Translations under genes and position numbers: made by a program | Assembly (NCBI RefSeq): GCF_036588685.1 | Contig: NC_086377.1 | Span: 25,482,001 to 25,546,000, forward strand | Reading direction: 5' to 3' | From: Mytilus trossulus | Lineage: Eukaryota | DNA length: 64,000 nt | Shown: piece by piece, positions 1 to 64,000 of the stretch | How positions within the stretch are numbered: position 1 is the stretch's first letter | How the letters are laid out: each line of letters opens with the position of its first letter | The notes under the pieces: model-generated | Told to the model about the DNA's origin: nothing | Seen by the model: only the letters and a program-made list of their open reading frames with translations | Databases searched by the model: none

Positions 1-3000
1 CCTCTGCTTCATTTTCTGATGGAATTATTATATATTCAATAGGTGGTTTTTGAACATGTGTTCCTGGTTTTGTCTGATTTACATTAATTGTGGTGCCTAT
101 TAAATTTGAAACTAGCTTTTTCACTTCTTCTGGTGGGACAGTTGGAGCAGAGTTTTTTGTATAGCTGGAAAGCTCCTTTTCTATTTCAAGTTTTTGGACA
201 GTAGACTGTGAATTAGTTGGAATTTGTTCACGAACAGTTACTGTATTACTGTGGTCTGGTTCAGCAGCTGTAGATGAAGCTAATAACTTTGCAATATCTT
301 GTGAACTTTTCTGAATGTTTTGACATACATTAATTAAGTTGATATCATCTTCCACATTCAAACCCTTAGCAATGTCCTTGATTCCGCATCCGTTTACTTT
401 ATCTGCAAGAGACTGTAATAAACAACTAGCTAAAGATGAAACTTGTTTCACCTCACCTGGTACTTGTTTGTCTGCAGAACTTGCTGATGAGGCTGCGGGA
501 ACAATAGGCAGATGATTAGGGGAAGAATCTTTGATACTGTCAATTATAGCCTTCTTCACAAAAGAGTTCAATGTTGCATTGACGTCTTTAGAGAATTCTG
601 CGATGACTTTCTGTGTAATAACTTCTGTCCATCTATTAATAAAATCAGTTTGTAGTCCAGCAGGTACACCATTATTCTGTGGACTACATTTCACAACGGA
701 AGACGTCGTTGGTAATATTTTGTCAGGATGGGGGTCTGGCAATAAAGTTTTGTCAATTATTGGCTTTAACTTTGTAAAATTGGCTTCCGTAAACTTGGTC
801 GCCGATTCATTAATTGTGCTTAAATTTTGTCTGTCATTAGAATTTTTCTTCAAAGGAAGATCTGGTCCTATTTTCAACAAAGCAGGAAGCTTCCTTTTCG
901 TTGTAGATTCTGGAGTAGAGTTTGACCTATTTCTGTGACCTTGAATAGATGGTACTGAATTAACCTGGTTTGAGTTAGCTGTAGGGGTTGAGAAAACTTT
1001 ATCAATGGTTGAATCAGTTCTTGAAGGGGTTTTTAACATTGAAGACAGCAGGGGACTCTTACCACTGTATGGAGAAGCAAGCATTTTTTGTAAAGTAGAA
1101 CTGCTCCCTGATTTCGCAGACGTTGGTGCTGTAATGTGTGTTATATGAACGTCATTTTCAATTTGATCAGTAACTACCGGTTTCTGAGGTAAAGGAGGAA
1201 CAGTACCATTGAGTAACCCATATAACGTAGGTTGAGACCTTTTACGATTTATTTCACGTGTTTCATCTGTTACCATGGTTACATTTGTTCCATTGTGTTG
1301 AGGGCTAGCATTGAGAATTTTTAATAATGAACTTGACATTCTTGTCTTCTTCCTGCTGCTAATACTTTCGTCATGGTCCTCTGAATTACCTCCCCTGCTA
1401 TTATTATCTGGTTCAGATTTAATGTGTTCGGCAATAAAAAGAACATTGTCACCATTGCTATCTATAATCAAATTCCTTTCAGAAATGGAATGCTGCTCTA
1501 CCTGATTAAAATCTGGAGCTCTCCTGTCATGAAGTTCTGTTCCTAAATGAATGACTGCAATGAGAAAAGAAAGATTTATCGAGCTATAACAGTGGAATAC
1601 AACTTAGAGCTAAATATATCCACTACATCTGGTTATTTTCACACCTGGTTTTGATGTCTGGTGTGCATGAGTGAGGGGCAAGGACACTAGTAAATTCTTT
1701 TAACTGTGCTTTATCGCTTTACACAATATATTTGAATGAACAGTGAAATGTTTGTGTAAGCTAAATTTTGTGATAAAATGTATATGTTTACTTGTACATG
1801 TTGAACATTGTTGTTAAAAAAAATAAATGTATTTTATCAGTGATTAAGCTTCAAGTACTTATAAAATATATTTGAAAGATTTTCATTTTCATTTTAAGAA
1901 TAATTTGAATTATCTCCCTTTAATATTCTTGAAACATTTTTTTACACCTTTAGTTTCAAAATTTTAGAACATGTAAGTAAGGTTAACATGGTTAAAGAGT
2001 TAAAACATGCTGATACTTTTGTTTTCCTGGTTTTAGTGAAAGTTCAACGAAACAAAGAAATCTACTGCAAAACAATGTTAATTCTTATGCAACAACGTTT
2101 GTAACGTTCATTTTGATTGGATAACGCCACTTTTTTTACATGGCATCAATTGACAATTGAGGGCATAAATTGGGGATTTGATGGTTGCAAATACCTGTTT
2201 ACTGTCTCAGCTAACGGGTCGCCAGTAAACTTAATTTGTGACCATCAAATCCCCAATTAATGCCATTGGAGCTTAAACTACAATACAGTTATCTCCTAAA
2301 TAACCTTGGTAACTTTGCATCTGTAGCCTTTAAACATGTTATAATTCAATTCTTAAATATAGGGTTTGAAAATAAAACTACTTTAAATATAAAACTCTAA
2401 TCAAATCAACTCTTGTGTGTAATGGACATAAATTAGGTTATTAGTTTTCTCATTTGAATTGTTTTACATTGTCGTTTCTGGGCCTTTTATCAGGGTTTCC
2501 CCTGGGTCAATTATTTTTTTCGCCACCTCTTTCGCCAAAACAATATTTTTTCGCCACTTTATTATTTTTTTCGCCAAGTAACAAATATATTTTTTGATAA
2601 AAATTTACCTTTTTTCTAACCCCCCCCCCCCCTTCCCTTAAATAATATGATTTTGCCCCATTGGCTCTATAATTATTCCCTCAAACTTATTTTATTAGAG
2701 TCTACATTTTAATGAATAAACACTAAACATTTATCTAAAACAACAGAAATTCTTTTAACTTAATTAAAAGGGAAAAATCTTCATTGTATTTTAAACAACT
2801 TTTCTAAATGAGGGGGCCACTATACTTTTAATAATAAAGAAGATATAAGTCCTGGATATAACAAAATTAATGGAAATGTTTTGATCATATAATACCAGTA
2901 TAGTTCGTAGGGAAAGTTTCTTTCAAAGAAAATTACTGATGTGCCCTTTTGTACTAAGAAGTGGTTTTTACAACAAAACAATTTAAGCTTTTATCTCATG

Positions 3001-4045
3001 AAATTGATCCCTCATTTCATGTGTATTCATACCATTTAAGGGTTACTTGCATTCGAGGGGTTGTCTCCAACCTTTTGGATAGATTTCTTCATTATGACAG
3101 TTTTCTTTTCTTGACCATCGTAAATGAAAAAGATGAGAAGTAAAACTATGCTTGAAACACGTGTGTCACTCAAACGACTTTAAAGTAGTCTCCCTAATCA
3201 AATACCATATTTAAAGTTTTAAATCGGAGATTTGTCTGGCTTTTGAACATTGTTTGTCACAACAAGAGCTTTCTTTTCTTAACTATCTTTAAAAGGAGAG
3301 GAGACGTCAAAAGTTTGCTTCCAACACGTGCGTCGCAAACTGGTAAATAAATTATGTATGTGACATTTAGCGGAAGCCATTTAACCATATCATTTTGTCA
3401 AACAATTCAATCAACACCTTTATTAATTAGTCCTTTGTTGTCGATAGCTATAAAATGCAATCAGCTGATTAGTGATTTTCCAAATCTTAATGAGGCCAAG
3501 GTGAATTCCAAGTATTGTCTAATCTGGTAAAGTCCGAGAAACTCGTAAAAAAGTAAATAAATAAGATGGAGGAAAATAAATCGTTATATATATTTCTTTC
3601 GCCAAATTTCTTTCGCAAATGACGAATTTTTATCGCCACAATTATTATTTTTTTGCAAATTGCGATAATGGCGACCGCCAGCGGAAACCCTGTTTTATAC
3701 ATGAAGCTGACTATGCAGCATGGGCTTTGCTTTTGCTCATTGTTGACTGCAGTTACAGGTACGGTGACCTTCAATTGTTATTTTCTGTGTTATTTTTGTC
3801 TTTTGTGGAGAGTTGTCTCATTGGCAATCATACTATGCAGTATGGGCTTTGCTCATTGTTGAAAGCTGTATGAAACCTATGGTTGTTAATGTCTGTGTCA
3901 TTTTGGTCTTTTTTGGAAAGTTGTCTCATTGGCAATCATACCACATCTTCTTTTTAATATACCTTCTTTTTTTATACAATTAAAAGTGTTCACCTTCATA
4001 GGTTTCATCCATAGGCTCTTCTTTGACCTGAATAATATAATCCAT
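1..4045 (-). CDS. 5' part of a large uncharacterised low-complexity protein, probably nuclear; runs off the window edge
   Basis: Coding exon 4045-3994 (MDYIIQVKEEPMDETYE, phase-1 donor GTGAAC) joins in frame to an exon starting at 1554 (acceptor ttgcag) that stays open for more than 510 codons down to position 1 (VIHLGTELHDRRAPDFNQ...IKSEPD...SSRKKTR...ENEAE). It is missing from the ORF track, probably because there is no stop inside the window. S/T/P/K-rich, with VKEE and IKSE SUMO-consensus motifs and basic clusters. Confidence 0.85.
2491..3692. mobile_element. Non-autonomous DNA transposon (hAT-like termini) nested in an abundant interspersed repeat
   Basis: TIR CAGGGTTTCC...GGAAACCCTG, flanked by duplicated TTTTAT. 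It splits the host repeat (ttagttttctc..gggcctttt | agctgactatg..) that is intact at 49837-50087. Confidence 0.75.
3704..3960 (+). repeat. Abundant interspersed repeat (…gttgtctcattggcaatcataccacatcttc…), partly tandem here
   Basis: Homologous copies at about 24972-25110 (+), 35120-35225 (-) and 49837-50087 (+), with fragments near 30870, 33960, 34735, 47005 and 54760. Confidence 0.85.
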
Positions 4046-5759
4046 TATTCTTCCTTCATTCTTTCTATCTGTAAAATAAATCATGTAAATATATTATCAG
4101 GGGTGCTACAAAGGATTTTGGTACATCATGATAATTGCTCTATACATGTTTCTCTAATTTTCATGCTAATTTCTTGACCGGTGTGAGAAAAATATTTCTA
4201 ATCTCTAGTAAAAAATTTGTTCTCAACAGATGATTTGTCCAAATTTATTGTGACGTTAAAATTTCTTTGTTTCTTCTGAATTTCCTACTGTGACGTCATG
4301 AAAAAAGGCGATCATGCCTGATGACGTCACATAAAAAGTACACAATTTTCTTCAAATCTTTGAAGAAAAAGGATAAAAGTCATTAGAGAAACAGATTCAA
4401 TCACTGTGACTATAACTTGTGAATTATGATATTTCTCCCATCTCGACAGTTAAATTTTAACTATTTCATGTCCATTTGTATCTAAAAAGCTCGGCAAAGC
4501 CTCACGCTTTAAAAATTAAATTTAACTGTCTGGAGTCGAGAAATACCATAACACACTTGTTGCACTGCAGTTGTGGAATCTATATATATACAAAATATAT
4601 CAACTTATACATGTTTTGAAATAAATTGAATTTGTAATATAATTTGCATTTGTGTTGTTTTTGTACGTTTTGTACATGTTCATGATGTTTCAAAGACATA
4701 ATTTGCTTAAACAAATGTTAAAAAGTGTGATGAAGGAAAAAAAGATTGATTATGAAGATTTGTAGTTTGATGTACCACACTGATATAGTAACTAATGTTT
4801 TTTTAGTAAATTTGCCACTGTTGCAAGACTGACGGTTGACAAGTGCTTTGATTCGTTCAGTGGGTTATACCACAACTGTGTACAGTACATGTCCCAAAAA
4901 TTATGAAATCTTAAAACCATATCTTATAACAATATTCTGCTATTTTGCCTAAATTTCGATATTAGGGCCAAACTTTTTTTCCCTTGACCATTGTCGACTC
5001 ACTTTGACTTGAGATTTTTAAAATCTGTAAAATTTGATAAGTCTCATTAGGAATGTCTAATCCTGTATCTAGCTTATTGATTTAACAGAATACATCAATT
5101 CTGGAAAATTGTCTTTCACCAGAAAAGATCATCAATTTCACATGCTTTAATGACATTGTTTACCAGATAGAAGGCTCTTCTATCCCTGTTTTATAAAAAG
5201 TTTCTAGCACTTTCATACCCATTCTGTAAGGTAGTATAGAAATAATTTATGTTCCCTATAAGTATGTAATCATGATTGCCATACAACTGAGAGTGTGATC
5301 ATCTTGTTAGACTTTAATTTCCCAATTATTTGTGCAGTATAAAAACACAAATTAATTGTTTCCTCAACATGTGTTTGAAATGACGTTTTTTTGTAACATC
5401 ATGAACATGGTGACGGAGCCACACAACAGATTTGTCTAAAAACTGCATCCCAGAACTGGCCTAGCATATTTAATACAATGTACTTATTGTTGTGTTTATT
5501 ACACTCAGAAGTTATAATTTCTCTGTGCTGTCTGATGTTGTTTCCTGTTTTCATGGTTAAAATTCATGCAAAATAAAAACGTGATATTATTTGTCCGCCA
5601 TTGCTGGATACATGTATCACACATGGTCCAAAAAAAATTTGACGAAACAAAACAAAATATCTGACGCCACAATGGAAAAACGATTGTTGTTGAGGTCAAA
5701 AGTTCAAGTAGGGAATAGGGATAAGGTTAGTCCAAATAATTATGACCTCATATAGTCAT

Positions 5760-5955
5760 TACAGTTGGTCCTAAATTAGATCACCTTTTACAATACACCT
5801 CATCCTAGTAGTCCAAATAATTATGATGTCTGGCAAGGCTATCTTATTTTTTTTCTGGGATGAAGGATGGCATTGCCAGAGTCATAATTAGTTGGACTAG
5901 GATACAGTGTATAATTTGTATTAGCCTTTTTAGGTGACCTAATTTAGGGCCAAAT
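5760..5955. repeat. Imperfect palindromic (foldback) element
   Basis: ggtcctaaattagatcacc..gtccaaataattatgatgtctggcaa is mirrored by ttgccagagtcataattagttggac..ggtgacctaatttagggcc. Confidence 0.6.
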
Positions 5956-6403
5956 GTAGGTTTGCTGAATCTGGTTAGGCCTTAGATAATATATACTCAT
6001 TTTTATAAAGTACAAGCCTCTGATAAAGAAAAAATTTGTGGCAAAAATAAACAAAAGTCTTTACAGGTGAGGTTGAAGGCCACATTATAAATTTATTTCT
6101 GGATAGTTGTTACTTGTCAATTTTATAGAAAAAAATGATCACGACTTCATCAGTAGCTCGACTAGAAAGGTTTTAATAACTTTTAGTTTTTAAAGTTAAA
6201 AAGTTTGAAATGATTAGAAAATGACATAGTTTACGTCGGCTTTGTTTATTACGGTAATACAGGTCAAACTCAGGTCAAGGCCAGATCCATCAAGAACTAA
6301 ATTGGGTCTTGATTAGTCGCTTCTAAAGTATTAAAATATGCATCATTCCAAATAAATCTACTTTGATGGTACTTTCTACAATATCTTGTGTGTGCATCCT
6401 TAC

Positions 6404-6480
6404 CTGTGTAAGTGAAATTCTCGCTTCACGCCCTTTCTGGATGCTACAACCTACAAAAAACAACAAAATGGCAGGTGCGA
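6404..6480 (-). promoter_or_regulatory. Probable non-coding first exon / promoter region of the minus-strand gene
   Basis: Strong donor CAG|GTAAGG at 6404/6403 on the minus strand, and an AAAATGGC (YY1-like) motif near 6465. The 5' end is not defined. Confidence 0.4.
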
Positions 6481-9327
6481 CCTATTTACCGAATGACAGG
6501 AGAGTTTTCGATTATGTCCCTTAGTACCTGATTTTGCTTAGGGGCTCTGTTTGGGTTAATTTCTCCTCTGGACTGAAAAAAAAAGAAAATTTGTAAATAT
6601 TTTCTAGGACTATTAAATTATACTATACTAACGTTATATTTTTAGTATAATAGTCCAAGATATTTTCTAATAAATAAATAAACATAAAATAAATAATTAC
6701 ATATATTTGAAAACTAACATACTGGACATATTATTTTTTTTTTTTAAACATAAATATTTTTTTTAAATAAAAATGTGTTCTTTTGGACAATATTTGTTTT
6801 CCAATTCTTCAGGACATAAAATTTCAGTTTACATGGGAGGGTGGCTGGTAATTTAATTTAGAAATCAAACATAATATGAGAATTTCAGGCTTGCCCCCGC
6901 CCCCACATACTATTTCACTATTTTTATTTAGTAAGACATGTCAAAATTTTAACATGCAAAACACTAATGGTATTTCACAGAAATATTGAAACATGAAAAA
7001 TTCACAGTAGATTGACTCCCAAAAAATATATTTGAGGGAAAATTGCCTTGAAATACGACTCTTCCATTAAAATTAGTAGGAAGAGGCTAAGCAAGCCATA
7101 CTCCATGGTTTGGGAAGCTTTTTCTAAATTTGTTTTCTTATTTCCTATATTGGGCTATAAAAGAAAACTTATTTTTAGGTATAAATTTCTGTATTAAAGA
7201 AAAAAAAATACAGTAAAATGTAAATGACTTGGCATTGACAACACATCATGTACTCATGATAAGGAATTCCGATGATAATATATCCCTCTCTCGAACGCTG
7301 CCGTAGTAAACTTTTTTTTGAAGTTTTACATCAGTAGGCCTTATTGAAACCTGCATGGTGTCGGTAAACTTTTATATGGATAGTTTATTCAGCTTTGACA
7401 GCTCAATTACTCATTTATTGTCACATGTGTGATAGTATCCCCGATTCTTTTTATTTATTAGCCCAAAATACAAATTTTGAGGTATGAGATGTATATAAAT
7501 GAACCCAAAAGGATCTTATAATGAAAACAAACAGCTACATTAGTGGTGTTTATCTTCTTAAAATCATCTTTTGTATCATAATCCACTGTTTGTATGCATA
7601 TTTGAAAATATTTGATCATTAATTTTTGTTGGTGAATACTACATTCATTCATGATGCGACGTGATCTGGATTTTTTTGGAAGAATGGTTGCAAAAACGGA
7701 AGTATAATTTCCTATAAATATTATAAACACCAAATGTTATCTAAAACTATTAAGCTGATAATAACAAAACTTGACAGTAATGCTTGAAATAACCAGTCAA
7801 ATATAAAATCAAGGCGGAAGAATTGTTAATAAATGGCCTTGCATCAATTTAAACAAGACAGACATTGGAATCTATTCAAAAGATCGAACTCTCTGCTAAG
7901 GAAGCATTGATAATGGTGAAAAATGCTTGTTTACAATAAAAATTTGACGTCTTCTATGTCAAAGTCTAATGTTCTTGCAAAGTTCGATGAAAATGAAATT
8001 TAAGGAGGATCAAGACACTTATGAAGTTCTTAATAAACAAAGTACAGGAGATGAGAAAATTTAACAGACAATAGTTACCAGTACTGCATATACCATATCA
8101 TAACAAATATGTAAAGTGACTAATGAAGTATAATATCTGGCATGTAATAAATGTAAAATACTAATAAATGAAATTTGCAGTAAAATAATACTGCGTCACA
8201 TGCATATGGGACTATTATACTACATGTAGCTTAGAATAATATCAGAGTATAATATATAGTATTAGGATAAATAAAAGTAAATATAGGTAATTTCTTTTTA
8301 GAGACAAGTGCCTATGTACTAAACATGATGACTGGACCATGTATATAGATACACAATACTATCTTTTAGATGTATAACAATAATACGAATTACTTTAATT
8401 TATTAATTTGTATTTGAATACATTATCATATATTGATATGATTTATCTATTGGGGACCGTATCAAACTAATAATTGATATGTACCCGGTTATCACAGACG
8501 TGGAACGTTTCAAAACAAACGTCAAGGTAAATGATTATCAAGTGGACTTTTGGACACTGGCGGAGGCGACACGTATCTTTCACATATGAATTCATCACAA
8601 ACTGATTTTTAGATAAAAAGGTATGCTTAATAGAATATTTAATATTTTCATAAATTACTAAATTAATGTGTACATTAATTTTAAACAATTACCCGATGTA
8701 GCAGTTACGATAACTGACGTTTTCAGGTGCGGATCCAGGATTTTGAAAAGGGGGACCTTGCAAACCAACGTATTGGTATAAGAAGTGACATGAATGGGTA
8801 TCCCCTGACACCCCTAAAGCCGTTTTCGATTTATTTTTTTTCGACAAAAGAGAAAGATGCAAGAACACTTTTCTTTGTATTTTTGTCACTCGTGTAATTA
8901 TCTGAAAAATTAAGTTTTCCAGCTTAATGTGTCTAAACGACATATTAAAAAAATGGAGTTTATTATTTACTATATCATAAATATCGCTAGAAATGAAATG
9001 TTACTCATCCCTGTGTTGCACAAAACACTGTACAAATAATGTCCGGGGTGGCAGAATCCTTTATTTCTTTATCGTCTTATACTTGTTTGCTCTATTCTTC
9101 GTATTTAAGCACCCATTGCTGTACATTCTCTATTATTTTGGCATATGTTCTCTATTCCTTATATTTTCGCCCTTTGTTCTGCACTTGTGCCAATTATTCT
9201 CTATTTTGTAAACACCACATCACGAATAATATACATGCAGATTCCAAACTAAACTATGCTGATTGGTTGATTCTTAGTTTTGATTGACGTCCAGTTGCAA
9301 GTATTTCTCGTTTAGGTAGGTCATTTA

Positions 9328-9558
9328 GGGACGACATCAAAAGTTCAATGTAGGATAAAACAACTTAATTCATATAGTTTTTTCACTGACCCCCCTCCCT
9401 CTTAACTTAATTTGGGAAAAATAGATTGACCAATGGGGATATATGTAAAAATCGATTTTACATATACAAAACATTCAGAATCTTACCCCCACCCCCCACC
9501 CCAAACTATTTGATTTACGTTTTTTTCATCCTATGTATCGATCTTTTGATGTCGTCCC
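9328..9558. mobile_element. PIF/Harbinger-type MITE
   Basis: TIR GGGACGACATCAAAAG...CTTTTGATGTCGTCCC with a TTA target-site duplication on both sides. Confidence 0.8.
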
Positions 9559-10051
9559 TTAGTAGAGGCCGTCTGCAATGACAACTCGGTGAAAATTTAG
9601 ACTACCACTGGAAAATAAGAGTAAATTGGTTATGGACAGACAGTTTGCCTGGCAACAGGCCATCTGTGAACCCCTTAAAAGAGTCGCGAAGTTTCCTCAC
9701 GTTAAGAGAGTTTAGACACTCTATCTACACGAGGCATCGGATTTAAGGTCCTCATTCTAACCGGACGTGGTTGCGTACATTTACATCCCGCAAAGCCAAA
9801 CTTTTAAATGGGGTTATTGCCGGACGGAAGATGACTTGCAGTGATCGTAGTTCTTTTCCTCATTCACTTTTCGGTTGAAAAAAAGTTAACTTCTTGTTCA
9901 ACTGCGTTTCCAACAAATCCTAGACATTTTATATTTTTCATAGACTATAGAACCGATTGGAAGTTTAATAACGTATACTTATAAATATATATGACAATGT
10001 ATAGAACTTTTACCGAGTACTAGTCCATTAATGGAAACCGCCGCATTTTAA

Positions 10052-10652
10052 GGTAGATACATGGTATACCGGCATATGCCGCCATCTTGGATTGTATAAT
10101 CACAGTAAAACATCGGTCTAGTTATTTGACTAAATCTGCAAATTTGGAGACAGATTTGCAATTTAAAGGTTAGACTGTTTGATAATATAAAGAAAAGTTG
10201 GTAATTTATTTTTTTATTCAAAATATTTAAACAAATATATTTGTTTTTGCTTTTAGAATCATTTCTTTCAAATGAGTCATGTAAGGGAAGATAACTCTTT
10301 TAGTAAAAAATTTATACTAGACTAATAGGAAATTTTTTTCATTTTACTTGTAGCAAGAAAACAAGTTCGGTGACACCATTTTTTCTTTTTATTTTCTTAA
10401 ACTGTAGTACAAAACCTATCTTTTCACAATTTATTTAAAAATTCTATCTCATAGATTTTTTGTTATACACACAAATGTGTTTTTCCATTAACAATCTAAC
10501 CAAATTTAGGCAATTTTCAACGACACATAGCTTGAAAAATAGCACGGTGACCCATACTTTTTATTACATTTCTGAAAAAATCATACTAAAATCTTCATTT
10601 TGGCTAAGTACAAGAAAATTCTGTCTCAAAAAAGATTTACTTATGATCTACC
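10052..10652. mobile_element. TTAA-targeting MITE (Kolobok-like)
   Basis: ttaa|GGTAGAT...ATCTACC|ttaa. Purine-starting termini with a TTAA TSD are typical of Kolobok. Confidence 0.7.
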
Positions 10653-10892
10653 TTAATTGATATGAAATCACACAGGATTTGTTTTTTCATTTACGGCTTG
10701 TTTGAAGCCGACTATCGTTTAAGATTTAATTTTCAAGTAAGAGAGATATCGGCGTAAATATTTTACTAATTATTGCTAAATGAGTATTACATATTATCGT
10801 ATTGACAAAAACATGAATGCATGTAAACTTTTTCCTATCTTCATTTTCATAAATATATCAAAACTGTCTTCTTTTAATCTCTTTAGACAAAC

Positions 10893-13800
10893 ATGTGGTA
10901 TTGTTTACTTCTTGCCCTGCTGGGAACAACATTTGCTCAAAACTCCGGACCAAAGCATGGACAGGATATCTCTGTGTGTTCAGTTTCACCGACTGCGGCT
11001 CCGGGAAGTAAGTTATTAGTTAGTGAAAGAAAACTCATAAAAGGATTGCTGGTCGAACGGTAGTATTTGCTGAGCCATAGAGAGGATGACAGCCTTTTAG
11101 AATTTTTAACATCTTTTTACACTGCCCAATAACCTATACATACACAATTATTTAAATGACTTTCATTACAATTCAGAAATAAATTTGAATATGTAAAACT
11201 ATGATGACCGTTAACCTAAAACTAAAACACTCGTGTAGTGTGGTAACAAAGTATTCAAAAATAGTATTTATGCTAACAAAAATAGAAATCGCCCACTGAA
11301 GGGTTACTATCGCCGTCTACTCATAAACCGGAAAATTAACCAGTTTAGAACATGTAATTAGTTTAATTTGAATTGGTCTGCAAGACAGCAGTTATATCAA
11401 TTTCCAATTGTTAATGTTTTTTTTGGAAAGAACATCTATCTGCTATTATATTTGACCCCATCATTGATTCTGAGGTATCATATTATTTTTCACACAAGTT
11501 TAAATTAACTTTTAGGCTGACAGACTCAATAAATCTTTTATCAAAAGAAAAAAAAACTACTGAAATTTCAGAATTTGTTAAATCTGCATAAATAGACTGA
11601 AAGGAAATATATATTTCTTGATATACAAATACTGGCCGAAAGTAAGACGGTAACAAAAAAAATACAGGCAAACATTTATTCTGGTATTTACTTTCATGTA
11701 CTATTATTGATTTATTTTACAGAGAGTTAAATTTCTCGATTAATAAGGCAAAATGTATTCTCGTTTTTTACAGTTTCGTGTTATTTGTCCAATTCAAAAT
11801 TGTCTTCCATAAAGATCAAATTTACAAAACAATTGTGTAAGGATTTGTTACTCAGCTTATCATTTCGATCCTGGTCTTTCTTTAATTCCAATTTAGGAGA
11901 GTGGATATTTTTATATTTTGGTCTTATTCTCGAGATCATTTTGAATAATTAAACAGAAATATGTCTCACTCAGGACATTTTACTTTTACTCTTTCAGTTG
12001 TATCTAAAACCATGCCTACCGTGTCAAGTCAATTTTCTGCTCACATTGAATGTGTCATAGTGAATAAAAACATGACCACTGATTTACATGAATATTACGA
12101 TGACACCAATAATAGAGGAGCCGTCCATCAACTCGATCTTGGACTGGAACTGGATGCTTGGTATGATTACAACACGAACGAGTTCATTGCATACTATAAA
12201 CCTACACGTAAGTCACTGCTTCCTTTGTTTTATATAAAAAAATCTGAGTATACTGCAATTTTTCTTAAAAGAACTAAGATGTAACCTTATCTATAAGTGT
12301 TTTATTTCGTAATCTATTTTTGTCCCCTACGAAACAACACACATATTTTTTGCAATTTTACTGAATTTTTCCTATAGACATTCCATTTTGTTCACTTCAA
12401 ATTCTAGAAAAATCTCATTTCTTTCTGAATTGGAAAACTATTTTTATCGATAAAAATTAGACAGCACTTCACATATATATATATATATATATATGAAGGT
12501 TACGTAGTGGACATTTTGATGCGTTTCGTAGTGGACAAAACCGTTTCGTAGTGGACAAAAAGTATCATAGTTGACATCAACCCTATTATATATTAATAAA
12601 AACATAATAAAAATTACATGAAACTAACCCTTGTTATTTGTTTAGCACGTATATAATTGAAAAAAGATTAAAAAAAGACTGCATGTTAGTGATAGCTAGT
12701 GTCCACTACGAAACGTTTTTCTCCCATACTTATTTCGTAGGGGACCGTTTCGTAAGGGACGTATTCGATGTTTTATTTTTATCCACAATCCCTTTATTGC
12801 AATAGTAACAAGACTGATTGTATTCATCAAAGCATTTATCAAGCTGTACACTGATATTTTTTCATAATTTTAAAACCAGATACCAAAGGAGATTTGACCC
12901 GTTTCGTAGTGGACATTAACAAAAATACGGTATCACTCTGGTCCATTTGATGTGCAAAATTTTTCTTACCAACAATTTAATTGCCGTTATAAAAGCATCA
13001 CTTCTTTTGTAAGACCCTAATGTTTATATCTCTTGCAAACAAAATTAACATTGATTTTAGAAAAACTGTTTATTGGCAAATTTTAATGACTTCGTTTCGT
13101 TGTGGACATTTTGTGAGGGACACACCTTCTGAAATTAAAAAAAACTATATTGAAAGCTGTTAATTCAAATATGTTGGCTCTGAACATACTTTTGAATTAT
13201 TAAAGAACTTATGTAAAGTAAAAAACCCTATTTATTTCTTCATTTTTTAACGATATTTTAGAGTGTGAATGTTGAACAGGCGGTCTAGGGACATGCCATT
13301 TTGGTTGTTTTGGACCATCCAGGAGTCAATATCTTATCAATCTCTCTAAAAATAAACTGTTTCTTTCCTTAAAAATGTTAAATCTAATTCAATGTACTGA
13401 CTGCACAAAAAATTACTTGCAAAGATCAAACACATTTTTAGCTCACCTGGCCAAAAGGCCAAGTGAGCTTTTCTCATCACTTGTCGTCCGTCGTCGTCGT
13501 TGTCCTGCGTCCGTCGTCGTTAACTTTTACAAAAATTTTCTCCTCTGAAACTACTGAACCAATTCAAACCAAACTTCATCTGATTGATTCCTAGGGTATC
13601 TAGAATAAGGTTTGTGTTTTAATTTTCATTTCATCAAAAAACATGGCCGCCATTGCTAAAAATAGAACATAGGAAATTTTGCTGTTTTTGGTTATTATCT
13701 TGAATACTATTATAGATGGATATAAACTGTAAACAGCAATAATGTTCAGCAAAGTAAGATTTAAAAATAAGTCAACATGACCAAAATGGTCAGTTGACCC

Positions 13801-16800
13801 CTTTAGGAGTTATTGCCCTTCATAGTCAATTTTAACCATTTTTCGTAAATCTCCATGATCTTTTCCAAAAATCTTCTCCTCTGAAACTACTGAACCAATT
13901 CAAACAAAACTTCATCTGATTGATTCCTAGGGTATCTAGAATAAATTTGTGTTTTAATTTCCATTTCATCAAAAAACATGGCCGCCCATGGCTAAAAATA
14001 GAACATAGGGGTAAAATGCAGTTTTTGGCTTATAACTCAAAAACCAAAGCATTTAGAGCAAATCTAACATGGGATCAAATTGTTTATCAGGTCAAGATCT
14101 ATCTGCCCTGAAATTTTCAGATGAATCAGACAACCCATTGTTGGGTTGCTATCCCTAAATTGGTAATTTTAAGGAAATTTTACTGTTTTTGGTTATTATC
14201 TTCAATATTATTATGGATAGAGATAAACTGTAAACAGCAAAAATGTTCAGCAAAGTAAGATTTACAAATAAGTCAACAGGACCAAAATTGTCAATTGACC
14301 CCTTTAGGAGTTATTGCCCTTTATAGTAAATTTTTAACCATTTTTCGTAAATCTTAGTTAACTTTTACAAAAATCTTCTCATCTGAAACTACTGGGCCAA
14401 ATTTTACCAAGCATAGCCAGAATCATTATTATTCTATCTAGTTTAAAAATGTGTTTTGGGACCGGACAAACCAACCAAGATGGCCGCTACGGCTAAAAAT
14501 AGAACATAGGGGTAAAACGCAGTTTTTGGCTTATAACTCAAAAAACAAAGAATTTAGAGCAAATCTGACAGGGTATACTTGTTTATCTTGTCAAGATCTA
14601 TCTGCCCTGAAATTTTAAGATGAATCGGACATTCTGGTGTTGGGTTGCTGCCCCTAAATTGGTAATTTTAAGGAAATTTTGCTGTTTTTGGTTATTATCT
14701 TGAATATTATTATAGATAGAGATAAACTGTAAACAGCAATAATGTACAGCAATTTAAGACTAAAAAAATAAGTCAAAATGACCAAAATGGTCAATTGACC
14801 CCCTAAGAAGTTATTGTCATTTATAATCAATTTTTAACAATTTTCATAAAATTTGTAAATTTTTACTAACATTTTCCACTGAAACTACACGGACAAGTTC
14901 ATTATAGATAGAGATAATTGTAAGCAGCAAGAATGTTCAGTAAAGTAAGATGTACAAACACATCACAATCACCTTAACACAATTTTGTCATGAACTGTCT
15001 GCTTCCTTTGTTTAATTCACATATACCAAGGTGAGCGACACAGGCTCTTTAGAGCCTCTAGTTTTAAAAGTGGCTGGGACAAGAAAATACGTTTTTATTG
15101 AAAAACGCCCATATATATATATAAATAACATCACTAGTGTTGTGTTCCTAATCATTTCAACAAACACGATAGTATAATAAGAATCTTTCCAAAAATCAAA
15201 TATTTTGATTGGTTACACACTATATGTTTATTTTATTCTTATTTATGGGGAATGGTTTATACAAGCATTAAAACATCCGATAAGAGATTTCTGTTAGTTT
15301 CACCAAATATTTCTATTTTTTTCCCTTTTATAGCAATGGTTTGTTCAAGCAATAGACACATTAGATCAGGGATTTAAGTTGCGTTTCATCCAATATATGC
15401 TATTCTATTAGAATTCAATGTTTCGCTCAAGCTTTATACACGTCAGATGAAATATTTGTTCGGTTTTATCATTTTTTTAATTTATTTTTTTTATTTTAGA
15501 GCAATGCTTTGTACAGAAGTTAGGAACATCCGATCAGAGGTTTTTGTTTGGTTACACACCAAAAGGTGCCGTAGGATCTATTTTCTCTGCTGGGAAGATG
15601 TTGCACATGAATGGTCCCGGGATAAACCAGGTTTATACTGGTGTACAAAGTTACCGAGGTATTATGGTGGACACGTGGCAGTCTTGTCAATATTGGGCTG
15701 CGTATGATGCAACAATGAAAGTCTCGTGGTATTTCTCAAGTAAGCTTTGGTAAATTGTATCATTTATTAGGAATAAAAAATTAGAGTAAATAAATGATAG
15801 AGTTTCTCTCTCTGTATATATATCAAAAGTTAAAAGAGATATGATAACTTAATTGGTCGTTTATAGTTTCGTGGTATTTCACAAGTAAGTTTTTGGTATT
15901 TTGTATCATCTATTGGGATTTTTTAAAGTAACTATAGGATCGAGTTTCTATAGAAATTAAAAGTTAAAAGAAATATATTGGCTCTTAATTTGTCAATGGT
16001 AGTCTTGTAGTATTTCACGAGCAATTATGTTCGTATTTTGTATTTCTTTTGCAATGACCAGCTGACTTTTGTAGATTTACTATAATTGTACGAAAAATGA
16101 GAAAATATGTTTAAATTCATTAAAAAGTACATATATATTTTACTTTTTTTCGTGATTTTGTTTTTGTTATTTGTATATTAATTTATTAGTTATAGACTTT
16201 TTCAATAAAATTTTGATTCAACGTAAAATGGGCTGGAAATTGTATCCCTTACCATTTTTTTTCTTAAATGCATATTGCAATCCTTGAAGTAAATGACCTG
16301 TCATTTACTATGATATAACAGATCCAAACGAATGGGACACCTCAGTCGGACAAGTCGTACCTGTAGGAGCATACGTCAAAGGTATTGTGTGGGATACCAA
16401 CACAGTGTCACACCCCATGGAACACTACTACAACTTCTTCCACTTCAGACCAACTGTTGACGATCCTACAGTCTTCGAGGTAACTTAGACACCTTCATTC
16501 ATTCATTCATTTCGTTACCCACCTTGATACCCGACCCTACAGTCTTTGAGGTAACTTAGACGCATTCATTCATTCATTCATTTCGTTATTCACCTAAATG
16601 CCCGACCCTACAATCTTCGAGGTAACTAAGACACATTCGTTTATTAATTTCGTTATTTCCTACATCTTCTAAATACATAACTTATAGTGCTAACTTTCGC
16701 CTTACTTCGAGCGAAGAAAGTGTCAGCACAAAGACTTGAAGAATGTATTTACTTGTAAGACACGTAGCCCTTGACAGATCGAAGATTAGTGGATTCGTTA

Positions 16801-19800
16801 TTTTTCGTTAGATACTATTTTTTTTTGTAGATTTCGTGAGTACAGATAAACCATGAATTTAAATGTTCAACGAATTACAAATTTTCCATAGACAAGTATG
16901 CAGACTTTAGGAAAACCACGAAATTAAATATTCACGAAAGCGTTAAATTTCTGCAATCCACGAAAATTGGTACCGAAAATAATTGAACCCAGAGTAGTAT
17001 GTCTAATCAGGGTACAATTTCGTCTGTTTGTTTTTGGTCACATTTTCTATCAAAAAAAATGATCCCCACAAGAGTGCAATTTATAGTGAGAATAAACAAA
17101 TGTTATTCCATGTTTACTAAATATTCAAGTACACTCATTGTCAGTACATGTGTTACCTGAACATATATCATATGTTTATTTAAGAAATAATTGATGCAAG
17201 TTATACTTTATTGAAGTTTTTACATGGATAGGCATTATATTCGTGATTGTTTTTACCCGAGCGATAGAGACGATGAAGAAGCACGTGATGTTAGAATCAT
17301 ATATATATTCTTTAGTTGTCATGTTTCAGATATATTCTTCATACAACAATACCTGCAGGGTACGATATACAGGGACAACAAAACGTATACAAGTTTTGTT
17401 TTTAGTGTTGCAGAATATTCCAAAACAATACCATGTGTCTCTCTAACACATAAAGTATTATCTAAAAGTTCGATTTTGAATAATAACTCTTTACAACTAT
17501 TTTTGTTTAATTCCGTAGACCCCTGCAGGAGTTCAATGTCCAGGAAGACAGAACACAAAGTCTTTACCAACAATGCCGAAAGGTTTCAGCTTCACCTCAG
17601 AATTCATAGACAAGACCAGATATACTATCTCATTCATGCAGGTATTTATCTCTTAATTAATATTGTTTATTCTTTAGTTTTCTATGTTGTGTCATGTGTA
17701 CTATTGTTTGTCTGTTTGTCGTTTTCATTTTTAGCCATGACGTTGTCAGTTTGGTTTAGATTTATGAGTTTGACTGTCCCTTTGGTATCTTTCGTCCCTC
17801 TTTTATATTTGTCAATTATATATACTTAGTATACTAAACAAAAAGGTACACAGTAACACTGGACATTACAACAGACGGCATCAACAAACAACCCCCGATT
17901 TTTGCGAGATGTATTTTAAACAAATGAACAAATGGTCAGGACAATCAAATACCTGCAGCTAAACAAAAAATGTACATTACAGAACTAACATTATTGTCAT
18001 AATTGAACTTTTTCTCACAACGATATACTTTATATCAGAGTTCGCCATTGTTTGTGTTGTTGCCATATCACTTTCACAGTGCAATGACTATTGATACCTA
18101 CATTTATCAAGTAAAACTTTAATTAAGGCGACGTGTATACATGAACGGGATGGCAATTATATAACCAATATAAAATCTCCTAGGATTTTTATTTCTTTGA
18201 CACCTTTCCCGTTTTTACCTCAATTTTTATGAAAAGATTTTTACCGGATATGATCAAAAGATAAAACGACCAAACAAACAACAGTTACACAAACAATTAA
18301 GCAACAGAACCCCACTAAAACGGTCCAGGTTCTCTGTAAGGGCTAGCAATGTTATAGCTACTAGACTAGTAGATGCACAGTTGTGTAGTTACACTCGTTG
18401 ATTGACATAGAATACACCATGTCAAACACGTTTTTGTAGATACACAGTTGTGTGGTTACACTCGTTGATTGACATAGAATACATCATGTCAAACACGTTT
18501 TTGTAGATACACAGTTGTGTAGTTACACTCGTTGATTGATATAGAATACACCATGTCAAACACGTTTTTGTAGATACACAGTTGTGTAGTTACACTCGTT
18601 GATTGATATAGAATACACCATGTCAAACACGTTTTTGTAGATACACAGTTGTGTAGTTACACTCGTTGATTGATATAGAATACACCATGTCAAACACGTT
18701 TTTGTAGATACACAGTTGTGTAGTTACACTCGTTGATTGATATAGAATACACCATGTCAAACACGTTTTTGTAGATACACAGTTGTGTAGTTACACTCGT
18801 TGATTGATATAGAATACACCATGTCACACACGTTTTTGTTTGGGTTACTTAATCTTTAGCGTTCAGACATATTGTGTTCTGAATTTGTTTGTTTTTCGTT
18901 GTTTGTTTTTCATTTTTAAATTTTGAATTTGCCGTTGGTATTTTCCATCTCTTCTTTTTTAGGTTGGCCGTGTAACATCCTGTATCATTTTTTTTGTGTT
19001 CCTGTTATATTGACATACATGTATGCTCTACATTTCTATTTAATTCTGAATAAATTAATACCGCATTATTTTTTTTATTTTTAGGAATTCTATGACTACA
19101 GTGGCCTGGCAGTATTGTACAACTACAAACCACTCAAAATAGAAAATAACAAATTTGGAACAAACACACTTATGGAGGTTCACGATTTTAGTACAGGTTT
19201 GAAACTTTTCACTTTTCCCAAAGTAATATTCAACTTTTAATTTGGAATGAAAACTGTTTGTGTTATATATACAAAAGTTTGATTTAAACAAATCTCAGCA
19301 GTGTGTTTGAATTCCATTCCAGCCGTGTCAAACCAAAGACTTGAAAATGAGCATTTGCTCTTTCTCCACCTATCTTTTAGCATTTATGAGTAAGAACAAA
19401 ATAACTACAACCCCCTTCCCTTTCATGAATGTGACCTACCGAATTAGACTATTTACCGGATTTGTTATCACATAAGCAACACGACGGGTGCCACATGTGG
19501 AGCAGGATCTGAGTACCCTTCCGGAGCACCTGAGATCACCCCTAGTTTTTGGTGGGGTTTGTGTTGTTTATTCTTCAGTTTTCTATGTTGTGTCAAGTGT
19601 ACTATTGTTTTTCTGTTTTTCTTTTTCATTTTTAGCCATGGCGTTGTCAGTTTGTTTTCGATTTATGAGTTTAAATGTCCCTTTGGTATCTTTCGTCCCT
19701 CTTTCACATATGCTCAGATACAGGTACTTGAGGAATGGAACCCCCTTTTTTGTATATAAAAACGTGTAGAGTGTTGAAATTCATAGGCTACAATATTTAT

Positions 19801-22800
19801 TTATTTTGTGATAAATTTTTTCTTTAAAACTCTTGCCAATTATTTGCTATTCTGTAAACCCGATCGACACTATATTACATAACACTGTATCAAAGTATTT
19901 TCTCTCTCTCCCAACAATACACATTTATAAGGTAAGTTGCAATTCACTTTATTGCTTTGGTGCATCCGAATCGCTTTTCTGAATTGCAAATTATCAGGAA
20001 CGTTCAAACTCAAAATAGTAAAGCCGAGGACGTATGTATTAAAAAGTGCCAAATAAAATAAAACAAAACAGAAAAATTAAAATAGAAAAAACAAAAAAAA
20101 ACAATGATGATGAAACGCATTAGCAAAACACCCTTATAAACGGACATATCTCAAGAACTGTAAAAGTGATGCTAACCACATTTGTACTTTGATCTGAGTT
20201 TTGTGGTGATACGCATTGCTTAGAAGTTTGTAGAGGTTGTTCTTAGTTATTAAGACCACAATCAGTTGTTTATCCATAAACTTATTATAATTGTTATCAT
20301 ATCATATACATTTGAAGGCTTCTCATTACAGGAGTTGCATATGTTACCGATACCATGCATGGCAACTGTACAGCCCAGAAAATAGAGACAACGTTCGATG
20401 ACAGAAGGGTTGACTTAAGTCACGTGTCAATGAGAAATCCCGCCCAATTCTTTTATTTTGACGTCATAAATTATACATACGAAGGAGTGGTGAGTTAATT
20501 ACATACTTCGTTTTAAACATATGAGGCTATTATTTAAAGTACTTTTTAGAGGCAATTAAGAAGCACATACACGTGATAAAATTCCCTGTTTTGCAGTACA
20601 TGTATTAAATTTTGTATAAAGACACTCTCATTTGTAAGCTTATCGCAACAGTGCTGCACGGTTCAGCTTATAACAGATAAAAAACCACATATGTGCTTTA
20701 AAAAATTTATTGAAACCAACATGTTTAATAATTTCAATGCGTCCAAAGCGCTTTTCTGGATTAACCTTCACCAGGAACGCTCAAAGCCAAAGATTCGAAA
20801 TCCGAAGATGTATAAGTACCGTGTATCAATGTATTCTTAAGGTGGCACGGTAGTATTTGCATTCCATAATTTAGGTTCCTCTTTTGTGTACCCTACTTAG
20901 GTCAATGTATCTGAACAGTGTGATTGGACTTAAAATACAGTATCAACTGAACATACTTTCCCAAACTGAGGGATGAATCAGGTGTAGAAAAATATGAAAT
21001 AATTTTACATACAGATGAAAATGAATTTTTGGGATTTTTTAAAAAAATTTGTATTCACTGCGCGATAAAAGACCGAAATGCACTAGTGGCCTTAGGTTTT
21101 TTAAAATAGCAAAAAAAGTAAACGGTCATGATACACATTCAAATTAATTTCTGAATAGTAAAATGAAAGTATTTCAGTTCACTGTGAATGTAGAATTTTT
21201 CACAGTGTTAGAAATGGATGAAATTCTAAAAAGGCTATCATTATCCCCTATGGGCCAGGAAATACTACCGTGCCACCTTAAATATAATAATTCCTTTCTT
21301 TATAATAGAAAAAGATCCGGAACATTGACTGTGACAGCTGGGTAGGAATCCGGACGAACTGGCCTGCTTCAGGTGTTAACACAACATGGATGTGGTATTT
21401 TGCAACAGTAAGTATCTTGATAAATAATAATACCTGTAAAGTTTGTTCAATGGCATGATGTGTCCCGTACGAAACATACCATAAGAGATGAATAACATGA
21501 TATAATTATCCGACGACAAACAAAACCCAACAAATATCATCTACAGTAACAATTCATAAGCTGTCTCCACAATCAGACAAGTGCTTCATTAATTTTGTGC
21601 CCTAAATTCGTATTATGACAATAAATACAATTTTAGCGATGATCGAAGCTGAAATATTTTTAAAGACCAAAAACTAATCAAATATTGTAACCTAATGATA
21701 CCATAAAGGACGTAAAATGGAACCAAATCCGGACAAGGAATAATTAACTCTCTTAATCCTCCCGAGTCTTGAAAAGTAATGAATTATCGTGACAGACAAC
21801 ATGAAAGATCTATTGATTCGGAATAGGCACATATTGAGAGGGGAAGTACTGTGTGCTACACATAACAACGCATGTCTGATTTAATCCAAATTTGGGTTAA
21901 TGACAACTACCCTGTAGGATATTGCGCCAGGTCTTATGTCAATAACTTATTTCAAATACAAAAACTACAAAAAGTCAGACACCATACCTAAGTCGAACAC
22001 CATACCTAAGTCGAACATTTTCCTGTTGTATTTGTGTTGGCTACTTTTAAATTATGTATTTTCCAATATTTTCCATATGTATTCAGGTTTTTATTGATTA
22101 ATTCATTAATAATGATTAATATTTTTTGGGGGATACTGTGTTGATTACCTCAAATACCCTGTAGTAATTAGTGTCCAAATTATAAGTAAAGTATATTTTA
22201 CGTTTTTTAGGCTGATTGGGTGCAAGTAAACACAGGAACAGAACAAAGTAGTACACCTATACGACTTACTATTGATAACGGTGACGTAAGAAATAGATGT
22301 GAAAAATTAAATTTAGATAAATTAGAGCAACAGTAAAAATTAGAATAACAAAAATACCGAACTTCAATGAAAATTCTTAACGGAAAGCCCATAAGCAAAT
22401 GGCAAAATCAAAACCTTAAATACACCTAACGAATGGATAACAACTTTCATATACTTGACTTGGTACAGAAACTTTTTATGTAGAAAATGGTGAACTAAAC
22501 CTAGTTTAAACTGGTTTAACCTCTTACTTCTATGACAGTGTGTGTGAACAAAACAAACAAACATAATATTATAGGTCATAAAAAGAAACGTTACATGTTT
22601 GTAAGATCATTTATATTTTCTATAACAAAACAATGATTACAGTAAGTTTATAGAACAGTAAGTCAGCATCGTTTTGAAGAGAACACTAATACATTTTCTC
22701 TTTTGAAACAATATTGCACATTTTAGGACAATTTTATCAGAACGAGTACAACATTCAAATTTACGTGCCAATACCGTGTATGACCGCATTTATGGCCGCC

Positions 22801-25800
22801 TGACACTTCCGGTTCATTGAATCAATAAGAGGTCAAATATGGTTTTAAGAGATGTGAAAAGTGCTGTTCGTGGCTCGGCGAGCGTTACCAGTGGACTTTT
22901 GCTATTTCTGATACGTCGTATAAGTTCGTCCCTAAGATGTTTGTTTGACGATAAATTTGGAGACATTGCTGGTCATGGCAACACGAGAATATGATTATAC
23001 TCCAAAAAGTTCATTAAAATGTGTGCAATGTGGCAACTGGCGTTGTCCTGCTGAAATAGTTGAAACAATGTACCCTCAGAAACAGAAGAGCAACTGGAGC
23101 CAGAATTTTCGTCCTTATGCATTTTTTGCATTTATGTTACCGTCAATGATTTGGAGCTCGGTGCCATCTTTGTAGGTTATTGCGCCCAATACCATAATCC
23201 TGCCACAACCAAACCGATCTGTTTCCTGTAAATACGCTTCAGAACACCTCCGGTACACCCTGGCTCAGCTGTCGCTAAATTTCAAGTTGAACCTCGATTC
23301 TTCGGTAAAAGAACCTGTCTCACTGTTAGCATTTTCCAATGAATCCGTATCCGAATTTTATAAATCGATTCTTGAGATGTATGATGCGGATGTACTCATC
23401 TTGACGCAACATCGTTTCATTTATCTCATAGACGAGTCTTACGCCTTATAGTAGTCATTCTTGATACATTAAAATAATTTGCAGACTGCTTTTGAGTCAT
23501 TCCTGCTGTCAACATCCAGATAGCTCGATCTCTCCTATTTTTGCGTAGACGGGGCATTGCCTTACTTGTAACCCTTTCAATTTGTTAATGCGACCTTTTC
23601 TTAACAATAGTGTAAAACAAAATTAATGACACAAATGACAACTTGTTCCATCTCTAAAACAGGTAATGTTTTGAAGTCAGGAAATTTCCGATTTTACATT
23701 AGAGTATTTAGGTATTTTCTTCTCCTTTTAAAATTAAATCAGAAAATGAAAAAAAAAATGGAAAGAGCAAAAATGGAATGTTGTCCAACTGCGAATATGG
23801 CAATACATATAGTTCTAAATAATGATGTTTAAAATAATCAAATTATAAAACATTGCATTTTATTTTAATTCACTTTTATTTTCAGTTTATCACTTTTCAT
23901 GTAAAACTAAGAGGCGTTTCCTTCAAGATAAAAATAATGCTGAAATTTACAAAATCTAACATATAAAATTATCACAAATAGAAACTTCATTTCCCCATTA
24001 ACATCAAATACAAATTATATAAGTTACAGAGTGTTTCGTTTATCAAAGGTTCAACATGTACAGTTATAGTCAAGTAATCAACACAAATTGATGTTAAACC
24101 TGGTATCATTTATCTTATGTAAATATTTAGACAGATAACCATATACATACATGTATCATTGTAATGATAAGGTCTATTCAATGTTGAACATTAGTCCTAT
24201 CCTTAAGTGAGATATATTCATATACTACTGATTTCATTACAATCACTGCTAACACCACGCCATTCTGGGATATAAAAGATAAGAACAAATTGAGATCAGC
24301 GAATAAAAAAGGTACAAACAACTCGCTAAAATTGAAAATATGGAATTAAAATTATTTACTATACTAATAATGTAATAATTGCTATGACTTATTAGATGAT
24401 GGCTCTGAAAGTTAACATTTTTAATATTCTTTTTTATGCCCCATTTATTGGCATTATGTTTTATCATTACGTTTCTTTTTATGACCTATTATATTATGTT
24501 TGGTTTTTTTCGTTCACACACACTGTCATAGAAGTAAGAGGTTTGTGCTTCCGTTCGTTCGTCCGTGCGTCCGCCTGTCCTTAAAATATAAGTTGATATA
24601 AACACGTAACACCCTAATAGTATACATTTTGAACAAAATGTTGTATGTAAAATAAATATATGTTCTTTTTTAGGCTGGTATACATTATGAATATAATTTG
24701 TATAATTTTGCAAAGAACAAACCCGATATATTGGGATTTGATATTAGTGCTTGTTATATAAACGGTAATAGACGAAAATTCCAGCTGAATTTCCCAGGTA
24801 ATTTAACACTGAATGATTAGATTTTCCGATATTCAAACTGACAATTGTACACATATCTATGCGCATGTTACCCATAGTTATTTTTAGATTTTGAAATGGT
24901 GCATGGTGCATACTAATTTAATAGTCTTTAATGCCTTTACATTTGAAAACAAATAATCTAAAAGCATACATATAGCTGACTATATGCGGTATGGGCTTTG
25001 CTCATTGTTGAAGGCCGTACGGTGACCTATAATTGTTAATGTTTGTGTCATTTTGGTCTTTTGTGGATAGTTGTCTCATTGGCAATCATACCACATCTTC
25101 TTTTTTATATACAAAATAAAGTGAAAATAAAGCTTGGTAAATTGGTTGTTAAGTTCGTTACTGTAACTAGTTAACCCTCAAAGCTCATGATCAAAAACGT
25201 CAGGTCAAGGCTAGTGATGTAAAACGTCATGCACAGCTGAATGGAAAAAGGCTCAAAAAAGAATAACGGCAATTAACTTGTGTCAACTGTGCAATAACAT
25301 TTAAGAACCTTAGCTTTTATTTTTTCTTCAAAAATCGACAGAGAATTTAGTTACAAAAGTATGCTATAGATCAGTCAGTAACAAAACATCGACTAGTGAG
25401 CTGATGGAACAGACCTAAATCTAGAAAAATAAAAATAAAACATTATAAAATTGTAGCGTCCGAAGAGTCATTCAAAATTTAACATAAACAGGATCGCAGA
25501 AAATCAACTAATTAAAAGGTGATGAACAACTTAAAAACTTGAATACTTGATGAAAATATTAATACGCCAACATAACCCCAAGATACTAATTATGAGTGAC
25601 AAAATACAAGGCATGAAAATCTCTTCCGGAATAAATTTATATAGCTGTATTAGGTAAAACCTACCGACATTTTGGGTGTTCAATGTTCTACAACTTCGTA
25701 CTTTTTTTTGCCTTTTTAATTTTTGTTATTCGGAATTTCCAGCAGCGTCAACCATGAGACATTTGTAGAGAAAACAAATGTATGGCGTACAAAAGTGTAT

Positions 25801-28800
25801 TCCTGATAAGTTTATATCTGGTAACGATAAGTGAGGTTATATATTTGAATTTATTTTTCTGACAGGTAGCTATGCAGGTGCTGTCACTCAAAATATGAAA
25901 CTTTTCAAGTATTATATACTTATTTCGCTGACACAGCAGTTACAAATATCATCTTTACGAGTTGCAAACTTAAAGGTAATACATGACACCGCAGTTAGAT
26001 ATTTATGCTATACGAATAGCAAACTTAAAATTATTAAACTGGCACAACAGTTACAAATATCACCTTAATGAGTGGCAAACTGATACATTTATCTCACTGA
26101 CACAACAGTAAAACATATCATATTTACGAGGAGCAAACTTAAAGTTCATACATGAATATACGAAATACTATGTCACTGACACCACATTTACAAATATCAG
26201 CTTTCTGAGTAGCAAAATTAAAGGTTATATATAAATATTCCACTGACACACCATCACAAATATCAGCTTTCTAAGTACCAAAATTAAAGGTTATATATAA
26301 ATATTCCGCTGACACACCATTACAAATATCAGCTTTCTAAGTAGCAAATTAAAGGTCATCTATAATAATTCCACTGCCACCACAGTTACAAACATAAGCT
26401 TTACGAGTGGCAAACCTTAAGGTAATATATATTTATTTCACTGACACAACAATAACAAAAATCAGCTTTACGATTGACAAACTTAAAGGTTTATATATAC
26501 GTCCTCCGATAACACAGGAGATACAATTAACAGCTTTCTGAGAAGCAAACTTAACAGCAATATATAATTATTTTACTGACACAACAATTACAAACATCAG
26601 TTTTATTAGTAGTAAGATTTAAGGTAACACATTTTTATTTCACTGCCATAGCAGTAACAAGTATCATCTCTTCGAGTAGTAAACTTGATATATACTTAAA
26701 AACCTTTCCATGTTTTGACAAGAAGCACATTGAAATAGTTTATTTGATTTACACTTAAAATAGTCAATGAAAACTTCCATTACAAATCCCTTCTATTACA
26801 GGTGTTTATTGACCAAGACATTCTGGTTGTTTTCGAGATTTTGGACGTTGCTCCAATTATAGGCGATGTAACCAATATTGTCCAGGAAACACCTTTACTT
26901 ACAGCTGCCAATAAATTAGTCAAAATGGTTAACAACAATCAGTTTTTCGTGTTGTTGCAAGACGCAGCATTCAAAAATGTAAGCTTGTCAGTCAATTATA
27001 CGCTATTTCAGATATTAAAAATTATTTTCATAACCGGGAAGTGGTGTTGGTGGGTATCTTTGGCACATTTTTTTGGAAGAATTGTGGGTCCTCATTACTC
27101 TTCAACTGTGTACTCGTCTGGCTTTCTAACTATTTAGATCTGAGAGTCACTCATGAATATTATACAGACGAATCGCGCGTCTGGTGTATCAAATAACAAG
27201 CATGGTACATTTAATAACCTAAAATGTCTGACTGCAAGTTTAATGGGAAAACATATCAAGAGGAAGATAAGATAAAACACTCGTCAAAAGTACCAGACTT
27301 AAGATATGTTAGACCAGACGTGGCCCATTGGTGATGGTAAGGGATTGGTTGCCATATTCAAAGTGTTTCTGTTATAATATGAGCACATTTAAGGACAGAG
27401 CGCAATTGGAAACTTGTATTTCGTTGGGCTCTTTATTTCAGGTTAACTTGTTTTTATAATTCCACAAAGACTTTTCCGAAAGGAACGCATATTGCTTCGC
27501 TTGCTTCATTATAGATTCTTTAATACTATGAAAATTAGAAACCTGATGTTATGGCAGGTGGATCGATTGAGAAATAATTTTATCAACATTGCACATAAGA
27601 AATAAAAATTACAATGTCGACAAAAACTATTTTTTACAAATTAGTATACGTCTTAATACAATTTTGGTAAATCAAATGACACAATAGTCTTAATATTAAC
27701 TTACAGTTTCACTTGTTTTTATGCCCCATTGATGGGCATAATGTTTTCTGGTCTGTGCGTACATTCGTTCGTCCGTCTGCTCCGCTTCATGTTAAAGTTT
27801 TTGGTCGAGATTGTTTTTGATGAAGTTGAAGTCCCATCAACATTTAAACTTAGTACACATGTTTCCTATGATACGATCTTTCTAATGTTAATGCCAAAAT
27901 AAAAGATTTTACCCTATTATGGATTTTAAACATATTTCCACTGTCCATTGAGCATAGAAAATGATAGTGCGGACGGGGCATCCGTGTATAAGGTACACAT
28001 TTTTGTTATAATTAAAACAAATATTTGTTAAACAGACTTTTATTAGCAGAGCTATGAATTTAAACCCAATTCTTTTATTATCTTTTTTTAGTATTAATGT
28101 GTGTTACTAAAGAGGACAAGCGTTTTCAATGAACGCATTTTTTAAAAAGTAGCATTAAATATGTTTTATCATGTTTGTTTCAACTTGTCCTTAATATTGA
28201 ATCGCATACTTACTTTAAATTTTCTGCAGTTGGTTGGTATGGTACCAAAAAAGACAGGGTTTGTGGAAATAACATACTTACTACAAAATACAACAAGCTC
28301 CAGTGATACCGGAAATGGACCAGGTTAGTATGAAGAACAAACAATACTTATAGCTCAAAAGATACCCGAAATAAAAAGTGACAAAACAACTAAGTTCCAA
28401 TAATATACAAATAGGTAAGCCATTACCCGAAATAGTCGGTGATGACCTCGAGGGGATTGCCAAACAAACCAAGTTATAATAAGATAGTAGTAGCTCAAAC
28501 ATTATTGCAAGGGTATACGTATTCCTGAATCAAAGGAAATAATTCGACAGTCTTGTGAATACTTGTTTTTCCCCTAAAAATCAGAAATGAAATTAACATC
28601 ATGGTTGTCATTGGTTACATATCGATTGTTTAGGATGATTGTAACCATTTAAGGTGGTACCCAACACCTTTACTAAAATGAATTTGGCTCGTTTAATTTT
28701 CATAAAATTTTGACAAAGTATTTAGTTTTACACTTTGAAAAAATATAAAAAATTAAAAAAACTTGACCCAACCAATATATCAGAAAAATTACACTGGTTT

Positions 28801-29733
28801 AATATAGCAGTTTGACAAACACTAATTTTGATCATTGAGAAGCTTAGTATTCTGTTAACACCACAACGTAATTAAAACGTTTAACCGATTTTACAGAGTT
28901 ATCTCCCTGTAGTGTTAGGTATCGCCTTAAGTATCCGTGTGTGTAGATATTTCCAAATATGCGTGTGCATAATTGCAAGGCTATGGATATTTGGCATTAC
29001 TGTCAATGAGACGATCGATCGATTGATTGACTCTAATTTTATTACGTTTAGCAATAATCTTTCTTGTTCAGGACCAGCAAAAACTGAAAATGGAGGTCAT
29101 GCAATTACAGGTCGACCTGGATGAAGTCTGATAAACGAAACCTGTAGTACAGTGGTTTTCGTTGGTTTGTGTCTGCTTTATTTGTTTATCGTAACATAAC
29201 TGTTATACATCATACAGATAATGTATAAGGCCATTACGTTTCTTGTTTGGACTTTCTTTATTTTTTATGTTTGGGCCCGTATTGGGTGGCTTTACGTTAT
29301 GTGGTTGACATTATTGAAGGCAGTACAGTTACCTTTGACTGGTGACATCAACTTCATTTGAATTAGGATGTAGAGTTCCTCATTTGTAGTCATACCACAT
29401 TGAAGTCAACGTACGTTCCATTCTGATCGCACGTGGCCGCGAATATTTACATACAGCAAAATTGAACGGACGTCGAACTTTATTTTTTTAAGGGTTTCAA
29501 AGTACAAATGTTGTTTTTTAAGTACATGGTCAATGTTTTAGCCAGTTACTATAATACATGTAAAAGGTAGTTTTGCAATTGATGCAATAAAATCGAGCTC
29601 CTGACAAATTTGGATATATACATTTACCATATATTTTTTTTATTCCACAGGTACAATGGCAGCAGTCGGTGTAGTCATGCCAATTGTTGGTGGAGTTCTA
29701 GGGGGACTGTTCTCATATTTCTTCTTTAAATGA
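10893..29733 (+). CDS. Membrane-anchored glycoprotein with two tandem ependymin/LolA-like modules (625 aa, 14 coding exons)
   Basis: Exons 10893-11007, 11998-12207, 15500-15739, 16322-16479, 17519-17641, 19085-19196, 20332-20489, 21309-21407, 22211-22285, 24674-24797, 25866-25975, 26802-26978, 28230-28323, 29651-29733. All are GT-AG with matching phases, 1878 nt in total, no internal stop. Signal peptide MWYCLLLALLGTTFA. Internal repeat: EYYD/EFYD, RGIMVDTW/RNIDCDSW, WYFS/WYFA, PTVFETPAGVQC. C-terminus GTMAAVGVVMPIVGGVLGGLFSYFFFK*. The family assignment rests on motif resemblance only. Confidence 0.9.
12495..15110. mobile_element. Non-autonomous element inserted in a (TA)n microsatellite
   Basis: Flanked by (AT)n runs at 12472-12494 and 15111-15123. 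Carries many dispersed TTTCGTAGTGGACA motifs in both orientations and contains a nested Helentron-type element. Confidence 0.6.
13435..15065 (+). mobile_element. Helentron-associated non-autonomous element (HINE/DINE-1-like) with internal tandem repeats
   Basis: T-run, then subTIR AGCTCACCTG, a (GTC/GTCC)n microsatellite, about three copies of a ~500-bp internal unit, 3' subTIR AGGTGAGCG, hairpin AGGCTC-ttta-GAGCCT and a T-run. Confidence 0.8.
16460..16635 (+). repeat. Three tandem copies of the exon-4 donor junction (~71-bp unit)
   Basis: cgatcctacagtcttcgag|gtaacttagac is repeated near 16532 and 16603. Confidence 0.8.
18370..18838. repeat. Minisatellite, 67-bp unit x7, near-identical copies
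   Basis: Unit tagatacacagttgtgtagttacactcgttgattgatatagaatacaccatgtcaaacacgtttttg starts at 18370, 18437, 18504, 18571, 18638, 18705 and 18772. Confidence 0.95.
19410..19704 (+). repeat. Interspersed repeat (…cccttccggagcacctgagatcaccc…ttcgtccctc)
   Basis: Its 3' half is duplicated at 17660-17803. It accounts for the hydrophobic spurious ORFs 17224-17829 (tail) and 19488-19769. Confidence 0.75.
20841..21277. mobile_element. TTAA-targeting MITE (Kolobok-like)
   Basis: Perfect 18-bp TIR GGTGGCACGGTAGTATTT/AAATACTACCGTGCCACC with a TTAA TSD. Ends 31 bp upstream of exon 8. Confidence 0.85.
22770..23557 (-). pseudogene. Degenerate Tc1-family (Tc1/mariner) transposase in intron 9
   Basis: Fragments in the expected order: MPRL..RDRAIWMLTAGMTQ..FNVS, FTEESRF, FGCGRIMVLGAI, FQQDNASCH, P*PAMSPNLS, LIDSMNRKC, GHTRY. 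Interrupted by stops, frameshifts and deletions. Confidence 0.85.
25925..26690 (+). repeat. Degenerate tandem array (~12 copies, ~55-80 bp) derived from the 3' end of exon 11 and its donor site
   Basis: ctgacacagcagttacaaatatcatctttacgagttgcaaacttaaag|gt is repeated with divergence through most of intron 11. Confidence 0.85.
27716..28005 (+). mobile_element. Short Helentron/HINE-type element, second family
   Basis: ttttttatgcccc..gggcat, a (cgtt/cgtc)n microsatellite, and 3' ggggcatccgtgt..acacatttt. Related copies at 48625-48920 (-) and 24430-24580 (partial). Confidence 0.7.
28653..28926. mobile_element. TTAA-targeting MITE (Kolobok-like)
   Basis: ttaa|GGTGGTACCCAACAC...GTGTTAGGTATCGCC|ttaa. 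Confidence 0.75.
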
Positions 29734-30608
29734 ACACAATCTCATAATTGAATACATGTAATACTCTTTGATGAACTTATTTTACTGAACAATATAAACA
29801 TTATCATATCGTTACAAACATCAATTTATTAGGCAATATCATGGTCAGACGTTAGTTCCTGTAATGATTTTTTTTTTAAATTAGTGTGTATGTTTAATAA
29901 AAAAACAAAAAGTAAATTTAAAGAGCTACTTTAATGAAGATTTATTATATAACAACAAACACACACTAGCGTGCTGTGTAATACATAATGAAATAAACCC
30001 TTAAAGACTGTTAAATCACATTTTGTGAAGATAATCGGTTAGATTAAATTGATCAGTACGTTTTGAAAAGTCCTAAATGGGCTTCCATACATATTCGATA
30101 TTTAAATTTACATACATGAAATAGAATAAATGTATAAAAGTTGAATTACAATTATGTTATGTTTACTTAGTGGGTACAGTTTCTATGATTTATTGTTTAC
30201 GTTATGATTTGTTGCTGTCCTAGCACCCCATAAAAAATCTACCTAGTTAACTAATATGATCATACGTCATCTTCCGATAAAGAAAACCTGTTAATAAAAT
30301 GTGTCATTTTAAAAGCATTTTTAAAATGTTCACATAGCGCCATCCAAATAATCTTCCATGATAAACAGTCAACGTTTTTGAGCTATGAGTCTATTTCAAT
30401 ACAGTCTGTAGATTCCACTTTTTAAATGATTGAATGAAGACATTATACGGTAAACATAAAAATGAACAAAAAAAGCCCCAAAATTCTTGTAAAGGTATAT
30501 AAATGACAGTACACATACTAAAGCGTCTACTAGATAATTGTGTACAAACACATTTTAATATAAAAAAATAAAATATTGTCACTGTGTTCGTGGTATTAAA
30601 TGTTACGT

Positions 30609-33000
30609 CTAATACAAGGATTCATTCGGAATTATTTGCTGTGAATATATTTGGCTGGGTCCTGTTTTTGGGGGATACATATATCTTGTTCCTGTGTTTG
30701 GGGGATACATATATCTTGTTCCTGTGTTTGTTTGCTGGTAATTATATTGTTCTTGACTTTGGTAATTGCCGTGACCAGCTGTGGATGTATACTGTGACGG
30801 TGGTGGTATCAACCTCCCTTGTTCACTCAACCCTCCTAAAATAAATTTGATACACTTTAAAAATAGATTTTAGAAGATGTGGTATGAGTGCCAATGAGAC
30901 AACTCTTCATCCACAATACAATGTAATGATTTTACAGCAGGAGATACGAAGTACAACAACATAAACAACTTTGTATTGTCAGTGAAAAAACCCAAATTAA
31001 GACCTATGAAAATGTGCAAGAATTGCTTGAAATAATATTAAAAGGATTATTATATGTTCAATTTATGTTTAAATATAGTTTATCATTTAATATTCAAAGA
31101 TACTAAATAAATCTACGACTTTTTCATTTTGTTTTAAGGAACAAGTAAAGGCTATCCGTTTGACAATATTTGTATTACCTCCTAATTAAACACTGTTTCA
31201 GAGTTCAACATGATTTCCTTTCTGCATTTGAATGTGACATTACAAGATGAGACTTATTTTGTACTTAGATAAGCTACACAACAATGGCCTTCCTTAACAC
31301 CTAAGACCCCCACCCGTTTTAAGTAGGGTACGTGTTCGGTTTTGTTATGTTGTGTTGCGTATACTGTTGATTGTCTTTTCGTTATTTTGTGTATGTTACC
31401 ACGGGTTTTTATTGTTTGTTTTTTAACGTTTGTGTTTTAATGTCACTGATGAGTATTATGTAGACCAAACGCGCGACTTGAGTATCAAATTATAAGCCTA
31501 GGACCTTGATAACTATTTATTTGTATAGTTTGCTCCTCAATATCTTAAATTACTATAATCGAACATTCAAATCCCAAGTAGACACACTTCCCATTTCAAT
31601 TCTCTATGTTTTTCCTTATTTGAGCTTTATAAGGGCCAGCTGTGGATGAATACTGTGTATGTAAATCATGGCCAAATCAAATGACAAAACACATAAAAAA
31701 CAAATGGACAACAACTGTCATATTCCTGACTTGGTACAGGTATTTTCAAATGTAGAAAATGGTGGATTAAACCTGGTTTATAAAGCTAAACCTCCCACTT
31801 TCTAATGATATCAATCTGCTTCTTTCACTCAACCTTTCTATAAAATCGTTTTTGATTTTGTTTTTTCTGTTATCACTTTGTTACACATTTAAAACCATTA
31901 CTGAAATTATTTACTACACCAGATATGCATCACGACAATCTATATTTCGGCATTGAATTTCGAATATAAAATGTTTGAAAATTTAAAACCTAATACAAAT
32001 GATTGATTGATACTCCACATCAGTACAGAAAAGTCACTATAACAGCAAGAGTTTGTTTTAAAATTGATTTTAGAATTAAATCACTTTCGCAACGGATTGA
32101 AATATGTAAGGGGTGTCAGTTGCAGTATTAGGCGCTGGTATATTTCTCTTTGATAAACGATTGTAGATAACAGAGTATATTAGAATTTGAACAAACAACT
32201 GATCAATTTTGGAGTGAAAATTTCAACTTCAAAAAGTGTTAAATTACCATTTATGCGAAAATCCTGCCGACCTCCTCGTCTATATAGTGCACATGCTGCT
32301 GCAATCAATACACAGAAGATCACCATGCAAACACAAATCCCTACAAAAACTCCTATTTCGTCGCAGCACTGTTTCATATCACCTATTGTAGTTGAACCGC
32401 AACACCCATTCAGACAGAACTCATAGACCGTAAAGTCGTCTGGATGGTAGTTCGGAAAAACTGGATCGTACATAATCTTTTTATAGTAACATGATCCTGT
32501 ATCAACTCCAGCTACAATAAAACAACGTTATTAATTGAAAATCATTGTTAAATACATATAAATGCATCTAAGAATAATATAAACATATGTATTTGTCTCT
32601 TGCAAAGCTTCCTTCTTGATCTTGGTGGATGAGAAAAGGAGGTGCACTTACTATTGTAATAAGCCACTGGGATGTGCAACTATGTTGACTTTAATGATAT
32701 ATAAGAAGGTCGTAAAATTAAGACGAAACATACAACAGATTTGCTGACTAAATCATTTCTCACTACTCAGATGCTGATCTTTTTACACAGGTGAAATAAA
32801 GAACTTGTCGTAAAAGATAAATGAAATTGTCTAAGCTGTGTATCTGTTATTGAAATTGCGAAATAAATAATAATTGCTCCAGATACATTTTGTTGTCAAA
32901 AATACGTGATATTGTATGTTTATGAAGTATTTACAAATTTGAAACCGGTTATCTACCAAATGTCAAACCTACCAAAAATGACATATAATATCAACCTCAT
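30609..33000 (-). CDS. Six-cysteine single-pass membrane protein, paralogue A (Shisa/WBP1-VOPP1/CYYR1-like; 172 aa, long tail)
   Basis: Exons 33000-32973 (MRLILYVIF), 32511-32248 (AGVDTGSCYYK..YEFCLNGCCGSTTIGDMKQCC-TM-RRGGR) and 30835-30609 (GLSEQGRLIPPPSQY..YMYPP..ESLY*). All introns are phase 1, GT-AG. Confidence 0.85.
31633..31845 (-). pseudogene. Decayed duplicate of the 5' part of paralogue A exon 3, split by a repeat insertion
   Basis: ccagctgtggatgaatactgtg and gatatcaatctgcttctttcactcaacctttctataaaat match 30775-30845 and are separated by about 145 bp of a common interspersed repeat. Confidence 0.65.
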
Positions 33001-33054
33001 CTGTACTGAGAATAATACTTTTGTTTACAACAAACATGCACGATGATTATACAC

Positions 33055-33402
33055 AATAAATAATAAAATTGAGAATGGAAATGGGGAATGTGTCAAAGAG
33101 ACAACAACCCGACCAAATAAAAAAAACAACAGCAGAAGGTCACCAACAGGTCTTCAATGTAGCGAGACATTCCCGGAGGCGTCCTTCAGCTGACCCCTAA
33201 ACAAATATATACTAGTTCAGTAATAATGAACGCCATACTAATTTCCAAATTGTAAACAAGAAACTAAGATTTCAATAATACAAGTCTAACAAAGGCCAGA
33301 GGCTCCTGACCTGGGACATGCGCAAAAATGCAGCGGGATTAAACATGTTTATGAGATCTCAACCCTCCCCCTATACCTCTAGCCAATGTAGAAAAGTAAA
33401 CG
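33055..33402. repeat. Interspersed repeat immediately upstream of paralogue A
   Basis: aataaaattgagaatggaaatgggg..gaggctcctgac..accctccccctatacctct. A partial homologue lies at 59480-59590. Confidence 0.65.
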
Positions 33403-35421
33403 ATGACTATACATAATAACTAAACATGCAAGACAACAATCTTTGATGTTTCATTCGATGTCTCTATCTTCGTGTTTTATCAAAGTACGTGCTATCGAAC
33501 AAAAACATTTCGGTCTTACACAACACATAGAGCGGCGGATAATTGGTGTAAAGATTAACGATACACAAAACTTTTAAATCACATGTGTTTACCTCTAGTA
33601 ATATTTTAAGCAGGTATGAATTAACATGATTTTTTTTTTATAAAGGCAGATCAGGACATTAGAGACATAGTACATGTTTCAAAAATATTTTTACATGTAT
33701 AATATAGTTTGTTTTAATTAACACATCTATGATAGAATCGGTAAATGTATAGCCTGAAATTAAACCAATCAAAGACAAGAGTACAATTTTCTCCATATTT
33801 GTGTTGATTATACGGCCCAGGTACATGAAGTGTAATAAAAAGTGTTGTTCCTTGTTATATTAAACACGGAAGAGAAATTTTATCACATCCTTATGACAGT
33901 AATGATAACGAGTGTTTATGCATGGCGACATGTATGCATAAAAAAATATATATAAAAATAAATAGATGTGGTATGATTTCATATGATACAACTCTCCACA
34001 AGAGACCAAACGAAACGAAAATTTTAAATAACTATATGTACGAACAATGGGTTATAGAAGTTATTTGTATACTATTTTATGTACCATATGAACTTTTCCA
34101 ATTTCAAGTAATCTTCATCTGTCGTAGAAACCCCATTATCCCAAATTACGCATCTAGTGATAACACATTGGTACCGTAAATGCCATTGCATAAACATTAC
34201 AACTAATGCACATGCGTCGGTTAAAAAAGGCAAATAATTTTAGTCCGAACCACGATTTGATGCTTTCCACAATTTTACCGATACCTTACTAATTATTATA
34301 TTTGTTCAAAATGTTAAAAACCATTATTAGAAGAGTATCTGTAAAAGAACTGTTATATACAGCAAACACTGACCAACATTAAATGAAAATCAAGATTTGA
34401 TAAACACATTGTCTTATATCGCTCACTAAACATTGAAACCGGACAAAAATCAGCTAAACGCAACATTACTGTGACAACAACCCCAAAACAAGTTGTTTTT
34501 CTTATCTAAATAGTTTATCGTATGTCTTTTGATGTAAAAATAAGAAAACATTTATTCAGATTTCAAAAAAAAGTTCCAAAAAGGTTTATCAGTTATAAGA
34601 CGTTATCTTGTTGTTTTTTGTGTTTTACAATTTTCAGAATAGATTGTCTCTACAGTGTTATATATATATATATAAGTTTAAGGTTTGCTCGATATGTTTG
34701 CATCATTCGTTTATATTGATATCAATATAAATAAGAAGATGTGGTATGGGAATTAATGAAACATTCTGCTTCAAAATCACAATGTTAAATAAGTAAACAA
34801 TTGTATGCCGAAGTACGGCCTTAAACTTGGAGCCTTGACTCACACAGAACAGCAAGTGAGAAAGGGCTACAAAATTACTAATGGAAAACAATTCAGTTGT
34901 TGTCCATTTGTTTGATGTGTTTTATCGTTTGATTTTGCTAATTGATTAGGGAATTTCCGTTTTGAATTTTCTTTGGAGTTTAGTATTTCTGTTATTTTAT
35001 TTTTTTCAAACAGGACAACCAATTGTTTAATATATATGAAAATTGAGAAACGAGAAACACATATGAACCACATCAATAAACAACAATCATTATACAACAG
35101 GGTCTCTAAATTGTCCAAATATAAAAGAGAAGATGTGGTATGATTGCCAATGAGACAACTATCCACAAAAGACCAAAATGACACAAACATTAACAATTAT
35201 AGGTCACCGTACGGCCTTCCGTAATTAGCAAAGCAGCAAAGACTGCTTGAAATTTGATGGATATACATAAGTTTTTATTGATTATTACCATTAACAAGAC
35301 ATGTTATCGTAGATTTTTAATCGTTACGAATATTACAGAGCTAAACAGTGGAAAAAAGCATCAAAGAAAAATATAAAGTTGTGAAAACATTAATTTAATC
35401 TTTAAATATAAAATCATACTA

Positions 35422-35630
35422 CTGTGGATTCATTATTATTCGTTGGATACCAATTTTCGTTGGTTTCGTGGATACAGGTAAACCACGAATTCAAATGTTC
35501 AACGAATATCATGTTTCCATCAGGCTTTGTATACAGAGATTGGCAAAACCACGAAATCAAATATCCACGAATATACAAATTTTCAGCAATCCATGAAAAT
35601 TGATTCCCACGAAAATAAATGAATCCACAG
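35422..35630. mobile_element. TA-targeting MITE (Tc1/mariner-type)
   Basis: ta|CTGTGGATTCATT...AATGAATCCACAG|ta. A degenerate relative lies at about 16788-16995 and a longer relative at 57611-58376. Confidence 0.8.
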
Positions 35631-35826
35631 TATTGCATCTTCATTCTTTTTTCTTTTTATTTGATCGTCACTGATGAGTATGATAGACGAGACATGCGTA
35701 TGACGTACAATATTCAAAACTTGGTATCGAAGATGATTTTATTGTTAACAAAGTAGTATTATGTCTGCTGTACGGACTTTATATAGTACTCTTTGGTGAA
35801 CACACAATTCCTTGATCTGTTTCTGT

Positions 35827-38800
35827 TTACTGGTAAATATTCTTTGCTTGTCTCTGAAAGTTTGTATGACTTTCTGTTGACTGATAACCTGGTATCACCA
35901 ATCTGTCTTGTTCAGTCGATCCACCTACAAAACGAAAATGGATAAATATGATATTTTGACGTCAATATACAGGAGAAGACCAACAAAAACAGATACAGCT
36001 AAAATTATTGGACTTACGACCCATGAAAAATAATAACTAAGTTAATGTATCTCAATTCAGAGAGACATCCTGTCATAATTATAGAAGGGAAACAGCTGTA
36101 AATCATTTAACTATCTAGGCAGTTGTATAACATTAGAAGGAGGTGATGAAAGAGATTTCAAGATCAGAATAGGAAAAGCTAAATCCGCATTCATTAGATT
36201 ATGCAACATCTGGACCACAACAGCCTTTTCAAAGAAGCCAAGCTCAGACTCTATATCAGCTGTGTACTTTCCTTACTCCGATATGTCTCAGATTGCTGGA
36301 GAATGACTGCAGCTTCCATAACACATGTCTGGGGAAGATAATGAAAATATTCTCTCTATATATATAACAAAGACCTACATGAGATGACCAAGGACATGGA
36401 GACTTTACTTATACAAAAAAGATTGAGGTGGCTTGGTCATGTTATACGCAAACCATCTGATGACTTGAACAAGGTAGCCCTTAGATGGACATCAGAGGAA
36501 AAAAGAAAAAGAGGCCGACCTAAAACAACATGGAGACGCACCATAGAAAATGAGCTAAAGGAAAGAGGATATGCCTGGGTCACAGTGGAAAGAAAAGCAA
36601 ACAACCGAGAAGAATGGAGGAAACTTGTCAATGCATTTTATGTCATAAGGCATATTAAGGACTAAATAAGTAAGTAAGTATTCTGATGTCAAACACGCGA
36701 GGCAATGAATGTGGTTTTAAAATTTGATAGATGCTTTTGTGCTTTTTTTCAAAATATTTTTTTGTTTTGAGATTGAGACACAGTGATGACTGCTGTACCA
36801 ATGTTTTGAATATTTTACCTATTATTTATGTTTTGTACACGCATCGTTGTAAATTTTATGGATTTTTATGTGACTGTCATACAAGTGACAGGTTAAGCGC
36901 CATAAAACCACGCTCAATCCACCATTTTCTACATTACCTGTACCAAGTCAGTTGTTGTCCATTCGTTCGATGTTTTTTATAATTTGATTTTGCCATTTGA
37001 TTGAGGACTTTCCGTTTCCATTTCTTCCTCGGAGTAGATTATTTTTGTTCCATTAATTTAAAGTTTTTCAGAGTGATTTTATGTGTAGTTTTGTTCTTGT
37101 GGTGTGTAGTAAGTTTGAGAAAACTATATTATTAGTTAGAAAATGATATAGATCAACTTACGAACAAAACAAATCCTTTAAAACAATCAGGTGTATTTAT
37201 TGACAGTTTTGTATTACACATTCTCCCATTATCATTTAAAAAATTAAATATTAAACAACTTATAGTCCCTGGTTATATAAGAGCGAAAACAATGAAGTCA
37301 GACTGACATAATGCATGATTATGACGTGCGTCAAGTTATAACATACTAAAAATCCGATAATCTTCATAGAAATTGTCAAATCAAATTGCGGTCATTAGAC
37401 TGGACAAAGGCCTCTTTTTACAACTTCGAAAACTTGTATACAACGTATTCGTTGAATAAGTTCTGAGTGTTTACAAATGTGTTAGACGGACGGAAAACAC
37501 TTTAAATATGTTCCTCCAACAAAGTGCGCAAACTGACAATTTTTGATTACATACAGTTCCTGTCTCCAAGTTTTGCATACAAGGAAAATGAAATCCCCCC
37601 GTTCTACTCTCTATTTTAAAAAAAAAATATTTGAGATCCTCCAGTGTTTTTGGATTGATACATGCTTTTCAAAATTTTGAAGGGGTAACTTCATCGGGTG
37701 ATGAAAAAGTAACAAGAACAAAATAAAAAGAAGGAACGTTATGTTATTGTATGAAAAGGCCCAGGATCTGCAGATCTGCATTTTAATGAGGTTGTGAAAA
37801 GGACAGTAACACAGTCAAACGAATACCATTACTTATACCGTGTAAAACTCTACGTCTTCGTCGTCTATACATGTATACAGCTGTGATCACCAACGCCACG
37901 AAGACCACTACAGCAATCAGAATCCCAATAGTAGCCCCTGTCGAGTTACAGCAATGTTTTAATCCACCTTGTTTATCGGCCCCACAGCAGCCAGCAAGGC
38001 AGTACTCATAGGTAGAGGTATAGTAAGTTGGATCCGTATGTTTGTAGTAGCAAGATCCTGCATACACGTTAGCTTCAGAGGAAGAAAATAGATAACTACG
38101 TTAAATTTGCGAAAATAATCAAAATGCATTTCCTGGCAGTAATCTAATAATTCTGTCTGTGAAATTGAATTTCATAATTCATGTTATTGTATTAGACAAG
38201 GGTTTAGGACCCCTTGGTATAGCATATTTTGAATACTAGTATGACATGTATGATGTGGCTAATCTGTTTATATATAAATAAGAAAATGTGGTCGGATTAC
38301 AATTAAAAGCAGTACATGACGATACATTTGTAATTCCTGTAATTAGTTAATACTTCAGTTTTATCATGTACATCTTTTGTATAGTCATTTTATAAAATTT
38401 ACTGTTTGCAAAAGTATAAATTATTCTAAATAATAGGGATATTCTGGTAACTAACAAAAAACTCTTGCCGTTTTTGGCACAACTTTTTTTATCTTTTGGT
38501 CCTCGATGCTGTTCAACTTTGTACTTGTTTCGGCTTTCAAACTTTTCTATCTGGGCGTCACTAGTAGGTCTTGTGTGGACAAAATGCACTTCTGGCGTAT
38601 TAAAATTTTGAACTTGTTGCCTTTTGTTGGCTGTTGCTCATGTGATTCTTTGTCAATTGTGTTCTCCAATTTATTTATATTGGTGTCCTGTGGTGTTGTG
38701 TTGTCATTTTGATGTTTTATTTCACATGGCCATAAAAATGCGAGTTTTGGCATGCCACAAAACCAGGTTCAACCCACCATTTTGTCCTTAAAAAATGCCC

Positions 38801-39273
38801 TGTAACAAGTCAGAAATATGGCCATTGTTATATTATAGTTCGTTTCTGTGTGTATTACAATTTAACGTTGTGTCGTTTGTTTTCTCTTATTTTTTAGTGT
38901 ACATTCACATTGCGATAAGACGTGTCACGGTACTTGTCTATCCCAAATTCATGTATTTGGTTTTGATGTTATATTTGATATTCTCGTGGGATTTTGTCTG
39001 ATGCTCGGTCCGTTTCTGTGTGTGTTACATTTTAGTGTTATGTCGTTCTCTTATATTTAATGCGTTTCCCTCGGTTTTAGTTTGTTACCCTGTTTTTGTT
39101 TTTTGTCCATGGATTTATGAGTTTTGAACAGCGGTATGCTACTGTTGCCTTTATTTGTATAAGTACTTATAAGAATGTCTGAATTGATGTGTGAAAGTTA
39201 TATTAAATGAATACAATGTATATTAATTAATGAACGTACCAAATAATGACGATAACAGCACAATATTTTCCAT
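35827..39273 (-). CDS. Six-cysteine single-pass membrane protein, paralogue B (~121-125 aa, short tail)
   Basis: Exons 39273-39240 (MENIVLLSSLF), 38072-37839 (ANVYAGSCYYK..YEYCLAGCCGADKQGGLKHCC-TM-RRRRRR; alternative phase-1 donors 6 and 12 nt further on) and 35924-35827 (GSTEQDRLVIPGY..NIYQ*). Confidence 0.85.
35965..36680 (+). mobile_element. 5'-truncated RTE-clade LINE fragment in intron 2 of paralogue B
   Basis: RT C-terminal motifs FNYLGS, RIGKAKSAF..L..IW, RLRWLGHVIR and KRKRGRPKTTW, with frameshifts and a (TAAG)n tail at 36665-36680. Confidence 0.9.
38340..38615 (+). mobile_element. Old copy of the hammerhead-bearing repeat with a degenerate core
   Basis: Reverse-complement homologue of 51203-51470. 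The core reads CTAGTAG..CAAAA instead of CTGATGA..GAAA. Confidence 0.7.
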
Positions 39274-39689
39274 GTTTCAATTAACACCTTTAGCTAATCT
39301 ATCAATTTAATATAAATGAATATACAATGAAGAAGGAAGTTTAACTGGATTACTTCCTAATAGGACACTTGAATGGTTATACAAAATTAGCTGTTATCAT
39401 AGGGTGAATTTAGAATAATTAAAATTCAAACGTATTTGACGTTTTATTTAATTCACGTACTACTTTCAACCTTTTTGAAAATCCTATTGACAATAAAATG
39501 TTTGGCTTATCCTTTTCTTACTTTATATTTACAGCTAAAATTGAATGCATTATATTCAAAATTAGTCAAGCGTATAATGTATAAAACGAGAACACTAAGT
39601 AACATCTTCTTGCTATAGTTTCTTTAAATAACCCTGTATAAACACGATAACAATAAAGCCGGAAGTAGTGGCTGCTAAGCCATTATTCA

Positions 39690-40100
39690 GAATGTATTTA
39701 ATCTAGAAATCTTCAAATACCAAATCCAAAGTCTGAATTCTTTAAAAATACTTTTCAATATTCTGGTCTAATCATTTGGAATAGTTTGCCAAATAATATA
39801 AAGGATTTCAGACATTTAGAAAGCTTTATGCAGAAATTTGCTATTCTCTGTATCACAAAACAAAAGGAGTAGACAAACTATGTTTAGCACATTCTTGTCA
39901 TGCTAGTTTAACAGTCTGTTTTCATGCTTGTGTATACATTATGTATTTGTAATTGTGTACATCTCTATTGATTATTGTGCTATATGCATTGATAGTTATA
40001 TGAATTGTTCATTTAAATGAGTGAAGGTCTTGTGTGAGATTAACAAATGTAATGTTAAATGAGTTTCTTTCGTTAAAAAGAATTTATTATTATTATTATA
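39690..40100 (+). mobile_element. 3' fragment of a CR1/L2-like LINE
   Basis: NLQIPNPKSEFFKNTFQYSGLIIWNSLPNNIK (the WNxLP motif typical of the ORF2 end), followed by a 3' UTR and a (TTA)n tail at about 40084-40099. Confidence 0.7.
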
Positions 40101-40204
40101 AGCGAGCATATTAAGTTCGGTGCTTTTCTAAAGGTAAAGTGTAAGCGTAAACGGTAGATTATTAAATCATTCATACAAGTAGTGCACATTCATATTTCTT
40201 TATA

Positions 40205-41057
40205 TAAAGTAAAATCACAAAAATACTCAACTAGAGGAAAATCAATTCGGAAAGTCCATAATCACATGGCAAAGTCATATAACAATACGCATCAAAAACG
40301 AATGAACAAGAACTGTTATATTTCTGACTAGTACAGGCAGTTTCAAATGTAGAAAATGGTGGATTAAACCTGGTTTTATAGCGCTAACCCTATCACTTTG
40401 ATAACTATATGATGTTTAGTAACACGTCCTAAATCACACATGCATGATTAGATGTTTCAATTTAGCTTCGACTGATAGGTTTGAATGTCCCGTTGGTTTC
40501 TTCTACCACCCCTGTTCTCGTCTTTTAGATTTACTATTTTGTTTTACTTTAGTTTGAAAGTCTTTCTGGTATCTATCGCCCTTATTGTGTTGGGTTTTAT
40601 TATTTTGAATTACACATCTGATATTTAATTTTACAAAAGGAAATTTAAACCATGATAAACTATTACCCGTAAAATAACACCAAATTGATATTTTGAATTG
40701 ACTATTTAGAATTACTGATCTGATATTTTATTTGAAAAGGGATATTTTAACTATGATTCATGATTACCCATAAAATAACACTAAATTTCCAAGCCCCCCC
40801 CCCCCCTCAAATAATAAGGCATAAGATATCATAGTCAGTAAGTTCATTTTTAAATGTCGTTAAAAAGTAAAATCACAAAACTACTGAACTTAGAGGAAAA
40901 TCAATTCGGAAAGTCCATAGTCACATGGCAAAATCAAATAACAAAACGCATAAAAAACGAATGAACAAGAATTGTCATATTCCTGACCTGGTACAGGCTT
41001 TTTCAAATGTAAAAACTGATGGATTAAACCTGGTTCTATAGCGCTAACCCTCTCACA
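40205..41057. repeat. Two copies (40205-40400, 40864-41057) of a ~190-bp interspersed repeat
   Basis: aaagtaaaatcacaaaa..gaggaaaatcaattcggaaagtccat..ggattaaacctgg. Further fragments near 22340, 31665, 34890 (-), 36900 (-) and 45510. Confidence 0.75.
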
Positions 41058-44000
41058 TTTAAAACAAACGAACAATTGACCCGCATGTACTAACATCGGT
41101 GACACTTTTTATCTGTTTCTATTGTACATTGTTAACTGTAAACTTCGGAGAAAATGGTGGACAATGAATAGTCATTTAAATTAGGGATACACATGTTTTA
41201 TTAAACTCCCATCTGATTTCTTGTAGACTAAGACTAATCGACATGTAATTTAAAAAAAATATAGAATTGTGAAATAAATTCATTTCTGCCAATAAAGCTT
41301 CGCAATGTCTTTAAAAGGATTTCATTTTATAGCACGCCCAAAGAAAAACCATTGCCAAACATCAAAAAGTTCCGTTCTCAAGTTAGTGAAACAGCCAGAC
41401 ACACAGACAAACACAAGTATAATATAAATAAGATCTTTAGGGTTAACAGTTTGTCATACACTGGACCTTTATAGATCTTTTAATTGAGCATGGGAAAAGT
41501 ACTGAATATATTCCAGACAAAGAGGTAGGGTCATTTTCTGCTGACTTTTTTCCATTTGATAAAATAGGTTAATCATGTTTTTAAAAAGCCTGATTGATGC
41601 TTATTATAGTTATGAATATACGTCACATCATCTATTTTCATACCTTGAACAGGTATTTCTACAATAAACAAGGCCAAGACGATTTATTTTTTGTTTTTAT
41701 CAATACTGATTTTGTTTGTAAATGTTTAGAAGTGTCCAAATATAATTCATTGAGTTATCAACTAGAAGATGTTCAAAATTAGTTATGTTTAAAAAACCCG
41801 TTGCCTCAGTTAGCGTGTTAATATCGGTAAGTGATTGTAGTGTACATGCATTATATAGCTTTATTCAACATAAAACTAACAGAAAAAAACAATCCAAAAA
41901 TAATTAAAACAAACACATTTAATTTATGGACGGTGGTAACAATGTCAGTACTAGTACACAGTTTGTTGTTTTGAAATTGTTCTGCTCTGGCATTTCTTCG
42001 TTATGTGTATATTACACACAAAACGTTAGGGCTTCATTGTGATACATGATCAATTATCGTGTTATTGGTTAATATGTACAAGCACCTACTTCAGTTTGAC
42101 GGCAATTGTTCCTTGCATATATATAATAAAGGTGAACACAGTAATTGAAAGTAGGTGAAGAGTATGGATAGTTATAGGAACGCACACAATAAGCAACACA
42201 TTACTTTTTTCTTTAATGAAATGATTTATAGTCATAATGACTCTTTGAATTAAACAAACATCCCAAAATATGATAGGAATATTAAATTTTAATATTTCAA
42301 CACAAAAAATGCAAAAAATCTTTGTGAGATTTGAACACGTTCTTTAAAAAGCAATCCAATATTTAATGTTAGTAATATGCGCTACCGATGGAGCCACGGC
42401 GACTCTTAAGGACGAATTTGTTATTAAGCAGCTATATAGTTGCACTTGAGTGATGTTCCACTATTTGTTAAAAAAAGTTGTTTAAGGTGTTGAGGACAGT
42501 CTAAGCCAATTTCATTTTTTAGGATAAAAAAAGTTGTACAAAAACACGGTATATTCCGCATATTTGACTTTCGTCTTTTTTGGGGGTTAATTAAAAAAAA
42601 ATCAGACATCATTATATATAAAAATCCAGATATTGATCAAAAATCATTTTTATTTCTTGTTTTTATCGTAAATTTTATTCTTCCAGCACTTTTTGAAATT
42701 GGCCCTTCTATGAAGAAATTGACCTTTCCTCTTTTACATTTTCATGATACTGCACGATTTGAATATTGTGAAAGAGTTTGCTGTAATTCTTTAGAATTTG
42801 TACGGATCCACATTAGATTGACAACACTGGTTGAATATAACTCATCACGATATTTCTAGAAACAATATCTCACTGTACAAACAAATGTAGTAAACATTTA
42901 AGAAAGATGTTCAGTTTAGGTGACCAGGTTTAAGATGGTACATCATAAAATGATGAAATATCATTATATGATATCCAAAGGATAGAAGTTCAGAGTTGTG
43001 TTTTGTTCCTCTTTCGCGAAAGATGTAAACATGTTAAAGGTTACTTAGACCATTAGTTCGTCGTGTTGAAAAACGCTACTTTTTATATTTAATAAGAAAC
43101 TAAGAAAATGATACAAAGTTAATCTGAATGTTGATTTTTCTTTACTTTAAGTTTATTATATAACACAAGTACATCAAAGTTAAAAGAAATATACATAGTG
43201 GAGATATTTGTTAGCAGTAAATCATGGACACAAAATTACTTCCCCTACTCTGGTTCACAGAGTTATACTCAATACATAGTTTGACCGTCTATTATTCAGC
43301 ACAAAAACTGCACAAATTTATAAGGTAACTAGTTCTTATCATTTTTGTTACGGATATTACTCCAACTGTGTATTGTAGTTGATGAATGTGAACAAAAATG
43401 AAAGATGGCAAATTATAATGAATCCAACATTTCTGTAATGCTTCACTAATCAATAGAGCGCTTGTTCAATGTTCGATAATTCACAATAATAATTAGATTT
43501 ATCTTTTAATTGTTATTATGTATTCAAAGTCAAGATGATTAGGTTAGAAATAAGGACGTCCGGTTTGCAATATATATTTTGTACTTTATATAAAATGTTA
43601 GTTCCATTAGTTCATACATAATACACCAATTAACACTAAACATGTATCCTTATTGATTAATGATCTTTTGTCAGTCAATGTAAGAGATAGAAAAATCAAG
43701 TGAATAAACCCATCATAGAAACCAGGACTAACTTAAGTATATACGCCAGACGCGCGTTTCGTCTAAAAAAGACTCACCGGTGACACTCGAATCCAAAAAA
43801 GTTTAAAATGCCAAATAAAGTACGAAGTTGAAGAGCATTGAGGACCAAAATTCCTAAAAGTTTGGCAACATACAGCTCGGTTATCTTTGCCTGGGGACGA
43901 AAAGCCTAAGTATTTAAAATAATTCAAAATTTTGTAAACAGTTAATTTATAAATATAAATACTGAACTTCAGTAGTTCAAGTAAATGTCTTCAATAAAGT

Positions 44001-44185
44001 TGAACACACTTACTTTTTCAAACAATGTATCATCTGTAATATATTTACTCAAACATTAAAGATTGTTATACCAAAATTTAAAATTGATCACATTGTAATG
44101 CAACGATGGAGATTTCTGTTAGTATTGTCGTTATCATGCTGATTTATTCCACAATTATTGTCACCGTTGTCAGTCCTGTTGACCA

Positions 44186-47100
44186 TCAGTTCTGGTACGC
44201 AGGCGCATTAGGGGTGATTTGATGTGAGTACATGTTTCTGCTTCCTGTTTGTGGCGGATATATATAACCGGTTGTTGTGTTTGTTTGCTGGTAAGTATAC
44301 CGTCCTTGACTTTCATAATGATTATGGCCAGTGGCTGAAGGATATTGCGTGGCTGTTGTGGCTGTTGTAGTTGGTGGTATGAGTCTACCTCGTTCATTTG
44401 ATCCTCCTATAACAATGTATTAAATCAGATTCACTTTATTTAGTGGTTTGTCTCACATTTAATGATATTTATATATTGCGAAAAGATCACTCAAATACCA
44501 AACACATAATTGATAAGTATTTTCTACCCAAATTGATGGATTTTGACATTTGAAATGCCGTTACTTGTTTTTGCTGAACTTTTAAAGAGGTTCGGACTTC
44601 TTTACAAAAAAATGTTTGACTTTAATTAATTCACCAAAGCAAAGATCTGCGTTATAAATGTGATATGAGAATGCAAAACAACGACATCCGGAATCAACTT
44701 AAGAAGATTTTAATCGCGAAGAAACAAGGTTTCCTTAAAGAACTGGCCTAAACAAATATATGTTTGAGCTAGATCTACAATTGGTCATTGCTGGCAACCT
44801 CAAAGCAAGGTTGTGAAGATCAACTATTGCACCTTATTCCCAAATTGTGTTAAAAACGTATTCCATGGGTTAAATGTGGGATATTCCAAATACAACTAAA
44901 CCCAGGACAAGTGATTTGCAATTATGAAAGAATGAAAAAAATATTGCCCAAAGGTAAACAAACAAATGGAACTGACAATTATGAAACTTTCAAAAAGTCT
45001 ATGTACACTTACTGATTACGAATGAATCATTACGATGTCTTCTTCTACACAGGGCACAAATTATAAGTAGAAATGCGAGAAATCCTGCTGCACCAAGAAA
45101 TATTCCTATAATGGCTCCTGCATCCTTACAGCAATGTTTTTTACCATCTATTTCGGTTGAACCACAACAACCAGTAAGGCAGAACTCGTAGATCGAGTAA
45201 TCGTTATAGGAAAATGGTGACCATTGTTTATAATAGCACGATCCTGCATTACTTCCAGCTGCAGTATGATAAAAACTATTGGTTAGAAAAAATGCATTGT
45301 ACAGTTTATATGGAGAAAAAGAAACCATTTGAAAGTTTATTATTAAAATTCATAATTTTAAGACATATACATTGCCTTCCTTAGGGATAATTTCTCTACT
45401 CTCAGAATAATATGAAATACAACTGTTCTTTAATGTTCAACGATAAAATATAAACACATTCAGTTTAGTTATGAGCTGTTCGTAACTGTTATAGGATAAA
45501 CGTATTGTAAAAATAAAATAACAAAACTATCAAACTCCGAGGAATATTCATAATCAAATGGCAAAATCAAAACTCAAACACATCAAACGACTGTCATATT
45601 CCTGACTAGGCTTCTGTGCTAGGGTAGATTGTAAAAAATTATTATAAGTGACGTATTTTAGACTGGAACTTTGTGACGAAAAAGAAGGAATAATTGTCCG
45701 TAAACTGCATAAAAAAGGTAAATGATAACATCAAGTATCTATCACTGGTGTTAAACTGGTAACCATAACTGGAATTACGACGATCCCATAATGGAGACGG
45801 CAGAAATAGGTAAAATCTTTACAATAATTTTTCTCAAATGCAGCATGTTTTGTCAATAATTACTCAGCTGCAAGGTTTTTCTTATACATCATATTTCAAT
45901 CTTAACGTAGTACTGTTATTGTCTAAGTGCTTAGACAATTGCCGTTGGAAAAATCGGGATGATTATCGTAACTCTATGGCATTGTCCTTGTTTGATAATC
46001 GCAATTTCCTAATTGGATAATAATAACCGAAAAAGGATAAATGTGTCTTCCAGCATTTCAATGGTATTTTGTGTGTAAAAACGAAAATTTCTAGTTAAAC
46101 GATGACATTAAAAGGGCAATAGCTGTTTACTGATGTTAATCAATTTCTCATATTTGATTTATAACAATGAAAACTTTATCCAAACTATTGGATGTCTTAA
46201 ACAAGCAATTAGACGCCATTGCATTAATTATCGAGTTGACCATATAAGCGATGTGAACCTGAATATAGATATAAATAGATTAAGCAAACTCGTGCTGTTG
46301 GATTATTCTAGGTCTATTTTATTTCATATTAAAGATAAAAAACAAATGTTTACCATCGTTTGTACCTATATAAGAACGATTTTTTTGGATCGAATCAGTC
46401 AATCAAATGATTTATCTTTGTTGCACATTCAATGTTGACATTCTTGCTCTTTCAACAATTCTACACATACAATTCACGTGTTATCCATCTAAGGCTAAGG
46501 GGTTATATTTTGTTTTTTTACTCTTTTACGCAAAATAAAATAAATGAAGTAACTTACAGGTTAATATCTAGGACAAATTTACTTACATATCTCGATTTAT
46601 AACTGACAACAGTGTGCATAACTTTTTAATATATATACATGTTCCTGTTAAAGATATGGAAAATGAAGCAGCTACCGAGTCAGTTATTATGGTAAGTAGA
46701 TATTTTAATTTCATTCAAAGTTTCAATGTTGCGTGCGCGTTCAATGTTATTTTTTGATAAAAAAAAAAGGAGGGTATTAAAAATCCATTGCTCTAAATAA
46801 AAGTCCCGTATACCACAAATTTGATATGCCATGCTAGTATGTTTTCCTCTAATATCATGTTGAGACTAAAATTCTGCGTGTAATGAACAAAAGTTTCCAC
46901 CAATAACTTTTTGACTACATTATCGGATTTAACAGTTGATACTTGTATCGGTGTATATGAGTGTTCATATTGCCCTTTTCCTTATTTTTCAATAAAAATG
47001 CATATCTTTGCTCATTGTTGAAGGCCTATAGTTGTAAATGTATGTGTCATGTTGGTCTCGTGTTTCTGTGTATTACTGTTCTAATTTATTCTGTTTAGTA

Positions 47101-47207
47101 TGCTTGAAAAAAACACATTTAAAATTAATGCGTTAAGGTCAAGGTCAGTACACAATACGTATAATAAACTTACCGAAGATTGACCATAGTACTACAAGTA
47201 TCCTCAT
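44186..47207 (-). CDS. Six-cysteine single-pass membrane protein, paralogue C (166 aa, long tail)
   Basis: Exons 47207-47174 (MRILVVLWSIF), 45258-45013 (AGSNAGSCYYK..YEFCLTGCCGSTEIDGKKHCC-TM-CRRRHR) and 44406-44186 (GSNERGRLIPPT..YIYPP..APAYQN*). Phase-1 GT-AG introns. Confidence 0.88.
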
Positions 47208-49217
47208 ATTTCTATTTGTATGAACGGGTACGTCTCATTTAATTTTATTTTCGTTTTAAGTTTATTTCCTGGTTACACGGGAAAGCGGAAGGTTTCACTT
47301 CCTTATATGACTAATAATGTGTTCTATTGATAATTATGAAATGGAACTTTATTGATACATGTTGTATTGTTATTGATTATAACTTCCGTGATATGAAGGT
47401 CGTGAAATCAAGCACAATTAGTTCAAAACATATTTTATTATTCTGTTTATTTAACTATTTTGTACTCACAAAGACAATGTTTTTGTTCGTAAAGGTGAAT
47501 TCGAATTTCGTTACAGGCCTTATACGTGTAGCGAACATATTCGTAGGCAGGAAAACCTTCAATTTTGTATCAGATGAGGTCGGCGTTCAACACACTTATC
47601 CACTAGAGAGGAGGTTTGAACTCACAGCCTAGTGATCACTCAAAGTAGACTAGTTAGACAAAATTACACCCAGACAATGAAAATAGCACTTCAAATTATG
47701 TTCATGAACTATTCATGAAAGTCCTTATCATATAATGCTCAAACCGAAACTTTCGATAGTTTGCAATACGAACAAAACGAGATCAAAGACAGTAAAGGAT
47801 TAAATTTGTTTTCGGAGGCGACAGCAGAAACAATGACAATAGCTAAGTCCAATCATGATCATCAATACTGGATCATTTACAAATTTGCACCGACATGAAC
47901 AACCGGAAGTGTGAAATAGGTAAATCATGACATGTTCATTCTTCTGGAGCATTAGATATTACCATCGGGTTTTGTTTTAATTCTTGTTGCTGATTTATTA
48001 GATATATATGGCAATGTAATGTTTAAGTGAAACTGTTATAAATGAAAAAACTATCAACCAAATTTCAAATAAGTAAAAGCAAGCAATGATTGGCAATCAT
48101 ACGCCATTCGACAAGGTTAAAAAAATGTAGACCGTAAAGTCGGCTATAAAAGGTCCCTACATAATACAAGTAATAATTTTATAACAATTCAATTGAGAAA
48201 ACTATCGGCATAGATTAAAGAAAAAAAATATGACAGACATGAATTAACGTTAACCACTGAGCTATATGCTCCTGATGTTTATTGAGGTTTGATTTTTGAT
48301 TATCTTATTAGAAATAAGTAAAGGTGTTAAGGTCAACTATCCACCAGAGCTGTAATGACGTTGACATGATCAATTATACAGCGCACACACTTCAAGAATG
48401 CTTAAGTAATTAACACAATAACATCATTTAATTTCAATAAAACATTACAGTTGCAATGAATTTCATAAAAGAAAAGAATGGTTGATAAAAATAGAAAATG
48501 TAAAAGACACATTTTTCAAAGACACCAGCCAGACCAAAGATCACCAAACAGTTTATTTAAACAAGTTCATCTGTTCAACTGGACACCACACTAAATTCCG
48601 AAAAAACACTAATACATAACAAACAAAAATGTGTCCCAAAAACACGGATTCCCCATCCGCACTATCATTTTTTTACGTTCAATGGACCGTAAAAATGGGA
48701 TAAAATCTTTAATTTGGCAAAAAAATTATAAATAGAAAGATCATATCATAGGGAACATGTTAATTAAGATTCAAGTTGATCGGACTTCAACTTCATCAAA
48801 ACTACCTAGACCAAATACTTTAACTTGAAGCGAGAAAGACGAACGAGCGAACGAACGGAAGGACGAACAAGCGGAAGCACAGACCAGAAAATATAATGCC
48901 CATATGTAGGGCATTAAAAACACACGCTTAATGCTTGACGTTCATTTTTTGTGGAAATCACACCTTAAATACTTCATACCTAAAATTAGTTTTAATTAAC
49001 TATATTTCATATTTAAATATTTTAATATATATAGCAAAAAACAAAATAAACTATAGCATAATCGTTACATGTTTCAAGGAAAAATAAAACAACGAAACAA
49101 TTGTGGAGAAAGCAGTTGTTGTATTTTAATAACAGCTGAAAACTAAGCAATGCAAGGTCTTCTTTGCAGACGCATTCGCAATATATATTGTGACGGGCTC
49201 TCATTATCAGTTCCAAA

Positions 49218-52200
49218 TTATGTTTCATGTGTTATTCCGTGACTTTGATACTGCTTTTGACCATCTGTTGACAGATTCGACGGTGAACCTGGTTTCACTA
49301 ATCTGTCTCGTTCAGACGACACATCTGAAATAATTATATGATTTAACATGAAATACATAAACCTTTATTGTTTTTTCAGTTTATATGTGTGTTTGTGTGT
49401 ATTGTTTTATTCCCATTTGTTAGCTTTATAAAGATACAATATAACAATTCATGAAAAAGAAACACAAAAAAAATGTAAACAACACAGGTAAATGTCGTCT
49501 GAACGTTTTTGTAAAACTACAATTTGATTATTTCAGGCTGAAAAAAAAAACGACATTGAGAGGCCTTTTTATAAGCATACATTTACTTGATCTAAACACG
49601 GAAAGTTATAAGTAGAGCATTGTAGTTTCAGACAATAAATCAATCGCGTATCTTAACAAACAAGTAATTTTTGGGGCTCATTATAGCTAGATGTTCAGTG
49701 TGAGCCAAAGCTCCGTGTTCTAGACCTTACTTAATTGCTAACTTTTACATCATGTACATATTGTGACAAGGATGGAAAGTTGTCTTTTTGGTACTGATAC
49801 CACATACTCATATATCTATAAACAAGCCTGAAATTCATTGGTTGTCGTTTGTTAATGTGTTACATATTTGTTTTTCGTTCATTTTATTTGTAGATAAATG
49901 AGGCCGTTAGTTTTCTCGTTTGAATTGTTTTACATTGTCTTATCGGGGCCTTTCATAGCTGACTATGTGGTATTGGCTTTGCTCATTGTTAAAGGCCGTA
50001 CGGTGACCTATAATTCTTAATGTCTGTGCCATTTTTGTCTTTTGTGGATAGTTGTCTCATTTGCAATCATACTACATCTTCTTCTTTAAAATTTATAAGA
50101 ATAGATTCCACTAAAAAATATACCTTTATGTGTGTAATAATGCAATACTTTGAAAATGTTTTGTAACGTTACAAAATCAAATTCACATACTAGTATATCT
50201 ATGAACAAGATAAATTCTTCAAAATATGAAACAAAAGTGAATCTTGCTCAAAAAGGAAAACAACATGTTATGTGTGTCCGAATCAATTTTTTGGATTAAC
50301 CTCAATTAGGAACGCTGACAGCTGAAAAATTTAAAGCATAGAATATAAAGGGACCAAATTCATACCATTTACAAGTAAAAGTCTACGTCGTTTTTGTCTA
50401 TACACGAAACCAGCAGTGACTACCAGTCCAACGAAGAGAACCAAAGCAATCAGAATTCCAATTGTAGCACCAGTAGAGTCACAGCACTGATTAATACCAC
50501 CACGTTTATAGGCGCCACAACATCCAGCAAGACAGTACTCATAATGCGTCGTTGTATTTGTATAGAATTCAAACGGTTTTGGAGTGAACACGTTCATATG
50601 TTCATAGTAGCATGATCCTGCATATACTTCAGCTTCAAAGAAAAAAAGCGTCTTTTGTAACACCCAATCAATGACAATAAACTACAAATAGGCGAATTCC
50701 ACTTATAAATAATCTTGCAAATCTATTTGAAGTACTGTTTACGGCACTCAAAGTTATAAAATAAAAGCGGAAATAAAAAATGTATATGCAAAAAGATATG
50801 TTATGTAAAGACACTAAACAGGAGTTAGTACTTGAATAACACGTTCAATAACTTTCGCTTTGGGAGATGTGAAAATTTGTTTACGATAAAAAAAAAATCA
50901 TATTTCCCTGTGCCGATGCCCTCATGTAGTATACATTTTCTTAGCTGAACACCATGGGAAGAATAAACTAAATGTATAATACTTTTATATCTATATGAAA
51001 TTCCATTTTGTCTTCTTGAACATGTTACCTTTGATTTTAACTAACTAAGTGACATTTCTATCCTAAAAATAAAAATAGGGAAAACGCAGAACTGTATAGG
51101 ATCTGTCCTTGTCTTGTAAAAACATGATATCAAGCTGATAATTTAAAACTTGCAATTTGGCTAATAAAAAGTTCGAATTTCATATATATTTGATGTCTGA
51201 TTATAGTTATCAGAAGTACCAGGATTATAATTTTATACGCCAGACGCGCGTTTCGTCTACATAAGACTCATCAGTGACGCTCAGATCAAAATAATTAAAA
51301 AGCCAAACAAAGACAAAGTTGAAGAGCATTGAGGACCCAAAATTCCAAAAAGTTGTGCCAAATACGGCTAAGGTAATCTACTCCTGGGGTAAGAAAATCC
51401 TTAGTTTTTCGAATAATTCAAAGTTTTGTAAACAGAAAATTTATAAAAATGACCATATAATTGATATTCATGTCAACACCGAAGTGCTGACTACTGGGCT
51501 GGTGATACCCTCGGGGACGAAACGTCCACCAGCAGTGGCATCGATCTAGTGGTGTAAATAGTTATCAGAAGTACCAGGATTATAATTTTATACGCCAGAC
51601 GCGCGTTTCGTCTACATAAGACTCATCAGTGACGCTCAGATCAAAATAGTTAAAAAGCCAAACAAAGACAAAGTTGAAGAGCATTGAGGACCCAAAATTC
51701 CAAAAAGTTGTGCCAAATACGGCTAAGGTAATCTACTCCTGGGGTAAGAAAATCCTTAGTTTTTCGAATAATTCAAAGTTTTGTAAACAGAAAATTTATA
51801 AAAATGACCATATAATTGATATTCATGTCAACACCGAAGTGCTGACTACTGGGCTGGTGATACCCTCTTTTAATTAAAATGGCAGAAAACTTATAAAAGT
51901 AAAAAGCAAACGTATGTTCATACACGGACGGACTAAACTTTCCAATAATTTTTATCAAAATTAGATTCATTGGCATTATACAGTATATCTACATTACATG
52001 TTCTATATGCCAAATGTTGAGAAAGCTAGGAAAACCCGCAAATACCTAGTTTTGGATAAGCTTTTGATGAAAGAGAGGTAACCTATTTTTACCTAATTTA
52101 ATATCGATAAAGCTGTCAGATTTATCTTTCCAGTTGTATATCAATATTTCTGTAAATGTATTTGAAAGAATAGAACATTTCTTTATAAGTAATGATTTTA

Positions 52201-52587
52201 AAGCACAGTTTGAAAACACTACATCATTCATTAAAAAGTTCTAGTCCAAATTATTTATATATGATTTGTATTCAATTACTATACATGAATAAAATATTTG
52301 TGATAAAAATGCAAATTTCACTAGAACAGTATTTAAGGGTGTAGACCTTTGTCCTGGGAGATAACTCTTTGAATCAGTTATGCGTTTTTAAAAGTCAAGT
52401 ATCATCAATGTATTTTAAGCATTTACCTGAAACAGATTAGATATAGTCTATGTAACCTAGAAGCTTAGAATATATTTATGAAAAGGGTTAACACAAATGT
52501 ACTGATGATTTTAAGAGTTACTTCCCTTAACCAAGGTCTACCTCCTTAAAACTTACTGATTAACGACAACAATATTCCTTTAATCAT
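49218..52587 (-). CDS. Six-cysteine single-pass membrane protein, paralogue D (134 aa, short tail)
   Basis: Exons 52587-52557 (MIKGILLSLI), 50632-50366 (TEVYAGSCYYE..YEYCLAGCCGAYKRGGINQCC-TM-RQKRRR) and 49324-49218 (DVSSERDRLVKPG..THET*). Phase-1 GT-AG introns. Confidence 0.85.
51236..51280 (-). ncRNA. Type I hammerhead ribozyme (copy 1)
   Basis: GCGUCA-CUGAUGA-GUCU(uaugu)AGAC-GAAAC(gcgc)GUC^-UGGCGU. The catalytic core is intact, with stem I GCGUCA/UGGCGU, a 4-bp stem II and a minimal palindromic stem III. Predicted cleavage between 51243 and 51242. Confidence 0.88.
51591..51635 (-). ncRNA. Type I hammerhead ribozyme (copy 2)
   Basis: Identical to copy 1. Predicted cleavage between 51598 and 51597. 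Confidence 0.88.
52337..52545. mobile_element. TTAA-targeting MITE (Kolobok-like) next to the exon-1 donor of paralogue D
   Basis: ttaa|GGGTGTAGACCTT...AAGGTCTACCTCC|ttaa, with the imperfect TIR extending inward. Confidence 0.7.
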
Positions 52588-55455
52588 CTTTCTCGAGTTT
52601 TCTATTTAGACTGGTTACTTTATTAAACGTTCTCGTTGCCCTCACGAGTAACAATCAAGGCGGAAACTTTTTCGTGTTTCCTGCCATCTAAATAGTATAA
52701 TAGAATAATATTATATAATGGGAAACGATGTTATTGCAATGAATAGTTTGAATTTAAAAACATGTGTGTCCTGAACCGAATTTAATACATAATATATTTT
52801 GGTAAAGGGCAATAGGTGAAAGTTTGTTTAATTATTATTTGATCAATTTGATCAGAAATACATTGTAAATTGTGAGCCTACACAATCTTTTAGCAATTAA
52901 CATTGAATATATCTACATATAAGTTTTATTTTGGTTGATATGCAATACGCATGATTCGGATTGCGATATGTCCGTCAAGTAGTATGGTTTCAGATGACAT
53001 GACCTTACGTTATTTGTGCGTTTGTTGGGCATACAGAGGCGCGAAACATGTCAACTCATCAATTGAAAACAAACCGACAACGCGATGGCTTGTTTGATTT
53101 CTTGTTTGAAACACGCGTCTGGCGTATTAAATTAGAATCCTGGTACTATTGATAACTATAATGTCGGTCATTTAGTTTACTCATTGTATAATTAGGGAAT
53201 ATATTTTTTTAATAAACATTTATTCAGATCAAACTGCAGATTCTTACTTAATATGCAACCATACCTTTTACTTTTGATGAATCAACTTTCATAATATGCA
53301 ACCATGCCTTTTATTTTTGATTAATCAACTTTCATATCACTTGATATCTTTCATATCTTTGAAAACTTAAAAGTAATGATATGTTGTTCAAATGGTCTCC
53401 TTGTTTAAATGTTTAATGCATTTTTCATTAAGATGACGTAGTATTTTATTGGAAAGCAATTCCCAAAATCGATTCAAAATACAACTAAACGTGTCACATA
53501 CGATGGATGATCTGCTTACTCTTTCGGAGTACCACTCACTTTTGAATCGGTGGCGTTTTAATTTTGCTTTTAAATCATTTTTTTGAATACTCCTTCTGCA
53601 ACTTCTGTCTAACAAATGCAACTGAAACTCTCTTCCGTCCAGCTTTGCCTCAATCTTCTCATTATTTAATGCACACATTAACCTGTTTTTGTTAACATAT
53701 TATGATAGGCAAACATTGATAAATCTATAAGCCAATATCTATTATGTGACGATCTGGCTCAAAGTAACTATAGGCGAACCTTCGTAATAACTGTTTAATA
53801 GTATGACTTTGTACAGTTAAAACACAAAAACCTTAAAAAAATGGATTTTAATAGTTTTAATATCTATTGCAGCCTTACCGTCGATGTTCATAGCTGCATC
53901 ACGAGTTGCGTAACATATTCGCTTTATATCATCGTAATCTTTGCAAAATCTTTGTATTAAGGCATTGCATCTTTGTCCAGATTCAGCGACACATCTTTCA
54001 TCAGAAAATTACAGTTCATTTACACATTAATTGTGTATATGATGTGTTTAAAGTTAACAATAAATTAGGTATGGTTTTTTATACTTTGAAGTTTTCATTG
54101 TACAAAAATATGTTATTAAAAAACTATAATTGCATTAATATGTACGACTATCGTTAAACTCAGCTTATTTTAAATATTAGCATTTGAAACAATTGCTGAT
54201 AATAAGCAGTCGTATTGAATTAATATCTTCCTAAACATGAACTACATATATATATATATATATATCATGCATATGTCACTGGACATTCAGCAGTCGACCA
54301 TAAAATTCACCACCCAAATAACATGATTATAATGCATATAAATAATTTAGTATAGAATCTTGCACTTTTTTATGTAATTGATTTATTTGGAATTTCGTAT
54401 ACCTTTTCAATATACTGGATCTTTTCCTGCTACAATCCTGTGTGTTAAAGTAATTATAACTTAATAGTTACCAAGGCAGAAGTGTATCTGAAACAAATTC
54501 ATCATACCATTTGTCATATTGGCCAACAAATTCACTATTCGTTTAACCCATGTATGTCTTATAAACGATATAAGTTATAAGTTATAAGTTGCATTTGTTA
54601 GACAGAAGTTGCAAAAGGAGTATTCAAAAAAATATGGAGAAGACGTTCTAAGTTGCAAAACTTGTGTCTAATCCTATTGTCAATGTTTTTGGACAATAAA
54701 ATATGTTTAAACTAAACTTATAAACGATTAAACTCATAGAACAAATAAACTATATAGAAATAGGGAGATGTGGAGTGAGTGCGGACGAGACAACTCTCCA
54801 TCCAAATAACAATTTAAAAAAAAGTAAACCATTATAGATCAATGTACGGCCGTCAACACGGAGCCTTGGCTCACACCGTAAAACAAGCTATAACGGGCCC
54901 CAAAACTACTAGTGTTAAACCATTCAAACGGGAAAATCATTTCTATATATAAATAAACAACACGATAAACACGTTTAAATTACATAAACAAACAACAACA
55001 ACTGTACATCAGATTCCTGACTTGGGAGAGGTGCAAACATTTGCAGCGGGATTTAACGTTTTAATGGATCCAAACCTTCTCCCTTTTTCGGAAACAATAG
55101 CATAACATCACAACATAGAAAAACACACGATAACATATCAATTGGCAGGCTTAACTTAATAAAAAAAAACGTAAATTAATACACTATGAATGCAGAAATT
55201 TGATCTGCGATATCTGAATACAAATGCACAGTTAATAAATTATTAGGGACAAACATTCAAGGCCAAAAGCAAACAAACAAGTCCAAAAAAGCCATGGCAA
55301 GACACCACTGCGAAATATTTAACCCTTCGAAAATATTCACTTAAGAAAAAAAAACGGTTTCAATAATACAGGTAAATCTTGAAGTTTTTACAAACTTCAG
55401 TAGTAAGAAGAAGTTAAAATTAGAAGATATTCTAAATAATCAAAGCTGGTATATA

Positions 55456-56260
55456 TGTTAGACTCAGATCGACGTGCAGTCTCTAATTGACGTCCGTTCC
55501 TCTAATCGACGTCCAAATCTGATGTCACATTCTCAAATCGACGTCCAATATTTTGATCCTCTAATCGACGTCGAATTCGACGTCATGTATTGTCAAAACG
55601 AAGTCTGATAGATTGTAATCTTCTCTTATCGATGTTCAATAACTAATGAAATAACAAATTACTGCACTTACATTTATAAATGTACATTTGTAGGAGGTTG
55701 ATTGATTTTGAACTTTTCAAATACGAAATAAACGATGAGTTTTGGTCTGATTTGCAGGGTTCTTCAAGCAATTTAATTTTTAAACTATTATTTTAATACT
55801 TTCGATAACGATTTTCTTCAACCAGAACGGTTCTGTAAAATTCAGTAATAAATTTAGGTTTTGTTTTTTTTTTAAATATTTCATTTGTCGCATCTAATTA
55901 ATTATGTTGATATATTGACATAGAACTGTCTGTAAATCTCTCTCGGACAATCCAAGTATCAGTTCTGTTATAACCTTTTTCGGTTCCCATTTGCAGTTTT
56001 TTTCGTTTGTTTTGGACATTTACGGCATTTCGGCCCAAAATATTTTCGGATTTGGATCTTTGCATATGCCTATAAAACGGACGTCGATTCGAGCAGCTAA
56101 AAATTGGACGTCGATTAGAGAGGCCAAATATTAGACGTCGATTAGAGGGACATAACATTGGTCGTCGATGTAGAATTTTTTTTTATTGTGACGTAAAATT
56201 TGGACGTCGATTCGAGGAACGGACGTCGATAAGAGACCGGCCGTCGATCTGAGTCCTACA
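55456..56260. mobile_element. Non-autonomous DNA transposon with TGT...ACA termini and 4-bp TSD (Ginger-like), nested in a larger repeat (~54755-56430)
   Basis: tata|TGTTAGACTCAGATCGACG...CGTCGATCTGAGTCCTACA|tata, with arrays of AATCGACGTCC subterminal repeats in mirror orientation. Confidence 0.7.
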
Positions 56261-56485
56261 TATAGACAAAAATTTAAAATAACAAAAAAAAAAACCCATT
56301 ATAAACAGTATCAACAGGTCGAATAACCAAGAAAATATGATTTGAGAGTACTCGCAGTTACTGACAGCTACATGTAGTTAAAAGCCAAAAACAATTAACA
56401 ATACAAAAATCATGTATCAGAGACTAAAATCAACTAATAGCATACTAAGGAATATCTCGTAAACTTTGACATATCAAATCAATAC

Positions 56486-56495
56486 TATATAAAAG
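56486..56495 (+). promoter_or_regulatory. Candidate TATA box
   Basis: TATATAAAAG about 165 bp upstream of the ATG at 56655. The context is AT-rich, so this is weak evidence. Confidence 0.35.
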
Positions 56496-56654
56496 TAGAT
56501 GCAACACGGAACAATATTTATTTATAGTAACGCTGTATCTTATCTATATTGTATTCTCTATAACCTATATATGTGAACGGTATTAATTTCGTATATATAG
56601 GACTTAGATCGACATTACTCTTAACAATTTAAACCACAAGAGTCATAACAAGCT

Positions 56655-59600
56655 ATGTTTGTTTTCAAATATTTGATTTTTTGCTGTATCATTGTTCTCG
56701 GTAAGTATATGGTTATATGTTTAACAATATGTTTTTGTACAAAAGGTCACTTACTTATTTTTAGTCAAATGAACTAGTGTGCTAGTTAAATCTTTTGTTT
56801 TGATTTCACACAGTTGTTTATGCCTAGTTGCGAATTTATTTTTAAACGAGCCCTTTTTCATTCACATGTACATAAAAATACGAAATATGATTTGAAACTC
56901 TTTATGAGATACCCTAAGATTTCAAATATATCAAATTATGAGAAGTATCCCTCTTCAACAGTGAGCAAAACTCATACCGTTTGGAAAGTAATAAATAAAT
57001 AATTGCAGTTTTATATTGACAAATATGATGTACAGTTAAGGAAAAACAGTACTGTAGTGGAATAGTTGCCACCGTCAATTGTAGATTTGACAGTCGCATA
57101 TGCAGTTTTACTGGCGACGCGTAACGGAGACAATAAAATGATGACTTGCAACCGTCAAATCAAAATTGACGGTGGCAATTCTTCAACTACAGTACTGTTA
57201 TTACGATTTCAATGCATTACAAAAAGAAATAATACGATACAACTTGGAAAATGTCTTATTTTGACATATAAAAAAAATAATCCGCGAAACTTTATGAACG
57301 ATTTTAGCGCAAAGACGTCATGGGTAAACGTGACTTCCTATAAATAAAAACTTACAACTGGAGGTAATTACGTATACGTTACCTGTACGCTTCAAATTGG
57401 GATAAAATTAAATTAAAACGGCGAATTCGAGAAAGGTGTAGTTCTATTTTCGATTATGTAGTAGTAATCGAACATTTGTTGATTCAATCATTTCAAAATG
57501 GTTGTCCCTCCTTAGTTACGGCTGGTCAACAGTGGATTTGACGGCAACTTTTAGCCATGCAATGAAAAAAGTTGTTCCATACAAATTGCATTAGAATACC
57601 AATTAGCATACTGTGAAAGTACTTTAATTCGTGGGTATCAATTTTCGTGGTTTGACCAATATTTACTAGTTCGTGGGGTTTTAAATTGGTGGATTTTGGT
57701 TTTCAAATAATTTTTTTTTTTTTTCAAATTTAAGCCTTTAGAAAAGAAGGTTACAAATAGTCTGGATTGAAGGAAATTGCAAAGTAAATATTGACCTGTG
57801 TAAATCGTAGTGATACCACTAATTAACCCATAATAAAGTGATCAACAGATTTAAGACCATCAAAGGTGTTAATTAGGCCATAAACGTGTCACCTTAAGAA
57901 AACAGTAACATAAACAAATGTTTTAAACATATCTTGAATTGTCAAATAATTTGTATCAAAATCAGGAACATATACTGTACCCTGTCAAAATCAAGCCCAG
58001 CATGAAATAAACTATCAGATATAAAATGAACACTTTATCATACTAGTCATTTCTAGTATATCAATACCGGAAATCTGACTTTCATCGATCAAAAGTATTT
58101 TTTATGAGAATTAAACAATCAAAGATTGTACAGTTTAGGTTAATAAAGATTAAATGGGGTATAATTCTGCATGCAGTTGTAGTTCTGTGACTGTTATTAG
58201 GCGTTATTCAATATATTCTCTTGATCATATCAGTAGTCAAACCTACCGATGGGGATCTTGCCATGTCTTGATTTGGACAATGGTTGTTTTATTTCGTTGG
58301 ACACTTAAATTCGTGGATAAAGTCATCCACGAAAATCACGAAAATTGGTACCCCACGAATAAAAGTACTTTCACAGTACATTGAATTGCAGAATCCTGAC
58401 CTTAGACATTCATACATACTAAGCCAGGATTTAAAATCTTAGAGCACGTCAAAACTTTATCCCTAATCTGGTACAGGGATGTAATTGAACACAAGTATTT
58501 ACCGCAAGAACTTTTAAAGTAACAAACTGCTGACATTGAGAGTCAAATATAGAACGTGGTGGGGTAATATTCGCCCCAAACCTTGGACAGTTTTGTAATA
58601 CAAAAACAAAATGTATAGAACAATAAGCAAATGAAAACGTTAATCAACGACACTTACTTGATTTTAGACTCCTGGCTTGGGACATCCACATAAAGAATAT
58701 TTGAATTACCAACACAGGAAATCTATAATGTTTACATTTGATAGCAAGTAAACTTAATGGAGTTTTAAAAAAAATATCAAGAACGTTACAGGTGTTTCTT
58801 TCCGTCTCTACTTTCGTGATAAAACTCCATGTATATTGATCGGCATTCGCTAAACGTCCAGTTTAAAAAAAATAAGAACGCAAATATATACATTGACCGT
58901 TAAAACAAAGTACATTTATTTACTATTGATTATATACGCCTTAGCTGACAATTATCATTTTATTTCAGCTTTTAGTTTATGTCCACCTATCGATTTTATG
59001 TGTTCATTTCCTACCTGGAAAAATGGTTGTTTTGTGTGTCCATCTCCGTGTCCAGTTTGTTTATTATGGATGACGTTAATCTTCTTAAAAGTATTGATAA
59101 AAAATACAGCATAAAATTATGATGAACTCAAAATTTAAGGAAAATGTTTTACCCAAAGCATATTTTATTTTGTATTTTGATTTTGCTTCAATAGTGGATG
59201 GGGTGCTATGCTATTGTCGATCTGTGTGACTATTAAGTCGCCCGTCCGTTCGTCTATCCACCATACTTGAAACAATTTCGGTGGGCTGGACTATAAATAA
59301 GTTTGATAAAGATGATCTTTTCAACTTTTTGAATTACATTTTGAATAATAATTTTGACTCCGTAGTAACTATTAACAACACATGGCTATGCTATATTGCT
59401 GAATCAATGTAATACCACCATTGATATTCCCATATTAGTTTTTGTAGATTTTTTTAAAAATTAAATTAAAAATTAAACAAGATTAACAAAAGCTAGAGGC
59501 TCCTGACTTGGTACAAGCGCAAATGCGGCGGTGTTAGAACCAATTTGTTATATCGCAACCCTCCCCTATACCTCTACCCAATACAGAAAAAAACACACAC

Positions 59601-61639
59601 ATCATTACGTTAAATTTGGGTTGTCTTTTTATGAAATTGTGTGCATTCTCGACAATATTTTATTAAATTGGTGTAAAATTGATTTGTTTTTTAAGTAGAC
59701 TCGGGGCAATTTAAAGAGCGAAATAGTGTACAAAAAAAATTATATTTTGCATTGAAAACTACAATTTAAAATGAAAGAATTTGTTTATACTTTGCCAAAA
59801 CGTAGTATATATTGTAATGTGTACAAAAATATGATAAACATGATAGGTCACTGAGCATTCTCTAAAGCTTCATGTTGTTACAAAATGAAATATTTTCCGA
59901 GTTACCCCCCCTTGAAATGCAAATTTAAAAACATTCAAATTCAAGCAAAAATAATCTGCGCTTGAAAATCTTATAAATTTGTTCTTTTGATTGAAAATGC
60001 ACATAATTTATATGCATTCCTGTGTCAAATTTTGCGTACTTAATTAAAAATTTGGATCTAAGGTTCTCTGATTTACAATCAAGATTGTGAAAACACACCC
60101 TGCTACTTAAACACGAAATAGAACTCGTTATTTAGTATGGCCATACAAATACAACAACTCGTTTCACAATTGATATTATATTGTTTTTTTTCAAAATGAT
60201 TATGGGTGAACTACACACTATGAGGTCTTAAACATTACTTCACGTTAAACAATTGCGTTATGGGAGCTCACGCTTTGGAAATTCTAAGCCAGAATAGTTT
60301 ATTTTAGGTGAACAACAGAAGCATCTGAATTGGTTTGTACCAGTATCATTTGTTGGAAATACGAAAAACCTAAATCCTACTCAACCCTCTCAATTGGAAC
60401 CGCAGCAGCAGTCATCTGCATCTAAAACCAGTTCTCAGCAGTCGTTTTCTTCAAGAGATCGTATGGTTTATTTATAATAACAAAATAAATATATCTTAAT
60501 TAATATATAATACAAAAATGTGTATAACTGTCAAATTTCAAGATCAAGGATGCAGCTTCCACATGTTCGTATGGAAACAAAGAATTAGAAGTAAACTAGA
60601 TTTCTTTGACTTTGACTAATAAGAAACACAAAGCAATTACACAATTTACATTGATAATGTGTCTTTCTTACTAAACCGGTGTCCTTTTCACGAAACAAAG
60701 CAAAATCCGAAATCTAACATTAGTTTAAGTAGACGAATGAATACAAAGACGCTGCATAAATGTATGACACAAATATCGAACTTCGAGCATAAAATTGATA
60801 CTTTGCGGTCATTGAATTGGTTCTTTTTTCATCATAATTTGACATAGCATAAATTTCTTAAAAGAACATGTATCATATGCCTATCAATTAATGCATGTTC
60901 CTTCCACAGTATGTAATCCAGCTCCTGTTAACTATATGACTGGTATAACAAAACACTCGTAAGTTGAAAAGCAAAACAACACAGTCTTTTTCAGTTCATG
61001 TTCACAGATCGGTTTTATGTGTCCATGCATAACCTGGAAGATTGGTTGTTTTGTGTGTCCTTCTCCGTGTCTAGATTTGTTTATTATGGATCAAGTTAAT
61101 CTTCTTGAAAGTCTTGATAAAAAAAACAGCAAATTATGATGAACTCAAAATTTAAAGAAAATGTTTACCGAAAGCATATTTTATTTTGTATATTGATTTT
61201 GCTTCAATAGTGGATGGGGTGCTATTCTATTGTCGATCTGTGTGACTATCAGGTCGTCCGTCCGTTCGTATATCCACGGATACGAGACTAACAAAAGCTA
61301 GTGGCTCCTGACTTTTCACGACACAAAGCAAAATCCAAAATCGAAAATTAGTTCAAGTAGATGAATGAATACAATATCGCTGTATAAATGTATGACACAA
61401 ATATAGAACTTCGAGCATAAAATTAATACTTTGGGGTCATTAACAGGATTAAACTGTTTTTTTCATCATAATTTGACATAGCATAAATTTCTTAAAAGAA
61501 TACGTATCATATGCTTATCAATTAATGCATGTTCCTTCCACAGTATGTACTCCAGCTCCTGTTAACTGTTTGACTGGTATAACAGTTGATTCCAATGGAT
61601 GTCCTGTATGCAATCCCAACGGAAATGGTCAACACGCTC
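56655..61639 (+). CDS. Secreted Cys-rich protein with antistasin-like modules; incomplete in this window or pseudogenising
   Basis: Exons 56655-56700 (MFVFKYLIFCCIIVL), 58969-~59058 (AFSLCPPIDFMCSFPTWKNGCFVCPSPCP; donor uncertain), 60308-60460 (Q/S-rich linker) and 61544-61639 (LCTPAPVNCLTGITVDSNGCPVCNPNG). Phase-1 symmetric exons. I found no terminal exon. Confidence 0.65.
57046..57199. repeat. ~150-bp imperfect palindrome
   Basis: aacagtactgtagt..ttgccaccgtcaatt..gatttgac is mirrored by gtcaaatc..aattgacggtggcaa..actacagtactgtt. Confidence 0.75.
57611..58376. mobile_element. TA-targeting MITE
   Basis: ta|CTGTGAAAGTACTTT..TTCGTGGG ... CCCACGAAT..AAAGTACTTTCACAG|ta. Confidence 0.8.
60910..61075 (+). 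pseudogene. Damaged duplicate exons of the Cys-rich gene
   Basis: 60910-60958 is a module exon with a 47-nt deletion and a Cys->Tyr change. About 60995-61073 is a copy of exon 2 (CSQIGFMCPCITWKIGCFVCPSPCL) whose donor reads AT. Confidence 0.7.
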
Positions 61640-62392
61640 GTAAGTTGAAAAGCAAAACAACACAGTCCATTTCCTACAATTTGTAACAATATTTATTTTG
61701 CATGCGTCTGTCTATAACGCAACCAGACATAAAATTAAAAAAAACCAAATCATCCAACAAAATATAATAGAAAATATCTACAAAAATAAAATTACAAACA
61801 CTAATATAAATTATTCGATTAAAAGTTTGAATGATTTCCTAGCCAATGATTCCTTGAGTGATTTCCTCTTCTTTGCTCCCGTATATTTGTTGTGGTGTTC
61901 TGATTGTTCATGAACAAATACAGTGGTGTTTTGATTGTTCATCAGCAATTGCGGTGCTGTTCTGATTGTTCATGAGCAGGTACAGAATCTAATTTAAAAA
62001 CTTGGAGATCCCGTTAAAAAATATACGTTACGTTTTACGATCTGTTACTGCATTGGTTTTTTATAATGTTATAATATTCATAACATTGCAATAAACTATA
62101 TAAGTTAACAGTTCGCGATCTTTTTCTCAGAATTTTTGGTGTTTACGTTTCCTGTTGTCAATTTCATAAATGTTATTCCGATTTTCCATTTAAATGACAC
62201 TTATCTAATTTATAATAATTATATAGATAATGAAACGTGAAACAGTGTTTAGAAGTAACATACTTACTAACTATTAGCCTAATATTGCTAATAAGGAGAC
62301 CATTGAATTGTTGTTTCATAAAAAAAAATATAAGTGTAGCGCGTTCAATACCAATGTGCATCTTTTGTTAATCAGTTATTCATGTTTCAATG

Positions 62393-62488
62393 CATGCAAT
62401 TCAGCTCCTGTTAACTGTTTGACTGGTATAACAGTTGATTCTCAGGGATGTCCTGTGTGCAATCCGAACGTAAATGGTCAAAACTCTC
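62393..62488 (+). pseudogene. Module exon copy with intact frame but lost acceptor
   Basis: CNSAPVNCLTGITVDSQGCPVCNPNVNG, 96 nt, donor GTAAGT intact. The acceptor position 62391-62392 reads TG instead of AG. Confidence 0.65.
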
Positions 62489-64000
62489 GTAAGTTAAAAA
62501 GCAAAACAACACAGTCCTTTTCCTGCAATATATAACAATATTCCCGTTCCGGCAATTTGTAACAATATTTATTTGGCAGGCGTCTATAAAGCAATTAGAC
62601 ATTTAAAAAACAAACAATTCAGCTGATAAAATATAATAAAAGGCACTTTTATTTACAGTATTAGCAATTCTTTATCGTCCATGTATAGATAGGTATGAAC
62701 TGTTTGTAATTCCGTCTATTTAACGTTCCATAATTGGCTTGATCATTTTCTTGGTGGTCCTGAAAAAGTGTCATTTATTTGAAAAGCACTAATATAAATG
62801 ATTTGAATTAGTTTGCATGATTTTCCTTGCCTTTGATTCCTCGGGTGATTTCCTCTCCTTTGTTCCCAGATATGTTTTGTGCTGTTCTGATTGTTCGTGA
62901 GCATGTATGGTGGTGTTCTTATTGTCCATCATCAATTATAGTATTGTTCTGATTGACAGAATCTCAGAATTCAGAAATGAAGATCCCGTTACAAATATTG
63001 ATTTCTTGTCGAGGTCTGTTTCCGGGGGAGGGGGGAACCACCCAGCCCAGAATAATTATTATGGTCATTTTCATGTTTCAAACCATTTATACTTTGAAAA
63101 TTTAGGGATTTTCTTATCACAGAAGTGAAGACAAAACGCGCGTTTGGCGTACTAAATTATAATTTTTGTACCTTTGATAAAGAGCTACTTTTTTTACATG
63201 TTAAACAATTCATTACATTGCGATAGACTTTAACCCTCCGAGTTTTTTTCCCAGGATTTTTTATGTATACGTTTCCTATGTCAATTCCATAAGCTTTATT
63301 CCGATTTTCCATTTGAATGACACTTATTAAATTAAATTATCCAAAAAAAAAAAATAGACATGTAAATACAGAAACGCTGTTCAGAGGTATAACAAAAACT
63401 AATAACCTAATATTGATATCTGATGACCATTGAATTATTGTTTTATAATTATTTGCAGTTGCTGTAACGTGTTCAACACGAGTGTCCATCTTTTGTTAAT
63501 CAAAATAAAAAAGGCCTTTTACTGCAATTTGTAACAAATATTATTTGGCATTCAAACGGACAAAATATTAATTGAAAGAAAAAAAACAAGCCCACAAAAT
63601 ATAATAGAAGACATCCACATATACAGTTTTACAAACTCTTGATCGTATAGGGTATAGATAGGTAAATACTAATTTTCATTCTGTCTTTTCATGTTTCATG
63701 ATGTGTCTTGATAGTTCTCGTTATCGGTCGTCCCACTGTCTATATCACTCTGACCAGAATCTAATAAATTGTATATCACAGCTTTGTGACGTCAAAACCC
63801 TTGAGCAAGCCTTTATAACGCTGACCCGCAATTGTCAGGGACGTCATAATATTTGAATCGACTATGAGAAGTTTGACCCGAGCTTATCAAGTTATCTTCC
63901 GGTTGCTGGTGAAACTAAGAAAACACTTCAAAAAGAAGTCACACACAGTTTTTTTATTGTCGGGAGAGTACATTACAACGTGAGATTATTCAAAACAAAC

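What the first reader, a model, noticed from the sequence alone, without database searches (positions are those of the whole stretch)
30609..52587. Tandem cluster of four miniature six-cysteine membrane proteins with a hypervariable aromatic loop: a candidate variable receptor/adaptor family
Seen: four co-oriented 3-exon genes share a signal peptide, a fixed scaffold (GSCYY - loop - YE[FY]CLxGCCG - x9 - CC), one TM helix and a basic stop-transfer. The Cys1-Cys2 loop differs in both length and sequence (24, 16, 18 and 25 residues in A, B, C and D) and is rich in Tyr/Phe/Trp/Pro (IMYDPVFPNYHPDDFTV, HTDPTYYTST, QWSPFSYNDYSI, HMNVFTPKPFEFYTNTTTH). Known: the C-C-CC-CC pattern plus a single TM and a Pro/Tyr tail defines the Shisa-like/WBP1-VOPP1/CYYR1/TMEM92 group of transmembrane adaptors. 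Inference: a constant disulphide scaffold displaying one variable aromatic loop looks like a diversified ligand-recognition surface, possibly an undescribed bivalve immune or cargo-receptor family.
Basis: partly seen in the sequence, partly recalled or inferred. Interest (0 to 1): 0.85.

Follow-up and report, generated by a model that had tools for sequence, protein, structure and literature searches.

The report
Mussel Shisa-like mini membrane-protein cluster
Four neighbouring mussel genes encode tiny single-pass membrane proteins that are a Mytilus-specific offshoot of the known Shisa/CYYR1/WBP1 adaptor superfamily; they are real and slightly unusual, but their variable loop is mostly a family-wide trait, not evidence of an immune-type receptor.

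Summary
Four co-oriented minus-strand genes, in the order D-C-B-A, each have three exons, GT..AG introns all in phase 1, and intact ORFs of 134, 166, 121 and 173 aa. Models B, C and D are identical to Mytilus trossulus RefSeq "uncharacterized" proteins. RefSeq's model of A lacks my exon 1.

The Shisa-like assignment is supported. A profile search finds over 400 clusters, largely molluscan where named, carrying C*C*CC*CC, a TM helix and PPxY tails. Some hit Pfam CYYR1, WBP-1 or Shisa_N. hhalign between the cluster's subfamily and this family gives 99.5% probability.

The "hypervariable recognition loop" reading is only partly supported:
- A Tyr-rich Cys1-Cys2 segment of 4-22 residues occurs across the whole family.
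- AlphaFold models it as an exposed β-hairpin.
- Loops of A, B and D are conserved between Mytilus species.
- Only the C lineage diverges fast there (40-50% versus 11-18% elsewhere).

The cluster is distinctive in one way. It has no [LP]PxY motif, but every tail carries ExxxL[IV], which is seen in 1 of 130 relatives.

My best reading is that these are endosomal trafficking adaptors. Other first-reader notes flag further Shisa-like clusters in this genome.

The parts
33766..33796 (-). Gene A exon 1 (short signal-peptide exon, MEKIVLLSLI plus 1 base). It is only probable: the donor is weak (GTTTAA) and the exon is absent from the RefSeq model P0014.
   Evidence: It holds the only phase-compatible GT in the ORF, at the position homologous to the donors of B, C and D. 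8 of 10 residues are shared with exon 1 of M. galloprovincialis P0178.
32248..32511 (-). Gene A exon 2: Cys domain, TM helix (about 32285-32353) and basic stop-transfer.
   Evidence: Identical to P0014 from its internal Met onward.
32417..32488 (-). Gene A Cys1-Cys2 segment (24 aa).
   Evidence: It differs at 3 of 24 positions from the M. coruscus orthologue, against 19 of 56 in the rest of the domain.
30609..30835 (-). Gene A exon 3: cytosolic tail with EQGRLI (30807-30824), two YMYPP repeats and no [LP]PxY.
39240..39273 (-). Gene B exon 1 (signal peptide).
   Evidence: The model is identical to M. trossulus LOC134719542 (P0004).
37839..38072 (-). Gene B exon 2: Cys domain (loop 38002-38049, 16 aa), TM helix (about 37870-37938) and an RRRRRR stop-transfer.
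   Evidence: The AlphaFold model has a hairpin at E17-24/E29-36 and a helix at 56-89.
35827..35924 (-). Gene B exon 3: short tail with EQDRLV (35896-35913).
47174..47207 (-). Gene C exon 1 (signal peptide; donor GTAAGT).
   Evidence: The model is identical to LOC134718700 (P0007).
45013..45258 (-). Gene C exon 2: Cys domain (loop 45182-45235, 18 aa) and TM helix (about 45050-45118).
   Evidence: The loop is the fastest-changing part between C subtypes.
44186..44406 (-). Gene C exon 3: tail with ERGRLI (44378-44395), one YIYPP, and a C-terminal APAY where distant paralogues have PPPY.
52557..52587 (-). Gene D exon 1 (signal peptide; donor GTAAGT).
   Evidence: The model is identical to LOC134719543 (P0179).
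50366..50632 (-). Gene D exon 2: Cys domain (loop 50535-50609, 25 aa, with an NTT sequon) and TM helix (about 50403-50471).
   Evidence: The AlphaFold model has a hairpin at E17-26/E34-43. The loop differs at 0-2 of 25 positions between species.
49218..49324 (-). Gene D exon 3: short tail with ERDRLV (49296-49313). Similarity to the longer tail of P0002 continues in frame past the stop codon.

Best explanation
The region holds a tandem array of four real, old paralogous genes, in the transcription order D, C, B, A on the minus strand. They form a subfamily seen only in Mytilus among named sources, inside a large expansion, largely molluscan where named, of the STMC6 superfamily of single-pass adaptors (Shisa-like, CYYR1, WBP1, VOPP1, TMEM92).

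Each protein has these parts:
- a short signal peptide;
- an ectodomain of about 45-55 residues, in which the Cys1-Cys2 segment is modelled as a Tyr-rich β-hairpin sitting on a CC...CC knot next to the membrane;
- a TM helix that opens with a conserved GxxxG or small-xxx-small motif;
- a basic stop-transfer;
- a cytosolic tail.

Unlike most relatives, the tails have no PPxY or LPxY motif for NEDD4-type ligases. Instead they carry a conserved S/T-E-x-x-R-L-[IV] acidic dileucine-type signal about 13-18 residues after the membrane.

Inferred mechanism: the proteins are sorted by clathrin adaptor (AP) complexes through the endosomal system. They act in cis as trafficking or turnover adaptors for other membrane proteins, which they contact through the hairpin and the GxxxG helix. 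Each paralogue would have its own fixed hairpin, and so its own partner preference.

What is shown: gene structure, homology, motif content, and the conservation pattern.
What is inferred: localisation, AP binding, partner binding, and any role of the hairpin in specificity.
For: Gene models and identity to RefSeq proteins.

Family size: 402 representatives at E<=1e-3. Of 141 newly listed hits, 130 have C*C*CC*CC, and 97 of those have [PL]PxY.

Source names of relatives: CYYR1-like, shisa-5, shisa-4-like.

Pfam on 98 members: CYYR1 in 15 (best 3.5e-13), WBP-1 in 14, Shisa_N in 11.

hhalign of the subfamily against the broad family: 99.5% probability, E 1.7e-22, with all six Cys, GCCG and the TM helix aligned.

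A broad-family profile with no subfamily rows finds B, C and D in the whole genome at 1.5e-13, 1.8e-11 and 1.4e-9.

An ectodomain-only HMM, with no TM columns, ranks B, D and C as the top 3 of 1553 six-frame fragments of the window.

ESM Atlas neighbours are molluscan shisa-4-like, WBP1-like and CYYR1 clusters at 0.92.

Tree: the subfamily is one clade (SH-aLRT 95), and each paralogue groups with its orthologues, M. coruscus included for A, B and C.

Purifying selection outside the loop: dN/dS 0.2-0.5.

Motifs: ExxxL[IV] is in all four genes and most orthologue models (absent from the older B model P0003), but in only 1 of 130 broad-family tails. [LP]PxY is absent from all four.

Conserved G at the start of the TM helix.

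Hairpin models.

STMC6 proteins act as membrane adaptors in endosomal and ER trafficking (PMC11399591, PMC5578492).
Against: No cluster protein reaches a Pfam gathering score. The best is WBP-1 at E 0.13 on P0002.

Gene A alone is weak against the broad profile: absent at E<=1e-3, and E 0.69.

The dileucine in B and D ends in LV, which is a weaker form than LL or LI.

The AlphaFold ectodomain confidence is moderate (pLDDT about 70-87), and no solved structure matches.

TM-driven similarity can reach E 1e-5, as with APP C99. The homology case therefore rests on the aligned cysteines.
Confidence: 0.6

Rival explanations
1. One reading: the Cys scaffold displays a hypervariable aromatic loop that serves as a diversified ligand-recognition surface, making this a new bivalve immune or cargo-receptor family.
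For: Loop length and sequence differ between the four paralogues. The segment is modelled as an exposed hairpin, so it is not buried. In the C lineage the loop differs by 40-50% between subtypes, against 11-18% in the rest of the protein (p down to 1.5e-4). Extra C-type copies exist in M. edulis and M. galloprovincialis.
Against: The loops of A, B and D are conserved between species: A 3/24 against 19/56 elsewhere, D 0-2/25. Within each C subtype the loop differs at 0-3 of 21 positions. Between paralogues the loop is no more diverged than the TM helix. Variable Tyr-rich loops occur throughout the family. There are only four loci here, with 1:1 orthologues across Mytilus. No expression or challenge data exist.
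Confidence: 0.12
2. The loop differences are largely unselected indel and substitution drift in a compositionally constrained, Tyr-rich structural hairpin. Function would lie in the CC knot, the GxxxG helix and the tail, so the paralogues would be functionally redundant or differ only in expression.
For: Family-wide loop lengths of 4-22 aa with 24.5% Tyr. The paralogues are old, with dS about 1. The invariant columns are the cysteines, GCCG and the TM glycines, not loop residues.
Against: In A and D the loop is more conserved between species than the TM helix or scaffold: p 0.06 for A, and 0.015-0.09 for D against P0002. That argues for sequence-specific constraint within each paralogue.
Confidence: 0.2
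3. The cluster is a set of degenerating duplicates that lost the adaptor function: PY motifs gone, B and D tails shortened, and the first exon of A failing.
For: None of the four has [LP]PxY. Similarity to a longer tail continues past the stop codon of D. C ends in APAY where distant paralogues have PPPY. The donor of A exon 1 is GTTTAA, and RefSeq omits that exon.
Against: All ORFs are intact. 1:1 orthologues are kept in up to four Mytilus species. dN/dS is 0.2-0.5. The ExxxL[IV] motif is conserved in every gene. Logan contigs shorter than the genomic gene span encode full C-, D- and E-type proteins, which implies spliced mRNA (this is an inference).
Confidence: 0.08

Closest known systems
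[quoted passage not shown]
   Same: Signal peptide, small Cys- and Tyr-rich ectodomain with the C*C*CC*CC pattern, one TM helix directly after it, and a short cytosolic tail. Relatives of the cluster hit PF10873 (15 of 98, best E 3.5e-13) and are named CYYR1-like by NCBI. CYYR1 is a late-endosomal adaptor (PMC11399591).
   Different: CYYR1 works through three PPxY motifs that bind WWP1, WWP2 and ITCH. The cluster has none and carries ExxxL[IV] instead. The cluster proteins themselves do not reach the Pfam threshold. The Cys1-Cys2 segment is long (16-25 aa), and the CC-CC spacer is 10 residues against the family's usual 7.
WBP1, WBP1L, VOPP1 and TMEM92 (Pfam WBP-1, PF11669)
   Same: The same six-cysteine pattern and topology. 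14 of 98 relatives hit PF11669. P0002, a D-type protein, hits it weakly over the CC-to-TM region (E 0.13). The nearest ESM Atlas clusters include a molluscan 'WBP1-like' cluster.
   Different: No PY motifs. All matches are below threshold. There is no 1:1 orthology.
Shisa proteins (Pfam Shisa_N, PF13908)
   Same: Single-pass proteins with an N-terminal Cys-rich domain. They act in cis on other membrane proteins (Frizzled, FGFR, AMPA receptors) (PMC5578492). 11 of 98 relatives hit Shisa_N, and some are named shisa-4-like or shisa-5.
   Different: From my own knowledge of Pei & Grishin 2012, which was not readable here, Shisa proper has an eight-cysteine domain and long proline-rich tails. The cluster has six cysteines and short tails.

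Membership tests
STMC6 / Shisa-like superfamily (Pei & Grishin 2012, as summarised in PMC5578492 and PMC11399591) | Six ectodomain cysteines in the pattern C*C*CC*CC, directly after a signal peptide | tested here: met
   All four genes have C-x16-25-C-x3-CC-x10-CC starting 1-2 residues after the predicted cleavage site. The six Cys columns are invariant in the alignments.
STMC6 / Shisa-like superfamily | Short type I single-pass protein, with the TM helix immediately after the Cys domain | tested here: met
   A hydrophobic 23-residue segment starts 3 residues after the last CC and is followed by an R/K-rich stop-transfer. AlphaFold places a helix at 56-89 in B and 64-105 in D. No dedicated signal-peptide or TM predictor was available.
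STMC6 / Shisa-like superfamily | PY motifs (PPxY or LPxY) in the cytosolic tail | tested here: not met
   There are no [LP]PxY matches in A-D or in their orthologues, against 97 of 130 relatives. C ends in APAY, and A and C keep YxYPP repeats. Distant paralogues in the same genome (P0017 and P0020 types) do have PPPY.
STMC6 / Shisa-like superfamily | Detectable sequence or profile homology to recognised members | tested here: met
   hhalign gives 99.5% probability and E 1.7e-22 against a family whose members hit Pfam CYYR1, WBP-1 and Shisa_N. An independent profile finds B, C and D. An ectodomain-only HMM ranks B, D and C as the top 3 of 1553 fragments. The link is transitive, and gene A is tied in mainly through its similarity to C.
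Pfam CYYR1 (PF10873), WBP-1 (PF11669), Shisa_N (PF13908) | Score at or above the family's gathering threshold | tested here: not met
   No cluster exon or orthologue reaches threshold. The best is WBP-1 at 13.4 bits against a cut-off of 28.1. The ten relatives scanned one by one were also below these families' cut-offs: CYYR1 24.3 against 31, WBP-1 20.8 against 28.1.
Acidic dileucine sorting signal [DE]xxxL[LI] (AP-1, AP-2, AP-3 binding) | The motif lies in a cytosolic tail at least about 6 residues from the membrane, and its function is shown by AP binding | tested here: inconclusive
   The sequence motif is present and conserved: EQGRLI, EQDRLV, ERGRLI and ERDRLV, about 13-18 residues after the TM helix. 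B and D have LV. Binding cannot be tested with these tools.

The most novel reading that the evidence does not exclude
The C lineage of this subfamily is a rapidly diversifying hairpin-display receptor with variable copy number. The tip and first strand of its β-hairpin would evolve under positive selection, with several subtypes kept across Mytilus species. That would make it a minimal recognition module of about 50 residues, coupled to endocytic sorting by a dileucine tail, and a new kind of invertebrate recognition or uptake receptor built on the STMC6 scaffold.
Probability: 0.12. Interest if true: 0.7.

Novelty: new variant of a known kind. Interest (0 to 1): 0.35.

Why it matters
STMC6 adaptors (CYYR1, WBP1L, Shisa) control the turnover and surface delivery of receptors in vertebrates. 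Their very large molluscan radiation, over 400 clusters at 50% identity, is essentially undescribed in the papers I could search. This cluster shows one way the scaffold has been rewired: the NEDD4-recruiting PY motifs are replaced by an AP-type dileucine signal, while the ectodomain hairpin differs between paralogues. If confirmed, it would give a compact natural system for asking how a 50-residue ectodomain and one helix confer partner specificity. The C lineage would be a candidate for fast-evolving recognition in mussels. As it stands, this is a useful annotation upgrade for four 'uncharacterized' genes rather than a surprise.

Tried and rejected
- **Pfam on the exons and orthologues:** only TM-driven noise.
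- **Fold searches of the B model:** Foldseek against PDB and VIA-align wide found nothing above helix-driven background, with Z <= 4.2.
- **PDB sequence search with the family profile:** only TM look-alikes such as APP C99 and sodium-channel beta subunits. I treat these as glycine-zipper composition, not homology.
- **The look-up of encoding contigs:** Without orthologous DNA I could not run a codon-based dN/dS on the loops and used protein-level counts instead.
- **Pei & Grishin 2012 (PMC3295595):** not held. The STMC6 definition comes from two papers that cite it.
- **Collinear non-coding similarity between the B-A and D-C halves:** none found beyond the exons. The idea of a two-gene block duplication therefore rests only on gene order and the tree.
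- **Joined spliced models:** built only inside local scripts and never sent to a search tool. For B, C and D the identical database proteins were used instead. The joined 173-aa model of A was not searched at all.
- **Rejected readings:** chance motif recurrence, pseudogenes, and 1:1 orthology to a characterised gene.
Full report
**1. Observation**

A six-frame scan finds the scaffold GSCYY - loop - YE[FY]CLxGCCG - x9 - CC four times, always on the minus strand, at about 32.4, 38.0, 45.2 and 50.6 kb. Each copy lies in an open frame that continues into a hydrophobic segment of about 23 residues and an R/K-rich stop-transfer.

I used database proteins as guides and read the junctions directly. 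From these I built four three-exon models with GT..AG introns, all in phase 1:

| Gene | Exon 1 | Exon 2 | Exon 3 | Length |
|---|---|---|---|---|
| A | 33796-33766 | 32511-32248 | 30835-30609 | 173 aa |
| B | 39273-39240 | 38072-37839 | 35924-35827 | 121 aa |
| C | 47207-47174 | 45258-45013 | 44406-44186 | 166 aa |
| D | 52587-52557 | 50632-50366 | 49324-49218 | 134 aa |

Models B, C and D are letter-identical to Mytilus trossulus RefSeq proteins LOC134719542, LOC134718700 and LOC134719543. The last 150 residues of A equal LOC134718699. The window is therefore M. trossulus, and the genes are already annotated, but only as 'uncharacterized protein'.

The RefSeq model of A starts at an internal Met and so lacks the signal peptide and Cys1. 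My exon 1 for A has a weak donor (GTTTAA). However, it carries the only phase-compatible GT in its ORF, at the position homologous to the other three donors. It also resembles exon 1 of a M. galloprovincialis relative, P0178. I call it probable.

The joined models were built only inside scripts.

**2. What could not be done**

There is therefore no direct read evidence for splicing or expression, and no orthologous DNA for codon tests.

Indirect evidence for spliced mRNA comes from Logan contigs of 1.1-1.8 kb that encode complete C-, D- and E-type proteins (P0173, P0002, P0175, P0176, P0180). The genomic genes span 3.0-3.4 kb. This is an inference that assumes similar intron sizes in the source species.

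**3. What family it is**

Pfam finds nothing but TM noise in the exons or their orthologues.

A whole-genome search with exon 2 of B finds the three neighbours plus five more distant loci. These are L003/L004 on the same chromosome and L007, L008 and L009 on another. Full-length relatives of L007 and L008 carry terminal PPPY or PPAY motifs.

A profile of these sequences, searched against 1.84 billion representatives, returns 402 proteins at E<=1e-3 and 68 at E<=1e-10. Of 141 newly listed hits, 130 have C*C*CC*CC, and 97 of those have [PL]PxY.

Sampled hits come from Biomphalaria, Haliotis, Argopecten, Aplysia and Saccostrea. [quoted passage not shown]

Of 98 members scanned, 15 hit Pfam CYYR1 (best 3.5e-13), 14 hit WBP-1 and 11 hit Shisa_N. 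The ten I scanned individually were all below these families' gathering scores.

Further tests of the link:
- hhalign between the GSCYY subfamily alone (A4) and the broad family without it (A5) gives 99.5% probability and E 1.7e-22. All six cysteines, GCCG and the helix are aligned.
- The A5 profile, used on the whole genome, finds B, C and D at 1.5e-13, 1.8e-11 and 1.4e-9, and at least 37 loci in all. It does not find A.
- TM helices can drive such scores: the same profile hits APP C99 at 1.4e-5. I therefore built an ectodomain-only HMM of 34 positions. Its top three hits among 1553 six-frame fragments of the window are exon 2 of B, D and C (E 0.002-0.006). A ranks seventh.
- The ESM Atlas places C next to molluscan shisa-4-like, WBP1-like and CYYR1 clusters at 0.92.

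The STMC6 definition is C*C*CC*CC after a signal peptide, one TM helix, and PY tails. I took it from PMC5578492 and PMC11399591, because Pei & Grishin 2012 was not held.

Conclusion: the cluster belongs to the STMC6 superfamily by homology and architecture, but it fails the PY-motif criterion.

**4. History of the cluster**

The GSCYY subfamily forms one clade (SH-aLRT 95). It comprises A-D, their orthologues, an E type (P0010, L003/L004) and two unnamed metagenomic sequences (P0026, P0056). Inside it, A pairs with C (92), and B and D sit with the E type (89). Each paralogue groups with its orthologues from M. galloprovincialis, M. edulis and/or M. coruscus. With 73 aligned columns, only these major nodes deserve trust.

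Synonymous divergence between paralogues is about 0.85 to saturated. dN/dS outside the loop is 0.2-0.5. The duplicates are therefore old and under purifying selection.

The gene order D-C-B-A, with D~B and C~A, and 2.0-kb spacers inside each pair against 4.9 kb between pairs, suggests that a two-gene unit was duplicated. No non-coding collinearity survives to prove it.

The database models P0005 (M. edulis) and P0006 (M. coruscus) are fused two-gene artefacts, D+C and B+A respectively.

**5. Is the loop hypervariable?**

- **Family context.** In 130 relatives the Cys1-Cys2 segment is 4-22 residues long (median 14). It is 24.5% Tyr and 31% aromatic, against 11% aromatic for the whole proteins. 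The cluster's values of 16-25 residues and 32-44% aromatic sit at the long end of a family-wide trait.
- **Between the four paralogues.** Non-synonymous difference at aligned loop positions (pN 0.26-0.53) is like that of the TM helix (0.14-0.51). It is higher only than the Cys scaffold (0.14-0.28). What stands out is length change.
- **Between species, genes A, B and D.** A differs from M. coruscus at 3 of 24 loop positions, against 19 of 56 elsewhere in the domain. B differs at 1-4 of 16. D differs at 0-2 of 25, while P0002 differs from D at 11 of 56 positions elsewhere. These loops are constrained.
- **The C lineage is different.** At least three C subtypes exist in M. edulis and M. galloprovincialis. 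Adjacent RefSeq accessions (XP_071140389 and XP_071140390) point to an extra copy. Between subtypes the loop differs at 40-50% of positions, against 11-18% in the rest of the protein (p down to 1.5e-4). Within a subtype it differs at 0-3 of 21. The changes concentrate in the first half of the segment.
- **Structure.** AlphaFold models the segment as a β-hairpin whose length follows the loop length. In B the strands are 17-24 and 29-36, with ectodomain pLDDT of about 82-87. In D they are 17-26 and 34-43, with pLDDT of about 70-77. A small CC...CC element and a long helix follow. The segment is exposed, as it must be in so small a domain. No solved structure resembles it.

**6. The tails**

No gene of the cluster, and no orthologue, has [LP]PxY. 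All four genes have ExxxL[IV] at the start of exon 3, at window coordinates 30807-30824, 35896-35913, 44378-44395 and 49296-49313. The motif recurs in most orthologue models and in the E type (ESESIL), but not in the older B model P0003. It occurs in only 1 of 130 broad-family tails.

A and C keep YxYPP repeats like those of the PY-bearing paralogue P0017, and C ends in APAY where P0017 ends in PPPY. B and D have short tails. In D, similarity to the longer tail of P0002 continues in frame beyond the stop codon. I read this as a change of sorting signal, from PY to dileucine, in the ancestor of the subfamily.

The most conserved non-cysteine positions are glycines at the start of the helix, forming GxxxG or GxxxGxxxG. 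That fits helix-helix association.

**7. Mechanism and verdict**

My best reading (0.6 overall) is that these are small type I adaptors. I put about 0.85 on the identity and about 0.4 on the mechanism. They would be routed by AP complexes through endosomes and would act in cis on partner membrane proteins, with a paralogue-specific hairpin.

| Rival reading | Confidence |
|---|---|
| Unselected drift in a structural Tyr hairpin | 0.2 |
| Degenerating duplicates | 0.08 |

The finding is real and correctly placed in its superfamily. The loop is less exceptional than claimed, and the tail-motif switch and the C-lineage hotspot are the parts worth following.

Other first-reader notes report further Shisa/WBP1-like clusters elsewhere in this genome (s1-829980, s1-826635, s1-820899). 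I did not test these, but they agree with the count of at least 37 loci.

Noticed in passing
window 51237-51280 and 51592-51635, minus strand (intron 1 of gene D): Two identical-scoring type I hammerhead matches (RF00163, 33 bits, 1 bit below the gathering score, E 3.1e-6) lie 355 nt apart on the gene's own strand. This is consistent with the retrozyme noted in s1-820653. A gathering-level scan of 30000-53000 had found nothing.
   Followed up: partly
window 38344-38607, 43741-43953, 31412-31519, 35651-35726: These are dispersed copies or fragments, 71-81% identical, of the repeat that carries the hammerheads at 51203-51867. They lie in introns and spacers of the cluster, mostly in the opposite orientation.
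   Followed up: no
window 36384-36665, plus strand (intron 2 of gene B): A 93-aa ORF resembles the C-terminal end of a non-LTR retrotransposon ORF2 (RLRWLGHV... motif). I recognised it from memory and did not search it.
   Followed up: no
window about 49188-49217 (just 3' of the stop codon of D): In-frame similarity to the longer tail of the D-type protein P0002 continues past the stop codon. The tail of D therefore looks shortened by a nonsense change that M. galloprovincialis P0001 shares.
   Followed up: partly
L003 (G000:C5:2804147-2804377) and L004 (G000:C5:179935-180165): Two nearly identical E-type copies of the subfamily lie 2.6 Mb apart in opposite orientation on the same chromosome. 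They could be a recent segmental duplication or an assembly duplicate.
   Followed up: no
G000:C1:31566503-31777604: At least ten matches to the TM and juxtamembrane part of the broad-family profile lie within 210 kb. This may be another tandem array of related single-pass genes.
   Followed up: no
P0005 (M. edulis) and P0006 (M. coruscus): These database proteins are fused two-gene models, D exon 2 with C and B exon 2 with A. They skip a tail exon and a signal-peptide exon and are annotation artefacts.
   Followed up: yes
Family profile A5 against PDB: The TM and juxtamembrane part of the family profile matches APP C99 at E 1.4e-5, which reflects glycine-zipper composition. It is a warning that TM-driven E-values of this size do not show homology.
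   Followed up: partly

What the first reader, a model, noticed from the sequence alone, without database searches (positions are those of the whole stretch)
51203..51867. Intact double-hammerhead retrozyme in sense orientation inside intron 1 of paralogue D
Seen: two identical hammerhead cores with intact catalytic residues lie 355 nt apart on the minus strand, the strand from which gene D is transcribed. Known: minimal type I hammerheads with a palindromic stem III occur in Penelope-like elements and in non-LTR retrozymes that yield small circular RNAs, reported in mussels among other animals, and such motifs cleave better as dimers. Inference: the D pre-mRNA could self-cleave at 51598/51597 and 51243/51242, releasing a 355-nt monomer able to circularise. 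This could sever intron 1 and reduce gene D expression. The near-identity of the units suggests a recent insertion.
Basis: partly seen in the sequence, partly recalled or inferred. Interest (0 to 1): 0.8.

Follow-up and report, generated by a model that had tools for sequence, protein, structure and literature searches.

The report
Known mussel hammerhead retrozyme in intron
This is a young, intact copy of a mobile repeat already described in mussels, carrying two self-cleaving hammerhead ribozymes and sitting in the first intron of a small membrane-protein gene; nothing seen here shows that it affects that gene.

Summary
Two identical type I hammerheads lie 355 nt apart on the minus strand (Rfam RF00163, 33.0 bits against a cut-off of 34). 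They sit in a 1.87-unit tandem at 51203-51867.

The element is a copy of an abundant 355-nt family in a 1.3-Gb Mytilus genome (at least 206 matches at 97-100% identity). It fits the non-LTR retrozymes published for Mytilus galloprovincialis (PMC7229834). This scan has already noted retrozymes elsewhere in the same genome.

The gene context is also right. The array lies in sense orientation inside a canonical GT-AG intron 1 (52556..50633) of paralogue D.

The functional inference is not supported:
- Three RNA runs give zero depth on D exon 2 and on the array's flanks.
- The abundant retrozyme RNA carries the family's letters, not this copy's private ones.

Added here:
- Arrays of the family end at a fixed point, about 40 nt past the cleavage site, in 14 of 18. 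Their 5' starts vary, as in Penelope-like elements.
- Two hammerheads are predicted to fold as a double hammerhead.

The element is ordinary and of a known kind.

The parts
51203..51867 (-). Retrozyme array, 665 nt = 1.87 units. In hammerhead sense: monomer positions 86-355, then 1-355, then 1-40 (position 1 = first base after the cleavage site).
   Evidence: TRF period 355, 1.9 copies, 99%; blastn of the monomer on L001; units differ at 1 of 310
51592..51635 (-). Hammerhead ribozyme 1 (type I); predicted cleavage between 51598 and 51597
   Evidence: RF00163 33.0 bits, E 5.5e-6, model 1-45; sequence read
51237..51280 (-). Hammerhead ribozyme 2 (type I), identical to the first; predicted cleavage between 51243 and 51242
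   Evidence: RF00163 33.0 bits; sequence read
51243..51597 (-). The one full 355-nt monomer between the two cleavage sites (the RNA that double cleavage would release)
   Evidence: 38.6% G+C
51203..51242 (-). 40-nt 3' tail after the last hammerhead; the point where most arrays of this family end
   Evidence: 3' end at monomer position 35-48 in 14 of 18 arrays
50633..52556 (-). Intron 1 of paralogue D (1,924 nt, GT-AG, phase 1) that holds the array; 689 nt of intron lie upstream of the array and 570 nt downstream
   Evidence: donor GTAAGT, acceptor; the reading across it matches the N-terminus of P0001
52557..52587 (-). Coding part of exon 1 of paralogue D (start codon plus short signal-peptide start)
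   Evidence: 10 of 12 N-terminal residues of P0001 found here by a frame scan; sequence
50366..50632 (-). Exon 2 of paralogue D (Cys-rich ectodomain and transmembrane segment)
   Evidence: tblastn and ORF; 94% identity to P0001

Best explanation
The stretch is one recently inserted, 5'-truncated copy (1.87 units) of the abundant 355-nt non-LTR retrozyme family of Mytilus mussels. This family is a non-coding, non-autonomous retroelement with one type I hammerhead per unit. Inferred from the family's anatomy: an uncleaved multimeric or circular retrozyme RNA is reverse-transcribed at a nicked target, starting at a fixed point about 40 nt downstream of the hammerhead cleavage site. Copying runs round the unit one or more times and stops at a variable place. 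This gives partial tandems with a constant 3' tail and ragged 5' ends, the layout of Penelope-like element insertions. This copy happened to land, in sense orientation, in intron 1 of a small Cys-rich single-pass membrane-protein gene (paralogue D). Its two hammerheads are intact and are predicted to work as a double hammerhead through their palindromic stem III. A transcript running through both could therefore release a 355-nt monomer that a tRNA ligase could circularise. Whether this copy is ever transcribed, and whether that matters for gene D, is not shown. The most likely state is a nearly neutral intronic passenger.
For: - Hammerheads: RF00163, 33.0 bits twice, the only Rfam matches at E <= 1 in 64 kb.
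- Family: at least 206 matches in the own genome, full units 97-100% identical, arrays from about 1 to about 20 units, from 1,649 first-look candidates. RF00163 scores over its cut-off at 42 of 74 scored places in this genome and at 0 of 14 control genomes.
- Genus: the best protein hits of the host gene are named Mytilus.
- Published kind: M. galloprovincialis has about 5,000 type I hammerheads in 350-390-bp repeats. They are abundant as circRNAs. A dimeric 353-nt construct self-cleaves and is circularised by RtcB (PMC7229834, passages).
- Low G+C, 38.6%. No Pfam match for the mechanical 76-aa ORF.
- Ends: 3' end at monomer position 35-48 in 14 of 18 arrays, while the 15 visible 5' starts range from 54 to 332.
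- Penelope-like elements are described with frequent 5' truncation, partial tandems and a 30-40-bp tail (PMC8557442, passages).
- Double hammerhead: two 44-nt motifs cofold at -29.5 kcal/mol with an 8-bp intermolecular stem III. In the minimum-energy fold of the 665-nt array the two palindromes pair with each other.
- Family RNA is abundant: mean depth up to 454 and 741 per 200-nt bin, mostly with the first mate on +.
- Intron context.
Against: - The hammerheads fall 1 bit below Rfam's gathering score.
- Thermodynamic folding gives no support on its own. The monomer's minimum free energy is -74.9 kcal/mol, z = +0.34 against shuffles. A single hammerhead in the canonical fold scores -3.4 against -9.2 for an alternative fold.
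- No target-site duplication is evident at this copy (my reading).
- Circularity cannot be judged on a tandem reference.
- No read ends pile up at the cleavage sites.
- I could not compare the sequence with the published mussel clones, because the supplements are closed. Identity with the published family therefore rests on genus, unit size, ribozyme type and copy number.
- The autonomous partner is not identified. None of 30 sampled GIY-YIG loci has the retrozyme's 3' terminus. Only a 29-nt motif is shared with one element family.
- The 18 arrays are a small, non-random sample: they are the best-scoring matches.
Confidence: 0.88

Rival explanations
1. Gene D's pre-mRNA is transcribed through the array, the two hammerheads cut it inside intron 1, a 355-nt circle is released from the host transcript, and D expression falls measurably.
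For: The array is in sense orientation in intron 1, with two intact hammerheads. The dimer is predicted to take the active double-hammerhead fold. A cloned mussel repeat self-cleaves during transcription at about 0.1 per min (PMC7229834, passage). An intronic self-cleaving ribozyme that modulates its host gene has been reported for Cpeb3 (PMC10919898, search listing only). Xenopus retrozymes are mildly depleted from introns (preprint 10.64898/2026.07.22.740005, section 13).
Against: Three raw RNA runs (6-18% of each read) give depth 0 on D exon 2 and 0-0.04 on both flanks of the array. At this copy's private positions the reads show the family letter: 1250 of 1254 at 51667, 1046 of 1049 at 51545 and 1432 of 1438 at 51568. 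None of the 13 listed begin/end piles lies at a cleavage site (5 more were not shown). The published cleavage rate is slow. From memory, not checked here: hammerheads placed in introns need not block splicing unless they cleave fast (Dye et al. 2006; Fong et al. 2009). About 43% of Xenopus retrozymes are intronic, so such insertions are commonly tolerated.
Confidence: 0.08
2. It is a fragment of an autonomous Penelope-like element (a solo pseudo-LTR) rather than a separate non-autonomous retrozyme.
For: It has the layout of a partial tandem with a 5' truncation and a roughly 40-nt tail. A 29-nt motif (26-27 of 29 identical) equal to the retrozyme's 3' terminal module occurs in internal repeats of about 305 nt upstream of a 965-aa ORF with an N-terminal GIY-YIG domain.
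Against: Similarity to that element is limited to 29 nt (local score 23, against shuffle mean 13.4 and maximum 20.5). That element's own insertions end at a different sequence. None of 8 ORFs of 144 aa or more, from six of the ten array regions held (four of which have no such ORF), has a Penelope-like domain. The family forms arrays of about 20 units without any ORF. No long ORF adjoins the window copy.
Confidence: 0.03
3. It is plain satellite DNA that spreads by DNA-level mechanisms, and the hammerhead motifs have no present role.
For: Long head-to-tail arrays exist. Folding energy of the monomer is no better than that of shuffles.
Against: There are many dispersed short copies, on different chromosomes and with different flanks. 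They share one 3' end and have ragged 5' ends, which is the signature of reverse transcription rather than unequal exchange. The family's RNA is abundant and strand-biased. Hammerhead cores are intact in young copies and mutated in the four old relics of this window.
Confidence: 0.02

Closest known systems
Metazoan non-LTR retrozymes of Mytilus galloprovincialis (Cervera & de la Pena 2020, PMC7229834; passages read)
   Same: Same genus by the names of the protein hits. Type I hammerhead. Unit of 355 nt (350-390 bp published, and a 353-nt construct). Tandem copies from dimers to multimers. G+C below 45%. No LTR and no coding capacity seen. Abundant RNA of the family.
   Different: Nothing structural. 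I could not align it with the published clones because the supplements are closed. Two details are not in the passages I read: the fixed 3' end about 40 nt past the cleavage site, and this copy's place in a gene's intron.
Penelope-like elements (PLEs), including the N-terminal-endonuclease Naiad clade abundant in mussels (Craig et al. 2021, PMC8557442; passages read)
   Same: Insertion architecture: frequent 5' truncation, partial tandems and a short tail at one end. One GIY-YIG element family of this genome shares a 29-nt motif with the retrozyme's 3' module.
   Different: The retrozyme has no ORF. It has a canonical hammerhead, whereas Naiads are described as lacking canonical hammerheads. 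The sampled element's own 3' terminus differs from the retrozyme's. Pfam found only GIY-YIG in its ORF, with no reverse-transcriptase match at E <= 0.01.
Vertebrate non-LTR retrozymes / newt satellite 2 type hammerheads (preprint 10.64898/2026.07.22.740005, abstract and sections 13-14 read; Rfam RF00163)
   Same: Type I hammerhead with the same stem II and the same palindromic stem III as the RF00163 consensus. Tandem units of a few hundred bases. Many copies lie in introns (about 43% in Xenopus).
   Different: Different unit sequence and host phylum. The link to PLE pseudo-LTRs was shown there for Xenopus, and here only as a 29-nt match.
Plant LTR retrozymes
   Same: Non-autonomous retroelements whose hammerheads release a monomer that is circularised.
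   Different: Plants: type III hammerheads inside LTRs, with a primer-binding site, a polypurine tract and 4-bp target duplications (PMC7229834 passage). None of these is present here.

Membership tests
Hammerhead ribozyme type I (Rfam RF00163) | Conserved catalytic core (CUGAnGA, GAAA, cleavage triplet NUH) in type I topology | tested here: met
   Full-length alignment to model positions 1-45 with all core letters, twice; sequence read
Hammerhead ribozyme type I (Rfam RF00163) | Score at or above Rfam's gathering cut-off (34 bits) | tested here: not met
   33.0 bits, one bit short. E is 2.4e-4 for the whole window. Other copies in the genome reach 35-41 bits.
Hammerhead ribozyme type I (Rfam RF00163) | Three helices able to form | tested here: met
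   Stem I has 6 bp and stem II 3-4 bp. Stem III has only 2 bp in a single motif (canonical fold -3.4 kcal/mol) but 8 bp between two motifs (cofold -29.5 kcal/mol).
Hammerhead ribozyme type I (Rfam RF00163) | Self-cleavage | not testable with these tools
   No pile of read ends listed at the sites. A related cloned mussel repeat cleaves in vitro (PMC7229834 passage).
Metazoan non-LTR retrozyme | Short tandem units (about 150-450 bp), each with one type I hammerhead, from dimers to multimers | tested here: met
   355 nt x 1.87 here; family arrays of about 1.1 to about 20 units
Metazoan non-LTR retrozyme | Low G+C (<45-50%), no LTR/PBS/PPT, no coding capacity | tested here: met
   38.6% G+C. The only ORFs are mechanical ones of 67-76 aa, and the 76-aa one has no Pfam match. 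PBS and PPT were not searched for specifically.
Metazoan non-LTR retrozyme | High copy number, dispersed in the genome | tested here: met
   At least 206 matches on many contigs from 1,649 candidates
Metazoan non-LTR retrozyme | Expressed as small circular RNA | tested here: inconclusive
   Family RNA is abundant, but circles and multimers look alike on a tandem reference. This copy's private letters are nearly absent from the reads.
Metazoan non-LTR retrozyme | Sequence identity with the published Mytilus clones | not tested
Penelope-like element (pseudo-LTR fragment) | Unit belongs to an element with an ORF encoding a reverse transcriptase and a GIY-YIG nuclease | tested here: not met
   None of 8 ORFs flanking family arrays has such domains. 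None of 30 GIY-YIG loci contains the unit as its terminus; 4 merely have retrozyme copies nearby.

The most novel reading that the evidence does not exclude
This sense-oriented, intact dimer borrows the promoter of gene D. In tissues where D is on, the intron would serve as a host-driven source of 355-nt circles marked by this copy's private letters. At the same time it would act as a natural ribozyme knock-down allele of D, visible as allele-specific expression if the insertion is polymorphic. The retrozyme's fixed 3' module (29 nt shared with an element that has an N-terminal GIY-YIG domain) would mean that hammerhead retrozymes in mussels are copied by a Naiad-type element that itself lacks a hammerhead.
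Probability: 0.06. Interest if true: 0.5.

Novelty: already known. Interest (0 to 1): 0.15.

Why it matters
It matters little as a discovery. Hammerhead retrozymes with units of this size and in this copy range are published for Mytilus, and this scan has met them repeatedly in the same genome. Three things have some use:
- It is a clean, datable example (3 private substitutions, plus a fourth letter that only 13 of 60 other units share; 1 difference between units) of a sense intronic insertion. It could serve to test whether intronic hammerheads cost the host gene anything.
- The family's ends give a simple constraint on the transposition template. Because the fixed 3' end lies about 40 nt past the cleavage site, the cleaved linear monomer cannot be the direct template.
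- The paralogue cluster has collected five insertions of this family, four of them decayed.

Tried and rejected
- Rfam at gathering threshold over the window found nothing, because both hammerheads score 33.0 against 34. The E-value mode found them.
- Thermodynamic folding of the monomer and of one hammerhead gave no signal above shuffles. Only the two-motif cofold was informative.
- Upstream DNA of the four paralogues does not align, so exon 1 could not be found that way. It was found through the N-terminus of P0001.
- Pfam gives no family for the host protein; all matches are below cut-off.
- I looked for an empty site. Both intron flanks are single-copy in the assembly apart from short unrelated repeats, so no second haplotype or paralogous empty site was seen.
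- The look-up of encoding contigs, meant to fetch the orthologous M. galloprovincialis intron, was closed. Whether the insertion is polymorphic or shared between species stays open.
- The search for the autonomous partner gave these results. 149 GIY-YIG matches were found and 30 loci fetched. None has the retrozyme's 3' terminus. Four have unrelated retrozyme copies nearby (L046, L058, L060, L068). Three (L051, L052, L056) share a 29-nt motif only. Their own insertion ends differ.
- The search listing for ribozymes in introns was not followed by reading. What I say about exon tethering is recalled.
- The joined (spliced) model of gene D was not searched. Exons were handled apart and the splice was only read by eye.
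- The large representative protein search, structure prediction and the atlas were not used, because no claim here rests on them.
Full report
**Observation**

Read on the minus strand, 51203-51867 holds two identical 44-nt type I hammerhead motifs, 355 nt apart.

Rfam gives RF00163 at 51592-51635(-) and 51237-51280(-). Both score 33.0 bits over the full model, with E 5.5e-6 in a 1.5-kb scan and 2.4e-4 over the whole window. There they are the only two matches of any of 4,227 families at E <= 1. They miss the gathering score of 34 bits by one bit, so the default scan is blank.

Tandem Repeats Finder reports period 355, 1.9 copies and 99% matches. The two units differ at 1 of 310 shared positions. 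The core pattern never occurred in 100 shuffles.

**What it is**

The 355-nt monomer has at least 206 matches in the window's own genome (1.30 Gb, 541 contigs; the window is C5:25482001-25546000). Full units are 97-100% identical, lie on many chromosomes, and form arrays from about one unit to about twenty. These come from 1,649 first-look candidates, so the counts are lower bounds.

RF00163 scores over its cut-off at 42 of 74 scored places in this genome, and rings in 0 of 14 control genomes. The host gene's best protein hits are named Mytilus galloprovincialis (94% identity over exon 2) and M. trossulus, so the genome is a Mytilus mussel.

Cervera & de la Pena 2020 (PMC7229834; passages read) describe just this for M. 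galloprovincialis:
- about 5,000 type I hammerheads in repeats of 350-390 bp;
- G+C under 45%, with no LTR features;
- circular RNAs at up to about 1% of total RNA;
- co-transcriptional self-cleavage of a cloned repeat at about 0.1 per min;
- a dimeric 353-nt construct whose monomer is circularised by RtcB (about 30%).

The present unit has 38.6% G+C and no ORF beyond mechanical ones. I could not align it with the published clones, because they are in supplements that are closed. Membership therefore rests on genus, size, ribozyme type, arrangement and copy number. Earlier notes of this scan report retrozyme arrays of 351 and 561 bp elsewhere in this same genome. Those are unchecked AI notes, but they agree.

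**Gene context**

Four paralogous exons encoding a Cys-rich ectodomain plus a transmembrane segment lie on the minus strand, at about 32.2-32.5, 37.8-38.1, 45.0-45.3 and 50.3-50.7 kb. For the last one (D):
- The N-terminal residues of the annotated M. galloprovincialis protein P0001 map to 52587-52557 (10 of 12 identical in a frame scan).
- The ATG is at 52587-52585, and the exon ends in phase 1 before a GTAAGT donor at 52556.
- The acceptor AG is at 50634-50633. Read across this intron, the product begins exactly as P0001 does.
- Exon 3 matches at about 49337-49221.

Intron 1 is thus 52556..50633 (1,924 nt). The array lies inside it, in sense orientation, 689 nt from the donor and 570 nt from the acceptor. 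I read the splice by eye only. The joined model was not searched. Pfam names no family for the protein.

**Expression**

Only one reads call was available. It covered window 50200-56199 with three raw RNA-seq runs of 2026 (X21, X22, X24; 6-18% of each read) and one set of contigs (X1, only guessed to be RNA).

- D exon 2 (bins 50200-50799) has depth 0 in all three RNA runs. The flanks of the array have 0-0.04.
- X1 has two low-depth contigs over exon 2. One runs 94 nt past the acceptor into the intron, so it is DNA or unspliced RNA.
- The array itself is covered heavily, at 454/80 (X21), 741/71 (X22) and 49/64 (X24) for first mate on +/- in the bin 51400-51599. If X21 and X22 are standard stranded libraries, most RNA is therefore of the minus, hammerhead polarity. 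This is an inference, because the library chemistry was not verified.
- 1,897 of 2,051 (X21) and 2,432 of 2,658 (X22) laid reads are only 95-99% alike.
- At positions where this copy differs from every one of 60-72 other genomic units that I hold, the reads carry the family's letter: 1,250 of 1,254 at 51667 and 1,046 of 1,049 at 51545. At 51568, where 13 of 60 other units share this copy's letter, 1,432 of 1,438 reads carry the majority letter.
- None of the 13 listed begin/end piles lies at a cleavage site (5 more were not shown). Circles and multimers cannot be told apart on a tandem reference.

So the family is strongly expressed, but there is no sign that this copy or gene D is expressed. 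The caveat is that the runs share only a species label with the best holders. Those animals may lack this allele, and the tissues are unknown.

**How the hammerheads would work**

A single motif is weak. The canonical fold scores -3.4 kcal/mol against -9.2 for an alternative fold, and the fold tool gives z = +0.80. Two motifs cofold at -29.5 kcal/mol into the classical double hammerhead, with stems I and II in each motif and an 8-bp intermolecular stem III. In the minimum-energy fold of the whole 665-nt array the two palindromes pair with each other.

It also fits a stable circular monomer. The monomer as a whole folds no better than shuffles (z = +0.34).

**How it got there**

Among the 30 loci fetched with the monomer I could see 18 distinct arrays. 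This is a small sample and not random, because these are the best-scoring matches.
- The 3' end lies at monomer position 35-48 in 14 of 18, mostly 40-43, as in the window copy at 40. The others end at 54, 72, 105 and 130.
- The 15 visible 5' starts scatter from 54 to 332. The window copy starts at 86.
- Many copies are 1.1-1.9 units long.
- By eye, several junctions show a few bases of microhomology between the target and the element's last bases. I see no clear target duplication at the window copy.

A fixed 3' end that is not the ribozyme cut site means that the cleaved linear monomer cannot be the direct template. An uncleaved multimer or a circle is required, with copying that starts at one place and stops at a variable one.

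This is the architecture described for Penelope-like elements: 5' truncation, partial tandems and a 30-40-bp tail (PMC8557442, passages). Penelope-like elements were proposed as the partner of retrozymes in PMC7229834. A 2026 preprint (10.64898/2026.07.22.740005; abstract and sections 13-14) relates Xenopus retrozymes to pseudo-LTRs of these elements.

I tried to find the partner here:
- The genome has at least 149 GIY-YIG matches, many in open frames of about 900-1,056 aa.
- None of 30 fetched loci carries the retrozyme's terminus.
- Three loci of one family (GIY-YIG at residues 179-271 of a 965-aa frame; Pfam finds no RT match at E <= 0.01) share a 29-nt motif, 26-27 of 29 identical. The motif equals the retrozyme's positions 13-41 and lies in internal repeats of about 305 nt upstream of the ORF.
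- The similarity goes no further: local score 23, against shuffle mean 13.4 and maximum 20.5.
- That element's own insertions end elsewhere.

This is a lead, not an identification.

**Age and neighbours**

The copy differs from the family's majority letters at 4 of the 9 positions checked, those where the RNA reads differ from it. Three of these letters are private, and one of them occurs in both units. It is 97-99% identical to other units. It is therefore young.

The same paralogue cluster holds four older relics of the family, with mutated hammerhead cores, on both strands.

No second copy of the intron's flanks exists in the assembly. The tool that could have fetched the orthologous M. galloprovincialis intron was closed. 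Whether the insertion is polymorphic is unknown.

**Verdict**

The observation and the structural part of the interpretation are right: retrozyme, sense orientation, intron 1, recent. The functional inference (severed intron, lowered D expression, circles made from the host transcript) is possible in principle, but nothing seen here supports it.

Intronic retrozymes are common. About 43% of Xenopus copies are intronic, only mildly depleted. The published mussel ribozyme is slow.

The element is a member of a published family in the same genus, and the scan has met that family before on other DNA of this genome. It is already known and of low interest.

Noticed in passing
window 43721-43956 (-), 38344-38607 (+), 35651-35726 (+), 31446-31477 (+): Four older relics of the same retrozyme family lie inside the paralogue cluster, on both strands, at 74-82% identity to the intact copy over the longer matches. 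All have mutated hammerhead cores, for example changes in CUGAUGA, GAAA or the cleavage triplet.
   Followed up: partly
L001-L030 (own genome), array ends: Arrays of the 355-nt family end at monomer position 35-48 in 14 of 18 cases, while their 5' starts range from 54 to 332. Several junctions show a few bases of target microhomology (by eye). The cleaved linear monomer therefore cannot be the direct template of insertion.
   Followed up: partly
L073:1550-1578 and 6150-6178; L074:1245-1273, 1550-1578, 6142-6170, 6447-6475; L075:1550-1578, 5882-5910: An element with a 965-aa frame and an N-terminal GIY-YIG domain is inserted as a partial tandem (unit about 4.6 kb). Its internal repeats of about 305 nt upstream of the ORF carry a 29-nt motif that is 26-27 of 29 identical to the retrozyme's 3' terminal module. 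Its own 3' insertion end is different.
   Followed up: partly
window 54600-55199 and 52507-52550: Two other repeats in the stretch upstream of gene D (54600-55199) and in its intron 1 (52507-52550) attract many RNA reads and high contig depth, with fixed differences from the window. They are expressed repeats of other families and were not identified. The stretch 54743-55084 is also shared with the regions of paralogues A and C.
   Followed up: no
window 52331-52400 (-): A piece of about 68 nt in intron 1 of gene D has dozens of copies at 90-97% identity across the genome. It is probably the end of another short mobile element.
   Followed up: no
window 32246-32521, 37801-38076, 45032-45286, 50334-50663 (all -): There are four tandem paralogues of a small Cys-rich single-pass membrane protein with no Pfam family. 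Relatives are annotated only as hypothetical proteins in M. galloprovincialis and M. trossulus.
   Followed up: partly
array bins 51400-51799: In the two runs that look stranded, 9-17% of reads on the retrozyme have the opposite orientation. This is more than I would expect from leakage alone (recalled, not measured here). They could be antisense transcripts or read-through of inverted copies.
   Followed up: no
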